Origin: a virus
Lineage: Duplodnaviria; Caudoviricetes
Length of the DNA stretch: 60,974 bases
Strand: one strand, 5' to 3'
Virus record (IMG/VR): IMGVR_UViG_3300042922_000258
Coordinates: 1-60,974 of that record
Every line of letters begins with the position of its first letter. The stretch's first letter is position 1. The notes beneath the pieces were generated by a model, which had not been told where the DNA came from, ran no database searches, and saw nothing but the letters and a program-made list of their open reading frames with translations. Below are positions 1 to 60,974 of the stretch, one piece after another. Both the position numbers and the translations under genes were made by a program.

Positions 1-126
1 AATAGGCGGTGAGAACCCCATGATAAATACATCAAATGAATATAAACAAGTCATCCTGGGTGACAATAGAAAGTTTTACGGCGGCGCAACAATTACTTTG
101 CTTGACGGCACGATTTTGACTTTGGA
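1..126 (+). repeat. Terminal overlap of a circular assembly (1-126 = 60838-60963)
   Basis: Identical sequence aataggcggtgagaacccc...gattttgactttgga at both ends. The final 11 nt (ccaaagtcaaa) are the reverse complement of the preceding tttgactttgg, i.e. a fold-back artefact. Confidence 0.95.
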
Positions 127-2245
127 TAACACCAAGATAACATCTATAAAAATTGATGATGCAACTTCGCAAAGCGGACAGTTTTCCATTGGCTCCGCAA
201 TCATAAATAGGTTAACTCTCGCCATCAATAATATGGATGACGAATATTCGGATTATGATTTTACCGATGCAGTTATCCGCCCTACAATTGGACTTCAGTT
301 GTCTTCTACTATTGAAACATTGCAAAAAGGAGTTTTCACAGCGGACGACCCAAAGGTTATCGGCTCCAGGATAAATATATCAGCTAGGGACAATATGAGT
401 AAATTTGATAAACCTTTCAAAGATGTTGTTCAAGCGTTTCCGTGTACGGCTCAAATATTACTGTCAAGCGTGTGCTTGCATTGTGGGGTTGTATTGGCGA
501 CTAATACATTCTTGAATAGTGGATTTGTTATTTCAGAAAGACCCTTGGATGATGCAATTAATTGTCGAGAGATTATCTCTTGGATAGCTCAACTCAGTGG
601 AAATTTTGCAAGATGCAATACTTCTGGCGCACTAGAATTAAAATGGTATGACTTTGAAGTGTTTGAATTGCCCAGTGCTGACGGCGGAAGGTTCGACTCA
701 GCTACGCCTTATGCAAGTGGCGATTCAGTGGATGGCGGAAATTTCACAAACTACAATTTGGGCGATACCCTTGACGGCGGTTCTTTTGTTGATACTAAAC
801 GATACCATCATATATTCCGAACATTCGGAAGTTCCACAATCTCAACTGATGATGTTGTAATCACAGGAATATCGGTCACGGAAAGCGCAGAAACCCCAAC
901 AACGGCTTTATTTGGTTCAAATGGTTATGCTATCGCCTTAGAAGGAAACAAGCTTATTCAGACACCTACGCAAGCGCAAGCCATAGCTAATTCAGTCGGC
1001 GCAAAGATAGTTGGAATGAGATTTCGACCATTGAGCATTTCAGCTTTAAGTGACCCATCAAGAGAAGCCGGGGATGTTGCTTATGTATCTGATAGAAAAG
1101 GAAATTCTTATCAGATTATCCTATCTAATGTAAATTTCGGAACACGTCAACACGACAGGATTTCTTCCGATGCAGAGCCGCCGTCAAGGAATTCAGCCAC
1201 TAGGTATTCGGCTGATAGTAAGGTTGTCATTGAGGGTAGAAAATATACGCAAGATAAAATCACAGCGTACGACTTAATGGTTCAACAACTCAATAATCTT
1301 GTAGCTCATTCGTTCGGGGTTTATAAGACCGACGTTGTTCTTCCAGATGGTTCAACTGTTTATTATATGCATGACAAGCCTACGCTTGCGGAGTCAATGA
1401 AAATCTGGAAACAGACCGCCGATGCTTTTGCGGTCAGCACCGATGGTGGAGTTACCTATACTGCCGGATTTGATGTAAATGGTAACGCAGTATTCAATGT
1501 GTTGTCGGCAATCGGGATAAATGCTGATTGGATTAGGCTTGGAAAACTGCTGTCAAATGATGGTGCGGTTTTAATTGATATGGATTATGGTGTTGCGAAC
1601 TCGGATAATTTTAGCTTCATTGATAATATCCAAGATGGATTTCCTTTGACTATGCCTTTCAATATAGATGATAGTGTTTCAAAAATCAACAAAGTACTTT
1701 TGAAATATACGCAACAAAAATTCCGAACATATTCGACCACTGCGGAAAGCGGAGGCGACTCCACATCAACAAGTACCAGTGGTGGCGGTGTCACCGTGTC
1801 AAGTTTAAGTGGAGGTGGAGGTCTTTATACCTCTACCGATATAGACGAAGGAAGTGCCTTCACAAAGTCTACATGGGATGCAAATGGTTTGGATGGTCAG
1901 CATACACATCAATTTTCTGTAAGTATTGAAGAATTACAGCACAGCCATTTAATTAATTTAAATAGTCATACACATAACGTTGTAATTCAGGACCATAGTC
2001 ACGATGTTGACATCCCTAGCCATATACACAATTTAGACTTCGGCATCATGGAGACTCCAATCACCGAAAACGAAATTCAAGTCTATGTTGATGAAACTCT
2101 TCGTTCGACAGTAACTTCCTTGCAGGGAATTATTGACTTGACGGCATGGGTTGCAACAACTGGATGGCATACAATCGAATTGAGAAGCACCGCATTAAAA
2201 CGAATATCAGCACAAATTAATATAAAGTCATACATAAGAAATTAG
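20..2245 (+). CDS. Tail tip/baseplate hub (Tal-like) protein with C-terminal HxH metal-binding fibre repeats
   Basis: Follows Dit across the circular junction; 741 aa; DGGxF x3; C-terminal HTH/HSH/HTH/HSH/HIH tripeptides typical of metal-bound trimeric fibre tips. Confidence 0.75.
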   Translation: MINTSNEYKQVILGDNRKFYGGATITLLDGTILTLDNTKITSIKIDDATSQSGQFSIGSAIINRLTLAINNMDDEYSDYDFTDAVIRPTIGLQLSSTIETLQKGVFTADDPKVIGSRINISARDNMSKFDKPFKDVVQAFPCTAQILLSSVCLHCGVVLATNTFLNSGFVISERPLDDAINCREIISWIAQLSGNFARCNTSGALELKWYDFEVFELPSADGGRFDSATPYASGDSVDGGNFTNYNLGDTLDGGSFVDTKRYHHIFRTFGSSTISTDDVVITGISVTESAETPTTALFGSNGYAIALEGNKLIQTPTQAQAIANSVGAKIVGMRFRPLSISALSDPSREAGDVAYVSDRKGNSYQIILSNVNFGTRQHDRISSDAEPPSRNSATRYSADSKVVIEGRKYTQDKITAYDLMVQQLNNLVAHSFGVYKTDVVLPDGSTVYYMHDKPTLAESMKIWKQTADAFAVSTDGGVTYTAGFDVNGNAVFNVLSAIGINADWIRLGKLLSNDGAVLIDMDYGVANSDNFSFIDNIQDGFPLTMPFNIDDSVSKINKVLLKYTQQKFRTYSTTAESGGDSTSTSTSGGGVTVSSLSGGGGLYTSTDIDEGSAFTKSTWDANGLDGQHTHQFSVSIEELQHSHLINLNSHTHNVVIQDHSHDVDIPSHIHNLDFGIMETPITENEIQVYVDETLRSTVTSLQGIIDLTAWVATTGWHTIELRSTALKRISAQINIKSYIRN

Positions 2246-2256
2246 GAGGTGGCAAC

Positions 2257-3969
2257 ATGGCAATTAGAGTAAGACGTGGAAATAAAATAGATTTCGACCC
2301 GAATAAATTACTTTCAGGCGAACCCTCGGCACCGCTTGACAGCAAAGAACTTTTTATTGCATTTGGACCTGGCGATGTAAAAAAAATAGCCACCTACGAG
2401 GACATGGTCACTAATATTGAAAACGCCACCACTGAAATCATAGCTGATTTTACTTCCGGTGCCAATGCATCCGCGAACGTTATCGATGGTGTTCTTGATG
2501 GCATTAATCATTTAATTGATGATGTATCCAGTAAATACTACAAAATGGGGTCTGCAAATGGTGAACTATATCTTGAAGAAATTGCTCCTGACCCAACACC
2601 TCCAGTCTCTGAAACTATTTTAGATGATGTTGGAGGATTGCGAGGTAGAATTGACGGTATTGATCTACAACTTGACATTGTTGAGAACAAAAGCGCAATT
2701 GACGTGTATAGCTATGGCGATGAAACAACAATAGACTGGAAAAATGCTATTGCTTTGGCTGCGACAGCAGCGGCAAACAATGGGGTTAATGCCATAAAAT
2801 TTAGAAAAGGAATTTTTCGTACATCGGAAGATTTACCCGAAGATGTGCATGTTTTTGGCGCTGGTATGGGTGAAACATATATCGATTTCGATATAACAAG
2901 TGGTAACGCTATTAGACTAAAAAGATATAATGTACGGCCAATCAAGATTTATGATTTGACGCTTCGAAATTTAAATCCTACTAATGACGTTGGCGGAATT
3001 TATGTATCCAATGACGATATATACTGGGGTACTGGAGCGGATGTGCGAAATGTTGAGTTAATCAATTTTAAAACTTTTGCAATAAAATTGAGAGGTGCTT
3101 ATAACGCAATTTTCGATCATGTAACAACATACAACGATCCTATAAACGGTTTATATATAAATACAATATTAGATATTGGTGGTATAGATACTAGTAGCTT
3201 TTCAAATCAAATAATGTTCAATCAGTGTGTTTTTCATCGTGGTCACATAGCTTATAAAAATAATAGGGGCAGTGGAATTACGTTTAACATTTGTACATTT
3301 GAAGATTTAGATTTGTTAGGAAATATAGAAAGTATTGATGTATCTCCTTGGACTTTCTTTATAGGGTGCCATTTAGAAAAAGTTAGAAAAGTATTTGTTA
3401 ATGCAAAAATGGATGAAGTAACTCTTTTGCCAATTCTGCCTTTGACTAATCACGCTTCGATGGGATTTATCAAAATGCAAGATTGTTTACCTATTGCCTT
3501 TGTTCCTGAATATGCTTTTGATAGTACGGTTGAACCAATAAATTATAAATATTTTACATATGATAAAGGTCTTTCTTTTGATGTATCTGGTACATTCACA
3601 CCAGAATGTTCTGCTACTCTTGTATCGGGAACGTTTTCTTATACTTTTCGCGTTGGCAACTATAGACGGTTAGGTGACAGAATAGATTTTGATATAAAAA
3701 TTGTTGTTGGTACAATGACTGGGGCAGAGGGTAGATTACAAATTACGGGCTTGCCGTTTGTTTCGAATGGAGAATATTTTGTATCAGTAACATCAAGTGG
3801 GTTAACATGGAATGGCACTATGCCTATTGGAATTGTTCAACACGATACGAATACTGTTAATATTTACGGTTCTTCTTCAAATGAAATATTTAACAGCGCA
3901 GATGCTTCAACATTTGGTGCAGGAGATATTATTTATGTTTATGGAAACTATAAAACTTATTCAAATTAA
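2257..3969 (+). CDS. Tailspike/receptor-binding protein with pectate-lyase-like beta-helix
   Basis: N-terminal MAIRVRRG...GEP tail-fibre attachment motif; AIKFRKGIFRT / VFGAGMGET beta-helix start; RBS ggaggt. Confidence 0.7.
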   Translation: MAIRVRRGNKIDFDPNKLLSGEPSAPLDSKELFIAFGPGDVKKIATYEDMVTNIENATTEIIADFTSGANASANVIDGVLDGINHLIDDVSSKYYKMGSANGELYLEEIAPDPTPPVSETILDDVGGLRGRIDGIDLQLDIVENKSAIDVYSYGDETTIDWKNAIALAATAAANNGVNAIKFRKGIFRTSEDLPEDVHVFGAGMGETYIDFDITSGNAIRLKRYNVRPIKIYDLTLRNLNPTNDVGGIYVSNDDIYWGTGADVRNVELINFKTFAIKLRGAYNAIFDHVTTYNDPINGLYINTILDIGGIDTSSFSNQIMFNQCVFHRGHIAYKNNRGSGITFNICTFEDLDLLGNIESIDVSPWTFFIGCHLEKVRKVFVNAKMDEVTLLPILPLTNHASMGFIKMQDCLPIAFVPEYAFDSTVEPINYKYFTYDKGLSFDVSGTFTPECSATLVSGTFSYTFRVGNYRRLGDRIDFDIKIVVGTMTGAEGRLQITGLPFVSNGEYFVSVTSSGLTWNGTMPIGIVQHDTNTVNIYGSSSNEIFNSADASTFGAGDIIYVYGNYKTYSN

Positions 3970-3997
3970 CACCAATTATTGACAGTATTATACATAT

Positions 3998-4714
3998 ATG
4001 TTAAAGTATTCTATGGAGGTGGTACAATTGTCTTTAATTTCAAAAGGTAAAAGTTTTATAGGTAAACATCCTTTTATTACTGGAGTTGTAGCAACGATTT
4101 TTAATAGAACTATTGGATTAAATAAGATTAGAATACACAAAGGTAATTCAATAATTGGCTTAAACCATAGCTTTTTTATTAAAACGAAGTTAAAAATTGT
4201 TGGCACAGGGAATACCATAAGTATTAACAAACTGGGTTATTTGAGAAATTGCTCATTTTATATTCGTGGCAATAACAATAGGATAGCAATCGGGGAGAAA
4301 ATATGTATTATTTCAGGTGATATTTACATCGAAGATAATAACAATGAAATAATTATCGGTGACTCTACTGCTATTTGTGGCTATACACACATTGCTGCTA
4401 CTGAAGGTAAAAAAGTCGTCATTGGTAGTGATTGTTTATTTTCATCCGACGTGACTATACGTACAGGTGACAGTCATTCAATAGTTGATAACGAAGGTAA
4501 AAGAATAAATCAAGCGAAAGATGTACTTATTGGTGATCGTGTTTGGATAGGAAATAAGGCTATAATATTAAAGGGTTCAGTTGTTCAATCTAATTGTATT
4601 ATAGGTTCTGGGTCCGTGGTCACTAAGGCTTTTGAAAAAAGCAACATTACCATAGCAGGGAACCCAGCTAGAGTTATTAAAGAAAATATAAACTGGCTCG
4701 TTAAGAGAATATAA
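3998..4714 (+). CDS. Hexapeptide-repeat (left-handed beta-helix) O-acetyltransferase, moron
   Basis: IGSDCLFSSDVTIRTGDSH, IGDRVWIG, IGSGSVVTK, IAGNPARVIK motifs; AT-rich; start may be the ATG at 4013. Confidence 0.9.
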   Translation: MLKYSMEVVQLSLISKGKSFIGKHPFITGVVATIFNRTIGLNKIRIHKGNSIIGLNHSFFIKTKLKIVGTGNTISINKLGYLRNCSFYIRGNNNRIAIGEKICIISGDIYIEDNNNEIIIGDSTAICGYTHIAATEGKKVVIGSDCLFSSDVTIRTGDSHSIVDNEGKRINQAKDVLIGDRVWIGNKAIILKGSVVQSNCIIGSGSVVTKAFEKSNITIAGNPARVIKENINWLVKRI

Positions 4715-4752
4715 GAATCACAACGTTATTCATTGCGGAGGCGATTTAAAAC

Positions 4753-4923
4753 ATGTCAAAATCCGAATACAAGGAAGAACAAATCAAATTTTTAAATAAA
4801 CAATTATTGGAAGTATGTATTAAGATTGGAAATTCAAAGTACGCTAAAGAATATAAGATGCTCAAGCAATTACAGGCGCAATATAAAAAGCTAATTGAAT
4901 ACTATTCAAGTGAAGATTTATAA
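4753..4923 (+). CDS. Small hypothetical protein (56 aa, MSKSEYKEEQ...)
   Basis: RBS ggaggcg, open frame, followed by a terminator. Confidence 0.5.
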   Translation: MSKSEYKEEQIKFLNKQLLEVCIKIGNSKYAKEYKMLKQLQAQYKKLIEYYSSEDL

Positions 4924-4936
4924 TATCGATACATGG

Positions 4937-5017
4937 TGAGCCAAGGACTTCAATCCTATGGCTCACTTTTTTAATAAAGAAACCCCTCAAAACCGTAAAG
5001 GCTAATGAGGGGTTATT
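4937..5017. terminator. Two adjacent hairpins terminating convergent genes
   Basis: gtgagcca...tggctcac followed by a T-run, and aacccctca...tgaggggtt. Confidence 0.7.
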
Positions 5018-5038
5018 TGTTTGTGTAATACGAATTAT

Positions 5039-5389
5039 TTATCTATTGTTTTTTGCAAATGAATATCCGGTATTGCCATCATTCGTGATTAATTCGAAGT
5101 TGAAGCAATCCAAATCATTTGAAGTCATCAACTCATTTAGTTTATCACTTTTAAGAAATCCGATAGCCAATTTATTGATTTCAGCAAAATCAGCATCATC
5201 ACATGTAATATTAATTTCAATTGCGTTATCGTGAATTTCATAACCACTAATATAATCAAACTCTGTTTCTTGAATAGATAATTCATTTATGAAATCATTT
5301 ATTGCTTGAACGTTCGCTACTTCTTGACGTTCGCCAAACATTGTAAACACCATTATCAACATAAATATACTTTTCATAAGAACCTCCAA
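5039..5389 (-). CDS. Small secreted/membrane-anchored acidic protein (moron)
   Basis: Hydrophobic N-terminus (MKSIFMLIMVFTMFG); opposite strand inside the tail operon; RBS ggagg. Confidence 0.6.
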   Translation of the reverse strand: MEVLMKSIFMLIMVFTMFGERQEVANVQAINDFINELSIQETEFDYISGYEIHDNAIEINITCDDADFAEINKLAIGFLKSDKLNELMTSNDLDCFNFELITNDGNTGYSFAKNNR

Positions 5390-5528
5390 TTGGAAACTAT
5401 TGCTAATAATTTGAATTATAATTCCAATAACATATTTTGTAAATAGTATTTACGAAATAATATAGTTTATTCTGAAAATTACAATTATGTGTGACTTTTT
5501 TACAGTAAAACAGAAAGAAGGTGAAGCC

Positions 5529-6029
5529 ATGCAATTAGAATTTATAATAAGCGGTCAAACATTAGAAAGAAAGCCGTCAGACAAACAAATTCCCGTCTCG
5601 AATTCACGCGGATACCTCAAAGCGCATTTTGCATTGACAGCAGAATTTAAAGGGTTGGTGTCTGCTTATTTTAAGATATATAAAAATGGGATTCCTTCTG
5701 GCGTCCCTGTGCCGCTTGATGATAATTTTATTTGCCAAATACCGGACGGAGTAATCACAGAAGATATGCTTTATGTATCGTTGTCATGTACAGACGGAAC
5801 ATTATTTATACCGACCAATGACGTGCTTGTTAATTTAAGCAAAAGCGGAATTCCAACTGCTCTTCTTCCCGAGCCAGACAACACCATAAATGAATATGAT
5901 AGTTTTCAGACAATGTACCAAGAAGTCAAAACGGAAGCAGATAAAATTAATCTAACCGATGATGTGACAAGCCTTAATTACAAAATTGGAATATCCAACG
6001 GTACAATATTCTTAGAAGAGGTGAATTAG
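5529..6029 (+). CDS. Baseplate/fibre adaptor (BppU-like N-terminal domain)
   Basis: RBS gaaggtga; MQLEFIISGQTLER...YLKAHF pattern; abuts the next fibre gene. Confidence 0.55.
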   Translation: MQLEFIISGQTLERKPSDKQIPVSNSRGYLKAHFALTAEFKGLVSAYFKIYKNGIPSGVPVPLDDNFICQIPDGVITEDMLYVSLSCTDGTLFIPTNDVLVNLSKSGIPTALLPEPDNTINEYDSFQTMYQEVKTEADKINLTDDVTSLNYKIGISNGTIFLEEVN

Positions 6030-7691
6030 ATGGCAGCAGGAGATAAAATATCAATAGCAACAAAAGCGTCGGTTGACGCATTGAGAACCGTTGTGCAAGA
6101 TGCGGTTGACGGAAGTATCCAAGCGGTTTTGGATAGCGAATTAGTAGCAACTGATATCGCCAATAAACTGATTGCGAAGGAACAAGAGTATGCTCCTAGG
6201 TTGACAGGTGTTGAGTCGGGATTGGCTTCAATTGCGACTGAAGTTGATACTATTGTAACGGGATTAGACAACTACTATGTGAAGTGCCTCAACACTGACA
6301 CAGGAGCCTTATTGGTTGTTGCAAGCGGAGCAATTGCAGGACAAATTAATCTATCGGCTGTATCTCCGAGAATGTCAACATATACACCTGTAGTCGGCGA
6401 TTATGTAACTAAGGCAAGCAATATATTGAATGCAGAATTGATACTTGCCAGAAATTCAGCAATAAAATCTAAAGTGTTTGGTTCTGTAGATGCGAGGCTA
6501 GAGGAAGCTGAAGCCGAAATATTGGTAAATACAACAAATATAACTAACAAGGTTGACCTCGCCATAGTCGATACCAAAACAGGCGTATCTATTCAATCTG
6601 CGGTATCCGATGATCTAATTGGAGGCGTAGAGCTTACCAAAATAGAAGGCGCAACATTAATTGCTAAACCTAATGAGAGTGCAGATATTAGTCCGGATAA
6701 TGTGGCTGTGATTACATTTTCGAGTAATTTTGATTTAGTGGCTTGCGCGAAGAATATATTAAGCGGCATGAGATCCGGTACCTATAATCCAACTACTGGG
6801 GCATACGAAAGCAATGCATCGTTAATATGTTCACAAAATATGATGCCAATTGGAAATTATGTAGCAGTAACAGTTTCAGTATCGAAAGTAGGCGCAGGTA
6901 CCAATAATATGATAGTGGCATGCTATGGCTCTAATAAAAATTATTTAGGACGAGTTATAAGCACAACTGGATGGTATGCGTTAAAGAAGCACACGTTTAA
7001 TCTGCTGCAAGGTACTGTATATATTAACCTATATGTCACAATTGATACAGTACCATTATCAGCATTAGTTCAAGTTGAATTAGGGTTTACAGCTACAATC
7101 TACGAACAATACAAATCTAATAAGATTAGCATACCATATGAACTTGCTAAACTTCCCAGTGGATTAGCCGACACAATCGAATTGGGTGTGGATGGTAAAT
7201 GGAAAAAGATACAGAGAATAGGCAAGCGGATATTAAATAGTTCGGAGGCGTGGGGAAATCAAGTGTCTGTTTTAACAAATACGTCTTTGTTTGAATGCGC
7301 TGCTAGCTTTGGTGTAAAAGCATCAGGAAGTAACAATGTCGATTTAGTATGTGATAAATTTTTACCTTTGTCTAGTTACGCAATTGACACGCAATCAATA
7401 TATACAAATCCAAGCGGTCTTTTTAGAATAAGAATAAATAAATCTTTGGCCGCTGACCCTACAGCATTTAAATCATGGCTTGCGACTAATCCAGTAACGG
7501 TGTATTACGAACTTGCAACGCCCATTGAAACCATCATATCGGATCAAACCATTGCATCGTATAAAGGAGTAACAAACATATACACCACGGCCAATCCACC
7601 CGTAACGGTGACGTCAAGGTTTAAATCCAGGCTGAGAAATGTTTATGAATTATTAGCTGCCGCAATAATTAGAATGGGAGGTACTATTTAA
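6030..7691 (+). CDS. Tail fibre/receptor-binding protein
   Basis: QVELGFTATIYEQY and WLATNPVTVYYELATP motifs common in Firmicute phage fibres; position in the tail module. Confidence 0.75.
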   Translation: MAAGDKISIATKASVDALRTVVQDAVDGSIQAVLDSELVATDIANKLIAKEQEYAPRLTGVESGLASIATEVDTIVTGLDNYYVKCLNTDTGALLVVASGAIAGQINLSAVSPRMSTYTPVVGDYVTKASNILNAELILARNSAIKSKVFGSVDARLEEAEAEILVNTTNITNKVDLAIVDTKTGVSIQSAVSDDLIGGVELTKIEGATLIAKPNESADISPDNVAVITFSSNFDLVACAKNILSGMRSGTYNPTTGAYESNASLICSQNMMPIGNYVAVTVSVSKVGAGTNNMIVACYGSNKNYLGRVISTTGWYALKKHTFNLLQGTVYINLYVTIDTVPLSALVQVELGFTATIYEQYKSNKISIPYELAKLPSGLADTIELGVDGKWKKIQRIGKRILNSSEAWGNQVSVLTNTSLFECAASFGVKASGSNNVDLVCDKFLPLSSYAIDTQSIYTNPSGLFRIRINKSLAADPTAFKSWLATNPVTVYYELATPIETIISDQTIASYKGVTNIYTTANPPVTVTSRFKSRLRNVYELLAAAIIRMGGTI

Positions 7692-7900
7692 TGTTTGATA
7701 TAAGAGAATTTATTAAAACCAATTTAATTCAAGGAGTTAAGAACGGAAGTTTTACAAGAGAATATGCCAATATTTTAGGCGTAAATTATCTTACCAAGGG
7801 GTTGGTGGCAAATGAAGATTTAGTGGAAATTGATTTAGCAACCGCGCCAGAACCGATTGAAACACTCACGGAAGAAATTCCAGAGGAAGTTATAGTTTAA
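7691..7900 (+). CDS. Small fibre-associated (chaperone-like) protein
   Basis: Translationally coupled (TAATG) to the fibre gene; 69 aa, acidic tail. Confidence 0.55.
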   Translation: MFDIREFIKTNLIQGVKNGSFTREYANILGVNYLTKGLVANEDLVEIDLATAPEPIETLTEEIPEEVIV

Positions 7901-8120
7901 TTCGCAATTGGACAATAAAGCGACAAAAATAATGTAAATAATTTGAATAAAACACTTGTAATCTTGTCTCATAATGGTATAATATGGCTACAACCATAAA
8001 AAGAAGAGGTAGGCTCTTCCCTGCGAAAGTTGTAGCCTACCTCACCATTATGACACTAGGTGCCATGGGGACATTATACACCCTCTGTGCATTTAGTGCA
8101 AGAAGGAGAGTGTATTTTTT

Positions 8121-9137
8121 ATGCCCAATTTGAGCCAAGAGATCGCAATTAACATCATCAACGAGGTAATAAAGATAGTACCGTATTTCGATGTTGATAT
8201 TCAACAGCAAGTCAAACTGAGAGATAAAATTGAAGAGCAATTAAATGATTATGAAGTTACAAGCAAATGTACAGCACTTGCAAGATGTGATATTTTGGAT
8301 AAGGCTTTTATCTATCTTGCATGTAAAAAGCTTGAAGGAATGAAAGAAACAACTCGGTACAATTATACTTTATTACTTAAGAGATTGGACGGGCATTTCA
8401 ATAAACCAATATCCACCATTACCACAATGGATTTGCGAATGTTTCTAGCAAGTGAATACAAAGATAATCAACCGAATAGTTTAAATAGCAAAATAAGCTT
8501 ATTGAAGGCTTTCTTTATTTGGCTACAAGACGAAGGGTATATAGTACAAAATCCCACCAAGAACTTACAACAAGCTAAGGAACCATACCGCAGACGAGGT
8601 CATGTAACACCAATTGATGTCGAAAAGATGCGTGAAGAATGCAAGAGTGTTCGAGATAAGGCATTATTTGAAATCTTACTGTCAACCGGATGCCGCGTAT
8701 CTGAGATTACTAATGCAACACTAGACAAGATAGATTGGCAGAATAACAGCATTGAAGTTATTGGCAAGGGTGATAAGGAACGAATGGTTTATTTCAGCAC
8801 CAGAGCGCGCTTGTTTCTGATTAATTACATATCGGATCGCGAAAAGTCCGGCATACTTAGCAACAGCTTATTTGCAGCAAGCAAGAAGCCGTATTTAAAG
8901 CTAGGGCGCAGAAGTATTGAGCGTATTATAGGCGATATAGCCGAGAGAGCCGGAATTTCATATAGCGTTTTTCCGCATTTAATGAGGCATACGTTTGCAA
9001 CAACCGGTGTCAATCAAGATGTTCCAGTACATATCTTGCAAAAATTAATGGGACATTCAAGTCCTGGAGTTACCGAGAAATATTATGATTTAAACGATAA
9101 TAACATAAAGCAAGAATATAGGAAAATAGCACTTTAA
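8121..9137 (+). CDS. XerC/D-like tyrosine recombinase (second recombinase, in the tail module)
   Basis: TGCRVSE, GKGDKER, HLMRHTFAT, LMGH, TEKYY catalytic set; N-terminal SAM-like domain; own TGnTATAAT promoter near 7975-7983. Confidence 0.92.
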   Translation: MPNLSQEIAINIINEVIKIVPYFDVDIQQQVKLRDKIEEQLNDYEVTSKCTALARCDILDKAFIYLACKKLEGMKETTRYNYTLLLKRLDGHFNKPISTITTMDLRMFLASEYKDNQPNSLNSKISLLKAFFIWLQDEGYIVQNPTKNLQQAKEPYRRRGHVTPIDVEKMREECKSVRDKALFEILLSTGCRVSEITNATLDKIDWQNNSIEVIGKGDKERMVYFSTRARLFLINYISDREKSGILSNSLFAASKKPYLKLGRRSIERIIGDIAERAGISYSVFPHLMRHTFATTGVNQDVPVHILQKLMGHSSPGVTEKYYDLNDNNIKQEYRKIAL

Positions 9138-9144
9138 AATTATG

Positions 9145-9177
9145 GAGTCGGGAGTTAAAACCTCTCGGCTCTTTTTA
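9145..9177 (+). terminator. Rho-independent terminator after the recombinase
   Basis: gagtcgggag...ctctcggctc followed by ttttt. Confidence 0.75.
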
Positions 9178-9289
9178 TATATTTAAATACTACCAAGATA
9201 TTCATTGACAGCAATCTCTTACACCTGGTCGACTTGCTTAATAACAAAACTGCAGTAATATAAAAAATACCGAAAGAAGGAACTCATAC

Positions 9290-9598
9290 ATGGCTGAATT
9301 TGTTGCAAGATATGGATTAGAAGTTTTACTTACTGGAGTTACAACTGTGCTGTCTGGAGCATGCGTATATATTTACCGTCAATTTAAGGCGATCAAGTTA
9401 GGTATGCAAGCCTCACTAAGAGACAGCATCATTACAAAATATGATAAATACATGGACAGGAAATGGATACCTATCTATGCAATGGACAATGTTGAAGCCA
9501 TGTATAAGCAGTACCATGCATTAGGTGGAAACGGAACAATAACAGATTTATACAAGGAACTATTGGAATTGCCACATAGAAAAGAGGATATCAAATGA
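9290..9598 (+). CDS. Holin-like membrane protein
   Basis: One N-terminal TM helix; Y..YHALGGNG motif typical of Firmicute lysis-module proteins. Confidence 0.7.
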   Translation: MAEFVARYGLEVLLTGVTTVLSGACVYIYRQFKAIKLGMQASLRDSIITKYDKYMDRKWIPIYAMDNVEAMYKQYHALGGNGTITDLYKELLELPHRKEDIK

Positions 9599-9774
9599 AA
9601 GAAAAATTAGCGAAGTTGATTAATGTTAAGAGCCTAGTAACACTCATATTGACGGCGGTTTTTAGTTTTCTAGCTGTCAAAGGAGAAATTTCCGGTCAAG
9701 AGTTTATCGGGATATTTACAATGATAATTGCTTTTTATTTTGGTACTCAATCTGTTAAAAAAGAAGGTGAATAA
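9595..9774 (+). CDS. Small two-TM holin (59 aa; not in the ORF track)
   Basis: MKEKLAKLINVKSLVTLILTAVFSFLAVKGEISGQEFIGIFTMIIAFYFGTQSVKKEGE; lies between the holin and the endolysin. Confidence 0.8.
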   Translation: MKEKLAKLINVKSLVTLILTAVFSFLAVKGEISGQEFIGIFTMIIAFYFGTQSVKKEGE

Positions 9775-9776
9775 TT

Positions 9777-10463
9777 ATGGCTAGAGACATGACAAAGCTG
9801 CATCCAAAGGTTCAAGACCTTGCTGTCAAGCTAGTTGCTGAATGTGAGAAAATCGGATTACATATCAAAATTACTGATTGTGTTCGTTCCAAGGAAGAGC
9901 AAAACGGAATTAACGCAAGCCGTACGAATTGTAAGTTCCCATCATCTTATCATAATTGGGGATTGGCTTTTGATTTCTGCCGATACGAAGACGTTGATAA
10001 AGATGGAAAGATTTCCGATGATGCTTATAACGATAAGGGAGATTTCTTCCGTAAAGTTGGGCAAGTTGGAAAATCCATTGGGTTAGGTTGGGGTGGAGAT
10101 TTTAAGAGTCTTTACGATGGTCCGCATATGGAATATAAGGGATTGGGAACTCGCTCTCAAATTGAAGCAAAATATAGAACACCTGAAAACTTCTTTAGGT
10201 CATTCGCAATGGCTAAGCCAACAAAGACTATCACAAAGGATTCTCCCGAAGAGGAAATCAGATGGCTTCAACACAATCTCAACCAAGCCATGCAAGACTA
10301 TTCTGACTACAATCCAATTAAAGAGGATGGAAAATATGGCGGTCAATCTAAAAAGGCTGTACGGTCATTCTGGACGCTTCAGGGATGGAATAGGCTTGGA
10401 TTAGATAAAGGTGATAGGTGCGGAATGAAAACCATTAATCGCCTTGACAGCATCACTAAATAA
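9777..10463 (+). CDS. Endolysin, M15 family L-Ala-D-Glu peptidase with C-terminal PG-binding region
   Basis: RSKEEQ, SYHNWGLAFD, WGGDF, DGPHME motifs. Confidence 0.9.
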   Translation: MARDMTKLHPKVQDLAVKLVAECEKIGLHIKITDCVRSKEEQNGINASRTNCKFPSSYHNWGLAFDFCRYEDVDKDGKISDDAYNDKGDFFRKVGQVGKSIGLGWGGDFKSLYDGPHMEYKGLGTRSQIEAKYRTPENFFRSFAMAKPTKTITKDSPEEEIRWLQHNLNQAMQDYSDYNPIKEDGKYGGQSKKAVRSFWTLQGWNRLGLDKGDRCGMKTINRLDSITK

Positions 10464-10467
10464 ATCT

Positions 10468-10500
10468 TGCCCCTAGACTATTCAAAATGGTCTAGGGGCA
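10468..10500. terminator. Bidirectional terminator where the late and early operons converge
   Basis: tgcccctagac...gtctaggggca stem. Confidence 0.8.
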
Positions 10501-10514
10501 CTTATTATTCTGTT

Positions 10515-11045
10515 TCAATTTATCTTTTTTAATGCATCTTCGGCTGCTTCTCTAGTGAGGAATACTGACTTGCCGAAATCCTTAACCGAAACTGCAACCC
10601 AATCACCAAGATGCAATATTAATAAACTATTGTAATTAATAGACATTCCTTGAATACGCATTTCGTGAATTTCCATACAGTTTAAATCAAGGTAATATAC
10701 CGTATCTCCAACCTTACACGGAAGCTTAATCAATAATCCTTGTTCCTCTGCAATCTTCATTTCCCCTAACTCGGCGGTAGCTTTGATTGCTTCAGCTTTC
10801 CAATAATCACGGTCTGTGTCTAATTCTTCAATCCGCAATCCCATTTTAATAATTGAATTTGATTGTGTTCGTGTTATATTATTTAAATTTATAACCGCTT
10901 CTGGTGTTAATCCGGTATTCTCATATTCTGCCAATTTGCTAAACACCGAATATTTATCATATCCATCTTTGACGGCTTGTACTGACATGCCCCATATTCC
11001 GTTATGAAATTCTGTTAATCTATTCATGACTTTATCTCCATTCAT
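10515..11045 (-). CDS. Phage hypothetical protein (LAEYE..GL / LPCKVGDTVY / VFLTREAA family)
   Basis: Motifs typical of early-region Clostridia phage proteins. Confidence 0.65.
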   Translation of the reverse strand: MNGDKVMNRLTEFHNGIWGMSVQAVKDGYDKYSVFSKLAEYENTGLTPEAVINLNNITRTQSNSIIKMGLRIEELDTDRDYWKAEAIKATAELGEMKIAEEQGLLIKLPCKVGDTVYYLDLNCMEIHEMRIQGMSINYNSLLILHLGDWVAVSVKDFGKSVFLTREAAEDALKKIN

Positions 11046-11056
11046 GGCAAATTAAA

Positions 11057-11305
11057 TTAATATCTATCGCATATTTCTAATCCTCTATAAATCTGTTCTG
11101 TGATTGACTTTCTAATATCTTCTGCGTTCACAAATTCATTTCCTAGCCTAATATTGATTTCCGCTTTCGCTGAAGACATTATATTTCTCATAGTGCTAGG
11201 AATGATATAGGCACACGCTTCTATGCGTTTATCATTACATGTATCTTTCTTGCCGCATTTACTACATTTATCACTCAGTTGTGACATTGAATCGTGTTCG
11301 CTCAT
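11057..11305 (-). CDS. Small Cys-rich protein, paralog of 54239..54535
   Basis: LSDKCSKCGKKDTCNDKRIEACAYI. Confidence 0.65.
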   Translation of the reverse strand: MSEHDSMSQLSDKCSKCGKKDTCNDKRIEACAYIIPSTMRNIMSSAKAEINIRLGNEFVNAEDIRKSITEQIYRGLEICDRY

Positions 11306-11337
11306 ATTTTCCTTTCCGCTGTTATCAGATAATCAAA

Positions 11338-11610
11338 TTAAATCTCGAATACTGTAATTGGTGCATAGCCTTTCTTCTGCTCTTTACTATATACAAACAT
11401 GCATTGACTTGTACCACACCATGGAACTGTTTTAACCCATCTATGGATTGTTCGCTTTTCTATCTCCTCAATGCTTTCTACTGGTTCCCAATCATGCGAT
11501 ACAGCATCTGCAAATTCGCGTTTATCATGATGCCCATACGAAAAATATCCTAATGTACTGCATCCTTCGATTTCTCCTATGGTACATGTTTTAAGTTTAT
11601 ACTGTTTCAT
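11338..11610 (-). CDS. Hypothetical protein
   Basis: RBS aggagg, 90 aa ORF. Confidence 0.6.
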   Translation of the reverse strand: MKQYKLKTCTIGEIEGCSTLGYFSYGHHDKREFADAVSHDWEPVESIEEIEKRTIHRWVKTVPWCGTSQCMFVYSKEQKKGYAPITVFEI

Positions 11611-11700
11611 AATTTCCTCCTTATCAGCTATACCGGACTTACCGGATTAATTGTTTACAGTTATAATTACATTCGCTATAATCTCCATGAGGTGATTCCC

Positions 11701-11904
11701 ATGCAAATAAACGTAATAGCTACCTTTAATACTGTTGGTGATGCAAAGCCTGTCTATGTATCATTTGACGATGTAAAATCTAAAATAACAAGGATTGTCA
11801 ATGTTGAGAAAGACAAAGGCTTAATTCGGTATTGGTGCTATTTCGATACTGATGATAAGCTTATATTGCTGTGTTTTGACGGGGCGAAGTGGTGGATTGA
11901 ATAG
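11701..11904 (+). CDS. Small protein counter-oriented in the early operon
   Basis: RBS gaggtga and own TATAAT promoter (about 11677-11682); MQINVIATFNTVGDAKP...KWWIE. Confidence 0.6.
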   Translation: MQINVIATFNTVGDAKPVYVSFDDVKSKITRIVNVEKDKGLIRYWCYFDTDDKLILLCFDGAKWWIE

Positions 11905-12097
11905 GTCTGCCGCATTCTGGACAAAATCTCATATTGTTCTCTTCCGGTGTATCTGCGTTCAAAGTCCATAAGGCTCCGCACTTGCTGCATTCGTATGTAT
12001 TGCTATCTTCATCATATAGAGTGTATTCACATGGTTCTTTCTGCTCGGATAGGATAATCTCTTTTATTCTCTCTGCCATCTGAATTTTTCCCATCAA
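11861..12097 (-). CDS. Zinc-ribbon protein (CSKC...CPEC), start uncertain
   Basis: Two CxxC motifs; the RBS-linked ATGs at about 12173-12177 are out of frame, so it may be frameshifted. Confidence 0.45.
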   Translation of the reverse strand: MMGKIQMAERIKEIILSEQKEPCEYTLYDEDSNTYECSKCGALWTLNADTPEENNMRFCPECGRPIQSTTSPRQNTAI

Positions 12098-12253
12098 GGT
12101 ACCATAAACCTCTTCGGTAAACGTTCCAGAGATTAATATTTTGGGTATACGGATTTACCTGTGGTTTTTTCATTCATTTTAACCTCTCTTTCATTGTTTT
12201 ACATACGGATTTAGGTGTGGTATAATCATCCTTAAAGAAAGGAGTGATTTACC

Positions 12254-13696
12254 ATAAATTACGATATTGGAATATCAGAAATTGTCTGTACCGAACGTTA
12301 TGAGGATACTGACGGTTTAAGTATTCTTTATGATGCAGAGATTGCTAAACGGCCAAATCAATGTACAAATCCTAAGTGTATGCATCATATCAAACCTCAC
12401 GTTCACGGCTCTAAAACCAATCTCATTAAGGATATTAAATCCGAAGGTAAAATTGTTTTGATTAATCTTAAAATCAACCGTTATCGCTGTCCTGATTGTA
12501 AATATGTCTTTCCAGATGAATTTACTTTCTACGAGAAGAATGAACACATCTCTAAGAGACTTAAACAGGAGTTTGTAAAACGCTGTATTAACGGTGAAAC
12601 ATTCCGTTACATAGCCAACGACTACAGTGTTGATGGTAAGACAGTTGCTAAAGCATTTAATGATTATGCCGATACCCACAGGGATAAAGCCGTATTAACT
12701 TACACCCCTGCAATACTGGGTATTGACGAAGCCCATATCGATGACCATTATCGCCTTGTTCTAACCGATATCTTTAATCATAAGTTGTTAGATATTAAGA
12801 AAGATAATAAAAAGGCTACCGTTAAGGATTACTTGCGAACGTTGGACAAGAACGTCTGCCAGTGTGTTACTATGGACTTAGCAAAAGGTTATGCCTATTG
12901 TGTCAAAGAGGTTCTTCCTGATGCTGTAATCGTTGTTGATAAGTTTCATGTCATTCAAGAGATTAACCGTTGTGTTGATAATGTTCGTAAGGATTTACAA
13001 AACCATTATCGAGGTCAAGGCTATGATATAAGAGTTTTTAAGCAATCCAGAACCCTGTTTATGACCAATTGGGAGGATTTATCACCAAGGGCTACCGATA
13101 AGCTTAATGAATGGTTTAATGAGTTCCCAGAGCTATATGAAGCCTATATGGTTAAAGAAACTTTTCGTGATATCTATGCTAATGCTAAAGACTATATTGA
13201 AGCTTCTAAGATGTTTAATGATTGGCTTTATGCTGTACCTGACTGGGAACGCTTTAGAGCCATGAAAAACACCTTTGCCGACCGTAAGGAGCATATTATC
13301 AACTACTGGAAGTATCAATGGACTAATGCCTATACTGAATCGGTAAACAATTCTATCAAGAAGATTGAAAAAGCTGGACGAGGTTACAAATTTGATGTCC
13401 TACGTGACCGTTGTATACTTTCAATCAATAACCCTGCTCCTGATAAATTCAACCACAAGAATGCTATCTATATATCAAAGAACAAGGGCAGAAGCGTATC
13501 GCAAATGCTTGGATATAAGAGGAAAAAGTCGTTATACGATATTGCTTTAAAACTCAATGTTGACCATCTTAGACCTATTACTTTGTATACTGAAAACACA
13601 AAGGATATTGACAACTTGGTTACTCTTACACCTGAACAGAATCGAATGATTGACTATCTACAAATTCTTGGTCGTAGCATGAGAAGTTCTGATTAG
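12254..13696 (+). mobile_element. ISL3-family DDE transposase (probable ATA start at 12254); no terminal IRs seen
   Basis: CTNPKC...CPDC zinc finger, HTH, GIDE, VTMD, VDKFHV, TNAYTESVNNSIK. The frame is open from the ATA at 12254 behind aggag. Confidence 0.85.
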
Positions 13697-13699
13697 CCC

Positions 13700-14692
13700 C
13701 TATTTGGGGCTTTTCTTATGTACCAGTTTATCTTTCATTATGTAAAACTTTTTATACTGTCTTGTGTATTCATAACTTTTGCCAAAAATATTATTTATAG
13801 CTACAAGAAGTTTTGGTTCATATTGTTGAACCACATTTAATTCAAACTCAAACTCCCTATTAAAAGGACAACCAACACATCCAGTTCTCACAAGCCCATA
13901 TTCCGAATAACATTTACTATGTACAATATTATAATGATTATCGTAATCGCATTTATCTTCATTCTTATACCAAAAAAGAGGTCTGTAATTATCATATGTG
14001 TCACCATTTTCATCAAAACAACTCTTTATTTTATTAGCACGAAGTCCACCTTCTGCCTTTCTCACACCCAGAATATTTAAATCATATTCATTGTCTTTTA
14101 ATAATTTGTGTGCAACATCCTTTTTTGCATATTTACAACATACATTTGATATTGTAAATGTCGGTGGATTTTCTACCATAAATTCTTTAAGCCACTTATT
14201 ATTTCTGATATTGAATTGGTCGGATTTATTTGAGTTACACCACCATTCCAAATATGATTTACAGTTGTCATATTCTTTTAATAATTGTTCTAATGGTTTA
14301 TCTTCAAATTTAAAACCATGTCGCTGTAATCCACTAACCATAATGCTTACCTTTTTACTTAAAAATGGAATGCCATATTCTCTACAACTTGTAGGAATTG
14401 CCTTTATAGCTTTACAGCGTTTTATTTCAATTCCATACTTATTTTCAAGATATATTAAATGTTCTTTGGTGGCTTGATATTCGATTCCAGTATCAAACCA
14501 AACATATTCAATTTTATGTTCTTTGTCACATTTAACACAAATATCAAGCATAACATCACTATCAGAACCACCACTGATTGAACATAATATTTTTTTATAC
14601 TTAGGATTATTTATCTTTGAATATGCTCTTACTAAATTATCACCGATTATTTGATTCTTCGGACAATCTTCTAATATTTCATATAATTCCAT
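13700..14692 (-). CDS. PAPS-reductase-family (PP-loop, Fe-S) protein 1
   Basis: SISGGSDS, DTGIEY, CCKYAKK, GVRKAEG, RTGCVGCP. Confidence 0.9.
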   Translation of the reverse strand: MELYEILEDCPKNQIIGDNLVRAYSKINNPKYKKILCSISGGSDSDVMLDICVKCDKEHKIEYVWFDTGIEYQATKEHLIYLENKYGIEIKRCKAIKAIPTSCREYGIPFLSKKVSIMVSGLQRHGFKFEDKPLEQLLKEYDNCKSYLEWWCNSNKSDQFNIRNNKWLKEFMVENPPTFTISNVCCKYAKKDVAHKLLKDNEYDLNILGVRKAEGGLRANKIKSCFDENGDTYDNYRPLFWYKNEDKCDYDNHYNIVHSKCYSEYGLVRTGCVGCPFNREFEFELNVVQQYEPKLLVAINNIFGKSYEYTRQYKKFYIMKDKLVHKKSPK

Positions 14693-14873
14693 TATCTACT
14701 TGGAGTAAACACGTGTTTCGCTGGTCGACCAAACCCCTTACTCCTTTCTTTAAATACCACAATTTTTATCTATTTCTTATCATTTTACTGATTTATGCCA
14801 TTACCACACCTAATTCCTCGTACCCATATTTTTTTGATGCATAATATCTCCGCATCTATCTTCTCAATTAAAC

Positions 14874-15113
14874 TCATTCAGATACCTCCAATAATTCCGC
14901 TTGTTTATTCCACGCAATACTTGCTTCTCGCAACGTAGTTTTTGATACTCTAAGATTTTTTAATACTTTTAGCTTTACCCTTGGCAATTCATATTCTTTT
15001 CTACATTCCTTGCATCTTATAAAGCAATCACAATCATGCTCATAACGGAAAGGATTTGCCATCAATTTTATATCTCCGCCGCATGAAGGACATTTCTTTA
15101 ATTCAAATTGCAT
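14874..15113 (-). CDS. Lar-like zinc-ribbon protein
   Basis: LKKCPSCG...CKEC...AWN pattern of the restriction-alleviation Lar-like family. Confidence 0.55.
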   Translation of the reverse strand: MQFELKKCPSCGGDIKLMANPFRYEHDCDCFIRCKECRKEYELPRVKLKVLKNLRVSKTTLREASIAWNKQAELLEVSE

Positions 15114-15140
15114 CTGTATTCTCCTTAATCTTATAATCCA

Positions 15141-15605
15141 TTACCTTGCGTACAAGGTCGGCTTCATCCTCGATATTTTCTGGAGTGCCACAAATTTCTG
15201 ATATCGGACATTTATAGCACGTTGGCCTGCTCTCACATATTGCCTTTGCCTTGCGTAAAAACTCAATTGCTCCTGTAATTCTTTCACGCTCCAATCTATT
15301 GCTTGACCACACACCCAACAATGTGTTGTTTTCCACCATGCATAAGCAACTATATTATTTTTGCATGATGGGCATTCTCCTACGTGCTGATTTGCGTGAT
15401 GCTTAGTATCTATTTGATTTGAGACATTTAATGCTTTCTTTGGTATCTGCTTTTCAAGTGCGGATATTGCTAATTCTTGATACATTATCCACTCCTTAAT
15501 ATGTTCCTCTTCACCTTCTGGCAATGGCAAATCCAATTCCTCTTTTGAAAGGCCGAGATTGATTTTAAATTCCTTTATAGCTTTTTCAATTCCTTGCTTA
15601 TTCAT
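15141..15605 (-). CDS. Zinc-ribbon protein (ALEKQIPKK...CGQAIDW family)
   Basis: Paralog of 19844..20125; the 3' end overlaps the next ORF. Confidence 0.55.
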   Translation of the reverse strand: MNKQGIEKAIKEFKINLGLSKEELDLPLPEGEEEHIKEWIMYQELAISALEKQIPKKALNVSNQIDTKHHANQHVGECPSCKNNIVAYAWWKTTHCWVCGQAIDWSVKELQEQLSFYARQRQYVRAGQRAINVRYQKFVALQKISRMKPTLYAR

Positions 15606-15942
15606 CCTTGGCAGCTCCTTTCATTACAATTTCTAATGCTTTAGCAATCGCATATTCCTTGGTTAAATTACCCTTGCTATTTAGAAATTCAAATTCTAGT
15701 TGCTCCACAACCTTATCCACATCATAGGCGGTAGGAACTTGCACTATAAAATTTATAAAGCTATTAATAGAAGCTTCTATGGTGGCATCTACTAATGTTC
15801 CGTGTTGTCTATTAATAATTGCTTGTGCTTGCAAGTCTCTTAACCAATCCATAACTACTTTTCTGCTAATTAAATCACTCATACTAAATTCTCCCTCCCT
15901 CAATCGACAACTGCTTATCCCTAACCGTATGTACGATGCCAT
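15598..15942 (-). CDS. Hypothetical protein (DLISRK...PTAYDVDKVVEQL family)
   Basis: Typical Clostridia phage early protein; the true start is probably MSDLIS. Confidence 0.6.
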   Translation of the reverse strand: MASYIRLGISSCRLREGEFSMSDLISRKVVMDWLRDLQAQAIINRQHGTLVDATIEASINSFINFIVQVPTAYDVDKVVEQLEFEFLNSKGNLTKEYAIAKALEIVMKGAAKDE

Positions 15943-16073
15943 CCTTAATCATAATAGGTCTAATTGTAAAATTGCCTTGGTTATGTTTCCGCAGAAGTAT
16001 TCTTGGGTCTGCGTAGATTGTTACTCTTGGATTGCTCATGTGGGTTCCCCTTTCTTGGAGTTTGATTATCCTC

Positions 16074-17462
16074 CTATGCGAATTTTAATTGTGGTGAGGC
16101 GTTATCTATTGTTACATTCGGCATTCGATCGCCTATCTTAAGATAAGGACATGCTGTCAAGGCAAGCGCTTCCGCCATTATTGGTACAACGCTGTTTCCT
16201 ATCCCTTCGACCTGTTTACTTTTCGGATATGGCTTTCCATTGTCTTGCTTAAAATCAATTATGTAATCCTTTGGGAAGCCTTGTCCTAGCTTTAATTCCT
16301 CCGGCTTAAGCATCCTAAACCAAATATCAACGATCTGATAAGTTACCCCATCGATAACCACGAGCACTAATCCAAACCGGTCCTTTGTAACTATGGTGCC
16401 TATTGGTTCGTTAATACTCTGACCAATACCTTGTCCGTAATATTTGATTAAGAATGCAGATACAAGAGCAAAGTGTCCAGGTGAAGTAGTAATTGTATGT
16501 ATTGGATCAGCTATACTTTGTCCGGTTCCTGTTTTATAAAATTTTGAAAGAAAGCAAGTTATTAAACCATATCTATTTGATGTATCAATTGTCTGTATTG
16601 GATCATTAAGGCTTTGCCCTCTTACTTCTCCTTTTACTGTCTCTGAATGGTACTGGATAAGAAACGGTGTTGCTAATTTGTATGGAATAATAAAACGATT
16701 AGGATCTTCAATAACAAATTTCTTTATACCGGCTGCTATGCGTTTCAGCGTCTTATCTTTTAATGGTGTCTTACGAGTAAATATTGAGCTACCTAAATCT
16801 GTAAAGTCCATATCTTGACTAATTGGTTCCCATGGAAGAAGTCCATTTACACCACATTTTGAATGAGTCTGCTCAGGCCATTTTATCGGTCTGCCATCAC
16901 TTCTGAATTGTCCGTACCATCGTTCTCTGGTTGTATGCGCTCCATAATCAGCGGCAATCAATACCCGATATTCGAACTGATACCCTAATGCTTTCATAAG
17001 CTGAATGAATTTCTGATAGTATTCTCCTTCTCGTTCCTTGATTGGCTTATTGTTTTCATCCAAAGGACCCCACTTCATAAGCTCTTTGACGTTCTCCATC
17101 ATGAGTACTTCTGGTATATTGCCTGTATATTTTTTAATCTGTTTGCATAATCTCCATACACCCATAGGAAGTATACGTAAACCTCTTTCAATCGGTTTAT
17201 TACCTTTTGCCCTGGAATGAGAAGTGCAATCCGGTGAAGCCCACATGAACGGGAGTCTTTGACCCCATTTCAAATATTTTTTAAGATTAACCCTCATAAT
17301 ATCTTCGGTGAAATGATTTGTATCTGGATGATTTTTTAAATGTGCCGCAATAGCATCTGGATCGTGATTAATTGCAATATCAACTTGTCTGCCGAATGCC
17401 ATTTCTATTCCTACGCTTGCTCCACCTCTTCCGGCAAAGCAATCAATTATTAAGTCTTTCAT
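16074..17462 (-). CDS. DNA (cytosine-5) methyltransferase, orphan
   Basis: DCFAGRGG motif I, WASPDC catalytic motif, MENV, TTRER, GNSVVP; no cognate restriction nuclease seen. Confidence 0.9.
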   Translation of the reverse strand: MKDLIIDCFAGRGGASVGIEMAFGRQVDIAINHDPDAIAAHLKNHPDTNHFTEDIMRVNLKKYLKWGQRLPFMWASPDCTSHSRAKGNKPIERGLRILPMGVWRLCKQIKKYTGNIPEVLMMENVKELMKWGPLDENNKPIKEREGEYYQKFIQLMKALGYQFEYRVLIAADYGAHTTRERWYGQFRSDGRPIKWPEQTHSKCGVNGLLPWEPISQDMDFTDLGSSIFTRKTPLKDKTLKRIAAGIKKFVIEDPNRFIIPYKLATPFLIQYHSETVKGEVRGQSLNDPIQTIDTSNRYGLITCFLSKFYKTGTGQSIADPIHTITTSPGHFALVSAFLIKYYGQGIGQSINEPIGTIVTKDRFGLVLVVIDGVTYQIVDIWFRMLKPEELKLGQGFPKDYIIDFKQDNGKPYPKSKQVEGIGNSVVPIMAEALALTACPYLKIGDRMPNVTIDNASPQLKFA

Positions 17463-17839
17463 TGTCTCACCTTTTCCCTCTTTACGCACCAATCAGGAGA
17501 AGTCTTACAACTCTTATTGACTATCCTCTTGGTAATCAGACAAACATTAACTTCAGTTTCATTCGTGTTGAGAACTCTCAAACAATTTTCACAGCCTTGA
17601 CAGCAAGGAGCTTCATACTCCAAATTTGTTCCCCCTTGCGTAACTGTTGACTGCAATCCCCTTGACCGCATGAAAGTATATAAAGCGCTTTCAGCAACTG
17701 CATCATTAAAATGATATTCGATCAACTCCGCAATCTCTCGAACCGAACATCCACGAACAACATACTTGCCAATTTCCTCGATATATGGATCAAATTTACT
17801 CATTTTTAATCGTCTCTTTGGTTTATACGGCGACTTCAT
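17459..17839 (-). CDS. Hypothetical protein with HTH-like and Cys-rich parts
   Basis: GCSVREIAELI; C-terminal Cys cluster. Confidence 0.55.
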   Translation of the reverse strand: MKSPYKPKRRLKMSKFDPYIEEIGKYVVRGCSVREIAELIEYHFNDAVAESALYTFMRSRGLQSTVTQGGTNLEYEAPCCQGCENCLRVLNTNETEVNVCLITKRIVNKSCKTSPDWCVKREKVRQ

Positions 17840-18164
17840 GATTATCCCTCGCTTTCGGATTTAATCTTAGGCAAATATCATCCCATTCCGTTTTAAATTC
17901 TTCGCTTATCGCAAACGCTTCAACTTCCGGTTCAATAATCTTGCCGTCAAGCAATCGTCTGCTGATTATGTATCGCTTATTTAACACATATCCGCTCTGT
18001 GCATATTGGACAACTTTATCTTTGGGGATTTTCAATAATTCATATGCAACGCATAATTTAACATCTGTAAGTACATATTGCTCGATTGTCCTATCGTAAA
18101 CCGAATAACAATATTTTGTATTAACACCCATTGCGATTCTCCTTTTCTTTATGGTTGGCTTCAA
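17823..18164 (-). CDS. Hypothetical protein
   Basis: ORF in operon orientation. Confidence 0.5.
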   Translation of the reverse strand: MKPTIKKRRIAMGVNTKYCYSVYDRTIEQYVLTDVKLCVAYELLKIPKDKVVQYAQSGYVLNKRYIISRRLLDGKIIEPEVEAFAISEEFKTEWDDICLRLNPKARDNHEVAV

Positions 18165-18354
18165 TAATCATCACCAATTCAACTAAAATTTTTATGCATA
18201 ACTCAAACGGATGCTGACTTTCGATTGCGTGTGCATCGTCGAGAACGAGTTGCCAATTATCAATCTCCTTGACAGCAATCCATTTGGTATAAAATTTATA
18301 TGTGTCGCTGAATATTAATCTGACTTGTTCTTGTGTTGGATTAGAAACCCTCAT
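18121..18354 (-). CDS. Hypothetical protein
   Basis: RBS gaggtg; 77 aa. Confidence 0.55.
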   Translation of the reverse strand: MRVSNPTQEQVRLIFSDTYKFYTKWIAVKEIDNWQLVLDDAHAIESQHPFELCIKILVELVMIIEANHKEKENRNGC

Positions 18355-18371
18355 TCCTAATTCACCTCTTC

Positions 18372-19310
18372 CTAATACTTAACATTAATGTAATCTAAAA
18401 CTTCTCCCAACCCCAACTTGTTAATACAGTAATCATATTGTTTCGGGTGGGTTTCCTTCATCATTTGAAATCGGTTAGGCTCTTTTTCGAGGTGAACCCC
18501 AAACATACAGAACATACAACCTGTCCTTTTACATTTTGATGTGGTTAAATGACTCATACAGCCGTCTAGGCAAGTTTGTCCTTGCAATTGGTCACCTTCG
18601 ATTATTTCTCCGTAACATGAAGCTATTTGAAGGTTGTTTTGCATGATGTAGTGTAGTATGTCTTGTTCTGTCCAGAATGATAGTGGGTTTGATACTGGAT
18701 TTTTATTACAAAATGCGTTGCATCCTTGTTTTAACCATGTCGCTTCTCTTTGTTGACTTTCGTCTGTCATTGTTCCAATGATTGCTTTTTTACCGGATAT
18801 CTTTCCATATTCCTTTACTGGCTTTTTTTTCATAACATTGCAACACTGGTCTGATATTTTAAATGGTGAGTCTATTATTGATTTCCATTTTCCCATATTA
18901 TAAAACCCTTCTTCTCTTCCGTTAAAACAGCCCCAGGCCCAACAACTTTTACCATGTAATTTAACATCGTGTATTTGTCTGCTTGCCATTTTGCTAATCA
19001 CTGGATATCCATATTTCTCAATCACTTGCTTAAAATTCATCTTTGGTCTAAGCCATGCGACATTATCAAATGTCTTTACGAAATCCCTTATCTCTGGATA
19101 TTCCAACCCTGTATCAACAAATACCGCTTCAACATCCGGATACATCTGCCGTACAATATGTAATAGCACCGTGCTGTCTTTGCCTCCAGAGAAGGAAACA
19201 TATACTTGACCGTTCCAATGTTCATACCATTCTTTGATCCGCTCTTGTGTCTTACGTATTTTAACTTCCAAAGGCAAGGCTTGGAGTTGTTGTAACTGCC
19301 ACTTTTCCAT
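18372..19310 (-). CDS. PAPS-reductase-family (PP-loop, Fe-S) protein 2
   Basis: SFSGGKDSTVL, DTGLEYPE, CCNVMKK, RTGCMFC. Confidence 0.9.
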   Translation of the reverse strand: MEKWQLQQLQALPLEVKIRKTQERIKEWYEHWNGQVYVSFSGGKDSTVLLHIVRQMYPDVEAVFVDTGLEYPEIRDFVKTFDNVAWLRPKMNFKQVIEKYGYPVISKMASRQIHDVKLHGKSCWAWGCFNGREEGFYNMGKWKSIIDSPFKISDQCCNVMKKKPVKEYGKISGKKAIIGTMTDESQQREATWLKQGCNAFCNKNPVSNPLSFWTEQDILHYIMQNNLQIASCYGEIIEGDQLQGQTCLDGCMSHLTTSKCKRTGCMFCMFGVHLEKEPNRFQMMKETHPKQYDYCINKLGLGEVLDYINVKY

Positions 19311-19316
19311 AATTTT

Positions 19317-19847
19317 TCACTTCCTTAGTCGTTCAAATAATATTTCCCATCTTCCAATCATCCTCGGCAATTCATTCTGGGCATATATCCAAATCTCCGA
19401 ATACGGTTCTGCTGTCAAGCAAATACCCTCATATCCCTTTATCAGCGTCCCTAGAAGCCTTAATTCGGCTTTAATTTGTAGTTGCCTACCAAACAACTCT
19501 TGTCGTAAAAATTCGGCTTGCTGAGCCTTCTGGAGTGCTTCTGGTGATACTTCTCCGTTTTCCGATATGGGCACATGAAATCTATTTGAAAGGATGATTG
19601 CAGCTTCCTTTTGCGTAACACCCTCGAACAACTCAATAAACTTTGTAACATCACCGCCTTGACCGCATCCCCTACAATAGAAGCCTTTGAAGCCATCAAA
19701 AATTTGCATTGAGGCGTTCTTATCGTTATGAAAGGGGCAGAGCGTGAAATACGAACCGCCCCTTTTGATAATTTTGAAATTGTAATATTCAGCTACTTGG
19801 CGCATGGTGATTGAGTTTCGGAGGAGGTAGAAATCGGATTTAGTCAT
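19317..19847 (-). CDS. CHC2 zinc-finger (primase-type) domain protein
   Basis: CPFHND..S...FYCRGCG.GGDV. Confidence 0.9.
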   Translation of the reverse strand: MTKSDFYLLRNSITMRQVAEYYNFKIIKRGGSYFTLCPFHNDKNASMQIFDGFKGFYCRGCGQGGDVTKFIELFEGVTQKEAAIILSNRFHVPISENGEVSPEALQKAQQAEFLRQELFGRQLQIKAELRLLGTLIKGYEGICLTAEPYSEIWIYAQNELPRMIGRWEILFERLRK

Positions 19848-20125
19848 GGGGTATCAGTCCAATCAATGGCTTGACCGCATTTCGGGCAATAATAAAATCG
19901 GTCAGAATGATATGTATGCACATATTCGCAACCATTTGGACAATGGAAATAGTTGTTGCCTATATGGTTTGGCTTCTTTGGTATCTGCTTTTCAAGTGAT
20001 GAAATTATTATATCTTCTTCGCCTTTAATTGTTTTTAGGTGGCAACTATAAGACTTTTCATATTCGATATCATTGATAATTTCTTTTAATTTTTCAACGT
20101 TATTCATCCACTGCCTCCCATTCAA
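19844..20125 (-). CDS. Zinc-ribbon protein
   Basis: LEKQIPKKP...CPNGC...YCPKCGQAIDW. Confidence 0.65.
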   Translation of the reverse strand: MNGRQWMNNVEKLKEIINDIEYEKSYSCHLKTIKGEEDIIISSLEKQIPKKPNHIGNNYFHCPNGCEYVHTYHSDRFYYCPKCGQAIDWTDTP

Positions 20126-20271
20126 TCATCCCAAAAATATACTCACCACAAGTCATATCCTCCGGCTTTTCACACCACGGCTTATAATCACACATCGTAC
20201 AATGTTCTTTCGTGATTAAATTACGTTTGAGGAAAATCTGCTGCGCTTCAGTGCATTTGATCTCAATCAGA

Positions 20272-20505
20272 TTAACCGCCTCCGTTCAATTTATCTTGGA
20301 GATATTTTTTCATTAATTTTACGAAGTCAACATATGTCGCATCTTTGCAAGCTTCGTTCCATTTATCAACAAATTCATTGGGGGCATCATTGTATCCTTG
20401 TTCGTAGTCCATGCCTTGGAGTTTTGTTTTAATGTACATTTCTCGGATGCAGCCAATGATTATCAAAATACAACAAATTGATATTGATAAATCTAATCTG
20501 ACCAT
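20272..20505 (-). CDS. Small membrane-anchored hypothetical protein
   Basis: Hydrophobic N-terminus. Confidence 0.45.
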   Translation of the reverse strand: MVRLDLSISICCILIIIGCIREMYIKTKLQGMDYEQGYNDAPNEFVDKWNEACKDATYVDFVKLMKKYLQDKLNGGG

Positions 20506-20508
20506 TAC

Positions 20509-21060
20509 TTAATCACCGCCTAACAATTGAATGATTTTCTTGCCCGTTTCTTTCTTGTCGCAAAATTCAAATTGAACCTCGTATTTCTCACTTATCGTTG
20601 ATAGCATTTTAAATAATTGCTCACCGCTTGTCGGTGGAGGTTGGATTTTCGCACCGTGGCTTTTTAATTCCATAACCTCTGTTTGAAAATCACTTTCTTT
20701 TGGTATGCCGTATTGCAATCTGATTTTTTGTTCATATTTGAATTGGCGCGGATTTTTCCATTCCTTAATATCTTCGAGTGACTTAATTTTTCCGCCATGT
20801 TCACAAAGGATAATTAATTTAATTCCCATCGTTTGCGCTCTTGCGAGTTCATCCTTAAACCTTTTATGTTGTTGGCAGAGATTTCCACATAACTCGGTTA
20901 AATTCTGTTTGCGGTCAATACAGAGCCTTGCGTTGTCGAGGGATTGATAATCGCCGCAGAATAATTTCGAGGTAAAGTATTTAATTCCTTGGCTGTCAAA
21001 CTCGGTTAAAATTTTCGTGATTGCCTTGGCTTTTTCTCGGCTATCGATTTGGATTTCCAT
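20509..21060 (-). CDS. ERCC4-domain nuclease
   Basis: IDSREK, GDY, IDRKQ, F..EL.RA motifs. Confidence 0.85.
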   Translation of the reverse strand: MEIQIDSREKAKAITKILTEFDSQGIKYFTSKLFCGDYQSLDNARLCIDRKQNLTELCGNLCQQHKRFKDELARAQTMGIKLIILCEHGGKIKSLEDIKEWKNPRQFKYEQKIRLQYGIPKESDFQTEVMELKSHGAKIQPPPTSGEQLFKMLSTISEKYEVQFEFCDKKETGKKIIQLLGGD

Positions 21061-21445
21061 TAGTCGCCTTATCCTTTCTTGGCTTATAAATCTTTTCACC
21101 GTAAACATACTCCTCATTTTTTCTTTGTTTATCAATGACTTGCTTCAATCGATCGACAAATGCCTTGTTCTGTCCGATTTCAAAAAACCTTACTATTTCC
21201 TCGTACTCCTTGACGGCATTTTTATTCTTCCTTCGAATGGTACGAAGTCTATGTAATTTTGTGGCTAGTTTATTCCGCTCCGCTTTATTTGCCGCGTCCT
21301 CAATCTCATGAAGTAAATCCTGTTGGAGCTTGTCGTAATCACCGACCGCATTGTAAGCGGTCTGGTAATTGGATTTTGCGGTGTCGATGAAATTGAGGAA
21401 AGTTTCTATGTAGTGGGAGGGTGGTGGGGTTTTGTTAGTTGTCAT
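21041..21445 (-). CDS. Hypothetical coiled-coil protein
   Basis: QDLLHEIE...RRKNK...YKPR pattern common in Firmicute phages. Confidence 0.6.
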   Translation of the reverse strand: MTTNKTPPPSHYIETFLNFIDTAKSNYQTAYNAVGDYDKLQQDLLHEIEDAANKAERNKLATKLHRLRTIRRKNKNAVKEYEEIVRFFEIGQNKAFVDRLKQVIDKQRKNEEYVYGEKIYKPRKDKATNGNPNR

Positions 21446-21461
21446 AAGTTTTCACCATTCC

Positions 21462-21893
21462 TTAATTGAAAGGGAGCTCCGAATCGTCGATATTCCCCGG
21501 GATTGACATAAATCCATTATTCGCATCCGCAATACTTGGTTCCTGTTTATGTTCAGCTTGTCCACCGCCAGAACCCTTGCTTTCGGCAAATTCTACATTT
21601 TCTATTGCGATGTCAGTGGTATAGATTTTCACGTTGTCCTTGTTCAAATACGAGCCTGTGTTGATGCGCCCCTCGACAATCATCTTCATTCCCTTGGAAA
21701 AATATTTCTCTACAAATTCGGCAGTTTTTCCGAATGCTACACAATTTATAAAATCTGCTTCTTGTTCTCCGGCTTTCTTAATTCTCCGGTCAATGGCTAA
21801 TGTCCATCTTGCTACCGCCATTGGGTTTTCACCTTGTGAATATCTTGTCTCTGCATCTCTGGTCATGCGACCACACCCTATAAATTTATTCAT
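21462..21893 (-). CDS. ssb: Single-stranded DNA-binding protein
   Basis: ADFINCVAFGKTAE, VEGRI, acidic C-terminal LPFN. Confidence 0.95.
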   Translation of the reverse strand: MNKFIGCGRMTRDAETRYSQGENPMAVARWTLAIDRRIKKAGEQEADFINCVAFGKTAEFVEKYFSKGMKMIVEGRINTGSYLNKDNVKIYTTDIAIENVEFAESKGSGGGQAEHKQEPSIADANNGFMSIPGNIDDSELPFN

Positions 21894-22164
21894 TGTTGTT
21901 TCCTCCGTTTTCTTTAATTAGTTTTAGTGCCTTTATAACTTGTCTTTGCAATTTCTTGGCTGTTTGCTCTAACTGACTGTCCGTGAGCATTTCGCCGAAC
22001 ATGAGTTGAAGCCTTGCTTCTCTTAATTTTTCTAAGCGTTCAGCTTTTGCACCAAGCGTATATCCTTGCTGATTAGCCTGTGTTTCTAATGGTTCACACA
22101 ATGCACCATATCCGAATGTTACTGATTTTTCACTCATAGCTTTTTCCTTTCTCAAAACGGGCAA
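21886..22164 (-). CDS. Hypothetical protein
   Basis: ORF in operon orientation. Confidence 0.55.
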   Translation of the reverse strand: MPVLRKEKAMSEKSVTFGYGALCEPLETQANQQGYTLGAKAERLEKLREARLQLMFGEMLTDSQLEQTAKKLQRQVIKALKLIKENGGNNNE

Positions 22165-22898
22165 ATATTAAGCGGTATTTCCAATCCCTTATCTGCCACA
22201 TAGACGGCTACATTTTCGCCGACAACTTCCTGTATTTGTTGCTTAAATAATTTTTCATCCGAGTTACCATTTGAAAGATGAAGCAAAACCACGCTGTCAA
22301 GACTAGATGTTTTATTGGCTTTAATAAATTCCTTCGTTGTCCCGATTTCCATATGCGTGCGGAGAGTTCGATCTATTCTGGCTTGGTCAATTACTCCTAA
22401 TCTCAAATACTCATTTACGATTTCCTCGGAGTAATTTGCTTCAACCATGATTGTATTGACCGCAAGCTTCTTGAAATTATTTTTTATGTAGGCAGTATCA
22501 GTAGCAAATAGGAGAGTACCGATATCATCATGTCGTATTAAAAATCCATAACACTCTACATCATGGAAACATTCGAAAGGAGTTATATTAAATCCTCCGA
22601 TTTGATACCAATAACCCAACTTTACGACCACCTGATTATCATATTGCCTTGACAGTGATTTTTGAGTTTCTTCACTTGCGTAAACTGGAATTCCACATTT
22701 TAGATATTCTTCAGCATATCCGAAATGGTCCTTGTGGAGATGAGACCCGACCACTCCGACAATCTTCAGGATATCAAAACTCAAAGCCTCTTTAACTTTT
22801 TTGAATGGAATGCCCGCCTCGAGGACAAGGCATTCCGTATCGTTTTCTAAGAGATAGCAATTACCCTTGCTTCCCGAGGCGAGACATTGCAATTTCAC
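22152..22898 (-). CDS. Metallo-beta-lactamase-fold hydrolase (nuclease partner of the annealase)
   Basis: SGSKGNCY, HLHKDH, HDV, TDT, EANY, LLHLS. Confidence 0.9.
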   Translation of the reverse strand: MKLQCLASGSKGNCYLLENDTECLVLEAGIPFKKVKEALSFDILKIVGVVGSHLHKDHFGYAEEYLKCGIPVYASEETQKSLSRQYDNQVVVKLGYWYQIGGFNITPFECFHDVECYGFLIRHDDIGTLLFATDTAYIKNNFKKLAVNTIMVEANYSEEIVNEYLRLGVIDQARIDRTLRTHMEIGTTKEFIKANKTSSLDSVVLLHLSNGNSDEKLFKQQIQEVVGENVAVYVADKGLEIPLNICPF

Positions 22899-22899
22899 A

Positions 22900-23604
22900 T
22901 TATCCCTCCTGTTCAAATACCGACTTCTCCGGCTCATTCTTCTTCGGTTCGACTACATCCGCCTTGACAGTTTCATTTTTGATCGGTTCAGGCTGTGTAA
23001 ATTCAACCGAATTAGCATGATAAATTTCAGCATTTGCCTGTCCAACTTCACGATATTCAACGTCAATTACTTCTTCGTAGGTCTGAATTCCAAGTGTTAA
23101 CTCTGGACAATTTAGTCTAGCAAAGAACGCGGCGGCTCTGTATCTTATCATTAACTCCGGCATCGTCTTCCACTTGCTGCCATTCTTGTCAACCCATCCC
23201 TCGGCTTTTGCCATGGCATATGTAACCGTCATGCCCTCAACTCTATGACCGTCTTTGGCTTCAGCAAACGCAAGGCAAGATAAATCTCCTTTGGATGCGG
23301 ATCCCTTTAATTCGAATTGAAGTTCCGTTTTGTATTTTCCGGATGCATTAATCACGCCGATCAAATATGCGCTTCGGAAAGCCGGTCTGCCATAAATCAC
23401 ATCGAGGTTCTGCATAATCATAAGCGGTGAAGTATGTAATCTCTCGGCCATTTCAATGGCTATGATTGTATTACATGCATTTCCTTGAAACTCCTTTGGA
23501 ACAATTGTTGAGCGCGCCAGAGTTTCAGCCATCTTTCCGGCTAGTGTAAATTTTTCTTGGGATGAAAAAATACTTGTGTTTTGGGTTGTTGTTAAATCGT
23601 TCAT
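22900..23604 (-). CDS. RecT-like single-strand annealing recombinase
   Basis: IVPKEFQG, MQNL..IYGRP, W..MPELM.RYRA; lies between the Rad50-like ATPase and the MBL nuclease. Confidence 0.75.
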   Translation of the reverse strand: MNDLTTTQNTSIFSSQEKFTLAGKMAETLARSTIVPKEFQGNACNTIIAIEMAERLHTSPLMIMQNLDVIYGRPAFRSAYLIGVINASGKYKTELQFELKGSASKGDLSCLAFAEAKDGHRVEGMTVTYAMAKAEGWVDKNGSKWKTMPELMIRYRAAAFFARLNCPELTLGIQTYEEVIDVEYREVGQANAEIYHANSVEFTQPEPIKNETVKADVVEPKKNEPEKSVFEQEG

Positions 23605-23870
23605 TATTTGGTTCCTCCTAATTTGGTGATGATTTCATCGAGTGCCTTATCTAAATCCGAAACATAATCCTTAAAAATAATACTCTTAATTCTTTCCTCT
23701 ACCGGTACTTCTTCTTGTATGCCAGAACTCCAATTCCAGTGACAATGGACGAACCAATCTAATTTGTTTATGTTTCCACATTCCGACTTAGATACATTAG
23801 CATTTCTAATTAGAATAGAACCCTTGCCGTCAAGCAATCGTACTATTTCCTTAATTTTATCTAATGCCAT
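23604..23870 (-). CDS. Hypothetical protein
   Basis: RBS aggag. Confidence 0.55.
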   Translation of the reverse strand: MALDKIKEIVRLLDGKGSILIRNANVSKSECGNINKLDWFVHCHWNWSSGIQEEVPVEERIKSIIFKDYVSDLDKALDEIITKLGGTK

Positions 23871-24041
23871 TTTTCTATTCCTCCTTTTCTACAATTGCAA
23901 ATATAAGATTTTGTCTAACACAATCCGGACAATGCAATGATGGGTAAGGACAACACACATCTTTTTCTTTCAAGGGACAAATACTACTGTCGACCATTAT
24001 TTGAACCAATCTCTCCTTTTCCTGTTCTGTGCAAACAATTA

Positions 24042-24284
24042 TCATTCGAATACCTCATCTTTCTTTAATCTGCTTCTCTTAATCTGTATTGCCAAAGCAG
24101 AACGTTTTAAGATTTCGGACAATTCAACATCGGTTTTATCGGAATTAAGAATTAAATCCATCTCCTGAATTGTCCAATCTCTTGCCGGATATCCTTGTGT
24201 CTTGGAATAATTACGTTTTCTTTGTTGGTTACGGATGACTCTTGCTTTGTCTTTATCTTTGTATGATTTTATCCATGTTGGCAT
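24042..24284 (-). CDS. Basic HTH/Myb-like DNA-binding protein
   Basis: WTIQEMDLI...ELSEILKRSALAIQIKR. Confidence 0.55.
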   Translation of the reverse strand: MPTWIKSYKDKDKARVIRNQQRKRNYSKTQGYPARDWTIQEMDLILNSDKTDVELSEILKRSALAIQIKRSRLKKDEVFE

Positions 24285-24298
24285 ATGCAGTCCTCCCC

Positions 24299-24568
24299 TT
24301 AATCGCAATACGAACGGTTACAATGAGGGCATCCAGTTACTAATTCAGTACTTGCTTTTTCGACCGAAATTCCAGTTATGTATTTGCCGGTTATTTCATG
24401 CGTTTGCCAATCTCTTTGGTCGTGTTCAATCGGCTTGTAAATGTTTTGATGGCATTTCCAACAAACTCCACTACTCGGTGCAAAATGCGGATAACCTTTC
24501 ACTTGACAGTATTCTCCTTGTGCCTTTGCGGCTTGACTTACATCATAAGTTTTGTTAGTACCTTCCAT
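24299..24568 (-). CDS. Cys-rich hypothetical protein
   Basis: PHFAP..GVCWKC...TGCPHCNRSYCD. Confidence 0.65.
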   Translation of the reverse strand: MEGTNKTYDVSQAAKAQGEYCQVKGYPHFAPSSGVCWKCHQNIYKPIEHDQRDWQTHEITGKYITGISVEKASTELVTGCPHCNRSYCD

Positions 24569-24786
24569 TATTCCGTTGCCTCCTTCTTAATCTGCCCGAA
24601 AATCTCCTTAACTCTCTCGGGTTGCAGGATATTGCTAATCACTTCAAATCCCACGACAATCCCTTTAACTTTTTCCGTCACCATGACCATTTCGCCAAGT
24701 TGAACATCGAGAGAAGTTTTGTAAACATACGTACCGCCGGTTGGGATGCCGGATTTTAGATATTGGATTTTGATGTATCTATTCAT
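24568..24786 (-). CDS. Hypothetical protein (small beta-barrel-like)
   Basis: Coupled ORF. Confidence 0.55.
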   Translation of the reverse strand: MNRYIKIQYLKSGIPTGGTYVYKTSLDVQLGEMVMVTEKVKGIVVGFEVISNILQPERVKEIFGQIKKEATE

Positions 24787-25423
24787 GCGATGCAGCCTCC
24801 TTATTGAAAAAGTCCAAGTTGGATGTAAACTCTATGGTTCCGCCGTCAATGGAAACAAACTCAGCCACAACCTTATCAATTTCTCTTAACGACGATGACT
24901 CATATTCTCCGGCTTCTTCGTTGTATTTTTCGAACCAATTTTCTACTCCATCATCAACACTGGTATTTTTGAAAATGAAGCATTCGTAATCATCGGATAA
25001 GTTTTCGACGTCATTCGCAATCTCCAGCCATCTTTCTTTGATGTGCTCTTGTTCTAGTGGATAGTTGCCCTCTTTGGTTTGGTCGTACCTTGGATTAGCT
25101 TCTAAAAATTGTTTAATTCCATCCGCTACAACCTTTTTATCCTTGACAAAGAATATTTGCTGATTGCTCATTTCCCAAATAATGCGGTCAAATAGTGTGT
25201 TGCAATTATTGATTTTATTGTTTAGATTTTTATGTAATTCGCCACCGTCAAAACTACCAATCAAACTCTTTTTAAACCCATACGGCGTTTGAATTTCAAA
25301 ATGAAGATATTTATCTAGTAAAACATCCCATGCGATAGGCGAGAATAACCATGAGTTTCCGTATTCCTTTAATTCCTCGCCTACATAATTCTTATCCATA
25401 ACCCACAAACTACTACGACTCAT
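24779..25423 (-). CDS. Hypothetical protein
   Basis: 214 aa ORF, RBS ggaggg. Confidence 0.65.
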   Translation of the reverse strand: MSRSSLWVMDKNYVGEELKEYGNSWLFSPIAWDVLLDKYLHFEIQTPYGFKKSLIGSFDGGELHKNLNNKINNCNTLFDRIIWEMSNQQIFFVKDKKVVADGIKQFLEANPRYDQTKEGNYPLEQEHIKERWLEIANDVENLSDDYECFIFKNTSVDDGVENWFEKYNEEAGEYESSSLREIDKVVAEFVSIDGGTIEFTSNLDFFNKEAASHE

Positions 25424-25425
25424 TT

Positions 25426-27384
25426 TTACCCCTCCACTCTAATTTCCGCATCGTCGGAAACTGACAATAGTATCATTTGACAATCCATATTCGGAATATT
25501 AAAATCATTAAACCGCTCCTTGTTGTCCACGAATATAGGAGCCTTAACGCTAAAAATTTCTTGCAAGGTTGAAATTATATCCATTCCTGCCATAAGTTGT
25601 TCGGTAGATGAAGTGGTGTTTTCTCCGTATGGACTTCCATGAACCATAGGGATACATACGTTTTCAACTCCATCATTTTTCTGAACTCTGAATAATAACC
25701 ACTTGACAAGCTTGAATTTAGAATTGATGTTTTCGGATAGTAGGTTCATACGAGCCTTCTCGAACTTCTCCAAGATGAAATCTAATCTTTCACACTCAGC
25801 AGCCTTACCGGTTGCAACCCTTAATTCCTCTCGGAGTTCCTCGACTCTATCTTTTGCTTCTTCAATGTGTATCTTGGATGACAACACGCCTTTGACTATT
25901 TCCATTTGGCTTTGAATTTCGGCTTTCTGGGCGGTTAAATTTGCTTTAAGTGTATTTGTATCGATTAGGCTTTCTTCGGTCTCTTTTAAGGCAAATTCGA
26001 GAGCAGTAATGCTAGCCTTGTATCCTAAATAGATTGCGTTCCCAGACAAATCGATCTCGGGTGGGGTAGTGGATAGCTCTGCTTTGACAGCAGCTTCTTC
26101 TTCGGTTAATTTCAAAACCTCTGCGGTCAAGGTTGATAACTGGCTTTCGAGTTCTGCAAGCTTCAGCCTATTCGATGCTAAATCCTCGGAAATCTTCTTA
26201 CCATCCAAATTGATCTGGTGGAGTTTGGCTTTCTTATCCTCTTCAAATTTCACCAATAACTCAGCTTTTTTGTCTACATCGAACTCATTACCACATACCG
26301 GACAGAGGTTTTGCACCTCGTCAAACTCCTTGGCTTTCTCTTCGTAATATCTCTTTTTCGTGACTTCATAGGAAATTTCCCAAGCGGAGATTTTTTCTTT
26401 GAGTAATTCAATTTCTTTGGTGATAGTGTTTTTCTGGTTCGCCTGTTTAAGTAGGCTATAGCTGATACCGTCAAGCTTTGATACAACTTCTCGTTTTTTC
26501 GTTGACAGCAAGTCTTTTGCGGTTCTCTCGGTTTCGTCAATCTTAGTTTTGTAATCGGCTATTTCAGATTTCAGCTTCCCGACTTCCTCATAGGATTTCG
26601 ATGTATCGGATAGCTTTGTCTCAATAGTGGTTGATAATTCCCTCAGTGCTGCTAATGCTAGTTCCTGAGCTGAAAAATCAATCTCAATAATTGACTTCGA
26701 TACTTCATCAATACGAACCGGAATGGTTTCCTGTTGTTGCTTGTAACCTTGCAATGCCTTCTTATTGATCGCTTTGATTTCCTCGATGGATTTACCTTCC
26801 GTTTCCATCTTTGACCGTAATTCGGAAAAACTGCCGTCAAGGGAAAAAACATCTGCATCCGTGATCTGCGCGACTTTCTCAACTAGGAATTTTCTCTGGT
26901 CGTCTTGCTTCTTTGATACGAAAGCATGAGGATTTGTTATCATTTTGAATACTTCATCGTCGATAATCTCGGCAACTTTCTTCTTGTGGTCGGCTTCTTT
27001 GGTCGGAACTTCATTCCAGTAATATTCGTTGGTGTCGCCTTCATAGGTTTCAATCTCGGCACCTCTCTTGCGAACCCAATTTTGTTTCTGAACTTTGCGG
27101 ATTGTGATTTCTCTGCCGTCAACCGAAAGGGTGATTTCTCCAACTACATCAACATGGTCAATTGGAACTCCGTCTTTGTCATATCTACGAGGACAAAATT
27201 GTTTACCCTCGGAATTGCCAGTGGAAGATTTGCCGAACAACACCCAATTGAAACAGTCAACTATACTTGATTTACCTCTATAATTTTGTGCGAACACTCT
27301 TGTTAATTGAGTAAAGCTTAATGTGATGATCTGAAAAATCTTGAAATTCTCCATATGTATTGACTTTAGAATTATTTCTCTCAT
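25426..27384 (-). CDS. Rad50/SbcC-like coiled-coil ATPase
   Basis: MENFK, variant Walker A AQNYRGKSS, long coiled coil with CPVC zinc hook, PIFVDN Walker B. Confidence 0.85.
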   Translation of the reverse strand: MREIILKSIHMENFKIFQIITLSFTQLTRVFAQNYRGKSSIVDCFNWVLFGKSSTGNSEGKQFCPRRYDKDGVPIDHVDVVGEITLSVDGREITIRKVQKQNWVRKRGAEIETYEGDTNEYYWNEVPTKEADHKKKVAEIIDDEVFKMITNPHAFVSKKQDDQRKFLVEKVAQITDADVFSLDGSFSELRSKMETEGKSIEEIKAINKKALQGYKQQQETIPVRIDEVSKSIIEIDFSAQELALAALRELSTTIETKLSDTSKSYEEVGKLKSEIADYKTKIDETERTAKDLLSTKKREVVSKLDGISYSLLKQANQKNTITKEIELLKEKISAWEISYEVTKKRYYEEKAKEFDEVQNLCPVCGNEFDVDKKAELLVKFEEDKKAKLHQINLDGKKISEDLASNRLKLAELESQLSTLTAEVLKLTEEEAAVKAELSTTPPEIDLSGNAIYLGYKASITALEFALKETEESLIDTNTLKANLTAQKAEIQSQMEIVKGVLSSKIHIEEAKDRVEELREELRVATGKAAECERLDFILEKFEKARMNLLSENINSKFKLVKWLLFRVQKNDGVENVCIPMVHGSPYGENTTSSTEQLMAGMDIISTLQEIFSVKAPIFVDNKERFNDFNIPNMDCQMILLSVSDDAEIRVEG

Positions 27385-27450
27385 TCTTTATTGCCCTCCT
27401 TATTTGATATCATGGGAGCCTATCGCTAAACTCCCATGATTGAATTGGTG

Positions 27451-30009
27451 TTACTGGATTTTTTTGATGCCTTTTTCGCCTATGCAAAACGCTTTACCAT
27501 TTGACAGCACCACATAATAGTCTCCGCCAAAATCATGTTTACCTTGTCCTACTACGATGCCAGTGTCGCCGTTCTTGGGGCTATATCCCTTCACGAATTT
27601 GGATGTGAAGTCTTTTGCATTGGTTTCAATAAACGTACGGTAATAACTACATGTTTTGCCACTGTCAACAACCCTGACGGTATCGCCAACCTCGATCGTT
27701 TCGGGTGTTGGCTCGGATTTAATCTCTGGATTGATTTCTGGTTGATAATTTTCAAGGACTACATATTCGTTTAAGTTGGCATATTTACGGATTTTGTTTT
27801 TGTAATATGCACATCCATCAAAATATGTATAATCTGACTTAACGACTTGAAGAATGTCACCGTTTTTGTATTCGTTTTCTCCGCTGCCATTATTCGCTAC
27901 AATCTCGATATACTCACCGATTTCAGCCTTACGAGAAACTCTCTTAACCTCTGGCTTGGCTTCTTCGATGATGATGTATTCTTGGTGACGGTCATAAAAC
28001 CAATTTTTATGATCACCCTGTACGGCATCACTAGCTACCGATGTTACTGTTTGAACATCTCCATTATTAACCACTGGACCATGTCCACTATTAACCTTAA
28101 CCACCTTAATTTTGTCGCCAACCTTTGCTTTTTGGAAAGGCTGCTTGACAATAGGCTCTTCCTTGACAGTGGGTTCTTCGGGTATGTAGTTTTCAAGGAC
28201 GACATATTCAGTGCCGGTTAGTTTAGTTTGGTTTTTTAATCCATAATGATTACCTTTTGCTTTAATGATTATGTAATAGTTACTTACATCAACTACGCAA
28301 GCGATATCTCCGTTTTTATAGCCATGACCAGTAGCGTGAATAACCTTAATCCATTCCCCAACCCTTGCCGGACGTTTGACTTCCTTGACAGTGGGCTTGT
28401 CCTCTGGGATGTAACCTTCGAGAACGACATACTCGCTTTCCTCTAAATAGCAGCCGATTTCATCTTTGTAATGAGGATGTTTCCATGTAGTGGGGATAAT
28501 TTGCAGTATGTCACCGTTTTTGTAATTATCCTTGGTGTTATGGGCATTAACAACCCTTACCCACTCCCCGGCCTTTGCATGGCGTTTAGCTTCCTTGACA
28601 ACAGGTTTTATAGTTGTTTCTGTAGGTTCAACAACTTTGCCCTCGAAACATTCATTTGACCAAGAATGATATGTATGCGTTCCGCCTTTATATCTCATTG
28701 CGCCAACTTTCTCGGCGTACCAAGCATCAACGATTTCAATGATTGTTCCGGCTTGCGATTTCATTTCGTTTAAAATAGTCAAATCTTTAAAATCTGATAT
28801 TTTGTTTAAATTCTCACGAACCTTTACTTTATCGCCGATTGCGTATGAAGATTGCTTGATGATGACGGGTGATGGGATTTCTTTGACGGTGGATTTTGAT
28901 GGGGTGTAGTCGATTTTGTTTTTTTTATCAGCAGTACCGTACATCAATCCACCATTAGAGTCGCAACTATACGATGTTTTAAATTTGTAGGCTTCCCATC
29001 TGGTTTCTTTTTGCTCTGTAATTGGTCTTTGACCAGTACACCATTTAATTCCATGCTCATCACATTCCTTCAAAAACTCCCTAGCCTTTTCCACGGTATC
29101 GCAATGCACTGCGAATTTGCCGGATTTGAAGGATTGCCAATCGAACATGTCTGTATGTTCTGCGTATGCCTCAATTTCATCTTCACCTACATACCAACAT
29201 TCACTTCCGTTGTATTTTTTGCCATTAATAGTGATGGCTTTCCATTTTGGACAGTGACCCGATTCAATAAGTTTGATAATTTCACCTATTGGAAAACAAT
29301 GTCCGGATTTTTTCGCAACAACTTTAACCTTATCCCCAACCTTAAAATCCTTTGCTGTCAATGAAACATCCTTCACAGCTTCTGCAACTTTCTTTACCGC
29401 TTTCACAACCGGAGCCGCATCAATTGTCACGGTGATGTTTTTCACATCCTCACCCATCAATCTCTTGACAGCCAGTTTCTTGCCGATCTCAAAATCAAAT
29501 ATGTCTGAAGGATTGCAAGTTGCTTTTGCGGATTTAACGAACTTCCCATTCTCGGTCAATGTTGCAATTACTTCTCTACCTTTTGCGGTAATGGTAATTA
29601 GTTGAGACTGTGGTTCAAATAATTTCAGACTATCTGCAAAATGCCAATAACATTTTTCTGTGTTGCGATGAATTCCATGAATACCATTGCCGTCATGCAG
29701 TCCCGGTATGTGACTATCGTATTCAACTAAAGTATCGCATCCGCTATTTCCAGAATAAATCACAGTGCCTTTTCCAAATTTCTTATTTAAAATTTTGTCT
29801 CCGACATTAAATTTCAAATCTTTTTCCTCCTTAACTTCTTCAACCTTCGCCCAGTTATTAGTTTTCTGAAAGTCCTCAACACTTTCATATCTGCAACTTT
29901 CAAATCTATCCAGCATCGTTACCCCATTGACAAATTCGTAAACCTTACCCTTTGTTAAAAGTCCATCTTCACTTTCCAATGCTCTCATTTTGAAATTTCT
30001 CTTAATCAT
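27451..30009 (-). CDS. Large tandem-domain protein (repeated KVGD/E-x-V-K-V SH3/KOW-like modules)
   Basis: Repeated VKEVKRxAxxGEWIxVV...YKNGDI...EYVVLE units and other KVGDK modules. Confidence 0.75.
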   Translation of the reverse strand: MIKRNFKMRALESEDGLLTKGKVYEFVNGVTMLDRFESCRYESVEDFQKTNNWAKVEEVKEEKDLKFNVGDKILNKKFGKGTVIYSGNSGCDTLVEYDSHIPGLHDGNGIHGIHRNTEKCYWHFADSLKLFEPQSQLITITAKGREVIATLTENGKFVKSAKATCNPSDIFDFEIGKKLAVKRLMGEDVKNITVTIDAAPVVKAVKKVAEAVKDVSLTAKDFKVGDKVKVVAKKSGHCFPIGEIIKLIESGHCPKWKAITINGKKYNGSECWYVGEDEIEAYAEHTDMFDWQSFKSGKFAVHCDTVEKAREFLKECDEHGIKWCTGQRPITEQKETRWEAYKFKTSYSCDSNGGLMYGTADKKNKIDYTPSKSTVKEIPSPVIIKQSSYAIGDKVKVRENLNKISDFKDLTILNEMKSQAGTIIEIVDAWYAEKVGAMRYKGGTHTYHSWSNECFEGKVVEPTETTIKPVVKEAKRHAKAGEWVRVVNAHNTKDNYKNGDILQIIPTTWKHPHYKDEIGCYLEESEYVVLEGYIPEDKPTVKEVKRPARVGEWIKVIHATGHGYKNGDIACVVDVSNYYIIIKAKGNHYGLKNQTKLTGTEYVVLENYIPEEPTVKEEPIVKQPFQKAKVGDKIKVVKVNSGHGPVVNNGDVQTVTSVASDAVQGDHKNWFYDRHQEYIIIEEAKPEVKRVSRKAEIGEYIEIVANNGSGENEYKNGDILQVVKSDYTYFDGCAYYKNKIRKYANLNEYVVLENYQPEINPEIKSEPTPETIEVGDTVRVVDSGKTCSYYRTFIETNAKDFTSKFVKGYSPKNGDTGIVVGQGKHDFGGDYYVVLSNGKAFCIGEKGIKKIQ

Positions 30010-30011
30010 AA

Positions 30012-30233
30012 TTACTTCCTCCCTCTATTCTTTAAAAAGTTGATAAGTTTCTGAAATGGCTTGTCCTTCTTTGGAATGTTTACCTTGGCTTGCTGATTGT
30101 TAAGTCGCTTGGACTTAAATTTCCATTTGCCTTGGCGTATTCTGAGTTCTTTCCATAGGTAACGGAACAGCTCAACGCCTCCGTGTTGCTTGTATGCTTT
30201 ATGCCTTAAAATTGATCTCTGCAATTTTCTCAT
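30012..30233 (-). CDS. Basic hypothetical protein
   Basis: ORF with RBS. Confidence 0.5.
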   Translation of the reverse strand: MRKLQRSILRHKAYKQHGGVELFRYLWKELRIRQGKWKFKSKRLNNQQAKVNIPKKDKPFQKLINFLKNRGRK

Positions 30234-30302
30234 TGATTTGCATTCCCCTTTCTGATATGATTAAAATAGAATATTTACCTTTGCCCCTTTTGGTTTGCCG
30301 AC

Positions 30303-30533
30303 CTATTGGGGTTTTCTTTTGTATAAACCTTGCCATTCGCTTACATTTTCTTCGTGGTCAACCAGAACCTTGTGAGCCATCATGCAAATTAGCGTGAGTA
30401 ATGCGAATAAAATTTCAAGCATTAGGACTATTATCCATTCCTTGACAGCATCACCATAAAGAAACGGCGTGAAGAACAAACAAGTGAAAAATATTATTCC
30501 GAACATAATGCAGATTGCTTTTAAAATTTTCAT
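30303..30533 (-). CDS. Two-TM membrane protein
   Basis: Two hydrophobic helices. Confidence 0.55.
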   Translation of the reverse strand: MKILKAICIMFGIIFFTCLFFTPFLYGDAVKEWIIVLMLEILFALLTLICMMAHKVLVDHEENVSEWQGLYKRKPQ

Positions 30534-30757
30534 TCGACTTCCTCCGTCCTTTGGATTATCATCTCTGAGACTGAGGCACCATTGACTGAAGAAAAACTAT
30601 AAACAAAACCGCTGTCAATGCAAAACGCTGAGTAATATTCGTCGCTGTCTACTGCAATGTTGAGCATTCCAATTTCATTTTCCTCGGCAATTTTCTGGAT
30701 TGCTTCAAGGTGGGGTTTTAATTGTTCGGTGATCGCGGTCCATTGTGATTTATCCAT
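30530..30757 (-). CDS. Hypothetical protein
   Basis: RBS ggaggtg. Confidence 0.55.
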   Translation of the reverse strand: MDKSQWTAITEQLKPHLEAIQKIAEENEIGMLNIAVDSDEYYSAFCIDSGFVYSFSSVNGASVSEMIIQRTEEVE

Positions 30758-30769
30758 ATCAACACCTCC

Positions 30770-30997
30770 CTATCTTGCATATTGCGGATGTTTTGACTTC
30801 CAGTTCTTGCGGTTCTTTAAATCCTTAAATCTGTTTTCACTATGTCCGTAATAAAGACTTTGACAATCGAGCCAAAATTTCTTCGGCGAAAATTTATTGA
30901 TTGTTTCGCTCCATTGCTTCAATTCTTCCAGTGTTAATACCTTTTGGCTTTTAACCGCCTTACTAAATCTAATTTCGTTTCTACTTGCCTTTTTCAT
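30770..30997 (-). CDS. Basic hypothetical protein
   Basis: Coupled to the SLT gene. Confidence 0.5.
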   Translation of the reverse strand: MKKASRNEIRFSKAVKSQKVLTLEELKQWSETINKFSPKKFWLDCQSLYYGHSENRFKDLKNRKNWKSKHPQYAR

Positions 30998-31539
30998 TTC
31001 TTTTCCTCCTTTAATTTATTAAACTTTTTCATTACTTCTCTGCTGTAACTACTTGAATAAACACCTCCGTTCCATAACTCCCTAGTTCGTGTCTCTCCCA
31101 TGTTGTAGCTCATAAGTACCCTATGTAAATCCAAGTACTTTGCTGTCAAAAGTGAAATGATGTAGGTTCCGGCTTGAATATTCTGCTTGGCATCGTAAAA
31201 ATCCGTGATACCCAATTCGCCCTCTAACCACTCATAATTACATGAATTAATTTGCATCAATCCTTTATCATGCGTGCCGTTATCGTTAGTGTTATAAGCT
31301 TGAACATCTCCATTGCTTTCACCGTCGACGATTGCTTTGATTAAGTCACTGTCGACCCCATAGACAGCCGAATAATAATTTATGTATGTTTCTATTGGAG
31401 ATAACTCCTTGACGGCTGTAATTGAACTGTAGACTTCTAGGCTGATATTTATTCCGGCAACCGGTTCCTCGTAGGCTTGTACGGTTTTTGGTGGCAAGAA
31501 TAGCAATACAAGTGGTATCATTAGTAAGAATTTTTTCAT
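30994..31539 (-). CDS. Secreted lytic transglycosylase (SLT domain)
   Basis: Signal peptide; AIVDGES, GLMQI, NIQAG, SYNMG motifs. Confidence 0.88.
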   Translation of the reverse strand: MKKFLLMIPLVLLFLPPKTVQAYEEPVAGINISLEVYSSITAVKELSPIETYINYYSAVYGVDSDLIKAIVDGESNGDVQAYNTNDNGTHDKGLMQINSCNYEWLEGELGITDFYDAKQNIQAGTYIISLLTAKYLDLHRVLMSYNMGETRTRELWNGGVYSSSYSREVMKKFNKLKEEKK

Positions 31540-31574
31540 ATCATCCTCCTTAGAAGTTGCTTTTCAAACAACTT

Positions 31575-31820
31575 TTATCCCAAAAAAATTTGATCCAATG
31601 TAATCGGAGCATCACCGTTTTTCTTCGCCCTCTTGTTCAGCTCTTGATAGATTATCATTTGTTCATCAAAATCAAAAGGCGTAATTCTATTAACCTTATG
31701 ATTATATGATGATAAGCAAACACCTAGTAATTTAGCCATATTGCCTTGTGTTAATCCATATTTCTTTCTTAGTTTTTCAAGTTCAAAAAACTTTTCTTTT
31801 TTTATTTGAGCAGCACGCAT
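31575..31820 (-). CDS. Cro-like XRE HTH regulator (switch 1)
   Basis: LRKKYGLTQGNMAKLLGV..SSY; divergent from 32030. Confidence 0.85.
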   Translation of the reverse strand: MRAAQIKKEKFFELEKLRKKYGLTQGNMAKLLGVCLSSYNHKVNRITPFDFDEQMIIYQELNKRAKKNGDAPITLDQIFLG

Positions 31821-31854
31821 ATATCTTCTCCTTTCTGTATATATTGTTACAAGA

Positions 31855-31960
31855 TGTTGCTTCAAGCGCAACCTGTAACCATATATTACATCTTTGCTTA
31901 ATTATTGTCAATACTTTTTTGTTGCGTTTTTTTAATTATTTCTATATAATAAGTTGCGTG
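31855..31960. promoter_or_regulatory. Divergent promoter/operator region of switch 1 (GTTGC-type half-sites)
   Basis: gttgc-N7-gcaac at 31856-31872; further gttgcg at about 31921 and 31953; related agttg-N9-caact at about 31555-31573. Confidence 0.55.
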
Positions 31961-32029
31961 GGATTAATATTAACAAATAAACCCATATTTCAAAAGATAA
32001 AATAAAAATTAGTCAAAAGGAGATGTATC

Positions 32030-32329
32030 ATGGAAAATATTAATAAAAGACTTATTCAATTAAGGGAGGAACGCGGATTAAACGGAGTTGAAATGGCAAA
32101 AAAATTAGGTGTAAACAAATCAACTATCGCTAGATATGAATCGGGAGAAATCAAACCAAATTTAGATATGATGATTGTGATTACACAAATGTTTGGGGTT
32201 AGCCTTGATTGGCTTGCCGGATATGATACAACGACCTCCGCTTCGTATGAACCAGTTATAAGAGAATGTATCAAAGCAAACATTTCCCCCGAAAGATTAA
32301 TGCAAGCTGTTAAACTTTTAAAAGGATAA
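32030..32329 (+). CDS. CI-like XRE repressor without an S24 autopeptidase domain (switch 1)
   Basis: LREERGL...MAKKLGV..STIARYESG...FGVSLDWL; only 99 aa. Confidence 0.85.
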   Translation: MENINKRLIQLREERGLNGVEMAKKLGVNKSTIARYESGEIKPNLDMMIVITQMFGVSLDWLAGYDTTTSASYEPVIRECIKANISPERLMQAVKLLKG

Positions 32330-32358
32330 AACATTAAACCGGCTTAACTACTGAAAGG

Positions 32359-33588
32359 ATGATATACTTGAAATACGAATATCTAGACTATAAATATACG
32401 ACTTATTATAATGAGACCCTTAATTTGTGGGTTTCTGCAATCAACATGGGCAAGGATACTTTTGGAAAAAGAAAACGCAAAGTACTATACGGAGACACCG
32501 AAAAGGATGTTATTAAAAAAGCAAATTCAATTATAATTGACATGAATAATGGAGATTATATGGAACCAAACAAGGATTCCCTTATATGCTTCTTAAAGGA
32601 ATACCACAGAATTAGAGCCGGATGCGATATGTGGAAACCAAACTATAAAATGCCGGAAGACGCTAAATGGGAAGAAAACACAGCTTTGCTGAACAAAATG
32701 TATATTGACGTTCACTTCGAACCTTATTTTAAGGAAATAAAACTTACCGATATTAAACCGGTCACACTGGACAAGTTTTATAATTATAAACTATCAACAC
32801 CGGGTGAATATGAAGTTATGATAAAAGGCAAAAAGGTAAAAAAGGAACGTCCTCCGCTTAGCATGAATACCGTTATTAAGTTGGATAAGTTTCTCAAATC
32901 ATCCTTTTACTATGCTATAAAAAATGGGATGTTGAAAAATAACCCAACGACTGGAGTTGTCGTTCTTGGCAAGAAGAAAAAATATAAGCCAACCGTATTC
33001 AATAAGGAACAGTTTTTAAAACTACTTCAATCGGTTGAGGGCACGGATGATGAAATCCCTATTATTTTAGGTGGAGGATGCGGCCTTAGACGAGGGGAAA
33101 TATTCGGGCTTAAATGGGAAAATGTTGATTTTGATTCCGGTACGATTACAATTGAAAACACAATGATAAGATTTAAGAGCACGAAAGATAAAGATGGTGC
33201 TAAGAATGAACAAAGCGCAAGAACTATAATTATTCCAAAATATGTTTTGGACACATTAAATAATTATAAAATTAAAATAAGCCCAAATGATGCTGACAAG
33301 ATTATAACAAGGTGGAAACCTGGAAGCTACTCAGAACGGTACGGCATATTATTAGACCGCTTCGATTTACCTCATACAAGATTGCATGACCTACGTCACT
33401 ACAATGCAGTTATTATGATGAATAAGGGCATTCCGGATAAGGCCGCAGCAGAATTTTTAGGCCATAAAGATACGCAGATGCTACACGATGTATACCAGCA
33501 TGTCCAAGAAGAAATGAAACAGAAAACAGCTGATACCATTAATGAAATGTTTAAAAAGAAAAATAGCCATGAACCCCGGGAAGAGTAG
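32359..33588 (+). CDS. int: Phage integrase (tyrosine recombinase)
   Basis: GLRRGE, HDLRH, LGH, VYQH; adjacent attP. Confidence 0.93.
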   Translation: MIYLKYEYLDYKYTTYYNETLNLWVSAINMGKDTFGKRKRKVLYGDTEKDVIKKANSIIIDMNNGDYMEPNKDSLICFLKEYHRIRAGCDMWKPNYKMPEDAKWEENTALLNKMYIDVHFEPYFKEIKLTDIKPVTLDKFYNYKLSTPGEYEVMIKGKKVKKERPPLSMNTVIKLDKFLKSSFYYAIKNGMLKNNPTTGVVVLGKKKKYKPTVFNKEQFLKLLQSVEGTDDEIPIILGGGCGLRRGEIFGLKWENVDFDSGTITIENTMIRFKSTKDKDGAKNEQSARTIIIPKYVLDTLNNYKIKISPNDADKIITRWKPGSYSERYGILLDRFDLPHTRLHDLRHYNAVIMMNKGIPDKAAAEFLGHKDTQMLHDVYQHVQEEMKQKTADTINEMFKKKNSHEPREE

Positions 33589-33589
33589 A

Positions 33590-33866
33590 TGGCTATAAAT
33601 TTGGCTATATAACAATTTTGATATATTTCCAAAATCGCTGAAACCCTTATGCAGTCGAGGGGACTTGAACCCCTACCCAGAAACCCGGACTAGATCCTTA
33701 GTCTAGCCGGGTACATAATCTAGAAGCCTTTAAAATGGCTACTTCCGTTGATTTTATTGACTTTTAAGCAGTTGCGCAAAATCATTTTAATGATGCTCCC
33801 TACGCAATTTATCAGTGTATATAAAACCATTTGGCTATAATTTTTGGCTATAATTTTTGTATAGCC
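33590..33866. repeat. attP arm-type repeats TGGCTATA flanking the core
   Basis: tggctataaatttggctata at 33590-33609 and ttggctataatttttggctata...tatagcca at 33831-33866. Confidence 0.75.
33650..33707 (-). other. attP core: 3' part of a tRNA-Leu(AAG), from the anticodon arm to the acceptor 3' strand
   Basis: Reverse strand reads gCTAGA-ct-AAG-ga-TCTAG, variable arm, aggggTTCAAGTcccct, cgactgca. The D-arm and 5' half are absent. Confidence 0.85.
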
Positions 33867-34036
33867 ATCATATCTTTAAAACATTGTTTATAACACAATA
33901 CTTCCGCCATCGATTGCAACTTGTCTTGAGAAACTTCACCTGATTGTTCCAATCTCATATACTCTTCATTGTCTTCTAATGCTCTTTCACATCTCGCAAT
34001 AATAAAATCTTCAAAGTCCTTCTCCAAATAATACAT
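33848..34036 (-). CDS. Small acidic protein downstream of a LexA-box promoter
   Basis: RBS gaagggg; 62 aa; the 3' end overlaps the attP arm. Confidence 0.6.
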   Translation of the reverse strand: MYYLEKDFEDFIIARCERALEDNEEYMRLEQSGEVSQDKLQSMAEVLCYKQCFKDMMAIQKL

Positions 34037-34227
34037 CCCCTTCGTAATTTTTAGTAACCAGCGCGCAACTATGTTATGTTATTTATCAACACAAGATAAA
34101 TAACTTATAAGGATAAATATGTAAACCCCCACGGCAAGGCAGAGGATAAGCAAAAGCAACATATAAATGTACTGGGGCGTTCAAGTATATTATTGCTTGC
34201 ATCCAAATGTAAAACCGATTTATCTGT

Positions 34228-34256
34228 ATTATATCAGAACACTAGTTCGATTGCAA
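34228..34256 (-). promoter_or_regulatory. Leftward sigma-A promoter containing a Firmicute LexA (SOS) box
   Basis: - strand TTGCAA-N17-TATAAT with aGAAC-acta-GTTCg (34236-34249) in the spacer. Confidence 0.75.
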
Positions 34257-34275
34257 TTAATATTTATGTAATATT

Positions 34276-34707
34276 TATTCTTTATGGGAATATTTTATTC
34301 CTCGTGGGTATATTTGTCAACTAATATTGAATTGGGAAAATTTATGTGATAATATGCACATGAGGTGAAATTATGGGATATGATTTAGTCGGTCTTGGAA
34401 GCAGAATATATGGCGCGCGGAAAAATAAAAAAATGACTCAAGACGAAATATGTGAAATCATTAATGTTACCCAACCAACATATTCAAAAATTGAAAATGG
34501 AAAATACAATGTTACGGTTTCGTTAATATACCAAATATCCGTTGTCCTAGAAGTATCGTTCGTTTGGCTAATCGATGGAAGCATCATAAGTGAACAATCA
34601 GACATGGAAGTCCTTAAATTAGAGAAAAATAAAACATATATCATAAGTATTCAGTGATTGCGTTAGAAATTTCGGGGTAGCGGAATAAAATATTCTACAG
34701 GGGAATA
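34276..34707. promoter_or_regulatory. Three TATTC-N7-GAATA operator-like palindromes around the XRE gene
   Basis: 34276-34292, 34296-34312 (one mismatch), 34691-34707. Confidence 0.6.
34373..34657 (+). CDS. XRE-family HTH regulator (third)
   Basis: RKNKKMTQDEIC...TQPTYSKIENG...VSFVWLI. Confidence 0.88.
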   Translation: MGYDLVGLGSRIYGARKNKKMTQDEICEIINVTQPTYSKIENGKYNVTVSLIYQISVVLEVSFVWLIDGSIISEQSDMEVLKLEKNKTYIISIQ

Positions 34708-34732
34708 ATACGCATGTGAATGGGTGGTGCTT

Positions 34733-35266
34733 ATGAAAAAAATAATTATATTTCTATTGGCTATAGCTTTTCTATCGGGATGTTCCAAGAGCGTGCTGTC
34801 AAGCGATTTTGACTCACTACAGACAGAATATAATATATTACAGTCAAGGTACGACGAATTGGAAAAAGAATTTTCAGATTTTAAAATTAAGCACGATGAA
34901 GCCTCTGCTAACTTGCCGCAAACTACCGAGGAAGATAAACCCGATGAACTCTTTGCAGACTTAATTATGCAAGGGATTCGGCTTAATTACGCATTTGACG
35001 GCACGATGCTTTACGATGGAGTAGCTCAAATAAATGTTATGAGTGAAAAATCACCAGATGAAGAATTTAAATATCTAAACGAACTACTAAAAGAAAACTC
35101 GATCAATCTAGCTTCAATTATGAAAACATATAAAATTGGAATATTATACTTTAAAGTTGTCACGGATAAAGGGTATCCAATGTTTGAATATACTTATACA
35201 TTTGGAGTAGATGAAAGCGAGGTTAAGGTGTCTGTTGCGACTGACTATATAGATATTATAAACTAA
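34733..35266 (+). CDS. Lipoprotein (possible superinfection exclusion)
   Basis: MKKIIIFLLAIAFLSGC lipobox, coiled coil; terminator at 35283-35312. Confidence 0.75.
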   Translation: MKKIIIFLLAIAFLSGCSKSVLSSDFDSLQTEYNILQSRYDELEKEFSDFKIKHDEASANLPQTTEEDKPDELFADLIMQGIRLNYAFDGTMLYDGVAQINVMSEKSPDEEFKYLNELLKENSINLASIMKTYKIGILYFKVVTDKGYPMFEYTYTFGVDESEVKVSVATDYIDIIN

Positions 35267-35451
35267 ACACTTACTATCCATTATCACTCGGTTAATATCC
35301 GGGTGATTTTTTATGCGCAAAACAACCCGTCCCTACACATTTCTATTAAATTCTATAAATATTTAATAAAATCATGCAACTTCTATCAACCATTAACATA
35401 GAATATATCAAAAGCAATGTTAATCACATATAGAAATTAATAGGAGGGAAT

Positions 35452-36336
35452 ATGGTATTAGGGTGTGATATAGGAAACCAATTTATAAAAGATAGCCAGC
35501 ATAAGATTTTTAAATCGTGTTTTACTTATCAAGACACATCACTATCAGATATAAATAAAATTACAATCGATGGATTGGACCACTTCTTTGGAGTTGGAAA
35601 TCCTACTGTCGATATAGATAAAATAGACGCGCCAATAAACAAAATAGGTATACTATCAAGCATTGCAATGTGTGGCTCGAATGAATATTACATAGTGGTT
35701 GGACTGCCGATTACTCAATACAAGGCAAAGAAGGAACGACTCCGCAATATGGTAATGTCGTACAATGGATGCGATATAATTTACAATGGGAGGAAAATTA
35801 ATTATCACATTAGGGACGTTGGGGTTTGTCCGCAGGGAATTGGAGCACTATACACTATCAATTCTTCCAGCGATAGAATACTTTTCGATATAGGAAGCTA
35901 CACAATAAATGTGGCATTAATTGAATATTCAAATGGAAATCCCAAGATAATTAAATCCGACACCTGGTATAGCGGCGTGCTCAATTTATATCAGAGAGTA
36001 ATTGAAGAGATTAATCGAAAATTTGACTTAACATTAAAACCAAGTTACGCAGAAAAAGTCTTATCAACTGGTGAACTTTCCATTGACGGCAGCCCTTGCG
36101 ATTTGAAGTTTTTGAAACCAATTATTTCAGATTATCTGGATCCGGTGTTTACTCAATTCAAGCTTAAGTACGATGAATACAAAACGGTCCCAACTACTTT
36201 AATCGGTGGAGGGGCGGAATTATTACACGGAGCCTTCGAACGGACCGTAAAGAACTGTGAGATCATAGAAGACTCACAATTCGCAAACGCCTTGGGGTAC
36301 CATCGTTATGGTATAGATAAATTTATATGCAGATAA
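35452..36336 (+). CDS. ParM/StbA-family actin-like ATPase
   Basis: GCDIGN, VVGLP, PQG, FDIGSYTIN, IGGGA, SQFANALGY actin-fold motifs. Confidence 0.9.
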   Translation: MVLGCDIGNQFIKDSQHKIFKSCFTYQDTSLSDINKITIDGLDHFFGVGNPTVDIDKIDAPINKIGILSSIAMCGSNEYYIVVGLPITQYKAKKERLRNMVMSYNGCDIIYNGRKINYHIRDVGVCPQGIGALYTINSSSDRILFDIGSYTINVALIEYSNGNPKIIKSDTWYSGVLNLYQRVIEEINRKFDLTLKPSYAEKVLSTGELSIDGSPCDLKFLKPIISDYLDPVFTQFKLKYDEYKTVPTTLIGGGAELLHGAFERTVKNCEIIEDSQFANALGYHRYGIDKFICR

Positions 36337-36347
36337 GGAGGTGGATT

Positions 36348-36557
36348 ATGGGGGATATTATTCCGGCTTATTTTTCCAAAGACGAAAAAGAACTACAAGA
36401 AAAAATTATTGCTTCAGCTAAGCGAAAGCACACTTCGAAAAGTAGTTGGATGAAAGATGCGGCGGCCGAGAAAATCGAAAGAGAAGAAAATCAAAATACT
36501 GCTGTCAAGCAAAAACCACAGAGTAGTAAATTTAATAATCTACTTGACGATTTATAA
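36348..36557 (+). CDS. ParR-like ribbon-helix-helix adaptor
   Basis: Immediately follows ParM; IPAYFSKDEKEL...SKSSWMKDAA.EKI; low-complexity tail. Confidence 0.65.
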   Translation: MGDIIPAYFSKDEKELQEKIIASAKRKHTSKSSWMKDAAAEKIEREENQNTAVKQKPQSSKFNNLLDDL

Positions 36558-36916
36558 AAATAACCCCATGCGACACTTTGGACGGTCGACGCACAGGGTT
36601 AAGATTGGCCAATACGAAATCAGCTATATCTATTATAGCATAATCTACTATCATTTCAATAAAAATCATACCCTTATTTCAGGGTGCACCTATCCCATCG
36701 AGATAAACAAAGGATTTGTTTATCCTTATGCAACGATTTTCAAAAAAATGCATGTCTCATGTAGCATTTACGAAAAATATTTTAATACCCCATAAAAACA
36801 CCGATAAGTCTAACTAAAGAAAGTATCAATACGATTCCGGCGTATGGCATTATTAATCACCTCGTTTCTGAGAAAAATATGTATTTTTGATTTATTATTT
36901 TAAGGAGGAATAACTT

Positions 36917-37144
36917 ATGGATTTTGGAGGAATGGATAAATTATTTGAGTATTTTTTTAACACAGTTGTTCACATTGGTAAGTATGTTATCGCTGTAAAA
37001 ATGGCTAGTAACCTAATGAAAGATTATGAGGCTGGAAATTTTAGAGATATGATTCAGGATTTTATCGGCGGCGGTTTCGCATTTGGAGCGTTAACCTTTA
37101 TTCTCGAATTTCTTGATAAAGTTTCTATTACTATGAACAAATAA
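36917..37144 (+). CDS. Small membrane protein (pilin/VirB2-like hydropathy)
   Basis: RBS aggagg; two hydrophobic segments separated by a short charged loop. Confidence 0.6.
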   Translation: MDFGGMDKLFEYFFNTVVHIGKYVIAVKMASNLMKDYEAGNFRDMIQDFIGGGFAFGALTFILEFLDKVSITMNK

Positions 37145-37157
37145 AGGAGGCGTTCGC

Positions 37158-37343
37158 ATGGTAGTTGAGTTTTTAGTAGGTTGGGCCGTTATTACGGCGA
37201 TACTAAAGGTTTATGTTACGAAAAAGGATATCGAATTGAAAATAAATATTGATATTGTGATATTAATACTAGCTCTTATTCTCTCCGGATTTCTGACACT
37301 TATGCAAGCGGGAGCAATAGTTCTCTACAATTTAGCATTTTAA
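37158..37343 (+). CDS. Small two-TM protein
   Basis: RBS aggagg; very hydrophobic, 61 aa. Confidence 0.65.
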   Translation: MVVEFLVGWAVITAILKVYVTKKDIELKINIDIVILILALILSGFLTLMQAGAIVLYNLAF

Positions 37344-37357
37344 GGAGGAGGTTGTAA

Positions 37358-37726
37358 TTGTATTTATCAAAAGTTTTATTTGGTGTTAACAGTGTCACAA
37401 GTGGAGATCCCAGTAATCCATCAAGGGGAATATTGGAAAATGCTTATAACAATTTTACGGAAGATTTTAAAACAGCAATTATGGAAAGTTGGCATGCTAT
37501 CGGTAAAAGCATTCATGATGGTTTAGTAACATTCGGAGAATCAGTTTTGAAAGGTTTAGTTTTTTTACTAGAGCCGCTCGTTAACTTTGGTTGCAAGTCA
37601 GTGATATTATATTGCATAATTATATATTACTGTACGGATGGTCAAGACAAAACAACTATAAAGCTCGGTCTCAAAGCATTATTAATTTTTATAATCTTTG
37701 AATATCTCAGGGGTACAATTTTATGA
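37358..37726 (+). CDS. Membrane protein coupled to the ATPase
   Basis: RBS aggagg; C-terminal TM pair; ATGA overlap with the ATPase. Confidence 0.65.
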   Translation: MYLSKVLFGVNSVTSGDPSNPSRGILENAYNNFTEDFKTAIMESWHAIGKSIHDGLVTFGESVLKGLVFLLEPLVNFGCKSVILYCIIIYYCTDGQDKTTIKLGLKALLIFIIFEYLRGTIL

Positions 37727-40041
37727 AAAGTATGAAGATGAATGAACTAGTTGAATTTTTAAATCCAAAATACGTCTACATTCAACTGATACCAACATTC
37801 TCAGTACGAAACTACAAAAGCGATGATTTTATATCTATGATCGCGCGACTTTATGTAAAGATTGATGACCGGATAGATGCAATTAATAAAAAATTAATTA
37901 TTGAAGGTGACGCTAAGTTGGGTTATTACATACATATGGAGAAAAATCAGGACCCGGAATTATCGGGGGTCAATTTTTACTTTGTAATTCCGGAGAAACA
38001 CTTTAAAATGTTTGAGGATAAAATTTATGAAACCTGGTCAAATAAGATCGACTTTAAACAAGTTGATACAATTCCGGATTTTGATATTAATTGTTCTATC
38101 TATACACTTGATTATAAAAGGAACGACGCGTTTAGTTTGACTTGCGATAAACGAGATAATGAATTATTGGTTCGACAGTTAAATACATTACACATCATGG
38201 AGACCGGCGATAAGGTTGGGGTATTTTATAATTTTATGCCGATGAACCAAAAGTTTTGGAAATCGAACTGGGATAATAATATCAAGGATTTAAAGGAAGG
38301 GATTACAAATCTCCGCTGCACCACCAAAACCGGTGCTTTTATAATGGCGATAATTAATTGGTCGATGAAATTGTCCGACTCAATCATTGCCGCACTCGTG
38401 GGGGCAAAAAAGGAGGCGTTAACAAAGCGCCTCCCGGTAAAGGATTTAGAAATTAGTCGTTGGACTCTCAAAAAACGTGATGAATATATTGCTAAGTGTC
38501 AAATACTTTGCTTTAGTCAAAGTCCGGACCACTCTAGGGAGCGCGCAAACGGACTCACGCTATGTCACAGCTTCGAGTGTCTAAGTGAAAACAATACGTT
38601 AGATTTTAAAAAATTAAATCCAAAACACAATAAAAAAATTAATTTACACGATAGTAAAATCAAATATACGCCTTCCTTTTGTATTCAACCAGGAGAAGGT
38701 CAGAGTTTTATTGGTTTGCCTGGCAGGGAGCCACTTGAACGATTCCCTATCATCCGGAGGATTGAGTCTTTGCAATGCGACACACCGGTGGAGCTGCGAA
38801 CTGGCGTGATCGCGATAGGTTATAACAAATATTACAACGGGGAAATCATCAAAACATATTTACCGTCCTCCGCCAGGGAACGTTGTTGGCTCCTTTTAAT
38901 TTTAGGACCTACGAGAGCCGGTAAAACAAATCTTATTGGAAACATATCAAAAGACGCAACAGAAGGTGGTGAGTGCACTATACTTTTTGACATATGTGGT
39001 CATTGTGAATTATCGGATGCCGTGACAGAGATTGTCGGAAAAAAGAAAGTTCTGAATATTGATTGTTCTGACATAGATAATTTACAGGGTATGGGATACA
39101 ATGAGGTTCCAATTAATCTTGATAATTCATTCTATCAATATGAAAGTGCTAAAATTAAAGCTTCTCAGCTCAAAAATTTGATGAATTCAGTAAATGACGA
39201 CGACCGAGATCTTAAGGCAAAGATGAATAAACTAATAAACGCCGCATCACTCATCGTGTTCATCAATAACGGAAGCATTAACGAAGTTTTCCGAGTTCTA
39301 TTAAGTTATAACATCAGAGAAAAATATATTCGGTTGATACCGACAGAACAAAAAGAAAATCTCGCAGATAGCATAAGTGTATTAAGGGAACTTAATGAAA
39401 AATACTCACAAGGGAAACCAACGGGTGAGTCAAAAATGACACCGGCGGTCAGTGGTATTATGGACCGTCTTGATAGCTTAAAAACAAATACATACATGGA
39501 GTTTATGCTAAAAAAGGATTGTACAAATAATATTTGCTTGACTGATGAAATTCAGAAAAATCAGGTTATCTGTTTGAGAATTCCGGAAAAATTATTCTCA
39601 ACTCCGCCAGAAAAAGACGCCTTCTGCGTTTACTGGATGACAAAAATATGGCTCGCGGTAAAGATTAGAGATGATAACCTGCCAAGGGAAAAACACGTTA
39701 AAGTTAATCTAGTTGTCGATGAACTATCTCAGGTCCCACACACAGAAGCATTTTTAAAGAGCATACTTTCTCAAATGGCGAAATTTACTTGTAAAACCAT
39801 AGTGTCTGCACATTACTTAAATCAGTTAAAAATTATACGTCAGGAGGTTCGGAGCGCGAACGCGTCCTATATGATGTTAGCTGGTTGTGACAGGGAAAAT
39901 TATGATGATCTTAAGCATGAGTTTGATCCGTACACGGTCGATGATTTATTGCATCTAAAAGAGTTTACCAGTTTAAATCTGATTAAAACTGGAAACGGAT
40001 TTGTAAAATTTATTACACAACTGCCACCTAAAATATTATAA
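37723..40041 (+). CDS. Large P-loop ATPase of the VirB4/TraG/HerA-FtsK superfamily
   Basis: Walker A GPTRAGKT, LFD, Walker B LVVDE, VSAHYLNQ; long N-terminal region as in VirB4. Confidence 0.75.
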   Translation: MKSMKMNELVEFLNPKYVYIQLIPTFSVRNYKSDDFISMIARLYVKIDDRIDAINKKLIIEGDAKLGYYIHMEKNQDPELSGVNFYFVIPEKHFKMFEDKIYETWSNKIDFKQVDTIPDFDINCSIYTLDYKRNDAFSLTCDKRDNELLVRQLNTLHIMETGDKVGVFYNFMPMNQKFWKSNWDNNIKDLKEGITNLRCTTKTGAFIMAIINWSMKLSDSIIAALVGAKKEALTKRLPVKDLEISRWTLKKRDEYIAKCQILCFSQSPDHSRERANGLTLCHSFECLSENNTLDFKKLNPKHNKKINLHDSKIKYTPSFCIQPGEGQSFIGLPGREPLERFPIIRRIESLQCDTPVELRTGVIAIGYNKYYNGEIIKTYLPSSARERCWLLLILGPTRAGKTNLIGNISKDATEGGECTILFDICGHCELSDAVTEIVGKKKVLNIDCSDIDNLQGMGYNEVPINLDNSFYQYESAKIKASQLKNLMNSVNDDDRDLKAKMNKLINAASLIVFINNGSINEVFRVLLSYNIREKYIRLIPTEQKENLADSISVLRELNEKYSQGKPTGESKMTPAVSGIMDRLDSLKTNTYMEFMLKKDCTNNICLTDEIQKNQVICLRIPEKLFSTPPEKDAFCVYWMTKIWLAVKIRDDNLPREKHVKVNLVVDELSQVPHTEAFLKSILSQMAKFTCKTIVSAHYLNQLKIIRQEVRSANASYMMLAGCDRENYDDLKHEFDPYTVDDLLHLKEFTSLNLIKTGNGFVKFITQLPPKIL

Positions 40042-40233
40042 TGAGTAGTATCTTAAATATAATCAACTATGAAGACGGCAGAGCAAAATTTGTTACGAAG
40101 TTACCAAAACCAATACAATAATAATAAAACATTGCTGTCAAACAAGAGCATCCGAGAGGGTGCTTTTTGTGTATATTCTATTGCTATCGCTGCAATAAAA
40201 ATGCCGGATCACTCCGACAAATTTATACTATAC

Positions 40234-40833
40234 TTATTTATTTATTTGCCGTTCCTCGGCATTAACAATATACTCAGGCATATTTAAAATTAGGTTCGCG
40301 GTAAAATTCAATTTATCCGTTAACTCTTGTCGTAATAACATTTCTTTAATTTGATTATCGGTCAGGGTTGCATCGCGCTTCTTGTAAAATTCAATTATAT
40401 CGGCTTTGTTATTATTCCAGTAGAGTTTTATTCCGTTAAGGGATTCTAATATGTCTTTATATTGATATAGTAGATTTGAAAAGTGATCTCGCAAAGCGAT
40501 GGTTTCGTTCTCCGTGTAGAATACGTCCTCCGTCCAGGTTAAAACACTTTTAAATCCAACACTGCATAGGTTAGTCAATCTAGTATATTCTGGATTGGAT
40601 GTGACCACACGCGCCTTGTCTTCTATTAAATCCGATTTATCAATTCCAAAATATTCTGCTAAAATTTCAATTTTATCAATCCTCGGATATACATTGCCGT
40701 TTACCCAATCAGCGAATGTTGAATAGCTAAATCCTAAGTCTTTACAGATGTCATTTCTCGATTTCTTATTGATATCCATATACGTTTTAAGATTACTCGA
40801 CATAATTTTCTTATTCATAATCCCATCATTCAT
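40234..40833 (-). CDS. CI-like XRE repressor with non-peptidase C-terminal domain (switch 2)
   Basis: NLKTYM...SRNDICKDLGFSYSTFADW..G..YPRIDKIE.LA.YFGI.KSDLIE. Confidence 0.88.
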   Translation of the reverse strand: MNDGIMNKKIMSSNLKTYMDINKKSRNDICKDLGFSYSTFADWVNGNVYPRIDKIEILAEYFGIDKSDLIEDKARVVTSNPEYTRLTNLCSVGFKSVLTWTEDVFYTENETIALRDHFSNLLYQYKDILESLNGIKLYWNNNKADIIEFYKKRDATLTDNQIKEMLLRQELTDKLNFTANLILNMPEYIVNAEERQINK

Positions 40834-40865
40834 AATAACACCGCCTTAATTTTATAGGGATATTA

Positions 40866-41216
40866 TACGATTAATCCGTAAATTTTACAAGTAGAATTTG
40901 AATAATAGCGAATTAATCGTGAATATTTATTATTTGTTGCATTGACTACTACGATTTAATCGTGATACAATGTATTCAGACACTAAAAATGAAAGGAGAA
41001 AATATGTTAAAAGGAACGTTAAGATCATTGAGAAGATACCGAGATATCACTCAAACAGAAGCTGCTGAAACCCTTGGAATATCTGTGGATGCGTTATCAA
41101 ATTACGAACGCGGTAAATTCTACCCAACCGCGCCAATTATTGACCGCATGCTTAAATTATATGATGTAAAATTCGAAGATATTAATTTTTTATATAAAAA
41201 TAACGACTAAACCGTT
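40866..41216. promoter_or_regulatory. Switch 2 operators ACGA(T/A)T(A/T)AATCGT and rightward promoter
   Basis: Imperfect palindromes at 40866-40880, 40908-40920, 40951-40963 and 41202-41216; TTGACT(40942)-N18-TACAAT with TG extension overlaps the third. Confidence 0.75.
41004..41210 (+). CDS. Cro-like XRE regulator (switch 2)
   Basis: TLRSLR...ITQTEAAETLGIS...SNYERG..YP; RBS gaaaggag. Confidence 0.88.
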   Translation: MLKGTLRSLRRYRDITQTEAAETLGISVDALSNYERGKFYPTAPIIDRMLKLYDVKFEDINFLYKNND

Positions 41217-41260
41217 ATTTTGGTTTAATAATATATCATACACCAGAAAGGCGGTGAAAA

Positions 41261-42610
41261 ATAACGGAAAATATAACAAATAAAAAAACAGTTGAACCAT
41301 CTTCTTTTTTACCTGAAGGATTAAAACCAAATGAAGTTAAGGCACTGTTACATTATACAGAAGAAGGTAAGATTGTTCAGAGCATAGAAAATGCAAACTT
41401 AATCCTTTTAAATGACTATAGGTTGTCTGGTAAATTACGATATAATACTCTTTCATATTCAACATGGACATATGGCGATTTGCCATGGGAAAAAATCAAA
41501 AACCATAGAGAGTGGAACAACACGGACGATTCCAATTTGCTTTGTTTTATGGAAAGTCACTACGGAATTAAGAACCCTGAAAAGGTGATGCATTCATTAA
41601 CCATTGTAACTAATCAAAATAAATTTAATCCGATCACTGATTTTTTGAATAGCTTAAAATGGGATGGGCAAAAACATATTGAAAATTTATTACCGGATTA
41701 TCTTGGAGTTGAAAAAAACGAGTATTCTATAGAGTGCATGAAAATGTTTATGATGGGTGCCATATCAAGGGCGTTTAATCCAGGTACTAAATTTGACTTC
41801 ATGCCAGTATTTGTTGGTCAACAAGGAATCGGTAAAAGTACATTTTACAGCCTTTTAGCGTGTGAGGATGATTGGTATCATGATAACTTTAAAACAATTG
41901 AGGGCGACAAAGCCACTGAGCAACTCCGTGGAAAATGGATTATAGAATTTGCCGAATTACTTGCTGTCAAGCGCGCTCAGGATGTTGAGTCGATTAAAGC
42001 TTTTATCACATCCACAAACGATATATATCGCCCACCGTATGGTCGCAGAACCGAGACAAGGCCTAGACAATGTGTTTTTGTTGGAAGTACTAATAATACG
42101 CATTTTTTAACCGACACAACCGGAAACAGGCGGTACCTTCCAATCACGGTTCAGCCGTCTCGCGTGAAAAAGTCTTTATTTGTTTTGGATGCACGAGAAG
42201 ATTTTAGACAAGCATGGGCCGAGGCAATGGAAATTTATAGAAGTGGTAATTTTCAACTTATATTTCCCAATCATCTTAAAGATGCTGTGACTGATGCGCA
42301 ATCAAGTTATCTTGAAGAGGATAGCCGGGTGGGAATTATTCAAGAATATCTTGATAAGCTTAAGGATGACGATGTTTGTGTGACCCAAATTTATAAGAAG
42401 GCATTGGGAAATGAATACGGCAATCCGAACCGTAAAGAATCGAATGAGATTCATGATATTATGCAATTCTCAATTTGTGGTTGGGAAAAAACGGACAAGA
42501 AGAAACGATTCGATACATATGGTCCACAGATTTGTTATCACAGGATTGAAAAAAACGAAGATGTATTTATTAATGTGGATACCAGTGATTCAGATCTTCC
42601 CTTCAATTAA
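41261..42610 (+). CDS. VirE/VapE-family replication ATPase (helicase-like); probable ATA start at 41261
   Basis: GQQGIGKS Walker A, IIEFAEL, RPPYGR, GSTN, GNRRY; the frame is open from the ATA behind aggcggtga; C-terminal DLPFN. Confidence 0.9.
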   Translation: MTENITNKKTVEPSSFLPEGLKPNEVKALLHYTEEGKIVQSIENANLILLNDYRLSGKLRYNTLSYSTWTYGDLPWEKIKNHREWNNTDDSNLLCFMESHYGIKNPEKVMHSLTIVTNQNKFNPITDFLNSLKWDGQKHIENLLPDYLGVEKNEYSIECMKMFMMGAISRAFNPGTKFDFMPVFVGQQGIGKSTFYSLLACEDDWYHDNFKTIEGDKATEQLRGKWIIEFAELLAVKRAQDVESIKAFITSTNDIYRPPYGRRTETRPRQCVFVGSTNNTHFLTDTTGNRRYLPITVQPSRVKKSLFVLDAREDFRQAWAEAMEIYRSGNFQLIFPNHLKDAVTDAQSSYLEEDSRVGIIQEYLDKLKDDDVCVTQIYKKALGNEYGNPNRKESNEIHDIMQFSICGWEKTDKKKRFDTYGPQICYHRIEKNEDVFINVDTSDSDLPFN

Positions 42611-42613
42611 ATT

Positions 42614-42866
42614 CTAGGAACAGGCTAGGAACACTTCTAGGAACAGGCTAGGAACAGCCTATTTACTATATATTCTCTACTTTGTTCCTAGTGTTCCTAG
42701 AAATATTATATAAAGTTCTAAAACAGCAAAATGGGCAAAAAAAGAACTTTATAGGAGTTTTGATATTTCTAGGAACATTTTAAATTTTAAAACGCTACAA
42801 CCCCTTATTTTATCGTCAAAAATCGTGTTCCTAGAATTTGTTCCTAGACTTGAAATATTAGGAACA
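42614..42866. repeat. Iteron cluster CTAGGAACA (about 10 copies, direct and inverted): replication origin
   Basis: + copies at 42614, 42625, 42637, 42648, 42769 and a partial one at 42859; inverted at 42683, 42692, 42826, 42839; AT-rich spacers; directly after virE. Confidence 0.85.
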
Positions 42867-43041
42867 TTGGGCGAAATTGGGATTATGGTGATAATTGATA
42901 CCATTTTATAAAAGTCATCGAGAATACATGAAAATTAACACACGCATTGACAGCATGGATTTACAAATTGAGATAGCTTATATATAGTTTCAACGCTGTA
43001 TTTTGACCATATAGACGCTTTAATAAAACGGAGGTAATAAG

Positions 43042-43623
43042 ATGTCAAACGAAACAGACATGATGCAATACGAACAACCAGAAGACACACAAAAGCCAAA
43101 ACGCAAGAGCAATGGAAGGAATTCCCCTGTGATCGGCAGCAACGGAGTAGATATTAAAAAAGGTGACGCCTCAAAATATGCAAACGTATTAATGGAATTA
43201 TCATCATGGGATGCAGTAGATCGCTCAGATGTGGAAGAATTAGAAATTCGCTTTCATGAGTACTTAAGATATTGCGCTGAGAACGACTTAAAGATAGGCA
43301 ATCAGATGGCCTATCTAGCATTAGGATTAAGCAAAGATAACGTTTATGACATGGAACATGGGCGTTCGTTCGGCTCCTCTCATTCCGACTTCATAAAAAA
43401 AGTGAAGCAAATTTGCGCCGGAAATCGTGAGCTTTTGATGCAAGATGGCAAGGTACACCCGATAACCGGAATCTTCTGGCAAAAGAATTATGATGGTATG
43501 AAAGACGTACAAGAGTTCGAGATTAAGTCCAACAATCAACTCTCTCCCACCTTCACACCCGACGAGATCGCTAAACAGATACCGGATAACATCCCGGTGG
43601 ATGTGGATTATTCCGAGGAATAA
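43042..43623 (+). CDS. Terminase small subunit (probable)
   Basis: EY..YC....LALGL...IKKVKQ...IFWQKNYDG.KD pattern; heads the late operon. Confidence 0.7.
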   Translation: MSNETDMMQYEQPEDTQKPKRKSNGRNSPVIGSNGVDIKKGDASKYANVLMELSSWDAVDRSDVEELEIRFHEYLRYCAENDLKIGNQMAYLALGLSKDNVYDMEHGRSFGSSHSDFIKKVKQICAGNRELLMQDGKVHPITGIFWQKNYDGMKDVQEFEIKSNNQLSPTFTPDEIAKQIPDNIPVDVDYSEE

Positions 43624-44237
43624 ATATACATAATCGTTGTATATTCAATGCATAATATGTATAATGTTTATACATTAGGCTTTTCAACTATTCGCAGTAT
43701 GTGTGACGCATATGTGTGATACGGTGGAAAGCCTTATTTTATGCGTGTTGTAGGGATTATAGTATCAATTAGTACTCTTCGGAAACCTAGACTTTCGCGA
43801 AGAGTTTGCACGTTAATGTATTGAAGCGTTATTTATATTCATTAAGTTGTTTGAGTTTATTAATTGATGGGGGTGGGGGTCTGTGAGAAATAACCCCAGG
43901 TGGGGTACCTCAACTCCCCGAGTAAATTTTTTATAAAAAAGACTCTCCTCCTGGTATCCCAAAAAATTATAAAAATCTAAAAAGGCTTCCTCCCTTCTCC
44001 TGTTTTCTACTTTCAAATTTTAAATTAAAAAACCACACTTTCCTCTTCTACTCCATCCCCCAAACTAGATACACTCAAAAATAAACTTCTCATAACTCCT
44101 TATCCCATGTGTTCTTTTAATGTTCTTATGGTATGTTGTATATATGGATATGAATTTTATGAAATAGATACAAGATGTAGTGGCGGTGAACAAGGTATTT
44201 GTTTGACAGCAGTATTTGAATTTTAAGGAGGATTAAT

Positions 44238-44519
44238 ATGCAAGGGCTTTTAATGGTAATTGGATTTTTAACTATATTTGCAATAATCGTTTTACTAATA
44301 ATTGCAATAGTTGAAATTATCAAAGACAGAGCGAGAAACTTATATAGAAAGCAAGTTCAAAAACACCGTTTCGATAAATCACCCACCGCAAAATGCTACT
44401 GCAAGGACTGCAAATATTGGGTGCCCCATAATGGAGATTGTTGTAAATTTACCGGGTGGAAAACTGCTGATAATTGGTTTTGTTGGGATGCGGAACCTAC
44501 TGCAAGGCTTAGAAATTAG
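44238..44519 (+). CDS. Membrane-anchored Cys-rich protein
   Basis: N-terminal TM; CYCKDC...WFCWDA. Confidence 0.6.
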   Translation: MQGLLMVIGFLTIFAIIVLLIIAIVEIIKDRARNLYRKQVQKHRFDKSPTAKCYCKDCKYWVPHNGDCCKFTGWKTADNWFCWDAEPTARLRN

Positions 44520-44592
44520 TTGAATTATCATATGACTAAGAACGGGGTAAGCCGATAAACTGTTAAAAACTTGGTGTATTCAAATATACCGT

Positions 44593-44668
44593 TGCGTATC
44601 TGGTCCACCGATGTTTTGTTAAATCAACTCGGGATAATTTAAGGAGGGTTCGATTCCTTCCATACACA
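44593..44668 (+). ncRNA. tRNA-like structure 1 (T-arm plus acceptor-like stem, non-canonical)
   Basis: ggaggg-TTCGATT-ccttcc at 44643-44661; tgcgtat/atacaca closing stem. Confidence 0.4.
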
Positions 44669-44743
44669 TTTACCGTCAATGGAATTCCAAAATGTCGGCT
44701 ACTGCAATAACGACAAATTAAGAATGAAATTAAATAGCGGTTT

Positions 44744-44851
44744 TACTGAATTGGTGAATTGGTTTCATGTACGAGGGGTTGCATGAATTTTGCAGAATAT
44801 CATATGATTTTGGTACAGCGTGAAGCAAGGTTCGATTCCTTGCATTCGGTA
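44744..44851 (+). ncRNA. tRNA-like structure 2 (T-arm plus acceptor-like stem, non-canonical)
   Basis: gcaagg-TTCGATT-ccttgc at 44825-44843; tactgaat/attcggta closing stem; internal ttcatgt/gcatgaa hairpin. Confidence 0.4.
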
Positions 44852-44919
44852 TTCGTAGTTTAAAAACACAGACAGATAAATTATAAATTATATTCACCCT
44901 CTCGCGAAAGGAGTATTTA

Positions 44920-46206
44920 ATGGATTGGAAAGATAAAGTAATTGAAATGAAATCCGGCGGTTCCACCTGGTCCGAAGTTGCCGAAGCGATAAAATTAGAT
45001 TTTCCGGAATTAACACATAACCAACGACACGAAAAAGCTAGAAATTACTATAGATTTACAAAGGATGCAAAACAGAAATCAGAGGAGAACTCTTCTACTG
45101 GTAAACCGCAAAACGAACCGTCAACCAAAATAGTTGAATATAAATCCGATGGATCGGTAACTTTTGAGGGTATTATCCGGTTAATGGATGGTGAACCGAT
45201 TACGCCTGAGATTATTATGAGAGCGCACAACCTTGACGTAGAAAAGTGGGACGTAGTTACATATAAAACAAACTTCTGGCAATCACAGAAAAAAGGCGGA
45301 ACCACTCTTCTTCTTTACCAAAGTAAGATTACCGTCAAGCCGAAGGCCAAAACCGAAATCACATTTGATGATATTGACCGATACTTTGAAACCAAAGATT
45401 ATTCAAAAGACAAGCTTCCGATTGAGTGTTTGGGTTACGACCCAGACGGAGAAATATTAGACGTGAAAATTTCTGATTTACATGTCGGGTTAATGTCGTG
45501 GAGGGAAGAAACGGGCGAAGATTATGATTTAAAAATCGTGAAACAACGCTTTTTCATGTGTATAAACGATATAGTAAATCGCTGTCAAGGAAGAAAAATT
45601 AAAAAGGTAATATTCACAACACTCGGAGATATTTTACATGTTGACAACAACGACAATACGACGACTCGCGGAACCACTCAACAAGTTGACGGCAGAATGG
45701 CAAAACTTACGGAGTGTGCGGAAGATATGCTTATTGATGGCATATCAATCCTTGGGAAAATAGCACCTGTTGAATATATTTACACCGAAGGAAATCACGA
45801 CCGTGTATGTGGTTATATGCTCGCCAGAAGTGTATCAAATGCTTTTCGCAATGATAGTAATGTTGTTTGTGATATTAAGCCTAATCCCGTTAAATACAGA
45901 CGCTTTGGAGTAACCCTCGTATTGTATCATCATGGCGATGCTCCCAAAAAGAATGTAGCTGAAATGCCAATGAATTTTGCAAGAAAAGAAATATCGCTTG
46001 CTAAGTTTGTTGAAATAAATCTGGGTCACTTTCACGACCAAGAAGTTAAAACAATTAATGGAGCAAGGGTTAGATATTTTCCAACAATATGCAGTTCATC
46101 TTCATGGGAACATCAACAATTATATGGTTCATCAATGAGAGCAATGGTTTGCGATATTAGAAACGAAAATACCGGATTGAGAGAAACTTGGTATACGGCA
46201 ATTTAG
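44920..46206 (+). CDS. Calcineurin-like metallophosphoesterase with N-terminal HTH-like region
   Basis: SDLHVG, LGDILH, GNHD, HHGD, GHFH motifs. Confidence 0.88.
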   Translation: MDWKDKVIEMKSGGSTWSEVAEAIKLDFPELTHNQRHEKARNYYRFTKDAKQKSEENSSTGKPQNEPSTKIVEYKSDGSVTFEGIIRLMDGEPITPEIIMRAHNLDVEKWDVVTYKTNFWQSQKKGGTTLLLYQSKITVKPKAKTEITFDDIDRYFETKDYSKDKLPIECLGYDPDGEILDVKISDLHVGLMSWREETGEDYDLKIVKQRFFMCINDIVNRCQGRKIKKVIFTTLGDILHVDNNDNTTTRGTTQQVDGRMAKLTECAEDMLIDGISILGKIAPVEYIYTEGNHDRVCGYMLARSVSNAFRNDSNVVCDIKPNPVKYRRFGVTLVLYHHGDAPKKNVAEMPMNFARKEISLAKFVEINLGHFHDQEVKTINGARVRYFPTICSSSSWEHQQLYGSSMRAMVCDIRNENTGLRETWYTAI

Positions 46207-46220
46207 AAAGGAGAATATTT

Positions 46221-46694
46221 ATGGCAATTTTAGATAGCGGTGCAAGAAGAGATTTTGGAACTGGCGCAGTTCGTGACGTAGCAGAGGGTAAGGGTCGTTG
46301 CGATCTAATGCCATTAGATGTTGTCGGAACGCTCATTGAAAGTCCAATTATTGAAAGTATAGATGAATATGTGCGAAAAGGAAAGATTGGTAGCTTATTG
46401 GATGCGATACTGCTTTTCATTGCATGTGAGTTCCCGGACCGGTTTACTGCAATGATTGAACTATCAAAGCATTACGAGGATGGTTGTAAAAAATATGGCG
46501 ACAGAAACTGGGAAAAAGGAATCCCGCTTCACTGTTACATTGACAGCGCAACAAGACATTTATTGAAATACTATCGCGGAGATAAAGATGAAAACCATCA
46601 TCTTGCCTTCATTTGGAATTTGAGTTGTGCAATATGGACTCATAACCATAAGCCTGAATTGATTGACTTGCCATTTAAAGACACTGGCAATTAA
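46221..46694 (+). CDS. dATP/dGTP diphosphohydrolase-domain (DUF5664-like) protein
   Basis: GAVRD...GKGRCDL, G.KKYGDRNWEKG, DSATRHL, HLA..WN. Confidence 0.8.
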   Translation: MAILDSGARRDFGTGAVRDVAEGKGRCDLMPLDVVGTLIESPIIESIDEYVRKGKIGSLLDAILLFIACEFPDRFTAMIELSKHYEDGCKKYGDRNWEKGIPLHCYIDSATRHLLKYYRGDKDENHHLAFIWNLSCAIWTHNHKPELIDLPFKDTGN

Positions 46695-46743
46695 TGTTCA
46701 TTCGGAGATTATTTTGAACCAATACCAACAAAGGCGGTGCCAC

Positions 46744-47094
46744 ATGAATGATTATAAAATATATGCTGTGGATTTTGATGGTACTTTGGCAGAAAATAAA
46801 TGGCCAGAAATAGGCGAACCAATCCAAGAGGTAATTGATTTTTGTATTCATAAGCGAGAAGAAGGACACAAACTAATCCTTTGGACTTGTAGAACCGGAG
46901 AACAGATAGAAGAAGCTGTCAAATGGTGCAATGAACGAGGACTTTTCTTCCATGCGGTCAATGAAAACCTGCCGGACGAAATTGCAAAATATAATAATGA
47001 CCCGAGAAAAATCGGAGCTGATTATTTCATTGACGATAAAAATTTAAACCCAAATGAAATAGTAGCAGGTTTTTCGCTTGACAGCAATCACTAA
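46744..47094 (+). CDS. HAD-superfamily phosphatase
   Basis: AVDFDGTL, LWTCR, K..ADYFIDDK. Confidence 0.88.
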   Translation: MNDYKIYAVDFDGTLAENKWPEIGEPIQEVIDFCIHKREEGHKLILWTCRTGEQIEEAVKWCNERGLFFHAVNENLPDEIAKYNNDPRKIGADYFIDDKNLNPNEIVAGFSLDSNH

Positions 47095-47130
47095 ATATTC
47101 ATACGCCACAGAAGAATGCGAGTTGAATTT

Positions 47131-48786
47131 ATGTTATCAGATTTAGACCAAATTAAAAAGAATATAGCCAGATTAAAACTATCCAACCTAAACGACTTCA
47201 AAAATCTAAATGCGCTTTTTGAAACGTGCTTAGCAAGATACGAAACAAGTAATGATATCAAAAAGTCATTGCAGCTTTGCAAATTAATCAAGGCCAAGGC
47301 TTCTGAATTAGCGACAACCGATATTAGATTTTTTGAATTATATAATAAGTGTCTATTATTTGAAGCACCACACGTATTTGATTCGTATTTGCTCTATATG
47401 GAGAAGAATAGACCGGTTGAAAAGAAATTTTATCTTCCCAGAAGAAAAACTCTTCATGTGGTTGTTCAAGATTTACAAGACCTTGAAGATGGAGAAATTG
47501 ATTTTTTAGGCGTATCTCTTCCACCTCGAGTCGGCAAGTCCACTGTATGCATATTCTTTCTTTCTTGGATAGCCGGAAAGCGTCCCGATAGCCACAACGC
47601 TATGTCTGGTCATAGCGGAATACTTGCGGATGGTTTTTATAGTGAGTTTTATAATCTGGTTACTTCGCCAGAATATACATTTAACGAAATATTCCCAGGC
47701 GTAAAATTAGAGTCAAAATCCGCAGAGAAAAAAGAAATAAACCTCAACACTCCAGACAGATTTTCAACGCTTACTTGCCGAGGTATTGATGGCACATGGA
47801 CCGGTTCTGTGGATATATCAAAAGACGGATATCTCTATGTAGATGATTTAGTTCGTGATCGAGTAGAGTCGTTAAGCCCAACAAGACTAGAAGGAAGATT
47901 TCAAGATTATTTAAACGTTCTGGTTGACCGTAAGAACGATGGCTCAAGGGAATTAATGGTAGGCACCCGTTGGAATATAATGGATCCATTGGGTAAAATT
48001 GAAGCCAAGAATAAAAATAATCCTAGATATCGTTTCAGAAAAATCCCGGCTCTTAACGATAAAAACGAATCAAATTTTCAATACGATTTCGGCAAAGGTT
48101 TTTCAACAAAATATTTCCTTAATATCAAAGACCGGCTTGATAAAAATGAATGGGAAGCCAAATATCAGCAAAAACCTTTTGTACGTGAGGGATTATTATT
48201 TCCAGAAGACGCATTACGTACATACAATGGAGTATTGCCAGAGGGCGGATTTGTTCGCGTTGTATCTGTAGCCGACATAGCGTGGGGCGGTGGAGACAGC
48301 CTATCAATGCCAATTGGCTTTGAATATGAAAACGGCGATGTTTACATTGCGGATTGGGTTTTCAATAAAGGCAAAAAAGAGCAGACCATCCCGATTGTAG
48401 CCGGAAAAATTATGGGTAACAAAATACAACAAATAAATTTCGAAGCAAATAACGGTGGGGATATGTATGCGAAGTACATAGATGATTTTCTTAAAAGCAA
48501 AAGTTATAGATGCAGCATTACTTCAACAAAGGCTCCAGGAACCATGGAAAAGATGGCGAAGATAATTCAATATTCTGGCGATATAATCGGACGATTTATA
48601 TTCTTGGATGCAAAGCATAGAAATCAAGAGTATTCAGATGGTATGGACGAGTTGGTGACGTTTGTTCAGATCGGGAAAAACGAACACGACGATTCCCCAG
48701 ATTCGTTGGCGCAGTTGTCGAGATTTATAAATGGCGGTTTTACTGCGCAAGTAACAGCAATAGACCGTAGTAGACTAGGCATATAG
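47131..48786 (+). CDS. terL: Terminase large subunit
   Basis: LPPRVGKS Walker A, LYVDD, GTRW, nuclease DIAWGGGD and HDDSPDSL. Confidence 0.93.
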   Translation: MLSDLDQIKKNIARLKLSNLNDFKNLNALFETCLARYETSNDIKKSLQLCKLIKAKASELATTDIRFFELYNKCLLFEAPHVFDSYLLYMEKNRPVEKKFYLPRRKTLHVVVQDLQDLEDGEIDFLGVSLPPRVGKSTVCIFFLSWIAGKRPDSHNAMSGHSGILADGFYSEFYNLVTSPEYTFNEIFPGVKLESKSAEKKEINLNTPDRFSTLTCRGIDGTWTGSVDISKDGYLYVDDLVRDRVESLSPTRLEGRFQDYLNVLVDRKNDGSRELMVGTRWNIMDPLGKIEAKNKNNPRYRFRKIPALNDKNESNFQYDFGKGFSTKYFLNIKDRLDKNEWEAKYQQKPFVREGLLFPEDALRTYNGVLPEGGFVRVVSVADIAWGGGDSLSMPIGFEYENGDVYIADWVFNKGKKEQTIPIVAGKIMGNKIQQINFEANNGGDMYAKYIDDFLKSKSYRCSITSTKAPGTMEKMAKIIQYSGDIIGRFIFLDAKHRNQEYSDGMDELVTFVQIGKNEHDDSPDSLAQLSRFINGGFTAQVTAIDRSRLGI

Positions 48787-48791
48787 GAGGA

Positions 48792-49247
48792 ATGAGAATG
48801 ATAACAAAGGAAACCTTAGCAAATTATACATATCTTGAACAATGCATTGCGACAACCAAAAAGCAGATTGAAAAACTCGAAGAGCATCCTCCTTTAATTG
48901 AATACGATAAAGTTTACGGTTCATCAAATGAGTTTCCGTATACGGTTCGAAGTTTTTCAGTTGCAGGGTACAATGGATCCAATGCGGATAAATGGAAGGC
49001 CAGAAAAAGGGTTTTGAAATTGAAATTAAAAAAACAATTATCTGAACTCGAAGAACTGAAAACTCAAATTGAAGAATTTATGGCTGATATGCCAAAAGAA
49101 AAAGCATTGGAACAACTCATCTTTAAATATATATACGTAAAAAATATGAGCCAGACCGAAGTTGCCATGAAGCTTCACATGGACCAGAGCAATATATCAA
49201 GAAAGATTACTGACTATTTAAGGCAATATAATGAAAGTTGCATATAA
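48792..49247 (+). CDS. RinA/ArpU-like late transcriptional activator (sigma-70 region 4 HTH)
   Basis: IFKYIYVKNMSQTEVAMKLHMDQSNISRKI. Confidence 0.75.
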   Translation: MRMITKETLANYTYLEQCIATTKKQIEKLEEHPPLIEYDKVYGSSNEFPYTVRSFSVAGYNGSNADKWKARKRVLKLKLKKQLSELEELKTQIEEFMADMPKEKALEQLIFKYIYVKNMSQTEVAMKLHMDQSNISRKITDYLRQYNESCI

Positions 49248-49410
49248 TTCATAACTCATTATGTTACTCTAGTATTAGAGGAAGTGTCGAATGGCATAAC
49301 TCTATCGAATAAGCCACCCTCATTCTTATTCTCCTTTACATATTTGACCGCCTACCGTTCCTCCCCCTTTCGGTATGGCGGTCATTTTGTTGTGAAAGAT
49401 AGGTGATTAC

Positions 49411-50853
49411 ATGTTATATTCCAAAAATCGAAAGTCTTTTATTGACATATGTCAAGGAAGTTTCGGGAGAAAAATCATATATAGTTCCGCTAAAGAAATT
49501 ACAGAGGCCAATATTGAAATGGAACTCGGCAAAGCACTCTCTATTCATTGGCAAAACCGAGAAGAGATTGATTACCTCGATAGGTATTATCGTGGAGATC
49601 AGCCAATCCTATACAAAGAAAAAAGAGTTAGGCCTGAGATTAACAACAAAATAGTTGAAAATCACGCTCTTGAAATAGTAAGATTTATGGCATCTCAAAA
49701 TTTTGGCGAACCAATTCAATATGTTAGCCGTGAAAAAGACAAGTCTGTTTCTGACATGATAGATAAGCTTAACAAATATATGCTTTATCGCGATAAATCA
49801 TTTCATGATGTACAAATTGGTGAATGGCAAAGCATATGCGGAACCGCTTATCGTTTTACATGGAATGACGCAAACGCAGATACGAAAATGGGCGAACCGC
49901 CCTTTGATTTCGAAATACCGGATCCAAAGTTTTGTTTTGTGGTTTACTCAACCGAAAAAGGCAAACCGAAATTATTTTCCGTTCAGCAAATCAAAGATGA
50001 GGACAATAAAGATAAATATTGCATCTACACTAAAAATAGATACTTTGAAATACAGAATAGTAAAATCATTGATAATCAATCCCATGCACTAGGCTATATC
50101 CCGATAACTGAGTATCCCAATAACTCCAGACGAATCAGCGACCTTGAAATTGTCATCGCGATGTTGGATGCCATTAATAACATGCAGTCAAATCGAATGA
50201 ATGGTATTGAGCAGTTTATACAAGCTTTCATGAAATTTGTAAATTGTGAGATTGATGAAACACAATTCAAGGCAATGGCTGAACTTGGAGCCTTTCTAAT
50301 CAAAGGCGGTCAACCCGGTGTTCAATCCGATGTTGATTTAGTCGCTAAGGAGTTGGATCAGCAACAGTCTCAGATTTCAAAAGATGATTTATATAAGAAT
50401 ATGCTTATTATTGAAGGAATGCCGGACCGTCAGCAGAATACCGGAGGCGATACCGGTCAAGCGGTATATCTTAGAAATGGTTGGGATTTTGCTGAGCAAA
50501 GAGCAAAACTTGACGAGCCCGTAATTGCGAGGTCGGAAAAAGACTTTCTTAAGTTAATTTTACATATTGTAAATACGAAACAATCCAAAACTGGAATTAA
50601 CCTAAAATTAAGTGACATCGACATAAAGATAACTAGAAATAAGACTGACAATATGATTGTAAAAACGCAAGGACTCACGAACCAATTGACGGCAGGTATT
50701 CATCCAAAAATTGCAATTGAAACTTGCGGATTATATCCAGATCCAGAAAAGGTTTATTTACAATCCAAAGACTATCTGGATGCAAAATACTTGACAAAAG
50801 CGGAAATGGATAAACAAGTTGAGCAAGCCGTTCCGCCAAAGGGCGGTGATTAA
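49411..50853 (+). CDS. Portal protein, SPP1 type
   Basis: YLDRYYRG.Q.I, NNKIV.N, IPITEYPNN, SDLE.VI..DA.N. Confidence 0.92.
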   Translation: MLYSKNRKSFIDICQGSFGRKIIYSSAKEITEANIEMELGKALSIHWQNREEIDYLDRYYRGDQPILYKEKRVRPEINNKIVENHALEIVRFMASQNFGEPIQYVSREKDKSVSDMIDKLNKYMLYRDKSFHDVQIGEWQSICGTAYRFTWNDANADTKMGEPPFDFEIPDPKFCFVVYSTEKGKPKLFSVQQIKDEDNKDKYCIYTKNRYFEIQNSKIIDNQSHALGYIPITEYPNNSRRISDLEIVIAMLDAINNMQSNRMNGIEQFIQAFMKFVNCEIDETQFKAMAELGAFLIKGGQPGVQSDVDLVAKELDQQQSQISKDDLYKNMLIIEGMPDRQQNTGGDTGQAVYLRNGWDFAEQRAKLDEPVIARSEKDFLKLILHIVNTKQSKTGINLKLSDIDIKITRNKTDNMIVKTQGLTNQLTAGIHPKIAIETCGLYPDPEKVYLQSKDYLDAKYLTKAEMDKQVEQAVPPKGGD

Positions 50854-50855
50854 CC

Positions 50856-51050
50856 TTGAATGAGTTTTATGATTTCCACTGTCAGAAGTGCGGGAAATTG
50901 TTGTGTAAGATTAAGGGAGATGCTGAGATTATTTGTCCGTGTTGTGGAGGGATTAATCTCCTCTGCTATCACACAAAAGAAATAAAATATACATCACGGT
51001 TACGAAAAATTAAAGAAAGACAATCGAGCAGCGGAAAATCATTCAATTGA
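50856..51050 (+). CDS. Mu Com-like zinc-finger protein
   Basis: FHCQKCGKLLCK...EIICPCCGGIN. Confidence 0.7.
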   Translation: MNEFYDFHCQKCGKLLCKIKGDAEIICPCCGGINLLCYHTKEIKYTSRLRKIKERQSSSGKSFN

Positions 51051-51154
51051 TTGACCACTGTTTTATTATTTTTAAATTTGCAACTATGCGTGAAATAGTT
51101 AAGCCGATGTTGAGCGACCAACGTTAAAAAGTGAGGGCAAGAAAGGATTTAATT

Positions 51155-51748
51155 ATGAGCAGAACTGAAGCTAAACAGCTTTTAATAACATTTGGAATTG
51201 AAACTCCAACCGAAGAGCAGATAACAAATTATCTTAATTCCGTGAACGGTGAAGTACAAAAAGAAAAAGTTAAAGCAGATACGCAAAAAGCAGAACTCGA
51301 CCGATTGAAAAAAGTCGAAGAGGAACTCGAAGCGGAGAAAAACAAAAACCTTACTGCGGAAGAAAAAGTTCAAAAAGCTTTGGCTGATGCAGAAAAGGCA
51401 AAAGCCGATTATGCAAAAAACTCCAATAAATTATCGGTTGAAAAAATCCTTATTGGTGCCGGACTTGCAGAGGAAGATTACAAAGAATTCATTGACGGCA
51501 TTGTAAGTGACAACGCCGAGTTATCAACAAAGTTAGCAACCAGTCTTGCTGCGACAATGACCAAACAGAAGGACACTGCAATCCAAAAGACAAAAGAAGA
51601 ATTACTCGATAAGACGCCTACTCCCGGCGGTGGAAGGGGAGCCGACGGAAAAGAAAAAACCGAAGCCGAAAAAATCGCAGAGGGAATCGCAAAAGCCACC
51701 GTTGACAATCAAAAAGCAACTAATGACGTTTTAGCAAATTATCTATAG
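51155..51748 (+). CDS. Capsid scaffolding protein
   Basis: Charged coiled coil, TPTPGGG, upstream of the capsid genes. Confidence 0.8.
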   Translation: MSRTEAKQLLITFGIETPTEEQITNYLNSVNGEVQKEKVKADTQKAELDRLKKVEEELEAEKNKNLTAEEKVQKALADAEKAKADYAKNSNKLSVEKILIGAGLAEEDYKEFIDGIVSDNAELSTKLATSLAATMTKQKDTAIQKTKEELLDKTPTPGGGRGADGKEKTEAEKIAEGIAKATVDNQKATNDVLANYL

Positions 51749-51761
51749 GAGGTAAGCAATT

Positions 51762-52100
51762 ATGAATTTTAGTTCAAAAGTAGTTACAACTCAAAAAGAA
51801 ATTTTCAAGAGAAAAACAGAAGGTGATTGGACGAAAGAAATCACGCTAGATTTTACTGCGGTTGTCGCCAATGCTGATGGTCAGTATATCGTTAAGGCCG
51901 GCTCACCAATCAACGCAGTTGGAGTTGTCGACAATGCAACAGCACCGGTCGGAATTTTACTTTCTGACGTTTATAAAGATAGACCAGTTGGCACTATCGT
52001 TACTCACGGAATTGTAAATCTTGCGAATTGCAATAGTAACAGCGGTTTAACGATTGCGGCTGCAGTCAAAACAGCATTACCGCTGATCTCATTTGAATAA
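51762..52100 (+). CDS. Head decoration protein
   Basis: IVKAGSPI...GILLSDV; between scaffold and capsid. Confidence 0.75.
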   Translation: MNFSSKVVTTQKEIFKRKTEGDWTKEITLDFTAVVANADGQYIVKAGSPINAVGVVDNATAPVGILLSDVYKDRPVGTIVTHGIVNLANCNSNSGLTIAAAVKTALPLISFE

Positions 52101-52128
52101 CCAATAAACTAAACGGAGGTAGTAAATT

Positions 52129-53199
52129 ATGAATATAAGAGAAATTTTTAGCGCGAGAGCAATCGCTATCAATAGAACCACTGTAGCAAGTAATAAGATC
52201 AAGTATCTTGGTTCTGGCTTTTTCACACCGAAAAAGAAACAGGGATTAGATTTAAAATGGATCAAGACGTCTAAAGGTCTTCCGGTCTCCTTGGCTCCTT
52301 CCAATTTTGATGCGAAGTCAACCATTCGTTCAAGAGAAGGTTTTACAATCGACAATACGGAAATGGCTTTCTTCCGTGAGTCTATGCTTGTAAAAGAACA
52401 AGACGAAATCGATATTGCAAGAGTACAGGAAGCGTCCGACCCTTATGCAACAGACGTGTTAAATCACATCTACGATGATGCAAACACCCTTGTTGACGCA
52501 GCCAATGTTGTTCCCGAAAGAATGATTATGCAGTTGTTAACTCCGGCGGACGGAAGCCCTAAGATTTCCATCCAAGCAAACGGCGTTACATATGCTTACA
52601 ATTATGACCCATTGGGAACCTACGTAGCAAACAACTACTTAGCATTATCCGCATCTACTGATAAGTGGAGCGATACTGTTGCTTCCGATCCTATGGATGA
52701 TGTCAGAACTGCACAGGATTCGGTTGAGTCCAAGACAGGCACAAGACCTGACATCATGATTGTTTCTCGTCAGACCATGAGTTATCTGGTTGCAAATGCG
52801 AAAGTTCGTTCTGCTCTCTTAGCACAGAATACAACCGCAGTATTGTTCGTTACAGATGAACTTGTAAAGAACATCTTTAAAACCCTATTAGGTGTAAGCA
52901 TTGTTGTTTATTCCAAACAGTACAAGAATGAAGCCGGGACAACGACTAAATTCTTCGCTGATGGTTTCGCAACATTAGTTCCAAGTGGCGCACCCTTAGG
53001 TAATACATGGTATGGCACTACTCCCGAGGAAAGAACTCTTATGGGTTCTGGTGAAGCCGATGTTGCAATTGTTGACACTGGTGTTGCCGTAACAGTAACG
53101 ACCACTACCGACCCCGTAAACACTAAGACAACCGTTTCTGAAATCGTTCTTCCGTCCTTTGAGAGAATGGATGAAACCTTTGTTATCAAGTGCTACTAG
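52129..53199 (+). CDS. Major capsid protein (lambda E-like)
   Basis: 356 aa; FFRESM, ERMIMQLL, GNTWYGTTPEE, SEIVLPSFE. Confidence 0.9.
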   Translation: MNIREIFSARAIAINRTTVASNKIKYLGSGFFTPKKKQGLDLKWIKTSKGLPVSLAPSNFDAKSTIRSREGFTIDNTEMAFFRESMLVKEQDEIDIARVQEASDPYATDVLNHIYDDANTLVDAANVVPERMIMQLLTPADGSPKISIQANGVTYAYNYDPLGTYVANNYLALSASTDKWSDTVASDPMDDVRTAQDSVESKTGTRPDIMIVSRQTMSYLVANAKVRSALLAQNTTAVLFVTDELVKNIFKTLLGVSIVVYSKQYKNEAGTTTKFFADGFATLVPSGAPLGNTWYGTTPEERTLMGSGEADVAIVDTGVAVTVTTTTDPVNTKTTVSEIVLPSFERMDETFVIKCY

Positions 53200-53209
53200 G
53201 AGATAAATT

Positions 53210-53377
53210 ATGAAGTACAACTACATGACTAAACATAACGGAGTTTACTATCCATCCGGCACTGATGTGCCGGAGGATGTTTATTGTGAGATAAAAGATG
53301 TCAGTAAGCCTATTAATGTTGGCACGGCAGAACCTGTTAAATCGGCTCCAAAATCAACCTCAACCAAACGAAAGTAG
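53210..53377 (+). CDS. Small head-associated protein (55 aa; not in the ORF track)
   Basis: RBS aggag; MKYNYMTKHNGVYYPSG. Confidence 0.55.
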   Translation: MKYNYMTKHNGVYYPSGTDVPEDVYCEIKDVSKPINVGTAEPVKSAPKSTSTKRK

Positions 53378-53388
53378 GTGTTTAAGGG

Positions 53389-53712
53389 ATGGCAACGAAC
53401 TTGGAAAATCTAAAAACTTATTTAAGTATATCAGATGCGAGCGAGGACGGGTTGTTATCCCTTTTACTTAATTCTGCTGATAAAAAAATACTTAACAAAA
53501 GATATCCATTTGGATATACCGATGAAGAGGCTGTCATCGCCCTAGAGAAGTACTCAGATATCGAATTAGATATTGCAGTATACCTTTATAATCGTAAAGG
53601 TTCTGAGGGGCAAACAGGGCACTCAGAGATTGGCATTGGTCGGTCGTATGAGTCAGCCGGAATTCCTGATAGTTACGTTCGGGATATTGTTCCGATATGT
53701 AAAGTGTTTTAG
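53389..53712 (+). CDS. Head-tail connector (gp6/gp15-like)
   Basis: LKTYLSI....D.LL..LL, YNRKGSEGQTGHSE.G..RSY. Confidence 0.85.
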   Translation: MATNLENLKTYLSISDASEDGLLSLLLNSADKKILNKRYPFGYTDEEAVIALEKYSDIELDIAVYLYNRKGSEGQTGHSEIGIGRSYESAGIPDSYVRDIVPICKVF

Positions 53713-53847
53713 CTGATTATCAAGAGGTAAAACAGTTTCTTTAATCGTGCAAGCGGTTAATGTAATTCAGTCTATCTACCATGTGTAGAATAGAAATCTG
53801 GTTTTCGCATAGCGATTGCCGGTTTTGTTATTAAAGGCGGTGATATC

Positions 53848-54222
53848 ATGCGTTCGTTAGATATTAATAAACAAACAATTTATTATGCTCTCTATGGTGC
53901 CAAGGTTCCAATCCTAGACGATGAAGGGTGGGAAACCGGAGAATTTACCATTGGGTATGGAAATCCCGTTAAATTCAAAATTAGAGTGTCCCCGTGTAGA
54001 GGTGAAGCGACCGACCAAGTCTTTGGGAGGTCTCTTGATTATGATAGGACGCTGTCAACCTCGGATAAGAAGTTTCCAATTGACGAATATTCAATGTTAT
54101 TCATTGACCGCAGTCCTGTTCTTAAAACTGATGGAACCACCGACACAAAACCAGATTATAAGGTTGTGGGAGTTTCTAAGGATTTGAATGAATGGATGTT
54201 TGCGATTAAGAAGGTGAGTTAA
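53848..54222 (+). CDS. Head closure/stopper protein
   Basis: Position, and DDEGWETGE...YGNP motif. Confidence 0.7.
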   Translation: MRSLDINKQTIYYALYGAKVPILDDEGWETGEFTIGYGNPVKFKIRVSPCRGEATDQVFGRSLDYDRTLSTSDKKFPIDEYSMLFIDRSPVLKTDGTTDTKPDYKVVGVSKDLNEWMFAIKKVS

Positions 54223-54238
54223 GATGGGCGGTGATTAA

Positions 54239-54535
54239 ATGGGATTATCAAGATTATCTGAAAAATGTCAAAATTGTAAACAGAAAGATACATGTAATAA
54301 TAAACGCATGGAGGCATGTGCCTATATTGATAATCAATATGCTACGGGCGGTTTAGTGTCTGGCGCACAATTGATGGCGTGTGGCAATGCAGAACCTTGT
54401 TTAATCGGTAGTTTTAGTAATAGCGGATTATCCATGTTACTAAATACCGAACCCATGTTAGATGCACTTGCAAAAGCCGTCAGAAAATCACTTGAATGCG
54501 CTTTTAATCGTTCCGGGGTGAATATTAATGTCTAA
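54239..54535 (+). CDS. Cys-rich protein inserted in the neck module, paralog of 11057..11305
   Basis: LSEKCQNCKQKDTCNNKRMEACAYI. Confidence 0.6.
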   Translation: MGLSRLSEKCQNCKQKDTCNNKRMEACAYIDNQYATGGLVSGAQLMACGNAEPCLIGSFSNSGLSMLLNTEPMLDALAKAVRKSLECAFNRSGVNINV

Positions 54536-55031
54536 AAAAATCACTTTTGGCTTATCTGTTCAAGAAGTAAACAAGGCAATTTCCGAACTCCGAAAATATC
54601 AATCAGATATCGATTATAAATGTAGACTACTCGCTCAGCGATTAGCCGAGGAAGGTGTATTTATTGCTCGCCTGAAAATCGCTGAATACGATGCAATCTA
54701 CACCACGGAATTACTCCAAAGCATAAAATCCGAATACGGTGGAGTTATTCAGCATGGTGGTAAATGGATTGTTTATACAGGGTGTGACTATGCGCCTTAT
54801 ATCGAGTTTGGAACTGGTTTAATTGGAAGTCAATCACCTCACCCAGATACTTCGTTGGTTAATTGGAAATATGACGTTAACGAACATGGAGAAAAAGGTT
54901 GGATGTATTTCAATGATACCGATGGTCAGTGGCATTGGACGCAAGGAATGCAATCTAGGCCGTTTATGTATGAAACAGGCAAGGAATTGCGGTTGATTGT
55001 CAAGAAGATTGCGAAGGAGATATTTGGATGA
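54528..55031 (+). CDS. HK97 gp10-like tail completion protein
   Basis: YAPYIEFGTG, T.GM.SRPFM. Confidence 0.85.
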   Translation: MSKKITFGLSVQEVNKAISELRKYQSDIDYKCRLLAQRLAEEGVFIARLKIAEYDAIYTTELLQSIKSEYGGVIQHGGKWIVYTGCDYAPYIEFGTGLIGSQSPHPDTSLVNWKYDVNEHGEKGWMYFNDTDGQWHWTQGMQSRPFMYETGKELRLIVKKIAKEIFG

Positions 55032-55208
55032 TGGATGAAAAAATAGTAAAAATTAAAGAATGGTTGTTGGACCAAGAAAAGATGGGTAATTTTAAAAGCA
55101 TCGAAACTAATGATTATATGCTTGGTTTGTATAATGGCGTAGAGTTGTCTCTTGCCGTTTTGGAAGATAGACAACCAAAATTCAAGCATAAGTAGGCGGT
55201 GAATAATC

Positions 55209-55595
55209 ATGATTGATAAATCAAATATGTTCTATACGCTAGTAAAAAACGCAATCGGCACAACGTTCCTAAAAGATGCAAGCCAAACTTATCAATCGAC
55301 CCCTCCCGCTTTTCCGTCTATGTTTTTTAATCAAATCGACAACTCTTCCACTGCTGACGATCTCGACAACACTGAGAATGCCGTCAATACAACAATTGAA
55401 ATTACAATCTATACCAATGACACCGCCAAACTAACAACCGCTAAGAAAATTCATGCACTTGCCGATATACAAATGCGGTCAATGGGATTTAGACGAACAT
55501 TCGGGCCCCAACAAATCACCAATATAACAGATACATCTATCTGCCGAGTAATCGCAAGATACACAAGGATTATAGGCAGTGGAGATAATTTTTAA
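55209..55595 (+). CDS. Tail terminator protein
   Basis: FP...F, EI.IY, M..MGFRR, R.IARY; position. Confidence 0.75.
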   Translation: MIDKSNMFYTLVKNAIGTTFLKDASQTYQSTPPAFPSMFFNQIDNSSTADDLDNTENAVNTTIEITIYTNDTAKLTTAKKIHALADIQMRSMGFRRTFGPQQITNITDTSICRVIARYTRIIGSGDNF

Positions 55596-55699
55596 TACGG
55601 ATGCAAACGAATGCCTTGACAGCATTCTTTTTTATTTCAACCACTAACCAAGCACTCATAGTAGTGCTTATTTTTATGCAATTTGAAAGGAGCAACATT

Positions 55700-56119
55700 A
55701 TGCAAGCAATTTCAAGCTATAACGCGAAACTTATGCACGATACAGGAGTTCCAGCAACCCCAACATGGGTACAGCTACTTCCAGTTAAAACTACCCCTCA
55801 AATCGGTGGCGCACGTGAAGTTCTTCCGACCACAACGCTTGATGATGATATGGATACTGGCATTAATGGTATTCAAGCATCGGAACCCATGAACTTTGTA
55901 GCTAATTACGACGACACAAAATATGACGAATTAAAGTTGCTTGAAAACAAAACCGAGAAGTATGCGGTTTGGTTCGGCAATGATGGACTTGGCACCGCCG
56001 GAAAGTATAAATTCGATGGTCAGCTTTCTGTATTTATCAATGAAACCGCAGTTAATGGTGTTGTAGAAATGACAGTTAACATTGTTCCGTCGACACCCGT
56101 TGTAAAAGACGTAGCTTAA
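55700..56119 (+). CDS. Major tail (tube) protein
   Basis: P.IGG.RE...TTLDD, F.ANY, F.G.LSV; RBS gaaaggag. Confidence 0.85.
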   Translation: MQAISSYNAKLMHDTGVPATPTWVQLLPVKTTPQIGGAREVLPTTTLDDDMDTGINGIQASEPMNFVANYDDTKYDELKLLENKTEKYAVWFGNDGLGTAGKYKFDGQLSVFINETAVNGVVEMTVNIVPSTPVVKDVA

Positions 56120-56139
56120 TTTAGAGGAGGAAAACAAGA

Positions 56140-56858
56140 ATGAGTGTAGTTAAAATTAACAATAAACCATACGATGTTCCCGAATTAACATTTGCACATT
56201 CCAAAATATTAGAGCAATGTGGTGTTCCGCTAAGACGATTAATCGACCCTGATTTAATGTTTACGATTGTTAGTGCTTTTGTAACCGTAGTAACCGGTGC
56301 TGAGCCGGCAATGGCTGATTATCTCATGGAACAACATATTCTTGGCGGTGGAAAGATTGAGGATATATACGGCGCTTACGTAACCGCTATAACTGAAAGC
56401 CATTTTTTCAAGAAACTCCTGGAGAGCCAGGAGGAGAAGAGGAAGGCAAAGACAACGGTCAAAGCAATCAAGGAAGCGACTCCGACCGAATAGAACCACC
56501 AAATACATTCACGGATGCCATAGACCGAATATGGCTTCCGGCTGCATTTAGGTACGGAATACCTCTTAGGGAATTTCTGAATAGTTACAATCCGAAGTAT
56601 ATGGAGATTAAACAAAAAGAATATCTTAAAAGTATTGAAGCTGATTACGAAAAAATCAATTATACCGCATGGACAAATGGGCAATATATAATTTCCGCTA
56701 TTCAAAAGGCCTTAGACCCCAAAAAAGCAAAATACCCCGACAAGCCATTTGGTAAAGAAGATGAAAATACAGTTCAACAAAATCCAGAAATTCAAGCTAG
56801 AAAATTCGAGGATTGGGCAAATGTTTTTAATAAGAAATTTCAACAAACAACAGGATAG
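56140..56858 (+). CDS. Tail assembly chaperones G (56140-56493) and GT via a -1 frameshift
   Basis: Slippery T TTT TTC at 56403-56409; hairpin ctcctgg-agag-ccaggag at 56416-56433; the -1 frame is open into ORF 56601..56858. Confidence 0.85.
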
Positions 56859-56916
56859 GCACTCTGCATAAGGGTGTCTATTTTTTTGATTATTCGGCAA
56901 AAGGTAGGTGTGAGTT

Positions 56917-59900
56917 ATGGCAGATAATACGATGGATAGGCTCGAAATTGAAGTCCAAGCACAAGCATCAAAAGCAAACGCCGAATTAGAGAAATTAGTT
57001 GGCAAGCTCGAAAGAGTATCAGGGTCTTTATCAAAAATTAATGCGTCCGGATTGCAAGGGTTAGCTAATGGCGTCCAGAAATTATCCATATCAATGCAAG
57101 GTATGAGCAATGTCAAAACCGCAGACTTTTCAAGGCTCGCTAAGAATATTGAAAAACTCGGAAGCATCGACCAAGCCAAAATCAACGGAACAGCCTCGGC
57201 ACTCAGAACAATATCCTCTGTATTGACAGCAAGCACTGGATTTACAAGCGGCGCAACACAAATAACTGAGTTGGCCAACAGTATTTCAAGGCTAGGTTAT
57301 AAATCTGCTTCTACGGCTATCACCAATATCCCATTGATGGCGAATGCTCTTCGTGGACTCATGCAAACCCTCGCGACTTCTCCAAACGTATCAAAGAACT
57401 TAATTGATATGACAAATGCCTTGGCTAATTTATCAAATCAAGGTTCAAAGGTGCGAAGCGCAACCAATAGCATTAATGGGTCACTAAAAAAATATTCTTC
57501 ATCCGCCAAGCAAGCCTCTGCCAACACAAGAAACTTTTCATTATCTCTTGCCGGGTTGTACGCAAAGTTATGGTTAGTAAGGCGCGCGATAGGTTTATTG
57601 TCGGGCTCGATTAAAAAGTCTATGGACTTTGGCGAAACAATCAACTTATTTCAGACGTCTTTCAAGAAAATCGGCGTAGATACAGCTACCGACCTTGGAA
57701 TGGAAATGGGTTCGGCGGCCTCAGAAGAATTTGCAAAGGGATTTATAGATAGAGCCAAAGCCTTTAATGAGAAGATTACCGATGCTCTTAGCCTTGATCC
57801 GGAAATGATGATGAAATATCAAGCGGTGTTTGCTCAAATGTCAAATTCGATGGGATTGACAGCGGAATCCGCCATGAATGTTTCGGAGTCACTTACTTTA
57901 CTTGGAAACGACATTGCATCATTGTGGAATATTGACACGGCGGATGCAATGACTAAGCTGCAAAGCGGTCTAGCCGGACAAATACGACCATTGCGTGAAT
58001 TAGGTGTTGATATCTCCAAGACTTCACTTGAAATGTATGCTTTAAAATACGGAATAAAAGATTCCGTTGAGAACATGAGTCAGGCAGCCAAGGTTCAATT
58101 AAGATGGTTGGCTATCATGGAACAGACCGAGGTTGCGTTCGGGGACATGGCAAAAACAATCGACTCTCCGGCAAACCAATTAAGGATCCTTTCTCAACAA
58201 TGGACTAATCTAACTCGTTCAATCGGTAATGTATTTCTACCTATCGTTACAACTGTTCTTCCATACATAAACGCCTTGGTTATTGCGCTCCGCAGAATGG
58301 TGGATACTCTCGCCACTGCGATGGGTTTTGAACTCCCTGATTATACCGACACAAATATTTACACCGATGTTACTGGTGATATTGAGGGTATTGGTGATGG
58401 TGCAGATGAAACCAAGGACTCCGTTGACAGCTTAAAGAAATCTCTTATGAGTTTTGACAGTCTAAATATTCTATCTAAGGGAAAAACCAAAGGCATCGGC
58501 CTTGATGTCGGGTCTGGATATGGAGAATTAGACGATGCTATCAATGAGAAAACCGCTTCCTATATGGCAAAGTTCAATGAAGAGTTGGAAAAAATGAGCA
58601 ATAAAGCGGATACTCTCGCTGACGGCATTGAGAGATTTTTTAGCTTAGTTGGAGATAAAGTTCGCCCAACAACTGAAGCATTCAAAACGCTATGGAATGA
58701 AGGCTTGTCAAAGCTAGGCGGTTTTGTTGGTGATAACCTAGTTAGCTTTTACAAGAACTTCCTATCTCCGGTCGGCACATGGACGCTGGGAGTAGGATTA
58801 CCGAGCCTATTTGAAACAGCCAACAACCTTTTGAACGATATAGATTGGAAAACACTTAATCAATCATTTACAAATTTATATAAAGCACTTTCGCCTTTTG
58901 CGATTTCAATTGGGACTGGACTAATTAATTTTGTAGATGGGTTGGTTGATATTTTAACCCCAGCGGTAAAACTTACCGTTGATGGTTTTTCTAAGGCGCT
59001 GAACGGACTTGCGACAATTATCTCATTGATACCGGAAAGCACGGCCATTGCAATTGGTGGTGCCATCGGAGGAATCGCTACAGCATTCTTGATTTTTGCA
59101 GGAGCTGATTTAGTAGCTGGAATCATCCTAAAGATTAGCGGTGCTATAAAAACCATGTTAGCAACTCTTACGGCACATCCACTGCTATTATTAGCCGGAG
59201 GTTTAGCGGCTATCGCCGGAGCAGCCATTGCATTAGAAAAAGCCAGATTTGATGCTTCAAGTGTTGGTAAATACGTTGACAAAGTTGACTCACTTGTTGA
59301 GGCTTCCAAGGACTTAAACGACGAAATCGCAACATTGCTTAAAAACCAGAAAGAACGGACTACCGGAATTGAAAATGAGTACGGTGCGATTAAAATTCTA
59401 GCTGATAAATATTTTGATTTGGCAGACCAGACAAGCCTAACCAACGACGAACAACTCCTAATGAAGGCGTACGCCGATGAATTAATCGGTGCCGTTCCAG
59501 AATTATCAAGTTTAATCGACGAGCAAACAGGCGCATATAAGGGAACCAAGGATGAAATCGAAGCCTTAATCACAAAAACAAAAGAATACTATTTAGTTCA
59601 AGCGGCGCAAGAAAGCTTAATAGAAATTGCAAAAGCTCAGTATAAAGCAGAAAAGGATTTAAAAGACCTCGAAGAGGAGCGCAAGACTGCGGTTGAATTA
59701 CTTGCGGACAAACAAGCAGAATACAACGACACTATTGGCGTCGGAAACACTAATCTTCATACTGCAAGCGAAGAGCAAAAAGAAGCGGCTAAAAAATCCA
59801 ACGAATTAAGGACTGAAATATCCGCTCTTGAAGGTACAGTTGATAGCCTTGATACTCAAATAAATACAACAACCGGTTCTCAACAAGATTTAAATAATGA

Positions 59901-60456
59901 ATGGGATTATGCCACCGATTATATTACTACGTATTCAGATACGGCAAAAAAAGAAATGCCAAAAGTAGTAACGGCGGTAAATGACGCTTATTCCGAAATT
60001 GATAAAGCGGTTAAGGATTGGAAGCTTCCTGATTTAGTGGCAGCGGTCAAGGTAGACACGAGCGCGCTAACTGAGTTTATGAAGTCACAAACCGGAAGTA
60101 ATATTATCGATTACTCGATGAATAAGTACAAACCCAAGAAATATGCAACTGGCGGTTTTCCTAACACCGGAGAAGCATTTATTGCTCGTGAAAATGGCAT
60201 CCCCGAAATGGTTGGCAAGTGGGGTAATCGCACGGCGGTTGCTAATAATGACCAAATAAGAGGCGGTATTGCTGATGCTGTCAAAGGAGCTTTAATTGAG
60301 GTTTTGGTTCCGGTCATAGGTCAAATAGGCGGCTCAAGAAATAATCCAACCATCGAAGTTCCGCTTTACCTAGACGGCGAAGAATTGGCTAGAGGTATTT
60401 ACAATGGGCAACAGAGTTACGAGGGAAGAATGAACCCTGTCAAAGTAGGAGGTTGA
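56917..60456 (+). CDS. Tape measure protein
   Basis: 1179 aa, Ala/Leu-rich helical, hydrophobic central segment, C-terminal YATGG...GE...PE.V and LDGEEL motifs. Confidence 0.93.
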   Translation: MADNTMDRLEIEVQAQASKANAELEKLVGKLERVSGSLSKINASGLQGLANGVQKLSISMQGMSNVKTADFSRLAKNIEKLGSIDQAKINGTASALRTISSVLTASTGFTSGATQITELANSISRLGYKSASTAITNIPLMANALRGLMQTLATSPNVSKNLIDMTNALANLSNQGSKVRSATNSINGSLKKYSSSAKQASANTRNFSLSLAGLYAKLWLVRRAIGLLSGSIKKSMDFGETINLFQTSFKKIGVDTATDLGMEMGSAASEEFAKGFIDRAKAFNEKITDALSLDPEMMMKYQAVFAQMSNSMGLTAESAMNVSESLTLLGNDIASLWNIDTADAMTKLQSGLAGQIRPLRELGVDISKTSLEMYALKYGIKDSVENMSQAAKVQLRWLAIMEQTEVAFGDMAKTIDSPANQLRILSQQWTNLTRSIGNVFLPIVTTVLPYINALVIALRRMVDTLATAMGFELPDYTDTNIYTDVTGDIEGIGDGADETKDSVDSLKKSLMSFDSLNILSKGKTKGIGLDVGSGYGELDDAINEKTASYMAKFNEELEKMSNKADTLADGIERFFSLVGDKVRPTTEAFKTLWNEGLSKLGGFVGDNLVSFYKNFLSPVGTWTLGVGLPSLFETANNLLNDIDWKTLNQSFTNLYKALSPFAISIGTGLINFVDGLVDILTPAVKLTVDGFSKALNGLATIISLIPESTAIAIGGAIGGIATAFLIFAGADLVAGIILKISGAIKTMLATLTAHPLLLLAGGLAAIAGAAIALEKARFDASSVGKYVDKVDSLVEASKDLNDEIATLLKNQKERTTGIENEYGAIKILADKYFDLADQTSLTNDEQLLMKAYADELIGAVPELSSLIDEQTGAYKGTKDEIEALITKTKEYYLVQAAQESLIEIAKAQYKAEKDLKDLEEERKTAVELLADKQAEYNDTIGVGNTNLHTASEEQKEAAKKSNELRTEISALEGTVDSLDTQINTTTGSQQDLNNEWDYATDYITTYSDTAKKEMPKVVTAVNDAYSEIDKAVKDWKLPDLVAAVKVDTSALTEFMKSQTGSNIIDYSMNKYKPKKYATGGFPNTGEAFIARENGIPEMVGKWGNRTAVANNDQIRGGIADAVKGALIEVLVPVIGQIGGSRNNPTIEVPLYLDGEELARGIYNGQQSYEGRMNPVKVGG

Positions 60457-60460
60457 TGTT

Positions 60461-60823
60461 ATGATATACGAAATTAATGGAACCCCATTAAAGACACCAG
60501 CCTCCTGTACATGGGGGTACAATTTTATATCAGGTGAGAATAGCGGTAGAGACACGCTTGATAGCTTAATGCACATAGAGGAACTCGGAACTAAGCGGAA
60601 ACTGAGCGGTGTAGTTTGGAATAACATCACCAACACCGAAGCAACCGAAATCCTTCAGCTTGTTACATCCAAACGAATGATGTTGCTAAAATATGATGAT
60701 TTGTTAAGTGGTAACATTGAAACTCGAACTTTTTATATAAGCGATCCGTCCGCACAAGTATATCGATGGAGTGTTGGCATGAAGATTATTGCGGTGCTTG
60801 GGTTTGATTTCATAGAACAATAA
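60461..60823 (+). CDS. Distal tail (Dit-like) protein
   Basis: After the tape measure gene; INGT..KTP, SGR....MH, FY, FDFIEQ. Confidence 0.75.
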   Translation: MIYEINGTPLKTPASCTWGYNFISGENSGRDTLDSLMHIEELGTKRKLSGVVWNNITNTEATEILQLVTSKRMMLLKYDDLLSGNIETRTFYISDPSAQVYRWSVGMKIIAVLGFDFIEQ

Positions 60824-60974
60824 GCAATCGAGATAAGAATAGGCGGTGAGAACCCCATGATAAATACATCAAATGAATATAAACAAGTCATCCTGGGTGA
60901 CAATAGAAAGTTTTACGGCGGCGCAACAATTACTTTGCTTGACGGCACGATTTTGACTTTGGACCAAAGTCAAA

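Follow-up and report, generated by a model that had tools for sequence, protein, structure and literature searches.

A degenerate word selected at the DNA level recurs across a temperate phage genome and in two phages with similar tail genes

The word TTGACNGCA occurs in 54 exact copies (31 on the plus strand and 23 on the minus strand) in the viral record IMGVR_UViG_3300042922_000258, and its excess is selected at the level of the DNA, independently of codon use, reading frame and direction of transcription. The window, that is, the whole analysed stretch of 60,974 nucleotides, belongs to a temperate phage whose putative host is a soil bacterium of the Clostridia type. Only three phages, which resemble one another in their tail genes, carry the word.

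Definition and distribution of the word

Dinucleotide shuffles of the window gave a mean of 1.85 copies and at most 5, and none of the 100 shuffles reached 54, in line with the one or two copies expected in the initial annotation. The 52 positions listed there as a minimum (30 plus, 22 minus) were all recovered and two more were added, 25183 on the minus and 60939 on the plus strand. The latter copy has the same 33-nt surroundings as the one at 102, and the sequence of 60901-60960 is repeated at 64-123; the ends of the record therefore overlap, which leaves 53 unique copies. The word occurs once per 1.15 kb at a GC content of 37.4%, which corrects an earlier estimate of about 36%.

Among over-represented k-mers (k = 7 to 10) the word ranks top, followed by words that overlap it. 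Its sharp core is TTGACNGC, with 76 matches, 75 of them unique when the end overlap is left out. In the overlap-trimmed sequence the core is followed at position 9 by A in 53 cases, G in 10, T in 7 and C in 5. Single-mismatch variants of the core are rare (0-12 copies each), the commonest being C-to-T changes at position 5 (8 copies) and position 8 (12 copies). The flanks are not conserved; a weak T-rich preference 4-7 nt 3' of the 9-mer is seen in all three word-rich phages, and no -10 box was seen 3' of the word. A text search of one literature collection found no mention of the degenerate word, which agrees with the earlier remark that no function had been described for it.

Copies of the 9-mer TTGACNGCA (coordinates, strand, remark):
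102..110, +, duplicate of 60939 by end overlap
1548..1556, -
2138..2146, +, kept in G799
2336..2344, +
5634..5642, +
9205..9213, +, outside ORFs
9821..9829, -, kept in G001
10444..10452, +, kept in G001
16152..16160, -
17597..17605, +, kept in G001; first of three in 75 nt
17647..17655, +
17662..17670, +
17942..17950, -
18269..18277, +, outside ORFs
19410..19418, -, kept in G001
19659..19667, +, kept in G001
19871..19879, +
20910..20918, -
21210..21218, +
22456..22464, +, kept in G001
23825..23833, -
25183..25191, -, absent from earlier list
26084..26092, +, kept in G001
26122..26130, -, kept in G001
26502..26510, +, kept in G001
26832..26840, -
27114..27122, -
27501..27509, +
29353..29361, -
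30442..30450, +
31141..31149, -
34794..34802, -
34995..35003, +
36083..36091, +
36500..36508, -
40133..40141, -, outside ORFs
41140..41148, +
41962..41970, -
42947..42955, +, outside ORFs
44203..44211, +, outside ORFs; kept in G001
45686..45694, +
46953..46961, -, kept in G001
47078..47086, +
50183..50191, -, kept in G001
50686..50694, +, kept in G001
51492..51500, +
52061..52069, -
54104..54112, +, kept in G001
55379..55387, -, kept in G001
55474..55482, -
55616..55624, +, kept in G799
57223..57231, +, kept in G001 and G799
60276..60284, -
60939..60947, +, duplicate of 102 by end overlap

Core-only copies of TTGACNGC, without the final A (coordinates, strand, remark):
771..778, +, kept in G799
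1180..1187, -
5551..5558, -
9649..9656, +, kept in G001
9673..9680, -, kept in G001
10339..10346, -, kept in G001
10969..10976, +
20992..20999, -
22293..22300, -, kept in G001
24842..24849, -
29465..29472, +
30611..30618, -
31409..31416, +
45581..45588, -, kept in G001
46540..46547, +, kept in G001
46915..46922, -, kept in G001
49344..49351, +
50306..50313, -
54051..54058, -
57856..57863, +
58424..58431, +
60043..60050, -

The motif-poor blocks reported before were confirmed for the 9-mer. For the 8-mer, the longest core-free stretches are 10969-16153, 36501-40134, 5634-9205, 31409-34795 and 2336-5551. The first two hold the following:
10977..16152, no strand, longest core-free stretch: ISL3 transposase, PAPS-reductase-like gene and small ORFs, mostly unshared with the relative G001
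36509..40133, no strand, core-free stretch: block of a 772-aa protein, unshared with G001

The word is thinner in DNA unshared with the close relative (0.74/kb) than in shared genes (2.14/kb), which bears out the suggestion that blocks of recently acquired appearance lack it.

Selection on the DNA and turnover among relatives

For the codon-preserving controls we used our own greedy model of 89 ORFs, covering 90% of the genome. Shuffling synonymous codons within genes left 10.5 copies on average (sd 2.0, max 16) and permuting codons left 7.7 (sd 1.2), as compared with the 54 observed; both controls retain the 6 copies located outside the called ORFs. As the initial annotation had argued, codon use is thus not the explanation, and the signal is a selected one. 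The word fills 69 of the 233 places that can be reached synonymously, where 10.3 were expected, and 13 of the 16 L-T-A tripeptides are spelled with it.

Forty-eight of the 54 copies lie within ORFs, 27 in sense and 21 in antisense orientation. Sense copies occupy frame 1 (16) and frame 0, which reads L-T-A (11), and antisense copies frames 1 (9), 2 (9) and 0 (3); sense frame 2 is empty because TGA would fall in frame there. The earlier observation of different frames and both strands therefore stands, with five frames and non-coding DNA in use and gene direction ignored. Among the copies formerly called intergenic, 9205 and 42947 are indeed outside ORFs, but 55616 is inside ORF 55601-56119.

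No strand switch or strand bias was seen along the whole genome, and on each strand the word is spaced at 1.5-2.7 kb, the coefficient of variation staying below 1. The two orientations are interleaved above chance in the window (36 runs vs 27.1 expected, P = 0.008) and in G001 (29 vs 22.0, P = 0.019), in a post hoc test on genomes that are not independent.

Two relatives carry the word as well. G001 has 43 copies and keeps 23 of 43 aligned sites, where the empirical baseline was 0.239 (p = 2.7e-5); the N position differs in 10 of these 23. For G799 the figure is 5 of 11 unique aligned sites (baseline 0.111, p = 0.004). The retention of sites in two relatives while the N position drifts supports selection, and the word is conserved at synonymous positions in the comparison with G001 and G799, as the earlier idea of a selected signal implied. 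Sites also turn over: in the DNA aligned with G001, 20 are present only in the window and 9 only in G001.

The available record of G799 (34 kb, 54% complete) has 35 cores vs 1 for the control. Its tail genes are 50-79% identical to those of the window and its fibre-like protein 65%, but TerL and portal reach only 35% and MCP is without a match. Tail genes are common to the three word-bearing phages, while head or replication modules differ. Seven related phages or prophages with similar proteins lack the word. A relative with a fibre at 62% identity has 5 cores in 10.6 kb, and relatives at 54-55% have 5 in 39.5 kb and 0 in 14.4 kb. By these comparisons, the word goes with genes of host range and not with a single phage lineage, core counts dropping along with fibre identity.

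In G001, tblastn (E <= 1e-5) found no match to ParM, Dcm, VapE, RecT, either PAPS-reductase-like gene or either integrase, and XRE proteins are at best 27-39% identical. This speaks against the drivers proposed in the initial annotation, namely ParM/ParR acting on centromere sites, Dcm with the PAPS-like genes, and the XRE proteins.

A comparable word density was not found in a sample of about 790 bacterial genomes (401 Lachnospiraceae and 401 Clostridia, with 12 handles in both lists), the highest 9-mer density being 0.10 per kb in the former and 0.16 per kb in the latter. In G605, the one high-count bacterial genome examined, the count is high because the word is codon-driven there, with 35 of 62 sites in the x-D-G-x frame.

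Possible readers of the word

The explanation we tentatively prefer is that the word may act like Chi, as a signal specific to a host or group and addressed to a helicase-nuclease that processes DNA ends; phage P1 is the model. Several other readers have to be weighed against it.

The word could mark places scattered over the genome where a protein encoded by the phage binds, be it a silencer like those of stoperators or P1 C1, a protein of the nucleoid or of partition, or one that packages or condenses the DNA, although we regard this as unlikely. A sharply defined, asymmetric word fits a monomeric binder, its excess lies in phage DNA and not in the sampled bacterial genomes, and three copies fall within 75 nt of one another inside the gene (17459-17839) of a small helix-turn-helix and Cys-rich protein that is common to G001. 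Cluster A mycobacteriophages likewise spread a short asymmetric word, the stoperator of the L5 repressor gp71, over a temperate genome; extracts of PMC9283540 describe more than twenty copies, read by a monomer, located in promoters and the short gaps between genes and oriented along transcription. The copies studied here are neither concentrated between genes nor oriented with transcription, and both traits define stoperators, so the initial comparison with L5 does not hold. The commonest form of our word presumably has about nine bases in common with the other strand of the L5 consensus; no conserved repressor, however, accompanies it. The C1 operators annotated in the P1 sequence record and the conserved inverted repeats of phiC31 are also many scattered repressor sites, but they lie over promoters and there are fewer than about twenty of them, whereas our word ignores gene boundaries. 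Furthermore, the word persists among phages whose early regions differ, G001 has neither ParM nor a close XRE protein, and relatives with the helix-turn-helix and Cys-rich family (52-62% identity) have 0-5 cores in 11-20 kb. The helix-turn-helix region is well conserved throughout that family.

Somewhat less likely is a drive by the host, which would preferentially take up or recombine word-bearing DNA as Pasteurellaceae and Neisseriaceae do with USS and DUS; long-resident prophage DNA would then drift to the host density of about one per kb. Such uptake sequences occur about once per kb, equally on both strands and in many reading frames, have weaker flanks around a sharp core of 9-10 bases, and are rare in recently acquired DNA. 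The phage word resembles them in density (0.87-1.25 per kb), equal use of strands, occurrence in every permitted frame, absence from blocks unshared with a relative and a core that is sharp beside a weakly T-rich flank, and its link with tail-gene similarity points to a common host. Nevertheless, none of the sampled bacteria comes near 1 per kb, a phage denser than its host would not be expected, and large word-free blocks suggest a recombining DNA pool mostly without the word. We know of no sequence-specific uptake in Firmicutes.

It is improbable that the word is a mark on which a modifying enzyme acts, or a self or decoy signal against a host defence whose sensor spares word-bearing DNA. 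The window does encode a Dcm-like methyltransferase, two PAPS-reductase-like proteins and a Lar-like restriction-alleviation protein, and restriction-modification targets combine sharp specificity with an internal N, as this word does. Such targets are, however, usually avoided rather than accumulated, and G001 keeps its copies without the Dcm-like and both PAPS-reductase-like genes.

More doubtful again are priming sites for a primase demanding a long template word, which lagging-strand synthesis would need every 1-2 kb on both strands. The candidate reader is:
19317..19847, -, stand-alone DnaG-type CHC2 zinc-ribbon protein

It matches Pfam Zn_ribbon_DnaG (7e-18) and PDB primase zinc-binding domains and is common to G001 at 62%; the per-strand spacing would suit it, and the reverse complement of the word includes the trinucleotide GTC, which T7 primase recognises. 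Known primases nonetheless read 3-5 nt, no catalytic domain was found adjoining the zinc ribbon, the replication genes of the window and G001 differ, and the protein was not found in the 34 kb of the 54%-complete G799 record. The strand switch or bias expected near an origin or under rolling-circle replication is also missing.

A functionless side effect of composition (codon, dipeptide or base) or of a repeated longer sequence, as the codon-driven copies of G605 might suggest, is contradicted by an excess that outlasts dinucleotide, codon and synonymous shuffles, by the five frames and non-coding DNA occupied, by the unconserved flanks and by the seven word-free relatives, and can practically be dismissed.

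The word as a possible Chi-like signal

The Chi-like reading is favoured by the selection on the DNA, the conservation with a free N, the lack of a link to transcription, the interleaved orientations and the tie to host-range genes described above, and by likeness to the host RecBCD signal GCTGGTGG in phages P1 and LLS. There, too, an asymmetric 8-base word tops the octamer count, with tens of copies at about one per 1-2 kb, mainly within genes, enriched far over chance and over the host; overlapping words rank next, and sites are gained and lost. Both strands are used in P1, where the Chi octamer occurs 31 times forward and 19 times in reverse in 94.8 kb, and the reversed word 0 and 1 times. 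The sequence of our word bears no relation to Chi and includes an internal N, and its density is about double. To our knowledge, known Chi words are G-rich and rarely have an internal N, which speaks against the reading. Extracts of PMC12315714 give 50 Chi sites for P1 and 23 for LLS (about one per 1.9 kb), a second most frequent octamer overlapping Chi, and gain and loss of sites through module shuffling; LLS Chi is strongly oriented (20 of 23), unlike our word. In E. coli, nucleotides 4-7 of the 3' flank modulate cutting at Chi, with A or G preferred (extract of PMC5041463), and the preference found here is T-rich at the same place.

It counts in favour of a Chi-like signal that the word-rich phages encode a possible pair of end-processing proteins:
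44920..46206, +, candidate reader of 428 aa: N-terminal helices, beta-rich central domain, Mre11/SbcD/DP1-like phosphoesterase
25426..27384, -, SbcC/Rad50-like ATPase with zinc hook

The 428-aa protein is the sole non-structural protein found across all three word-rich phages, and the ATPase is possibly its partner. On the other side, a related prophage in G162 carries a member of this nuclease family (60% identity) without an excess of the word, and the low densities in sampled bacteria do not favour a host signal. In lambdoid phages abundant Chi accompanies a missing recombination module (extract of PMC12315714), whereas the window phage has its own RecT, SSB, ERCC4 nuclease and MBL-fold nuclease.

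If the word is Chi-like, its reader would recognise it directly on the DNA, whichever way it faces and irrespective of genes. This reader would be an enzyme travelling from a DNA end, either a host helicase-nuclease of the AddAB/RecBCD type or the Rad50/Mre11-like pair of the phage. Such an enzyme would degrade or resect linear phage DNA up to a word in the right orientation and then switch to preserving the 3' tail, which would feed recombination. We infer that the phage probably packages its DNA by the headful, so that any part of the genome may become a left or right end. With the word present in both orientations every 1-2 kb, injected or replicating DNA could then undergo circularisation, repair and replication rather than destruction.

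Abundance, form and selection of the word

The word TTGACNGCA occurs in 54 copies in the window (31 on the + strand, 23 on the − strand), where 1.85 are expected, and none of 100 shuffles approaches this number. All 52 positions listed by eye in the initial annotation are present in the exact count; that list had missed the copy at 25183(−), and a further copy at 60939(+) is an end-overlap duplicate of the one at 102. These two copies have identical surroundings, the stretch 60901-60960 being repeated at 64-123. Positions 1-137 and 60838-60974 are mutual repeats, with 7 mismatches across the last 74 bases compared. The end repeats thus show that the record is a circular or terminally redundant assembly in which one copy was counted twice; the unique copies number 53 in 60.8 kb.

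The word tops the over-representation ranking at k = 7 to 10, with an excess of about 30-fold over expectation. Its sharp part is the core TTGACNGC, an 8-mer with an internal N, of which the window holds 75 unique copies (39+/36−). The N is A in 37 of them, G in 19, C in 16 and T in 3, and position 9, which follows the core, is A in 53, G in 10, T in 7 and C in 5. Forms of the core with one mismatch are rare, and C-to-T changes are the commonest among them. The flanks are weakly informative (no G at −5, T at −4, C at −2), with T-richness at +12 to +15 counted from the first base of the word. They lack conservation around the copies, which rules out a repeat family. The two orientations are interleaved, both in the window (36 runs vs 27.1 expected, P = 0.008) and in the word-rich phage contig G001 (29 runs vs 22.0 expected, P = 0.019), although the runs test was post hoc and the two genomes are related. 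The word was not found in the searched literature.

The word is under selection at the DNA level. Its excess survives the codon-preserving check proposed in the initial annotation: after a synonymous-codon shuffle 10.5 copies are left against the observed 54 (s.d. 2.0, maximum 16), and 7.7 remain after codon permutation, both controls including 6 fixed copies outside ORFs. ORFs contain 48 of the 54 copies, which matches the 90% coding fraction, and these are balanced between 27 sense and 21 antisense. By frame, 16 and 11 are sense, 9, 9 and 3 antisense, and 6 lie outside ORFs; one sense frame is empty because the word there would create TGA. Among 233 places where the core is synonymously reachable, 69 are filled, vs 10.3 expected from codon usage. 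Similarly, L-T-A tripeptides are spelled with the word in 13 of 16 cases, though TTG makes up 19% of leucine codons.

Another short word, GGCGGTG, has 19 copies in the window vs about 2.6 expected (10 sense, 3 antisense, 6 outside ORFs), including those at 50842(+), 53836(+), 54227(+), 55195(+), 44182(+), 41250(+), 20514(−) and 40839(−). Several lie 8-14 nt upstream of start codons, resembling an unusual ribosome-binding or coupling signal.

The phage genome and its probable host

The window, a complete viral record of 60,974 bases, is a temperate siphophage-type genome. It encodes an SPP1-like portal, capsid protein E and a large terminase, two tyrosine recombinases, a Dcm-like methyltransferase, RecT, SSB, an ERCC4 nuclease and an MBL-fold nuclease, a VapE-like protein and several XRE-type HTH proteins. 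The genes with coordinates discussed here are the following:

20-2245, fibre-like protein
12380-13696 (+), ISL3 transposase
13700-14692 (−), PAPS-reductase-like protein
17459-17839 (−), small HTH and Cys-rich protein
18372-19310, second PAPS-reductase-like protein
25426-27384, Rad50/SbcC-like ATPase
27451-30009 (−), 852-aa protein
35452-36336, ParM-like protein
44920-46206 (+), 428-aa nuclease

The transposase gene adjoins the first PAPS-reductase-like gene. In this gene, similarity to the Pfam profile is confined to the first 74 of its 175 positions; the second copy is fuller. The 852-aa protein belongs to no Pfam family and is 33% identical in G001, and Atlas comparisons suggest a repeated small unit, a beta-barrel of the SH3/KOW/tudor-like kind.

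A sequencing-run search found the phage in one public run, a soil metagenome by label. Its portal relatives, at 56–63% identity, sit in Lachnospiraceae genomes, and homologues of the fibre-like protein carry the source names Herbinix sp. (59%), Anaerosporobacter sp. (55%) and Lachnospiraceae bacterium (53%). These homologies make a Lachnospiraceae-type anaerobe the probable host. For assignment through tRNA/att sites, no tRNA was found in the window, and named phage and plasmid collections yielded no close DNA relatives. Plasmid homologues of the ISL3 transposase (at most 35% identity) are uninformative on the host. The best portal match among metagenome contigs reaches 63%, and the SbcC-like and VapE proteins have only G001 or distant matches among viral contigs. 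The best integrase match is 49%. A search for the host clade with the fibre-like protein gave at best 44% in the sampled family and 55% in the record G803; relatives of G803, searched in the same way, gave no match.

Relatives with and without the excess

G001 is a 60,460-base viral contig whose portal is 92% identical to that of the window. It has 43 copies of the word (18+, 25−) vs 3 of the reversed word. Over 20.3 kb aligned at 78% identity, G001 has a core at 23 of the 43 places where the window has one, vs an empirical baseline of 0.239 for identity at all seven specified positions (p = 2.7e-5), and the N base has changed in 10 of the 23. Sites also turn over in the aligned DNA, 20 being window-only and 9 G001-only. 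Genes common to G001 carry 2.14 cores per kb vs 0.74 in the others, and the long core-empty stretches of the window are blocks not common to G001. No match was found in G001 to the Dcm-like, PAPS-reductase-like, ParM, VapE, RecT, integrase or ISL3 genes, yet it has its 43 copies; the excess is therefore independent of those genes.

A third carrier, the 34-kb fragment G799, was found via the fibre-like protein. It has 35 cores (23+, 12−) vs 1 for the control, in many frames, with G as the N base in 28 of 35 and C at −2 in 26 of 35. Its tail genes are 50–79% identical to those of the window, TerL and portal only 35%, and the fragment gave no match to the window capsid. Of the 11 unique window sites that align with it, 5 persist there, vs a baseline of 0.111. 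Conservation above baseline in both relatives, together with the shuffles, the frames and the synonymous places, supports the general claim of the initial annotation, namely a selected signal that is missing from newer DNA. Its specific candidates (stoperators, ParMR, Dcm/PAPS-like genes) gain no such support.

Other relatives are word-poor. Five complete or nearly complete capsid/portal relatives, G405-G409, hold 5–12 cores each, and a prophage in G162 (capsid 71%, TerL 66% and portal 62% identical to the window) has 0 within its span. Contigs with more distant fibres carry 5 cores in 10.6 kb (62% identity), 5 in 39.5 kb (54–55%) and 0 in 14.4 kb (54%), and none of the other loci examined is enriched. 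We also considered words that the relatives might have of their own, TTCCGG in many capsid relatives and TCCGGCA in G405, and rejected them at just 2–6 fold over background. The latter shows a weak excess, with 35 copies (19+, 16−) in 56 kb of G405 (loci L145-L147) vs 10–19 in five other phages.

We scanned 401 Lachnospiraceae and 401 Clostridia genomes (about 790 distinct, 12 in both lists). The highest densities were 0.10 and 0.16 per kb, respectively, vs 0.87 in the phage, in a sample whose best fibre match is 44% and which includes no close host relative. The five highest-count genomes contain no relative of the window capsid protein. One high-count genome, G605, was rejected as a case of host-type enrichment: 35 of its 62 sites fall in the x-D-G-x codon frame, and the count is codon-driven. 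An apparent forward-strand skew in genome listings proved to be an artefact of forward hits coming first, the full list for genome G584 having both strands. The phage itself holds 3–5 kb blocks with zero cores, presumably drawn from the local gene pool, and these argue, indirectly, against a signal borne by host DNA in general.

Candidate readers of the word

The best-supported mechanism, which we put forward tentatively from the comparison with known phages, is that the word may be a Chi-like signal, host- or group-specific, that would tell an end-processing helicase-nuclease to keep the DNA. Chi is read in one orientation by the RecBCD or AddAB enzyme of the host, in whose core genome it is over-represented with a leading-strand skew. 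In phage P1 (94.8 kb) we counted 31 forward and 19 reverse copies of the Chi octamer vs 0 and 1 of the reversed word. A study of P1 and the lambdoid phage LLS gives about one Chi per 1.9 kb in both, names Chi as their most frequent octamer with an overlapping octamer second, and describes Chi-rich phages as dependent on host RecBCD for recombination-dependent growth (PMC12315714). Like Chi in P1 and LLS, the word is the top-ranked asymmetric octamer, with tens of copies that lie mostly in genes and on both strands and that turn over. In Chi-rich phages the top octamer comes at about one per 2 kb; the word fits this pattern, with 53 unique copies in 60.8 kb vs 50 of Chi in P1. Two points speak against a Chi-like reading. 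The word has twice the density of Chi in P1, and the window carries RecT-like, SSB, ERCC4, MBL-fold and SbcC-like genes, whereas the same study describes Chi-rich lambdoid phages as having neither a recombination module of their own nor a nuclease inhibitor (PMC12315714).

All three word-rich phages show a weak compositional preference 4–7 nt 3′ of the 9-mer. For E. coli Chi, the same positions are described as modulating cutting (PMC5041463), although the preferred bases are different. Together with the alternating orientations, this preference fits a reader that travels along DNA. Alternating orientations would also suit a genome whose ends may fall anywhere. Given that the portal is of the SPP1 type and that the ends of the record overlap, we infer headful packaging.

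It is unlikely that the copies are dispersed binding sites for a DNA-binding protein. L5-type stoperators, suggested in the initial annotation, are intergenic or promoter sites whose orientation follows transcription (PMC9283540), whereas here 48 of 54 copies lie in ORFs in near-equal sense and antisense numbers (27 vs 21). The HTH proteins of the window, among which a cognate monomeric repressor would be sought, are at most 27–39% identical in G001. A ParMR centromere, also proposed earlier, consists of repeats clustered beside parMR that depend on ParR, and so does not agree with dispersed copies or with G001, which keeps its copies and has no match to the ParM-like protein. The small HTH and Cys-rich protein was rejected as a reader, as it occurs in word-poor phages, relatives without the excess. 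Its family has 25 homologues, on phage-sized contigs and one contig source-named Sedimentibacter sp.; their helix-turn-helix-like segment at the N-terminus is conserved, as are six cysteines (CxxCxxC and three others), and they have no Pfam match. A sigma-70 promoter with TTGACA as its −35 element, which would have a −10 element about 17 nt downstream and be oriented with the genes, was likewise rejected: the 75 aligned sites have no information content at +23 to +29, and no −10 element accompanies the copies outside ORFs, each of which was inspected.

A host drive of the uptake-sequence type (USS/DUS) behind the word is quite unlikely. As in uptake sequences, the orientations are about equal and independent of genes (31+/23− for the 9-mer, 39+/36− for the core). 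Uptake sequences reach about one copy per kb throughout the host chromosome; this density was not seen in the roughly 790 sampled Clostridia genomes, a sample without a close host relative (best fibre match 44%).

The reader might instead be encoded by the phage. The 428-aa protein is the sole non-structural protein found in the window, G001 and G799 and not in five word-poor relatives. Its structural model (pLDDT 85) combines helices at the N-terminus with a central domain rich in beta strands and a phosphoesterase domain, and its best structural matches are DP1, the OB-plus-phosphoesterase exonuclease of PolD, as well as Mre11 and SbcD. The central 83 residues are 72–78% identical among the three word-rich phages. 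The N-terminus is swapped (14% identity between the window and G001, 62% between G001 and G799), and the C-terminal domain falls to 30% identity in G799. The DP1/Mre11-like nuclease is thus a domain mosaic, at 44920-46206 (+) in the window, L034:4682-5980 (−) and L210:13530-14852 (+), its three domains having different histories. On this model, the word would control a Chi-like system that the phage itself encodes, and would be read as ssDNA by the predicted OB-like domain of the nuclease, acting with the SbcC-like ATPase. Phage DNA that bears the word would be left intact and recombined by this end-processing nuclease, and DNA that does not would be degraded, making the word a private self-mark of a Lachnospiraceae-type phage group.

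We consider this quite improbable, since the nuclease family is widespread (326 matches), a 60%-identical copy is found in the word-poor G162 prophage, and no comparable word appears at loci whose homologues are more distant. The N-terminal HTH of the nuclease was rejected as the reader, as it differs between the window and G001. A general link between the family and dispersed words was also rejected: the top words in 23 homologue loci are tandem repeats, a 16-base palindrome, tRNA arms or codon words. The palindrome (GTGTCTTC and its reverse complement) has 5 copies across 18 kb of a contig from an unrelated phage (L173 and L175), partly in intergenic DNA. Thirteen 15-base tandem repeats within a gene of another contig from an unrelated phage (L190:4378-4566) make up a false dispersed word.

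A modification or defence mark is very doubtful, given that the Dcm-like gene and both PAPS-reductase-like genes, which the initial annotation had considered as drivers, are not found in word-rich G001; a modification target of an enzyme common to all carriers was rejected on the same ground. Priming sites, which the stand-alone DnaG-type zinc-ribbon protein of the window could suggest, are highly unlikely in view of the complete absence of strand bias.

The signal is unusually clean, with its roughly 30-fold excess, its use in 13 of 16 L-T-A tripeptides and its freely drifting N. Should the word serve as Chi in a Lachnospiraceae-type host, this large group of gut and soil anaerobes would have its first signal of the kind, revealed through a phage that concentrates it and testable with AddAB. 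If its reader is encoded by the phage, the word would represent a novel type of signal, by which a viral nuclease of the Mre11/Rad50 type privately recognises self. On either reading, one phage genome suffices to recover a short word under DNA-level selection, and such words may be used to sort phages by host or machinery.

What the first reader, a model, noticed from the sequence alone, without database searches (positions are those of the whole stretch)
6215..9137. Tail-fibre cassette bounded by two recombination-site-like palindromes next to a dedicated Xer-like recombinase
Seen: 6215-6238 gtcgggatt-ggcttc-aattgcgac lies inside the fibre gene, right after the short N-terminal anchor (...EYAPRLTGVESGLASIAT). 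7901-7924 ttcgcaatt-ggacaa-taaagcgac follows the stop of the small chaperone gene and reads in-frame SQLDNKAT, a ghost of the same peptide. The two share 14 of 24 nt (TCG..ATTGG........GCGAC), are in direct orientation, and look like 9-bp arms around a 6-bp spacer. The recombinase promoter and gene start immediately after the second site. Established: tyrosine recombinases act on arm-spacer-arm sites, and the phage already has a separate integrase. Inference: an integron-like system that excises or swaps the fibre C-terminus plus chaperone, fusing new receptor-binding modules to a constant N-terminus. This differs from the invertible Gin/Cin or shufflon arrangements. The spacers differ, so exchange would have to tolerate mismatch or be rare.
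Basis: partly seen in the sequence, partly recalled or inferred. Interest (0 to 1): 0.75.

Follow-up and report, generated by a model that had tools for sequence, protein, structure and literature searches.

The report
One-cassette phage tail-fibre shufflon
A soil phage carries a small DNA-recombining enzyme beside its tail-fibre gene, with two short target sites bracketing the host-recognition part of the fibre; this is an unusual one-cassette variant of a known switch that lets phages change which bacteria they attach to.

Summary
Inside this window their likeness is at chance level (14/24; 76 places do as well). Other genomes rescue them. The second site recurs next to homologous recombinases, and in 6 of 7 loci it abuts the stop codon of the last tail gene. 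It matches L008 at 22/24 although synonymous sites of the recombinase genes are saturated. In-gene copies sit at the anchor/distal junction of unrelated fibre genes. In relative L083, two inverted copies (27/28 nt; 9-6-9 layout) flank two convergent fibre C-terminal cassettes beside a homologous recombinase. L070 has four alternating copies of a different repeat. The locus is therefore a Rin-like tyrosine-recombinase fibre shufflon, a kind described in Bifidobacterium prophages in 2018. It has only one cassette, two direct sites with different spacers and no inverted partner, and the three closest relatives share this layout. The integron-like excision/swap idea is neither shown nor excluded. 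The recombinase is an intact Xer-like accessory enzyme under purifying selection. It has its own promoter and terminator and a conserved structured ~135-nt leader RNA (20 of 87 sources, strong covariation, no Rfam match). No reaction was observed: only assembled contigs of one run were available.

The parts
6030..7691 (+). Tail-fibre gene (553 aa). Codons 1-61 form the N-terminal anchor and the rest is the distal, receptor-side part.
   Evidence: PHROG tail fiber phrog_6782, 1.3e-18, for aa 335-533. Homologue P0122 matches aa 61-542 but has a different N-terminus, which is a fusion with a homologue of ORF 5487-6029.
6215..6238 (+). Site 1, in-gene recombination-site candidate: GTCGGGATT-GGCTTC-AATTGCGAC (codons 62-70, ESGLASIAT). 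The right arm is the well-conserved one.
   Evidence: Site profile hit on the + strand, E 0.022 (this site is a seed). The L008 fibre-like gene has the same TTGGC.TCAATTGCGAC at its N-terminus: 19/24 identical against flanks of 20/90 and 22/90.
7691..7900 (+).
   Evidence: No Pfam or PHROG family. No likeness to small ORFs in relatives.
7901..7924 (+). Site 2, non-coding 'ghost' of the fibre hinge motif: TTCGCAATT-GGACAA-TAAAGCGAC. The left arm is the well-conserved one. It starts 0 nt after the stop codon.
   Evidence: Conserved in L008 (22/24; 0/300 shuffles), L007, L061 and L075. It abuts the upstream stop codon in 6 of 7 loci.
7956..7983 (+). Promoter of the recombinase module (TTGTAA, 16 nt, TATAAT, with TG).
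   Evidence: 10 of 12. The -10 and -35 elements align in L007, L087 and L008. DNA homology with L004/L007 starts at 7975.
7984..8120 (+). Conserved structured leader. P1 pairs 8006-8015 with 8034-8043; P2 pairs 8054-8063 with 8089-8098, with an inner P3 and an ATTATAC loop. The SD (GGAG) is at 8105-8108.
   Evidence: Fold z-score -4.87. Covariance model hits directly upstream of the recombinase in 20 of 87 sources and 1 of 100 further sources. 92% of cells paired and 24 of 25 pairs with double changes. G.U 26 against A.C 2 in P2+P3. No Rfam match.
8121..9137 (+). Xer-like tyrosine recombinase (338 aa), an accessory enzyme and not the phage integrase.
   Evidence: PF00589 1.8e-31. Closest to XerA/XerC/XerD but below all curated cut-offs. 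The catalytic R, K, H-x-x-R, H and Y motifs align with XerD. pN 0.13-0.24 against pS 0.84-0.88 versus L007, L087 and L008.
9144..9172 (+). Terminator-like hairpin that closes the recombinase module.
   Evidence: DNA homology with L004 ends at 9145.

Best explanation
The locus is a Rin-like, tyrosine-recombinase tail-fibre recombination module (shufflon family) in a one-cassette state.

The Xer-like recombinase (8121-9137) is made from its own promoter through a structured leader. It most likely recognises 24-bp sites of 9-bp arm, 6-bp spacer and 9-bp arm. One site lies in frame at the junction between the fibre's N-terminal anchor and its distal part (6215-6238). The other lies directly after the stop of the last gene of the bracketed segment (7901-7924).

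In relatives, site copies of this kind in inverted orientation flank alternative fibre C-terminal cassettes, so inversion changes the receptor-binding end. In this phage the two sites are direct, their spacers differ (GGCTTC and GGACAA), and there is no inverted partner or second cassette. Inversion is therefore impossible, and self-deletion should be disfavoured. The system is either idle or works only between DNA molecules.

Shown: the sites, their conservation, their link to the recombinase family, the intact enzyme under selection, and the shufflon layout in relatives.
Inferred: that this enzyme cuts these sites, and what the outcome is in this phage.
For: 1. Site 2 is conserved beside homologous recombinases although neutral DNA is randomised (pS 0.84-0.88). 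Identities are 22/24 with L008 (0/300 shuffles), 19/24 with L007 (3/300), 19/24 with L061 (9/300) and 18/24 with L075 (11/300). The pattern matches L008 perfectly. IMG/VR-wide, the exact motif occurs only in the L007 and L008 contigs plus one unrelated GC-rich sequence.
2. Position is regular. The gap from the upstream stop codon to the site is 0, 3, -10, 4, 0, 0 nt in 6 of 7 loci and 31 nt in L008. In 5 of 7 loci the site ends 171-276 nt before the recombinase ATG.
3. In-gene copies are islands of identity at the anchor/distal junction of otherwise unrelated fibres. L007 against L084 is 22/24, with flanks of 30/90 and 27/90. The window against L008 is 19/24, with flanks of 20/90 and 22/90.
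4. L083 (recombinase 35% identical; complete phage with terminal repeats) has copies at 6157 (+, fibre aa 242) and 7803 (-). They share 19 exact nt and 27/28 overall. They flank two convergent ORFs with tail-fibre PHROG hits, and the second ORF is in frame from the site.
5. L070 (38% identical) has 4 copies of another ~20-nt repeat in alternating orientation, the last just before the recombinase promoter.
6. A tail gene lies upstream of the recombinase in 8 of 8 loci checked, and lysis genes lie downstream in 7 of 8.
7. The enzyme is accessory. 29 of the 44 relatives' records searched, and the window itself, carry a further tyrosine recombinase or a serine recombinase, and several provirus records carry a large serine recombinase at one end.
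8. The published Rin shufflon has the same direct pair of sites and an armless Xer-like invertase distinct from the integrase (PMC6109161, passages read).
Against: - No rearrangement was observed. The single run that holds the locus is kept as contigs and shows no joints.
- Within the window the two sites are no more alike than chance.
- The window has no inverted copy and no alternative cassette, so the defining shufflon reaction cannot occur here.
- Only 2 of about 84 relatives' loci were shown to have inverted arrays. The scan was not exhaustive, and the L070 repeat has a different sequence.
- Conservation of the in-gene sites could partly reflect a conserved hinge peptide. Identical third codon positions are 7 of 8 for L007/L084 but only 4 of 6 for window/L008 (my count).
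- Many relatives at 39-48% identity, including phiCp-D and the Clostridium botulinum-like group, show no such site with my profile.
- L057's site match is not significant.
Confidence: 0.55

Rival explanations
1. Cassette exchange or capture. The two direct sites have different spacers and so do not recombine with each other. Each can recombine with its like in a co-resident phage, prophage or excised circle, replacing the fibre's distal part plus the small ORF on a constant anchor.
For: - The window, L007, L008 and (degenerate) L087 all keep one cassette, two direct sites and an intact recombinase under purifying selection, while their fibres are unrelated.
- In-gene spacers start GGC (GGCTTC, GGCATC, GGCCGA, GGCTGA). 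Post-gene spacers start GGA (GGACAA; GGATTA three times, in L007, L008 and L057; GGATAA; GGATGA).
- L007 and L008 share an identical post-gene left arm and spacer.
- Fibre homology breaks near the in-gene site in two comparisons.
Against: - No hybrid junction, circle or pair of backbones differing only in the cassette was seen.
- P0122's homology ends at aa 542, not at site 2.
- The in-gene spacer is constrained by coding, so the spacer difference needs no selection.
- Ordinary homologous recombination at a conserved hinge would also give breaks there.
Confidence: 0.15
2. Multimer resolution or cyclisation, Cre/loxP-like. The recombinase acts on site 2 alone to resolve dimers of a plasmid-like prophage or to circularise incoming DNA. 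The in-gene copy is only a conserved hinge-coding motif.
For: - The window encodes a ParM-like partition protein at 35452-36336 (PHROG partition protein, 4.8e-39).
- Homologous recombinases sit in phage-plasmids. Clostridium phage phiCp-D has ParM and no other recombinase. A 48.5-kb circular Clostridium botulinum plasmid has ParM/StbA and the same tail-recombinase-holin order.
- Site 2 lies close upstream of the gene, as resolution sites often do (recalled).
Against: - This does not explain why the site abuts the last tail gene's stop codon.
- It does not explain why the gene always follows tail-fibre genes.
- It does not explain why L083 uses the same motif as inverted repeats around fibre cassettes.
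- ParM homologues were found in only 6 of the 44 other records searched.
- The window also has a canonical integrase.
Confidence: 0.15
3. No working system. The 24-mers are a common tail-fibre hinge motif plus a decayed remnant of it, and mosaicism arises by homologous recombination. The recombinase is a moron-like or second integrase gene with an unrelated target.
For: - Within-window likeness is at chance level.
- The motif codes for a hinge peptide seen in many fibre genes (SQLAEKAS-like).
- The looser pattern occurs in 79 IMG/VR stretches, most of them in unrelated GC-richer contigs.
Against: - A decaying non-coding remnant would not stay 19-22/24 identical where synonymous sites are saturated.
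- It would not keep a fixed place relative to both the stop codon and the recombinase.
- L083 and L070 show organised repeat arrays beside the enzyme.
Confidence: 0.1

Closest known systems
Rin shufflon of Bifidobacterium prophages (Mavrich et al. 2018, PMC6109161). Also reported in Eggerthella lenta prophages (PMC8778435). A tail-fibre shufflon flanked by a recombinase is reported in BV01-like Bacteroidaceae phages (PMC13596623). I read passages of all three papers.
   Same: - An armless, Xer-like tyrosine recombinase lies beside the fibre/RBP locus and is distinct from the phage integrase.
- One short site lies inside the gene at the constant/variable junction.
- A direct copy lies immediately after the 3' end.
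- Relatives L083 and L070 have inverted copies with alternative C-terminal cassettes.
   Different: - The window has no inverted site and only one cassette, which is large (about 480 aa plus a 69-aa ORF, against 95-100-aa Rv genes).
- The sites are 24-bp 9-6-9 quasi-palindromes, whereas the repeat reported for Rin is an asymmetric 11-bp sequence.
- The genome is low-GC (37%) with Clostridia-like relatives.
- The enzyme has a conserved structured leader RNA.
- Sequence relatedness to Rin itself was not tested.
R64/IncI plasmid shufflon (Rci recombinase, sfx sites)
   Same: - A tyrosine recombinase acts on short sites inside the C-terminal coding part of an adhesin gene.
- In the window and L008, each site has one well-conserved arm and one poor arm. 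This is as recalled for sfx; I did not check it in a paper.
   Different: - That system acts on a pilus tip adhesin, not a phage fibre, and has many inverted sites.
- Here there are two direct sites.
- Membership in the Rci family was not tested.
Gin (Mu), Cin (P1) and Min (p15B) fibre inversion systems
   Same: - They switch the fibre C-terminus, together with an assembly gene, next to a dedicated recombinase.
- L083's two convergent cassettes resemble the G/C-segment layout.
   Different: Those enzymes are serine invertases. The window has no PF00239 match, and its enzyme is a tyrosine recombinase.
Integrons (IntI with attI/attC)
   Same: The idea of a recombinase next to a site where promoterless cassettes are exchanged.
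   Different: - Integron-integrase models score far below their cut-offs.
- No attC-type folded sites or cassette array were found.
- The site lies in frame inside a gene.
Xer/dif and Cre/loxP resolution systems
   Same: - The closest sequence and structure relatives are XerA, XerD and XerC.
- The site layout is arm, 6-bp spacer, arm.
- A ParM-type partition gene is present in the phage.
   Different: - The enzyme is below the XerA/C/D equivalog cut-offs and has an extra N-terminal part of about 64 aa.
- The gene is tied to tail-fibre genes.
- The sites overlap fibre coding sequence.

Membership tests
Rin-type phage tail-fibre shufflon | Armless (Xer-like) tyrosine recombinase gene flanking the fibre/RBP locus, separate from the phage integrase | tested here: met
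   PF00589 plus SAM-like core-binding domains only. Best matches are XerA/C/D. A second, 409-aa integrase lies at 32359-33588.
Rin-type phage tail-fibre shufflon | Short repeated site inside the fibre gene at the constant/variable junction, plus a direct copy right after the 3' end | tested here: met
   Site 1 is at codons 62-70 and site 2 starts 0 nt after the stop of the last bracketed ORF. Both lie on the + strand by profile. L007 and L008 have the same layout, and L087 has a degenerate form of it.
Rin-type phage tail-fibre shufflon | Further sites in inverted orientation, each heading an alternative C-terminal cassette | tested here: not met
   No further profile hit anywhere in the window at E up to 10. 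No minus-strand ORF of 50 aa or more lies between 6769 and 8037. The feature is met in relatives L083 and L070.
Rin-type phage tail-fibre shufflon | Rearranged variants seen among genomes or reads | tested here: inconclusive
   One DNA run holds the locus, as assembled contigs only. No joints were seen, and contigs drop rare variants.
Serine-invertase fibre switches (Gin/Cin/Min) | Serine recombinase (resolvase/invertase domain PF00239) | tested here: not met
   0 matches in the window's record.
Integron | IntI-type integrase scoring above the family cut-off | tested here: not met
   TIGR02249 scores 49 bits against a cut-off of 265. NF011946 scores 28.2 against 435.
Integron | attC-type folded cassette sites and a cassette array | not tested
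   No array of cassettes is present. Folding of the sites as attC was not examined.
Xer/dif dimer resolution | XerC, XerD, XerA or XerS equivalog score | tested here: not met
   XerA 181.6 against 220, XerC 160.3 against 335, XerD 159.1 against 330, XerS 89.3 against 267.
Xer/dif dimer resolution | One dif-like site per replicon, acted on in dimers | tested here: inconclusive
   Site 2 could serve. A ParM-like gene is present. No functional data exist.
R64-type shufflon (Rci/sfx) | Rci-family recombinase with multiple inverted sfx sites | not tested
   No Rci profile or sequence was compared. The window's sites are direct.

The most novel reading that the evidence does not exclude
This is a natural recombinase-mediated cassette-exchange system. 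Two heterospecific sites bracket the receptor-binding module: an in-frame site at the fibre hinge and a site abutting the cassette's stop codon. The module is therefore stable within one genome. The phage's own Xer-like enzyme can swap it cleanly between co-resident phages or prophages, with enzyme dosage set by a new structured leader RNA.
Probability: 0.15. Interest if true: 0.85.

Novelty: new variant of a known kind. Interest (0 to 1): 0.6.

Why it matters
[quoted passage not shown] The known ones are serine-invertase switches, diversity-generating retroelements, and tyrosine-recombinase (Rin) shufflons, which my searches found reported only for Actinobacteria and Bacteroidaceae phages.

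This locus adds four things:
- It extends the tyrosine-recombinase type to low-GC, Clostridia-like phages.
- It gives a defined 24-bp site with arm-spacer-arm layout that can be tested directly.
- It shows a recurring one-cassette layout with direct, unlike-spacer sites that cannot invert. That raises the question of whether such enzymes also mediate exchange between genomes.
- It reveals a conserved structured RNA in front of the recombinase gene that is absent from Rfam. This is a candidate regulator of a site-specific recombinase.

Tried and rejected
- Chance reading: my first reading, from within-window statistics, was that the sites are chance. I dropped it after the cross-genome results.
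- Phage DNA search: a search of 5400-9300 against GenBank phages found no match.
- Rfam: a scan of 5000-10000 at E up to 1 found nothing.
- Fibre protein scan: a scan of IMG/VR found no relative.
- Metagenome scan with the recombinase profile: this gave only distant relatives (37% identity or less), so no extra close loci.
- Sequencing runs: one DNA holder was listed, kept as contigs, and no RNA holder was listed. Laying it showed no joints and gave no support either way.
- Looser site pattern: CGCAATTGGNNNNNNAAGCGNC hit 79 IMG/VR stretches, mostly unrelated GC-richer contigs, so it is too unspecific to use.
- Leader ORF: an ORF from 7985 runs across the leader, but L007 has an early stop there.
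- Third site copy: GAGTCGGGA after the recombinase (about 9145) is part of the terminator hairpin and is absent in relatives.
- 12-nt inverted match 9029-9040 with 9303-9314: about as expected by chance, and it would break two genes.
- Guide-RNA idea: I compared the leader loops with the site by eye only. I saw short same-sense similarities and no convincing complementarity, so this was not pursued.
- Small ORFs next to the sites show no mutual likeness.
- Supplements: the supplementary files of the papers cited could not be seen, and they may hold site and recombinase sequences of Rin loci.
Full report
**What the window is.** The window is one whole IMG/VR virus record (60,974 bp, estimated 98% complete) with 37% G+C. 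Structural genes run from about 44.9 kb to the end and continue at 20-7900 on the + strand. The order at the locus is:
- a fibre gene at 6030-7691 (PHROG tail fiber);
- a 69-aa ORF at 7691-7900 with no family;
- a 338-aa tyrosine recombinase at 8121-9137 (PF00589, 1.8e-31);
- two small ORFs, then an M15 endolysin at 9777-10463.

A second, 409-aa tyrosine integrase lies at 32359-33588, and a ParM-like partition gene lies at 35452-36336.

**The observation.** Both 24-mers are exactly as quoted. They share 14 of 24 positions, and their 9-nt arms are complementary at 7/9 and 5/9. Taken alone this is not remarkable. 76 positions in the window match site 1 at 14/24 or better, and site 2 matches better when reversed (15/24). 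118 of 60,951 24-mers have arms at 7/9 or better. The significant result is circular, because the pattern was built from the two sites.

**Conservation of site 2 in other genomes.**
This gave a perfect match in L008 (recombinase 63% identical), in the equivalent place.
- The 10-mer TCGCAATTGG occurs exactly 8 times on the recombinase strand and once on the other strand across these loci.
- Two profile searches placed related 24-mers just upstream of the recombinase in the window, L008, L007, L061, L075, L057 and L083. Seeds match by construction. The non-seed hits of the first profile were weak (L084 at 0.015; L057 at 0.41; L083 at 0.58 and 1.9).
- A shuffle test of the window's upstream region against those of relatives gave 22/24 for L008 (0/300), 19/24 for L007 (3/300), 19/24 for L061 (9/300), 18/24 for L075 (11/300) and 17/24 for L057 (159/300, not significant).
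- An exact IUPAC scan of all IMG/VR found the motif only in the L007 and L008 contigs, plus one unrelated 54-56% G+C sequence present in three contigs.
- Synonymous sites of the recombinase genes are saturated between these phages (pS 0.84-0.88). A non-coding 24-mer kept at 19-22/24 is therefore under selection.
- Placement is regular. The site starts 0, 3, -10, 4, 0 and 0 nt from the stop codon of the preceding ORF in 6 of 7 loci, and 31 nt in L008. In 5 of 7 loci it ends 171-276 nt before the recombinase ATG.

**The in-gene copies.** Read in frame, site 2 gives SQLDNKAT. This is a ghost of a hinge motif found inside the N-terminal part of fibre genes in these loci:
- AAQLAEKAS in L007;
- TAQLAEKAS in L084;
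- SSQMDEKAN in L046;
- TAQMDHIA in L083;
- SADLASIAT in L008;
- ESGLASIAT in the window.

These copies are islands of DNA identity. L007 against L084 is 22/24, with flanks of 30/90 and 27/90. The window against L008 is 19/24, with flanks of 20/90 and 22/90. Part of this may be peptide conservation. Third codon positions agree in 7 of 8 and 4 of 6 codons respectively (my count).

Fibre homology in relatives breaks near the in-gene site. P0122 (53% identical) matches the window's fibre from aa 61 to 542, and its N-terminus is a homologue of ORF 5487-6029. L007 and L087 share only aa 1-106, with the site at aa 80-88. At the 3' side, P0122's homology ends before the fibre's stop, not at site 2.

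**What the sites do in relatives.**
- L083 comes from a phage with terminal repeats, estimated complete, and its recombinase is 35% identical. An independent exact-repeat scan found a 19-nt inverted repeat at 6157-6175 and 7785-7803, extending to 27 of 28 nt.
- That repeat reads TGCGCAAAT-GGACCA-(A/T)ATTGCGCA: 9-nt arms matching 8/9, around an identical 6-nt spacer.
- The first copy lies at aa 242 of a 563-aa fibre gene. The second heads a convergent 225-aa ORF that is in frame from the site. Both ORFs hit tail-fibre PHROGs, and the recombinase gene starts about 60 nt further on. This is a two-cassette invertible fibre.
- L070 (38% identical) has four copies of a different ~20-nt repeat at 4770(-), 5986(+), 6676(-) and 7880(+). 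The last lies just before the recombinase promoter, among short ORFs of alternating strand and a 300-nt duplicated fibre segment.

**The recombinase.**
- It is closest to XerA, XerC and XerD but below every curated cut-off.
- It aligns with XerD through the catalytic R, K, H-x-x-R, H and Y motifs (the XerD residue roles are recalled).
- It has about 64 extra N-terminal residues with no family.
- It evolves under purifying selection (pN 0.13-0.24).
- It is an accessory enzyme. Of 44 records holding relatives, 20 have further tyrosine recombinases and 23 of 45 have a serine recombinase. In several proviruses a 500-550-aa serine recombinase sits at one end.
- In all 8 loci whose neighbours I checked, a tail gene lies upstream of the recombinase. 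In 7 of 8, lysis genes lie downstream. The loci are the window, L007, L087, L008, L083, phiCp-D, TPELB_ph1 and a Clostridium botulinum phage-plasmid.

**The module and its leader.** DNA homology with the closest relative (L004/L007, 76% aa identity) covers only 7975-9145, which is the -10 box, leader, gene and the start of the terminator. Everything else is unrelated. The promoter (7956-7983) and terminator (9144-9172) are given.
- The leader folds much better than shuffles (z -4.87).
- A covariance model, iterated once, finds it ending at the recombinase start in 20 of 87 sources and in 1 of 100 more distant ones. That count includes the window and two duplicate pairs.
- On 11 sequences, 92.3% of cells pair (66% in shuffles; 37-48% when slid), and 24 of 25 pairs show double changes. 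The alignment is fitted to the model, which favours it.
- On 19 sequences, P2+P3 have 26 G.U against 2 A.C, which points to RNA on the sense strand. P1 has 173 Watson-Crick pairs, 0 G.U and 3 C.A. I cannot explain this.
- The 3' arm of P1 is pyrimidine-rich, and in the window's lowest-energy fold it pairs with the SD region instead. That suggests a translational switch; this is an inference.
- Rfam has no match.
- In the one run that holds the locus, the leader contig has depth 84 against about 15-19 beside it. Several genomes in that sample therefore share it.

**What this means for this phage.** Both sites are on the + strand by an asymmetric profile, so they are direct repeats. Their spacers differ (GGCTTC and GGACAA). 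Each has one good arm: the right arm of site 1 and the left arm of site 2. There is no third copy and no inverted cassette. Inversion between them, if forced, would put a stop directly after the anchor (read).

L007 and L008 have the same layout with unrelated fibres, and L087 has a degenerate form of it. The one-cassette state is therefore recurrent, not a one-off decay. In these loci in-gene spacers start GGC and post-gene spacers start GGA, but the in-gene spacer is also constrained by coding.

My reading is a Rin-like module whose enzyme recognises these sites (confidence 0.55). Its outcome in this phage is open: idle, rare exchange with other genomes, or capture of cassettes.

**Rivals.**
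- Cre/loxP-like resolution at site 2 in a ParM-bearing prophage (0.15). This is supported by phage-plasmid relatives but does not explain the tie to fibre genes or L083.
- A hinge motif plus a relic with an unrelated recombinase (0.1). This is hard to square.

**Comparison with print.**
- Mavrich et al. 2018 (PMC6109161; abstract and passages read) describe Rin. It is an Xer-like, armless tyrosine invertase beside RBP constant and variable genes, with 11-bp sites. There are two directly oriented sites, one within the gene and a second immediately following its 3' end, plus inverted ones.
- Rin is also reported in Eggerthella lenta prophages (PMC8778435; passages).
- A multi-cassette fibre shufflon flanked by a recombinase is reported in BV01-like phages (PMC13596623; passages).
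- My four shufflon and fibre-inversion searches turned up no description of such a system in Clostridia-like phages, of a one-cassette form, or of a leader RNA. This is a limited search of open-access text.

**Limits.** No reaction was observed. Close homologues seen only as proteins (P0002-P0062) could not be placed on DNA. The site profile is built from few sequences. Relatedness to Rin proteins was not tested.

Noticed in passing
window 7984-8120; also L007 7860-8006, L087 9864-10006, L008 4448-4592 and 15 more loci: A conserved structured leader lies upstream of the recombinase gene: two hairpins, an ATTATAC loop and strong covariation. It has no Rfam family. P1 has no G.U pair in 178 cells, while P2+P3 have 26.
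   Followed up: yes
window 35452-36336 and 32359-33588: A ParM-like partition gene and a canonical 409-aa tyrosine integrase occur in the same phage. The prophage may be plasmid-borne, integrated, or capable of both.
   Followed up: partly
window 5487-6029 and 6030-7691: Homologue P0122 (740 aa) fuses a copy of ORF 5487-6029 (its aa 1-138) to the fibre from aa 61 on, and adds a 114-aa C-terminal domain that the window lacks. The likely true start of ORF 5487 is the ATG at 5529.
   Followed up: partly
L057 6060-7142: A reverse transcriptase gene (PHROG, 8.8e-133) lies just upstream of the recombinase homologue. This may be a diversity-generating retroelement beside a recombinase module.
   Followed up: no
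L027 7084-7107 and 7600-7639; L017 6833-6856 and 7342-7381: The Clostridium botulinum-like prophage group (recombinase 46-48% identical) lacks the window's site. It has a 40-nt palindrome (AAAACACTGTATTATTCAAA/TTTGAATTTTACAGTGTTTT) and an inverted partial copy about 490 nt away, upstream of the recombinase.
   Followed up: no
L029 6865-7013 and 7439-7587: A perfect 149-nt inverted repeat flanks 425 nt, a few hundred nt upstream of a recombinase homologue.
   Followed up: no
L084 7919-7989, L073 7848-7918, L082 7842-7910: Short repeated palindromic boxes (such as TATAAGTTATATAAC, twice, about 55 nt apart) lie directly upstream of recombinase homologues that lack the leader. They may be operators.
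   Followed up: no
L087 9122-9811: An HNH endonuclease gene is inserted between the tail genes and the recombinase module in the 69%-identical relative.
   Followed up: no
window 3998-4714: A hexapeptide-repeat (acetyltransferase-like) ORF lies within the tail gene block.
   Followed up: no
window 7949 and 9598 (run X1): Contigs of the same sample diverge from the window before 7949 and after 9598. The 30 letters before 7949 still resemble the right arm of site 2 and the -35 region, so a related phage is present in the sample.
   Followed up: partly
L007, L008, L087, L084 and L046 fibre-like genes (C-termini): By eye, the last tail gene in these relatives ends in motifs that look like an SGNH/GDSL esterase block (such as DTVHFNTAG). 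L008's hit a PHROG 'lipase'. The window's fibre has a different C-terminus.
   Followed up: no

Follow-up and report, generated by a model that had tools for sequence, protein, structure and literature searches.

What is a VirB4-like ATPase doing beside an actin-like gene in the genome of a temperate phage? We considered this question for a virus record judged 98% complete by CheckV, all 60,974 nucleotides of which we refer to as the window. The block of interest lies between genes for a tyrosine integrase (32359-33588) and a CI-type repressor (40234-40833, minus strand), with a lipoprotein gene immediately 5' of it; a second, Xer-like tyrosine recombinase is encoded at 8121-9137. All six open reading frames (ORFs) named by a first-pass annotation were found at its coordinates on the plus strand, and their sizes were confirmed from the ORF list and translation, as were the GPTRAGKT and LVVDE motifs of the 772-aa product. 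It is well supported that the block represents an intact copy of an accessory cassette that is conserved in phages and prophages of endospore-forming Bacillota.

Genes and products of the block

The features of the block and its edges are as follows.

35283..35307, plus strand: terminator-like hairpin at the end of the upstream lipoprotein gene, with a stem of 9 pairs and then a T-run
35341..35436, no strand assigned: five TTCTAT/ATAGAA copies in the parM promoter region, inverted and direct repeats, read from the sequence
35452..36336, plus strand: actin-like (ALP/ParM-like) ATPase, 294 aa (Pfam ALP_N and MreB-like_C; phrog_691)
36327..36557, plus strand: RHH-like protein (ParR-like adaptor or regulator), 76 aa, overlapping parM by 10 nt
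36558..36916, no strand assigned: non-coding spacer of 359 bp separating the RHH gene from those for the membrane proteins
36917..37144, plus strand: membrane protein of the family we call A, 75 aa (jackhmmer and HMM family)
37158..37343, plus strand: extra small membrane protein, 61 aa, two TM segments (Kyte-Doolittle)
37358..37726, plus strand: TM-hairpin protein of the family we call B, 122 aa, TTG start (alignment; HMM 1.1e-15)
37723..40041, plus strand: VirB4-like ATPase, 772 aa (phrog_5156, 5.2e-73; predicted fold), its gene overlapping the 122-aa gene by 4 nt
40050..40115, plus strand: vestigial repeat of the final ~22 codons of the ATPase, past its stop codon, by translation
40144..40167, plus strand: terminator-like hairpin closing the cassette unit downstream of the ATPase gene

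The first hairpin marks where a separate transcription unit begins. Strong ribosome-binding sites had been proposed for the operon of small membrane proteins and ATPase. AGGAGG-type sites lie ahead of parM and of the genes for the 75-, 61- and 122-aa proteins; the ATPase gene starts with only a weak site and its 4-nt overlap with the preceding gene. The spacer held no convincing ORF in the ORF list and no family in an Rfam search, and a strong promoter-like site lies inside it on the minus strand (36659-36632). The TTCTAT/ATAGAA repeats are a candidate operator or centromere (parC-like) site. The vestigial repeat matches positions 736-757 of the ATPase profile (4.2e-4).

The 294-aa protein was rightly called an actin-like ATPase. 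It exceeds the Pfam cut-offs for ALP_N (43.6 bits against 26.3; 4.5e-11) and MreB-like_C (34.7 bits against 27.8; 3e-8), matches phrog_691, 'partition protein', at 4.8e-39, and is homologous to SPO1 gp27.9 (phmmer, 1.6e-6). The 76-aa protein gave only sub-threshold matches, to DUF6290 (4.4e-4), RelB antitoxin (0.0038) and YlcI_YnfO_N (0.0031), all of which are ribbon-helix-helix-type families. Its hhalign alignment to the RHH family from related loci was in register, at a probability of only 33%.

The description of the next three products as hydrophobic holds for those of 61 and 122 aa and was slightly generous overall, because the 75-aa A protein is weakly hydrophobic, with no segment at 1.6 and one at 1.5 (Kyte-Doolittle, 19 residues at a time). 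This copy of A is leaderless; its relatives are ~130 aa long and carry two hydrophobic helices as well as a long leader, and by that layout alone A appears pilin-like (hhalign probability to T4SS_pilin 38%, to an unrelated control 28.5%). Outside the window, the 61-aa protein was found only in the closest relative, locus L046. In the B copy of the window the hairpin is C-terminal and there is no M23 domain. B proteins of Bacillales are frequently fused to an M23 peptidoglycan peptidase; Pfam confirmed M23 in 8 of 27 aligned B proteins (best 4.9e-28).

None of the curated VirB4 sequence models matches the ATPase; both the protein and its profile fall within phrog_5156. By predicted structure, however, it is a VirB4-type ATPase in both domains, as had been suggested. 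When the full-length AF2 model (pLDDT 87.4) was searched with Foldseek, the top match was TrwK/VirB4 of R388 (E 7.7e-14). Residues ~1-350 form the VirB4-type N-terminal domain, and when this domain was modelled alone (pLDDT 84.3), its 12 best Foldseek matches were all TrwK/VirB4 chains. In a separate comparison with 48,161 chains it aligned with TrwK residues 33-400 at Z 14.6 over 245 residues (rmsd 3.6), the next match having Z 8.4. The P-loop motor domain (residues ~352-772) aligned with T. pseudethanolicus VirB4 (4ag5) at Z 27.4 over 336 residues (rmsd 3.5), with VirB4, TrwB, DndH and HerA about equally close (Z 25-27). Walker A residues G395, G400 and K401 and Walker B residue E667 were invariant across 42 sequences, and the ATPase has no TM segment of its own.

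Conservation, phage relatives and hosts

Gene content was counted where the upstream sequence ran to 3.5 kb or more, in 40 genome and 66 viral loci. Among the genome loci we counted A in 40, B in 40, M23 in 23, RHH in 29, ParM in 20 and a tubulin-like gene in 2; the corresponding viral counts were 64, 65, 31, 30, 23 and 3. A, B and the ATPase occurred together in 40/40 genome loci. The obligatory core is the two membrane proteins and the ATPase, and ParM is optional. It is well supported that this core comprises A of pilin-like layout, the TM-hairpin protein B and a soluble VirB4-family ATPase whose gene is translationally coupled to that of B. An RHH gene usually precedes the core, and 5' of it a cytomotive filament gene, usually ParM-like and sometimes tubulin-like, is found in ~35-50% of loci. 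We checked the position of the tubulin-like gene, which lies upstream of the cassette in five loci, in locus L025: its product carries a tubulin/FtsZ domain (2.2e-14) and takes the position of ParM; a homologue in L028 is 79% identical. Co-occurrence of parM with the ATPase operon was far above chance, and is seen even in the virulent phage SPO1, but it is not obligate (20/40 and 23/66 loci).

The same gene order is present in SPO1 (gp27.9-27.4), SPP1 (gp31-32), D6E, phiCp-D and TPDSL_ph2. SPO1 is a virulent myovirus and SPP1 a virulent Bacillus phage. The window ATPase matches SPO1 gp27.4 (tblastn, 2e-7), which in turn matches SPP1 gene 32 at 6e-28. The first-pass annotation missed that the cassette had been described before in Bacillus phages: its synteny was reported informatically for 0305phi8-36 and SPO1 in 2012 (PMC3357382) and for SPP1 in 2018 (PMC6316719). 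According to the former account, Pathria et al. named the 'DNA translocation operon' of 0305phi8-36 and SPO1 (gp27.9-gp27.3) and took its ATPase for a VirD4/TraG-type coupling protein, whereas the predicted N-terminal fold says VirB4. The same source reports that deleting the island with the operon from 0305phi8-36 caused no growth defect (PMC3357382), and SPP1 gp32 (of genes 31-31.1-31.2-32) is described by Godinho et al. as non-essential and proposed to form a translocon with gp31.1 and gp31.2 (PMC6316719).

Restriction of the block to spore formers had been suggested as a check, and the hosts found agree with it. Phage matches (37 and 146 records) came from Bacillus, Geobacillus, Lysinibacillus, Alicyclobacillus, Brevibacillus, Clostridium and Terrisporobacter, endospore formers all, apart from one Microcystis record. 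As a control, terminase drew Lactococcus (40) and Streptococcus (33) phages from the same collection. All 31 plasmid matches were to Clostridium, many of 40-60 kb; the one inspected (58 kb) has the same gene order, and from its endolysin gene it is probably a phage-plasmid. Across 401 genomes of one class, the ATPase occurred in 17, every one SpoIVA-positive, compared with 272/401 overall. This association (Fisher p = 0.0012; 0.0017 when the centre genome is left out) ignores kinship among genomes, and the SpoIVA-negative genomes of the sample probably represent a few large clades. Seven of the 17 positives had E-values >1e-30 and partial profile cover, and the ten stronger ones were all SpoIVA-positive. 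In a second class, where positives alone were counted, 5/5 ATPase-positive genomes have SpoIVA. Spo0A boxes were weakly enriched near the cassette (0.13 vs 0.07 per kb).

Weighing the possible functions

Our leading idea is a membrane translocon for phage DNA, tied to sporulation. A and B would anchor ATPase hexamers at the membrane and build a minimal conduit that crosses both membrane and wall, and the M23 domain, where present, would open peptidoglycan locally. The RHH protein would bind the phage genome at a particular site, the filament would carry the bound DNA to the conduit at the pole or septum, and the ATPase would power passage of phage DNA, or protein, across the envelope. Because ParM is missing from about half of the loci, delivery of DNA by the filament would not be essential to the core. 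Judging from host range only, the cassette may help the phage genome to enter, or stay in, the forespore during host sporulation; such a role would account for the cassette being dispensable in laboratory lytic growth. Taken as a whole, with cassette identity, translocon mechanism and forespore role together, this is the best explanation we have, and we hold it tentatively as one that could well prove right.

It is rather unlikely that the block instead joins two independent neighbours, with ParM and the RHH protein serving as a type II partition system of an episomal (phage-plasmid) prophage and the VirB4-like cassette being an unrelated accessory unit in the same variable region. Such an arrangement would fit the loci without ParM (20/40 genome, 43/66 viral), the 359-bp spacer between the two gene sets, the parM of phiCp-D on the opposite strand ~5 kb away, and the Clostridium plasmid matches with their probable phage-plasmid; the Xer-like recombinase could then resolve episome dimers. 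However, the order of filament, RHH, small membrane protein and ATPase genes is kept from Clostridia prophages to SPO1, which has no plasmid state, a tubulin-like gene can take the place of ParM (L025, with its L028 homologue), the RHH gene stays beside the cassette where ParM is missing (SPP1 gp31 and several genome loci), and D6E has an integrase as well as the ParM-ATPase pair. We also consider unlikely a superinfection-exclusion or anti-phage device, in which a membrane-anchored ATPase complex, made early in infection or from the prophage, stops foreign DNA from entering or expels it. The block lies in the variable region between lysis/integrase genes and repressor, the usual prophage place for such genes, the upstream lipoprotein gene and the dispensability of the cassette for growth (PMC3357382, PMC6316719) are in keeping with it, and the motor domain matches PADLOC mad8 (5.4e-10) and is similar in fold to DndH-C (Z 26.0) and, at Z 19-21, to HerA subunits from the defence complexes Sir2-HerA and DUF4297-HerA. 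Yet the N-terminal domain is VirB4-specific, being neither a HerA barrel nor a defence-system domain, and 8 neighbour proteins matched no further known defence-system components, generic HTH models aside. A device of this kind has no obvious need for a filament, an RHH protein or an M23 wall hydrolase, and leaves the restriction to spore-forming hosts unaccounted for.

Pathria et al. 2012 proposed that the phage genome spreads in a conjugation-like way, without virions, from one cell to another in contact with it; this was also the second option of the first-pass annotation, and it strikes us as improbable. The VirB4 fold, the M23 wall hydrolase fusions and the relaxase-like nickase gene reported to adjoin the ATPase gene in SPO1 and 0305phi8-36 (PMC3357382) speak for it. 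Against it, a relaxase homologue is absent from the window and all 45 genome loci, Replic_Relax (PF13814) is absent window-wide, and neither a relaxase nor a coupling protein was present among the neighbour proteins scanned, as the first-pass annotation had stated. Among proteins beside the ATPase, none was recognised as a VirB6- or VirB8-like channel part, and 30/31 carrier plasmids were typed non-mobilizable. Least probable by far is a decayed integrative conjugative element (ICE) fragment without present function, which would explain why VirB4-like, pilin-like and hairpin proteins are the only type IV parts present. This reading, raised earlier as what would overturn the annotation, is contradicted by the data: in each of the rows that the genome searches displayed, the ATPase frame was open over its full length and free of stops within the match; the match was near full-length in most of 45 genome and 80 viral loci; catalytic residues are invariant; and dN/dS for the ATPase, A and B was 0.03-0.29 (9/11 pairs, those with unsaturated dS). 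The family also spans 339 clusters at E <= 1e-30 and occurs in virulent phages. Given ORFs intact in all loci examined and these low dN/dS values, the block is a selected, conserved unit and not an ICE remnant.

Comparison with known systems

The cassette ATPase shares with TrwK of R388 and T. pseudethanolicus VirB4 the two-domain architecture, a length of ~770-800 aa and the lack of its own TM segment. Genes for small TM proteins directly precede that of the ATPase, as they do in conjugative type IV secretion systems, and many relatives of the cassette have an associated wall hydrolase; ConC-ConD-ConE of ICEBs1, with the wall hydrolase CwlT, is a conjugative VirB4-type counterpart. Unlike conjugative VirB4, the cassette ATPase is carried by tailed phages, virulent ones included, with no VirB6, VirB8, VirD4 or relaxase partners recognised and on plasmids typed non-mobilizable. 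VirB4 by itself is not known to move DNA in canonical systems.

ParMRC of plasmid R1, a type II partition system, and AlpC/AlpA, the actin-like system of Corynebacterium prophage CGP3, resemble the first part of the block in having an actin-fold ATPase gene followed by a small overlapping probable-RHH gene, with short repeats upstream. The window ParM falls far under the ParM equivalog cut-off (52 vs 417 bits) and, unlike ParMRC, its gene is syntenic with a VirB4-like membrane cassette, with a tubulin-like gene replacing it in L025. A precedent is Ced, the DNA import system of Crenarchaeota, which combines the VirB4/HerA-like ATPase CedB with the small membrane proteins CedA1 and CedA2: there a VirB4-like ATPase moves DNA across an envelope with few small membrane proteins and with neither VirD4 nor a relaxase. 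Ced has in addition the larger polytopic CedA, of which no counterpart was seen in the phage cassette, and is cellular rather than viral.

The likeness to the operons of SPO1 and SPP1 is close. There, as in the window, an RHH-like gene comes first, followed by genes for small membrane proteins that adjoin the ATPase gene, stop and start codons overlapping; in SPO1, the upstream actin-like gene is also homologous to that of the window. The window differs from the Bacillus-phage operons in its leaderless A and extra 61-aa membrane protein, and from SPO1 (gp27.3) and 0305phi8-36 (orf200) in lacking their relaxase-like gene. Unlike SPO1, SPP1 and 0305phi8-36, the window comes from a soil metagenome and belongs to a temperate phage, its nearest relatives being found in Clostridia, and it adds a copy of a little-studied cassette that recurs in phages of spore-forming bacteria.

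Genes and signals of the block

The first-pass annotation had described six genes in this part of the window, and all six open reading frames were recovered on the plus strand where it had placed them. As listed below, they form a unit flanked by terminator-like hairpins. We refer to the 75-aa protein and its relatives as the A family, and to the 122-aa protein, which carries a transmembrane (TM) hairpin, and its relatives as the B family.

Features of the block in the window
35283-35307: terminator-like hairpin
35452-36336, + strand: actin-like (ParM-like) gene
36327-36557, + strand: gene for a 76-aa ribbon-helix-helix (RHH)-like protein, overlapping the actin-like gene
359 bp: gap between the RHH-like gene and the small-protein genes
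36917-37144, + strand: 75-aa A gene
37158-37343, + strand: gene for a 61-aa protein
37358-37726, + strand: 122-aa B gene
37723-40041, + strand: 772-aa ATPase gene, with a 4-base overlap with the 122-aa gene
40144-40167: terminator-like hairpin

Ribosome-binding sites of the AGGAGG type lie 5' of parM and the three small genes. The earlier description of the small proteins as hydrophobic held for the 61-aa protein, which has two clear TM segments, and for the 122-aa protein with its C-terminal hairpin, but the 75-aa protein is weakly hydrophobic. A tyrosine integrase is encoded upstream of the block, and a CI-type repressor, a Cro-like gene and a VapE-type primase follow downstream. The record originates from a soil metagenome and is rated 98% complete. 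Among sequencing runs, the sole match to the window was one soil-metagenome DNA run, perhaps the origin of the record, with no RNA run listed, and a search for near-identical DNA in phages returned no match. Rfam detected no RNA family anywhere in the window. ARAGORN found no tRNA in it, and hence there is no tRNA attachment-site clue.

The window's actin-like protein scored above the Pfam cut-offs for both ALP_N and MreB-like_C, which identifies it as an actin-fold NTPase, and it matched phrog_691, annotated as a partition protein, at 4.8e-39. It is not an equivalog of R1 ParM, as it reached 52.1 bits against PRK13917 versus a cut-off of 417. The 76-aa protein matched families of the RHH type, all below threshold, and aligned with the RHH family of its relatives in the expected register at an hhalign probability of 33%. 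Beside the operon, the hexamer TTCTAT/ATAGAA occurs five times at 35341-35436, and these copies are candidate parC-like repeats.

Several other features of the window were observed. A diverged second copy of the last ~22 codons of the ATPase gene lies just past its stop codon (40050-40115) and ends in three stop codons; judged from sequence, it may be the trace of a recombination event in which the gene acquired a new 3' end. The best sigma-70-like promoter match in the region (36632-36659, minus strand; 11/12 positions, extended -10 TG) sits in the 359-bp spacer, where there is no Rfam family, and is directed back at the RHH and parM genes, so that it may drive an antisense transcript. Elsewhere, the window encodes a second, Xer-like tyrosine recombinase (8121-9137) and an ISL3-family transposase (12380-13696). 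A leftward gene block on the minus strand (13700-19310) contains PAPS-reductase-like genes (13700-14692 and 18372-19310) and a C5 cytosine methylase gene (16074-17492), the products of which may modify DNA.

Family assignment of the ATPase

Sequence searches placed the ATPase in a phage family of unknown function, phrog_5156, with a full-length match at 5.2e-73. No curated VirB4 model in Pfam or NCBIfam matched it at E ≤ 0.1. At this threshold, Pfam returned only TrwB_AAD_bind (16.1 bits versus a cut-off of 20.5) and AAA_14, and NCBIfam returned only SXT_TraD (0.082). Searched by sequence, solved structures gave no match better than E 0.08. The ATPase itself lacks TM segments. Its Walker A (GPTRAGKT) and Walker B (VVDE) motifs are present; across 42 sequences, no variation occurs at G395, G400, K401 or E667, and 90% or more retain D666.

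Folds were compared using predicted models rather than solved structures of the ATPase. The AlphaFold2 model, built from 42 homologues, had a pLDDT of 87.4, and the top Foldseek match of the full model was TrwK/VirB4 of plasmid R388 (E 7.7e-14). With VIA-align, the C-terminal domain (352-772) was nearly tied among Thermoanaerobacter VirB4 (4ag5, Z 27.4), DndH-C (26.0), TrwB (25.8) and HerA (24.7), and consequently this domain cannot settle the family alone. The N-terminal domain, modelled separately (pLDDT 84.3), had TrwK/VirB4 chains as all 12 of its best Foldseek matches. In a comparison with 48,161 representative chains, its highest score was to TrwK residues 33-400 (Z 14.6, rmsd 3.6, 245 aligned), and the next match had Z 8.4. 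Because the N-terminal domain matched VirB4 only, it decided the family.

On these models, the VirB4/HerA-like ATPase named in the first-pass annotation has the two-domain VirB4 architecture, and the protein is predicted to be built like, and to work like, VirB4 rather than a VirD4/TraG coupling protein. The coupling-protein reading, found in annotations and in a 2012 paper (Pathria et al., PMC3357382), is ruled out by the VirB4-type N-terminal fold of the model. Gene order and the 4-nt overlap with the gene for hairpin protein B bear on a possible docking of the ATPase on a VirB3-like small membrane protein; a complex prediction of the N-terminal domain with B scored 0.00, under the mark, and counts neither for nor against it.

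Conservation and hosts of the cassette

Among 1.84 billion representatives, the ATPase family numbered 339 clusters at E ≤ 1e-30, a figure that rose to 898 when the limit was relaxed to E ≤ 1e-10. The homologues are full-length proteins of ~750-800 aa from Clostridia and Bacillales, mostly named 'hypothetical'. We compared 45 genome loci, fetched with the narrower of two ATPase alignments, and 80 viral loci. Neighborhoods were scored with HMMs built from the window proteins and their relatives, and counts were limited to loci with at least 3.5 kb upstream.

Families found near the ATPase gene (genome loci; viral loci)
A family: 40/40; 64/66
B family: 40/40; 65/66
M23 domain: 23/40; 31/66
RHH protein: 29/40; 30/66
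ParM-like: 20/40; 23/66
Tubulin-like: 2/40; 3/66

The core is a conserved and selected set consisting of a VirB4-fold ATPase and two small membrane proteins, one of which is often fused to a wall hydrolase. Its frequent companions are an RHH gene and a filament gene, either actin-like or tubulin-like. The dN/dS of the ATPase, A and B ranged from 0.03 to 0.29 (9/11 pairs with unsaturated dS). These values exclude the decayed ICE fragment, which the first-pass annotation had named as a finding that would refute its reading, and we rejected the ICE remnant as an explanation. The other refuting finding named there, a lack of co-occurrence of parM with the ATPase operon, is half true: the two are often found together with their order unchanged, yet many loci have no filament gene. 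We consider it very probable that the block is a member of this cassette.

Relatives of A usually have ~130 aa and start with a long leader, at the end of which lies an Ala-x-Ala-like site; a pair of hydrophobic helices comes next. This pilin-like layout, with a short polar loop between the helices, is seen in the alignment, where the window copy is without the leader and has low hydrophobicity in the first helix. Signals of homology to pilins stayed at the level of a control: T4SS_pilin matched 1/31 A members in Pfam (0.062), one Atlas neighbor cluster carried TrbC on 17% of its members (score 0.88), and hhalign of A with seven T4SS_pilin ORFs gave 38% versus 28.5% for an unrelated control.

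The B family has a TM hairpin with a short Gly-x-Lys-Lys-Gly-like loop, and an Atlas search with the B protein returned no named family. In Bacillales, B is often fused to an M23 peptidoglycan peptidase with HxxxD and HxH motifs present, confirmed by Pfam in 8/27 aligned members (best 4.9e-28). Examples of the fusion are L009:7356-7997, L011:7365-7997 and L035:6308-6901 among the compared loci; the M23 domain is N-terminal in most and C-terminal in L035.

Two Paenibacillus prophage loci carry a tubulin/FtsZ-family gene in the ParM position. In one (L025:5864-6940; Pfam Tubulin 2.2e-14) the gene lies ~2.1 kb upstream of the ATPase gene, and its homologue in the other (L028:5861-6940) is 79% identical. 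HMM searches found three further viral loci with an upstream tubulin-like gene. The ATPase annotation of Clostridium phage phiCp-D (L001:5974-8389) is split into a 179-aa ORF and a 631-aa ORF under the names 'lipid A export...' and 'coupling protein', which jointly cover the whole window ATPase and thus point to a frameshift or sequencing error.

The genome loci belong to Paenibacillus, Bacillus and allies, Sporosarcina, Clostridium, Desulfitobacterium, Lacrimispora and similar genera. By tblastn, the window ATPase matched 37 of 50,697 phage records (Bacillus 30, Geobacillus 3, 'Deep-sea thermophilic' 2, Clostridium 1, Terrisporobacter 1). Its homologue in phage SPO1, gp27.4, matched 146 (Bacillus 133, Geobacillus 5, Deep-sea 2, Lysinibacillus 2, and one each from Alicyclobacillus, Brevibacillus, Clostridium and, oddly, Microcystis). 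A control query with the window terminase did reach phages of Lactococcus (40) and Streptococcus (33) in these records. All 31 plasmids matched by the ATPase were from Clostridium. Outside Bacillota, we observed the single 'Microcystis' phage record and P0118, a partial protein from a 'Candidatus Nitrosocosmicus' MAG, which may be contamination, binning errors or real exceptions.

Restriction to spore formers, which the first-pass annotation had proposed to check, was tested with the SpoIVA marker standing in for host taxonomy. Among 401 evenly drawn genomes from the class of a Neobacillus host, 17 carried the ATPase (E ≤ 1e-10), all within the 272 SpoIVA-positive genomes (Fisher p = 0.0012, or 0.0017 minus the centre genome, with kinship of genomes ignored); the non-sporulating genomes probably form a few large clades. 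All ten hits at E ≤ 1e-30 were likewise SpoIVA-positive. In the class of a Clostridium host, the ATPase was present in 5/399 genomes and SpoIVA, checked in these positives, in 5/5. Exact Spo0A boxes numbered 19 in 141 kb near cassettes versus 48 in 651 kb elsewhere, an enrichment too weak to use as a link to sporulation; in this region the window has a single exact box, located within the ATPase coding sequence.

Proposed working and comparison with known phages

Entry of phage genomes into spores is an old question. Phage phi29 uses host Spo0J and parS for this purpose, and beyond that example we know of few phage-encoded spore-entry factors. The host range of the cassette, together with its dispensability in laboratory lytic growth, suggests sporulation as the setting in which it might act. 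A and B could anchor the ATPase and form a minimal conduit, with the M23 domain opening the wall locally; this domain would be outside the cell in both fusion orders if the basic hairpin loop is cytoplasmic. The RHH protein would mark phage DNA, for which the five copies of TTCTAT/ATAGAA (35341-35436) may be the site, the filament would carry the marked DNA to the conduit site, and the ATPase would power transfer. We regard this DNA-conduit mechanism with a sporulation role as doubtful, and the joint statement of identity plus DNA conduit and sporulation as falling somewhat short of an even chance. It is unlikely, in our estimate, that endospore-former phages, virulent and temperate, carry a minimal VirB4-powered conduit, made of a pilin-like protein, a hairpin protein that may or may not bear an M23 wall hydrolase and the ATPase, and fed by an RHH adaptor and a filament of either the actin-like or the tubulin-like kind, that actively moves the genome across the sporulation septum into the forespore. 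If true, 'virospore' formation would be a phage-encoded function and not a passive accident. The cassette is a concrete candidate for a spore-entry factor; it is widespread, under purifying selection and so far found only with spore-forming hosts.

Alternatively, ParM and the RHH protein might be the partition system of an episomal prophage that happens to lie beside an unrelated cassette, which would fit the optional ParM, the spacer separating ParM/RHH from the cassette, the resemblance of many Clostridium carriers to phage-plasmids and the window's second Xer-like recombinase. One such carrier, Clostridium estertheticum pCF005-C (typed non-mobilizable), has the cassette adjoining an endolysin amidase and HTH regulators and is thus probably an episomal prophage; other Clostridium plasmid records of 40-60 kb are also among the ATPase matches. 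Yet SPO1 has the same synteny, a tubulin-like gene takes the ParM position in L025, and RHH remains with the cassette where ParM is missing, which makes separate partitioning an improbable account. Whatever the role, the presence in synteny of a filament gene that can be of either kind, actin-like or tubulin-like, is relevant to the ways in which type IV and DNA-partition systems can be combined.

A superinfection exclusion or defence device would agree with the variable-region location, a non-essential cassette and a motor resembling mad8, DndH and HerA. PADLOC, run on eight block proteins, matched mad8 to the ATPase motor domain (5.4e-10) and generic HTH models to the upstream regulator, and found no other MADS component adjoining the ATPase. 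The VirB4-specific N-terminal domain, the lack of a known defence-system partner and a filament or wall hydrolase without obvious need weigh against such a device, to which we assign a low probability; it would still be a new type. Conjugation-like cell-to-cell spread is much harder to sustain, given that relaxase and coupling protein are missing and that 30/31 plasmids bearing the ATPase gene were typed non-mobilizable. In agreement with the first-pass annotation, no relaxase, coupling protein, VirB6 or VirB8 was recognized among the scanned neighbors; PF13814 is absent from the window, and the relaxase-like SPO1 gp27.3 has no homologue in the window or the 45 genome loci.

The cassette interpreted here as a possible conduit has been noticed before. 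In the virulent myovirus SPO1, the order is gp27.9, gp27.8, three tiny hydrophobic proteins (gp27.7-27.5), gp27.4 and then gp27.3. The 'partition protein' gp27.9 is homologous to the window ParM (1.6e-6), and gp27.4 is a 906-aa homologue of the window ATPase (tblastn 2e-7, 20.7% identity, 59% of query; 95% coverage with SPO1L4). It also matches gene 32 (836 aa) of the virulent siphovirus SPP1 at 6e-28, where gene 31 is RHH-like, 31.1 has an A-like layout and 31.2 a B-like hairpin. The same arrangement occurs in D6E, phiCp-D, TPDSL_ph2, TP-84 and the 58-kb Clostridium estertheticum 'plasmid' with its endolysin, and several prophages have the cassette directly after the endolysin. As SPO1 and SPP1 are highly tractable models, a knock-out and spore-carriage assay would be straightforward.

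Pathria et al. named the version in 0305phi8-36 and SPO1 a 'DNA translocation operon' comprising a relaxase, a coupling ATPase, a VirB6-like protein and an MreB-like protein, and deletion of the island with the operon in 0305phi8-36 gave no detectable growth defect (PMC3357382). Godinho et al. (2018) described SPP1 gp32 as non-essential, reported a C-terminal resemblance to TrwB, VirB4 and FtsK, and proposed that it may build a translocon together with gp31.1 and gp31.2 (PMC6316719). A 2026 paper on SPO1 'virospores' named ParM gene 27.9 a possible entrapment factor (PMC12991052). Literature searches, supplements aside, returned no later experimental work on cassette function and only mentions at the annotation level; in B. 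anthracis phages, for instance, the gene that follows the endolysin downstream is described as TrwB-like (PMC8878798).

Common to the window, SPO1 and SPP1 are at least two small membrane proteins encoded directly upstream on the same strand. Those of SPO1 and SPP1 are alike in kind to A and B, but the A and B HMMs missed them. The 2012 definition also included a relaxase-like nickase by the ATPase, which neither the window nor SPP1 as annotated possesses. This analysis adds the N-terminal fold as grounds for assigning the ATPase to VirB4, a core defined as A, B and the ATPase, the fusions to M23, the finding that some loci have a tubulin-like gene where ParM would be, and the association with SpoIVA-positive hosts. 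The cassette would, in any role, exemplify a VirB4-family motor with very few partners, and the block adds a Clostridia-type member to a cassette known from Bacillus phages by earlier notice but never characterized.
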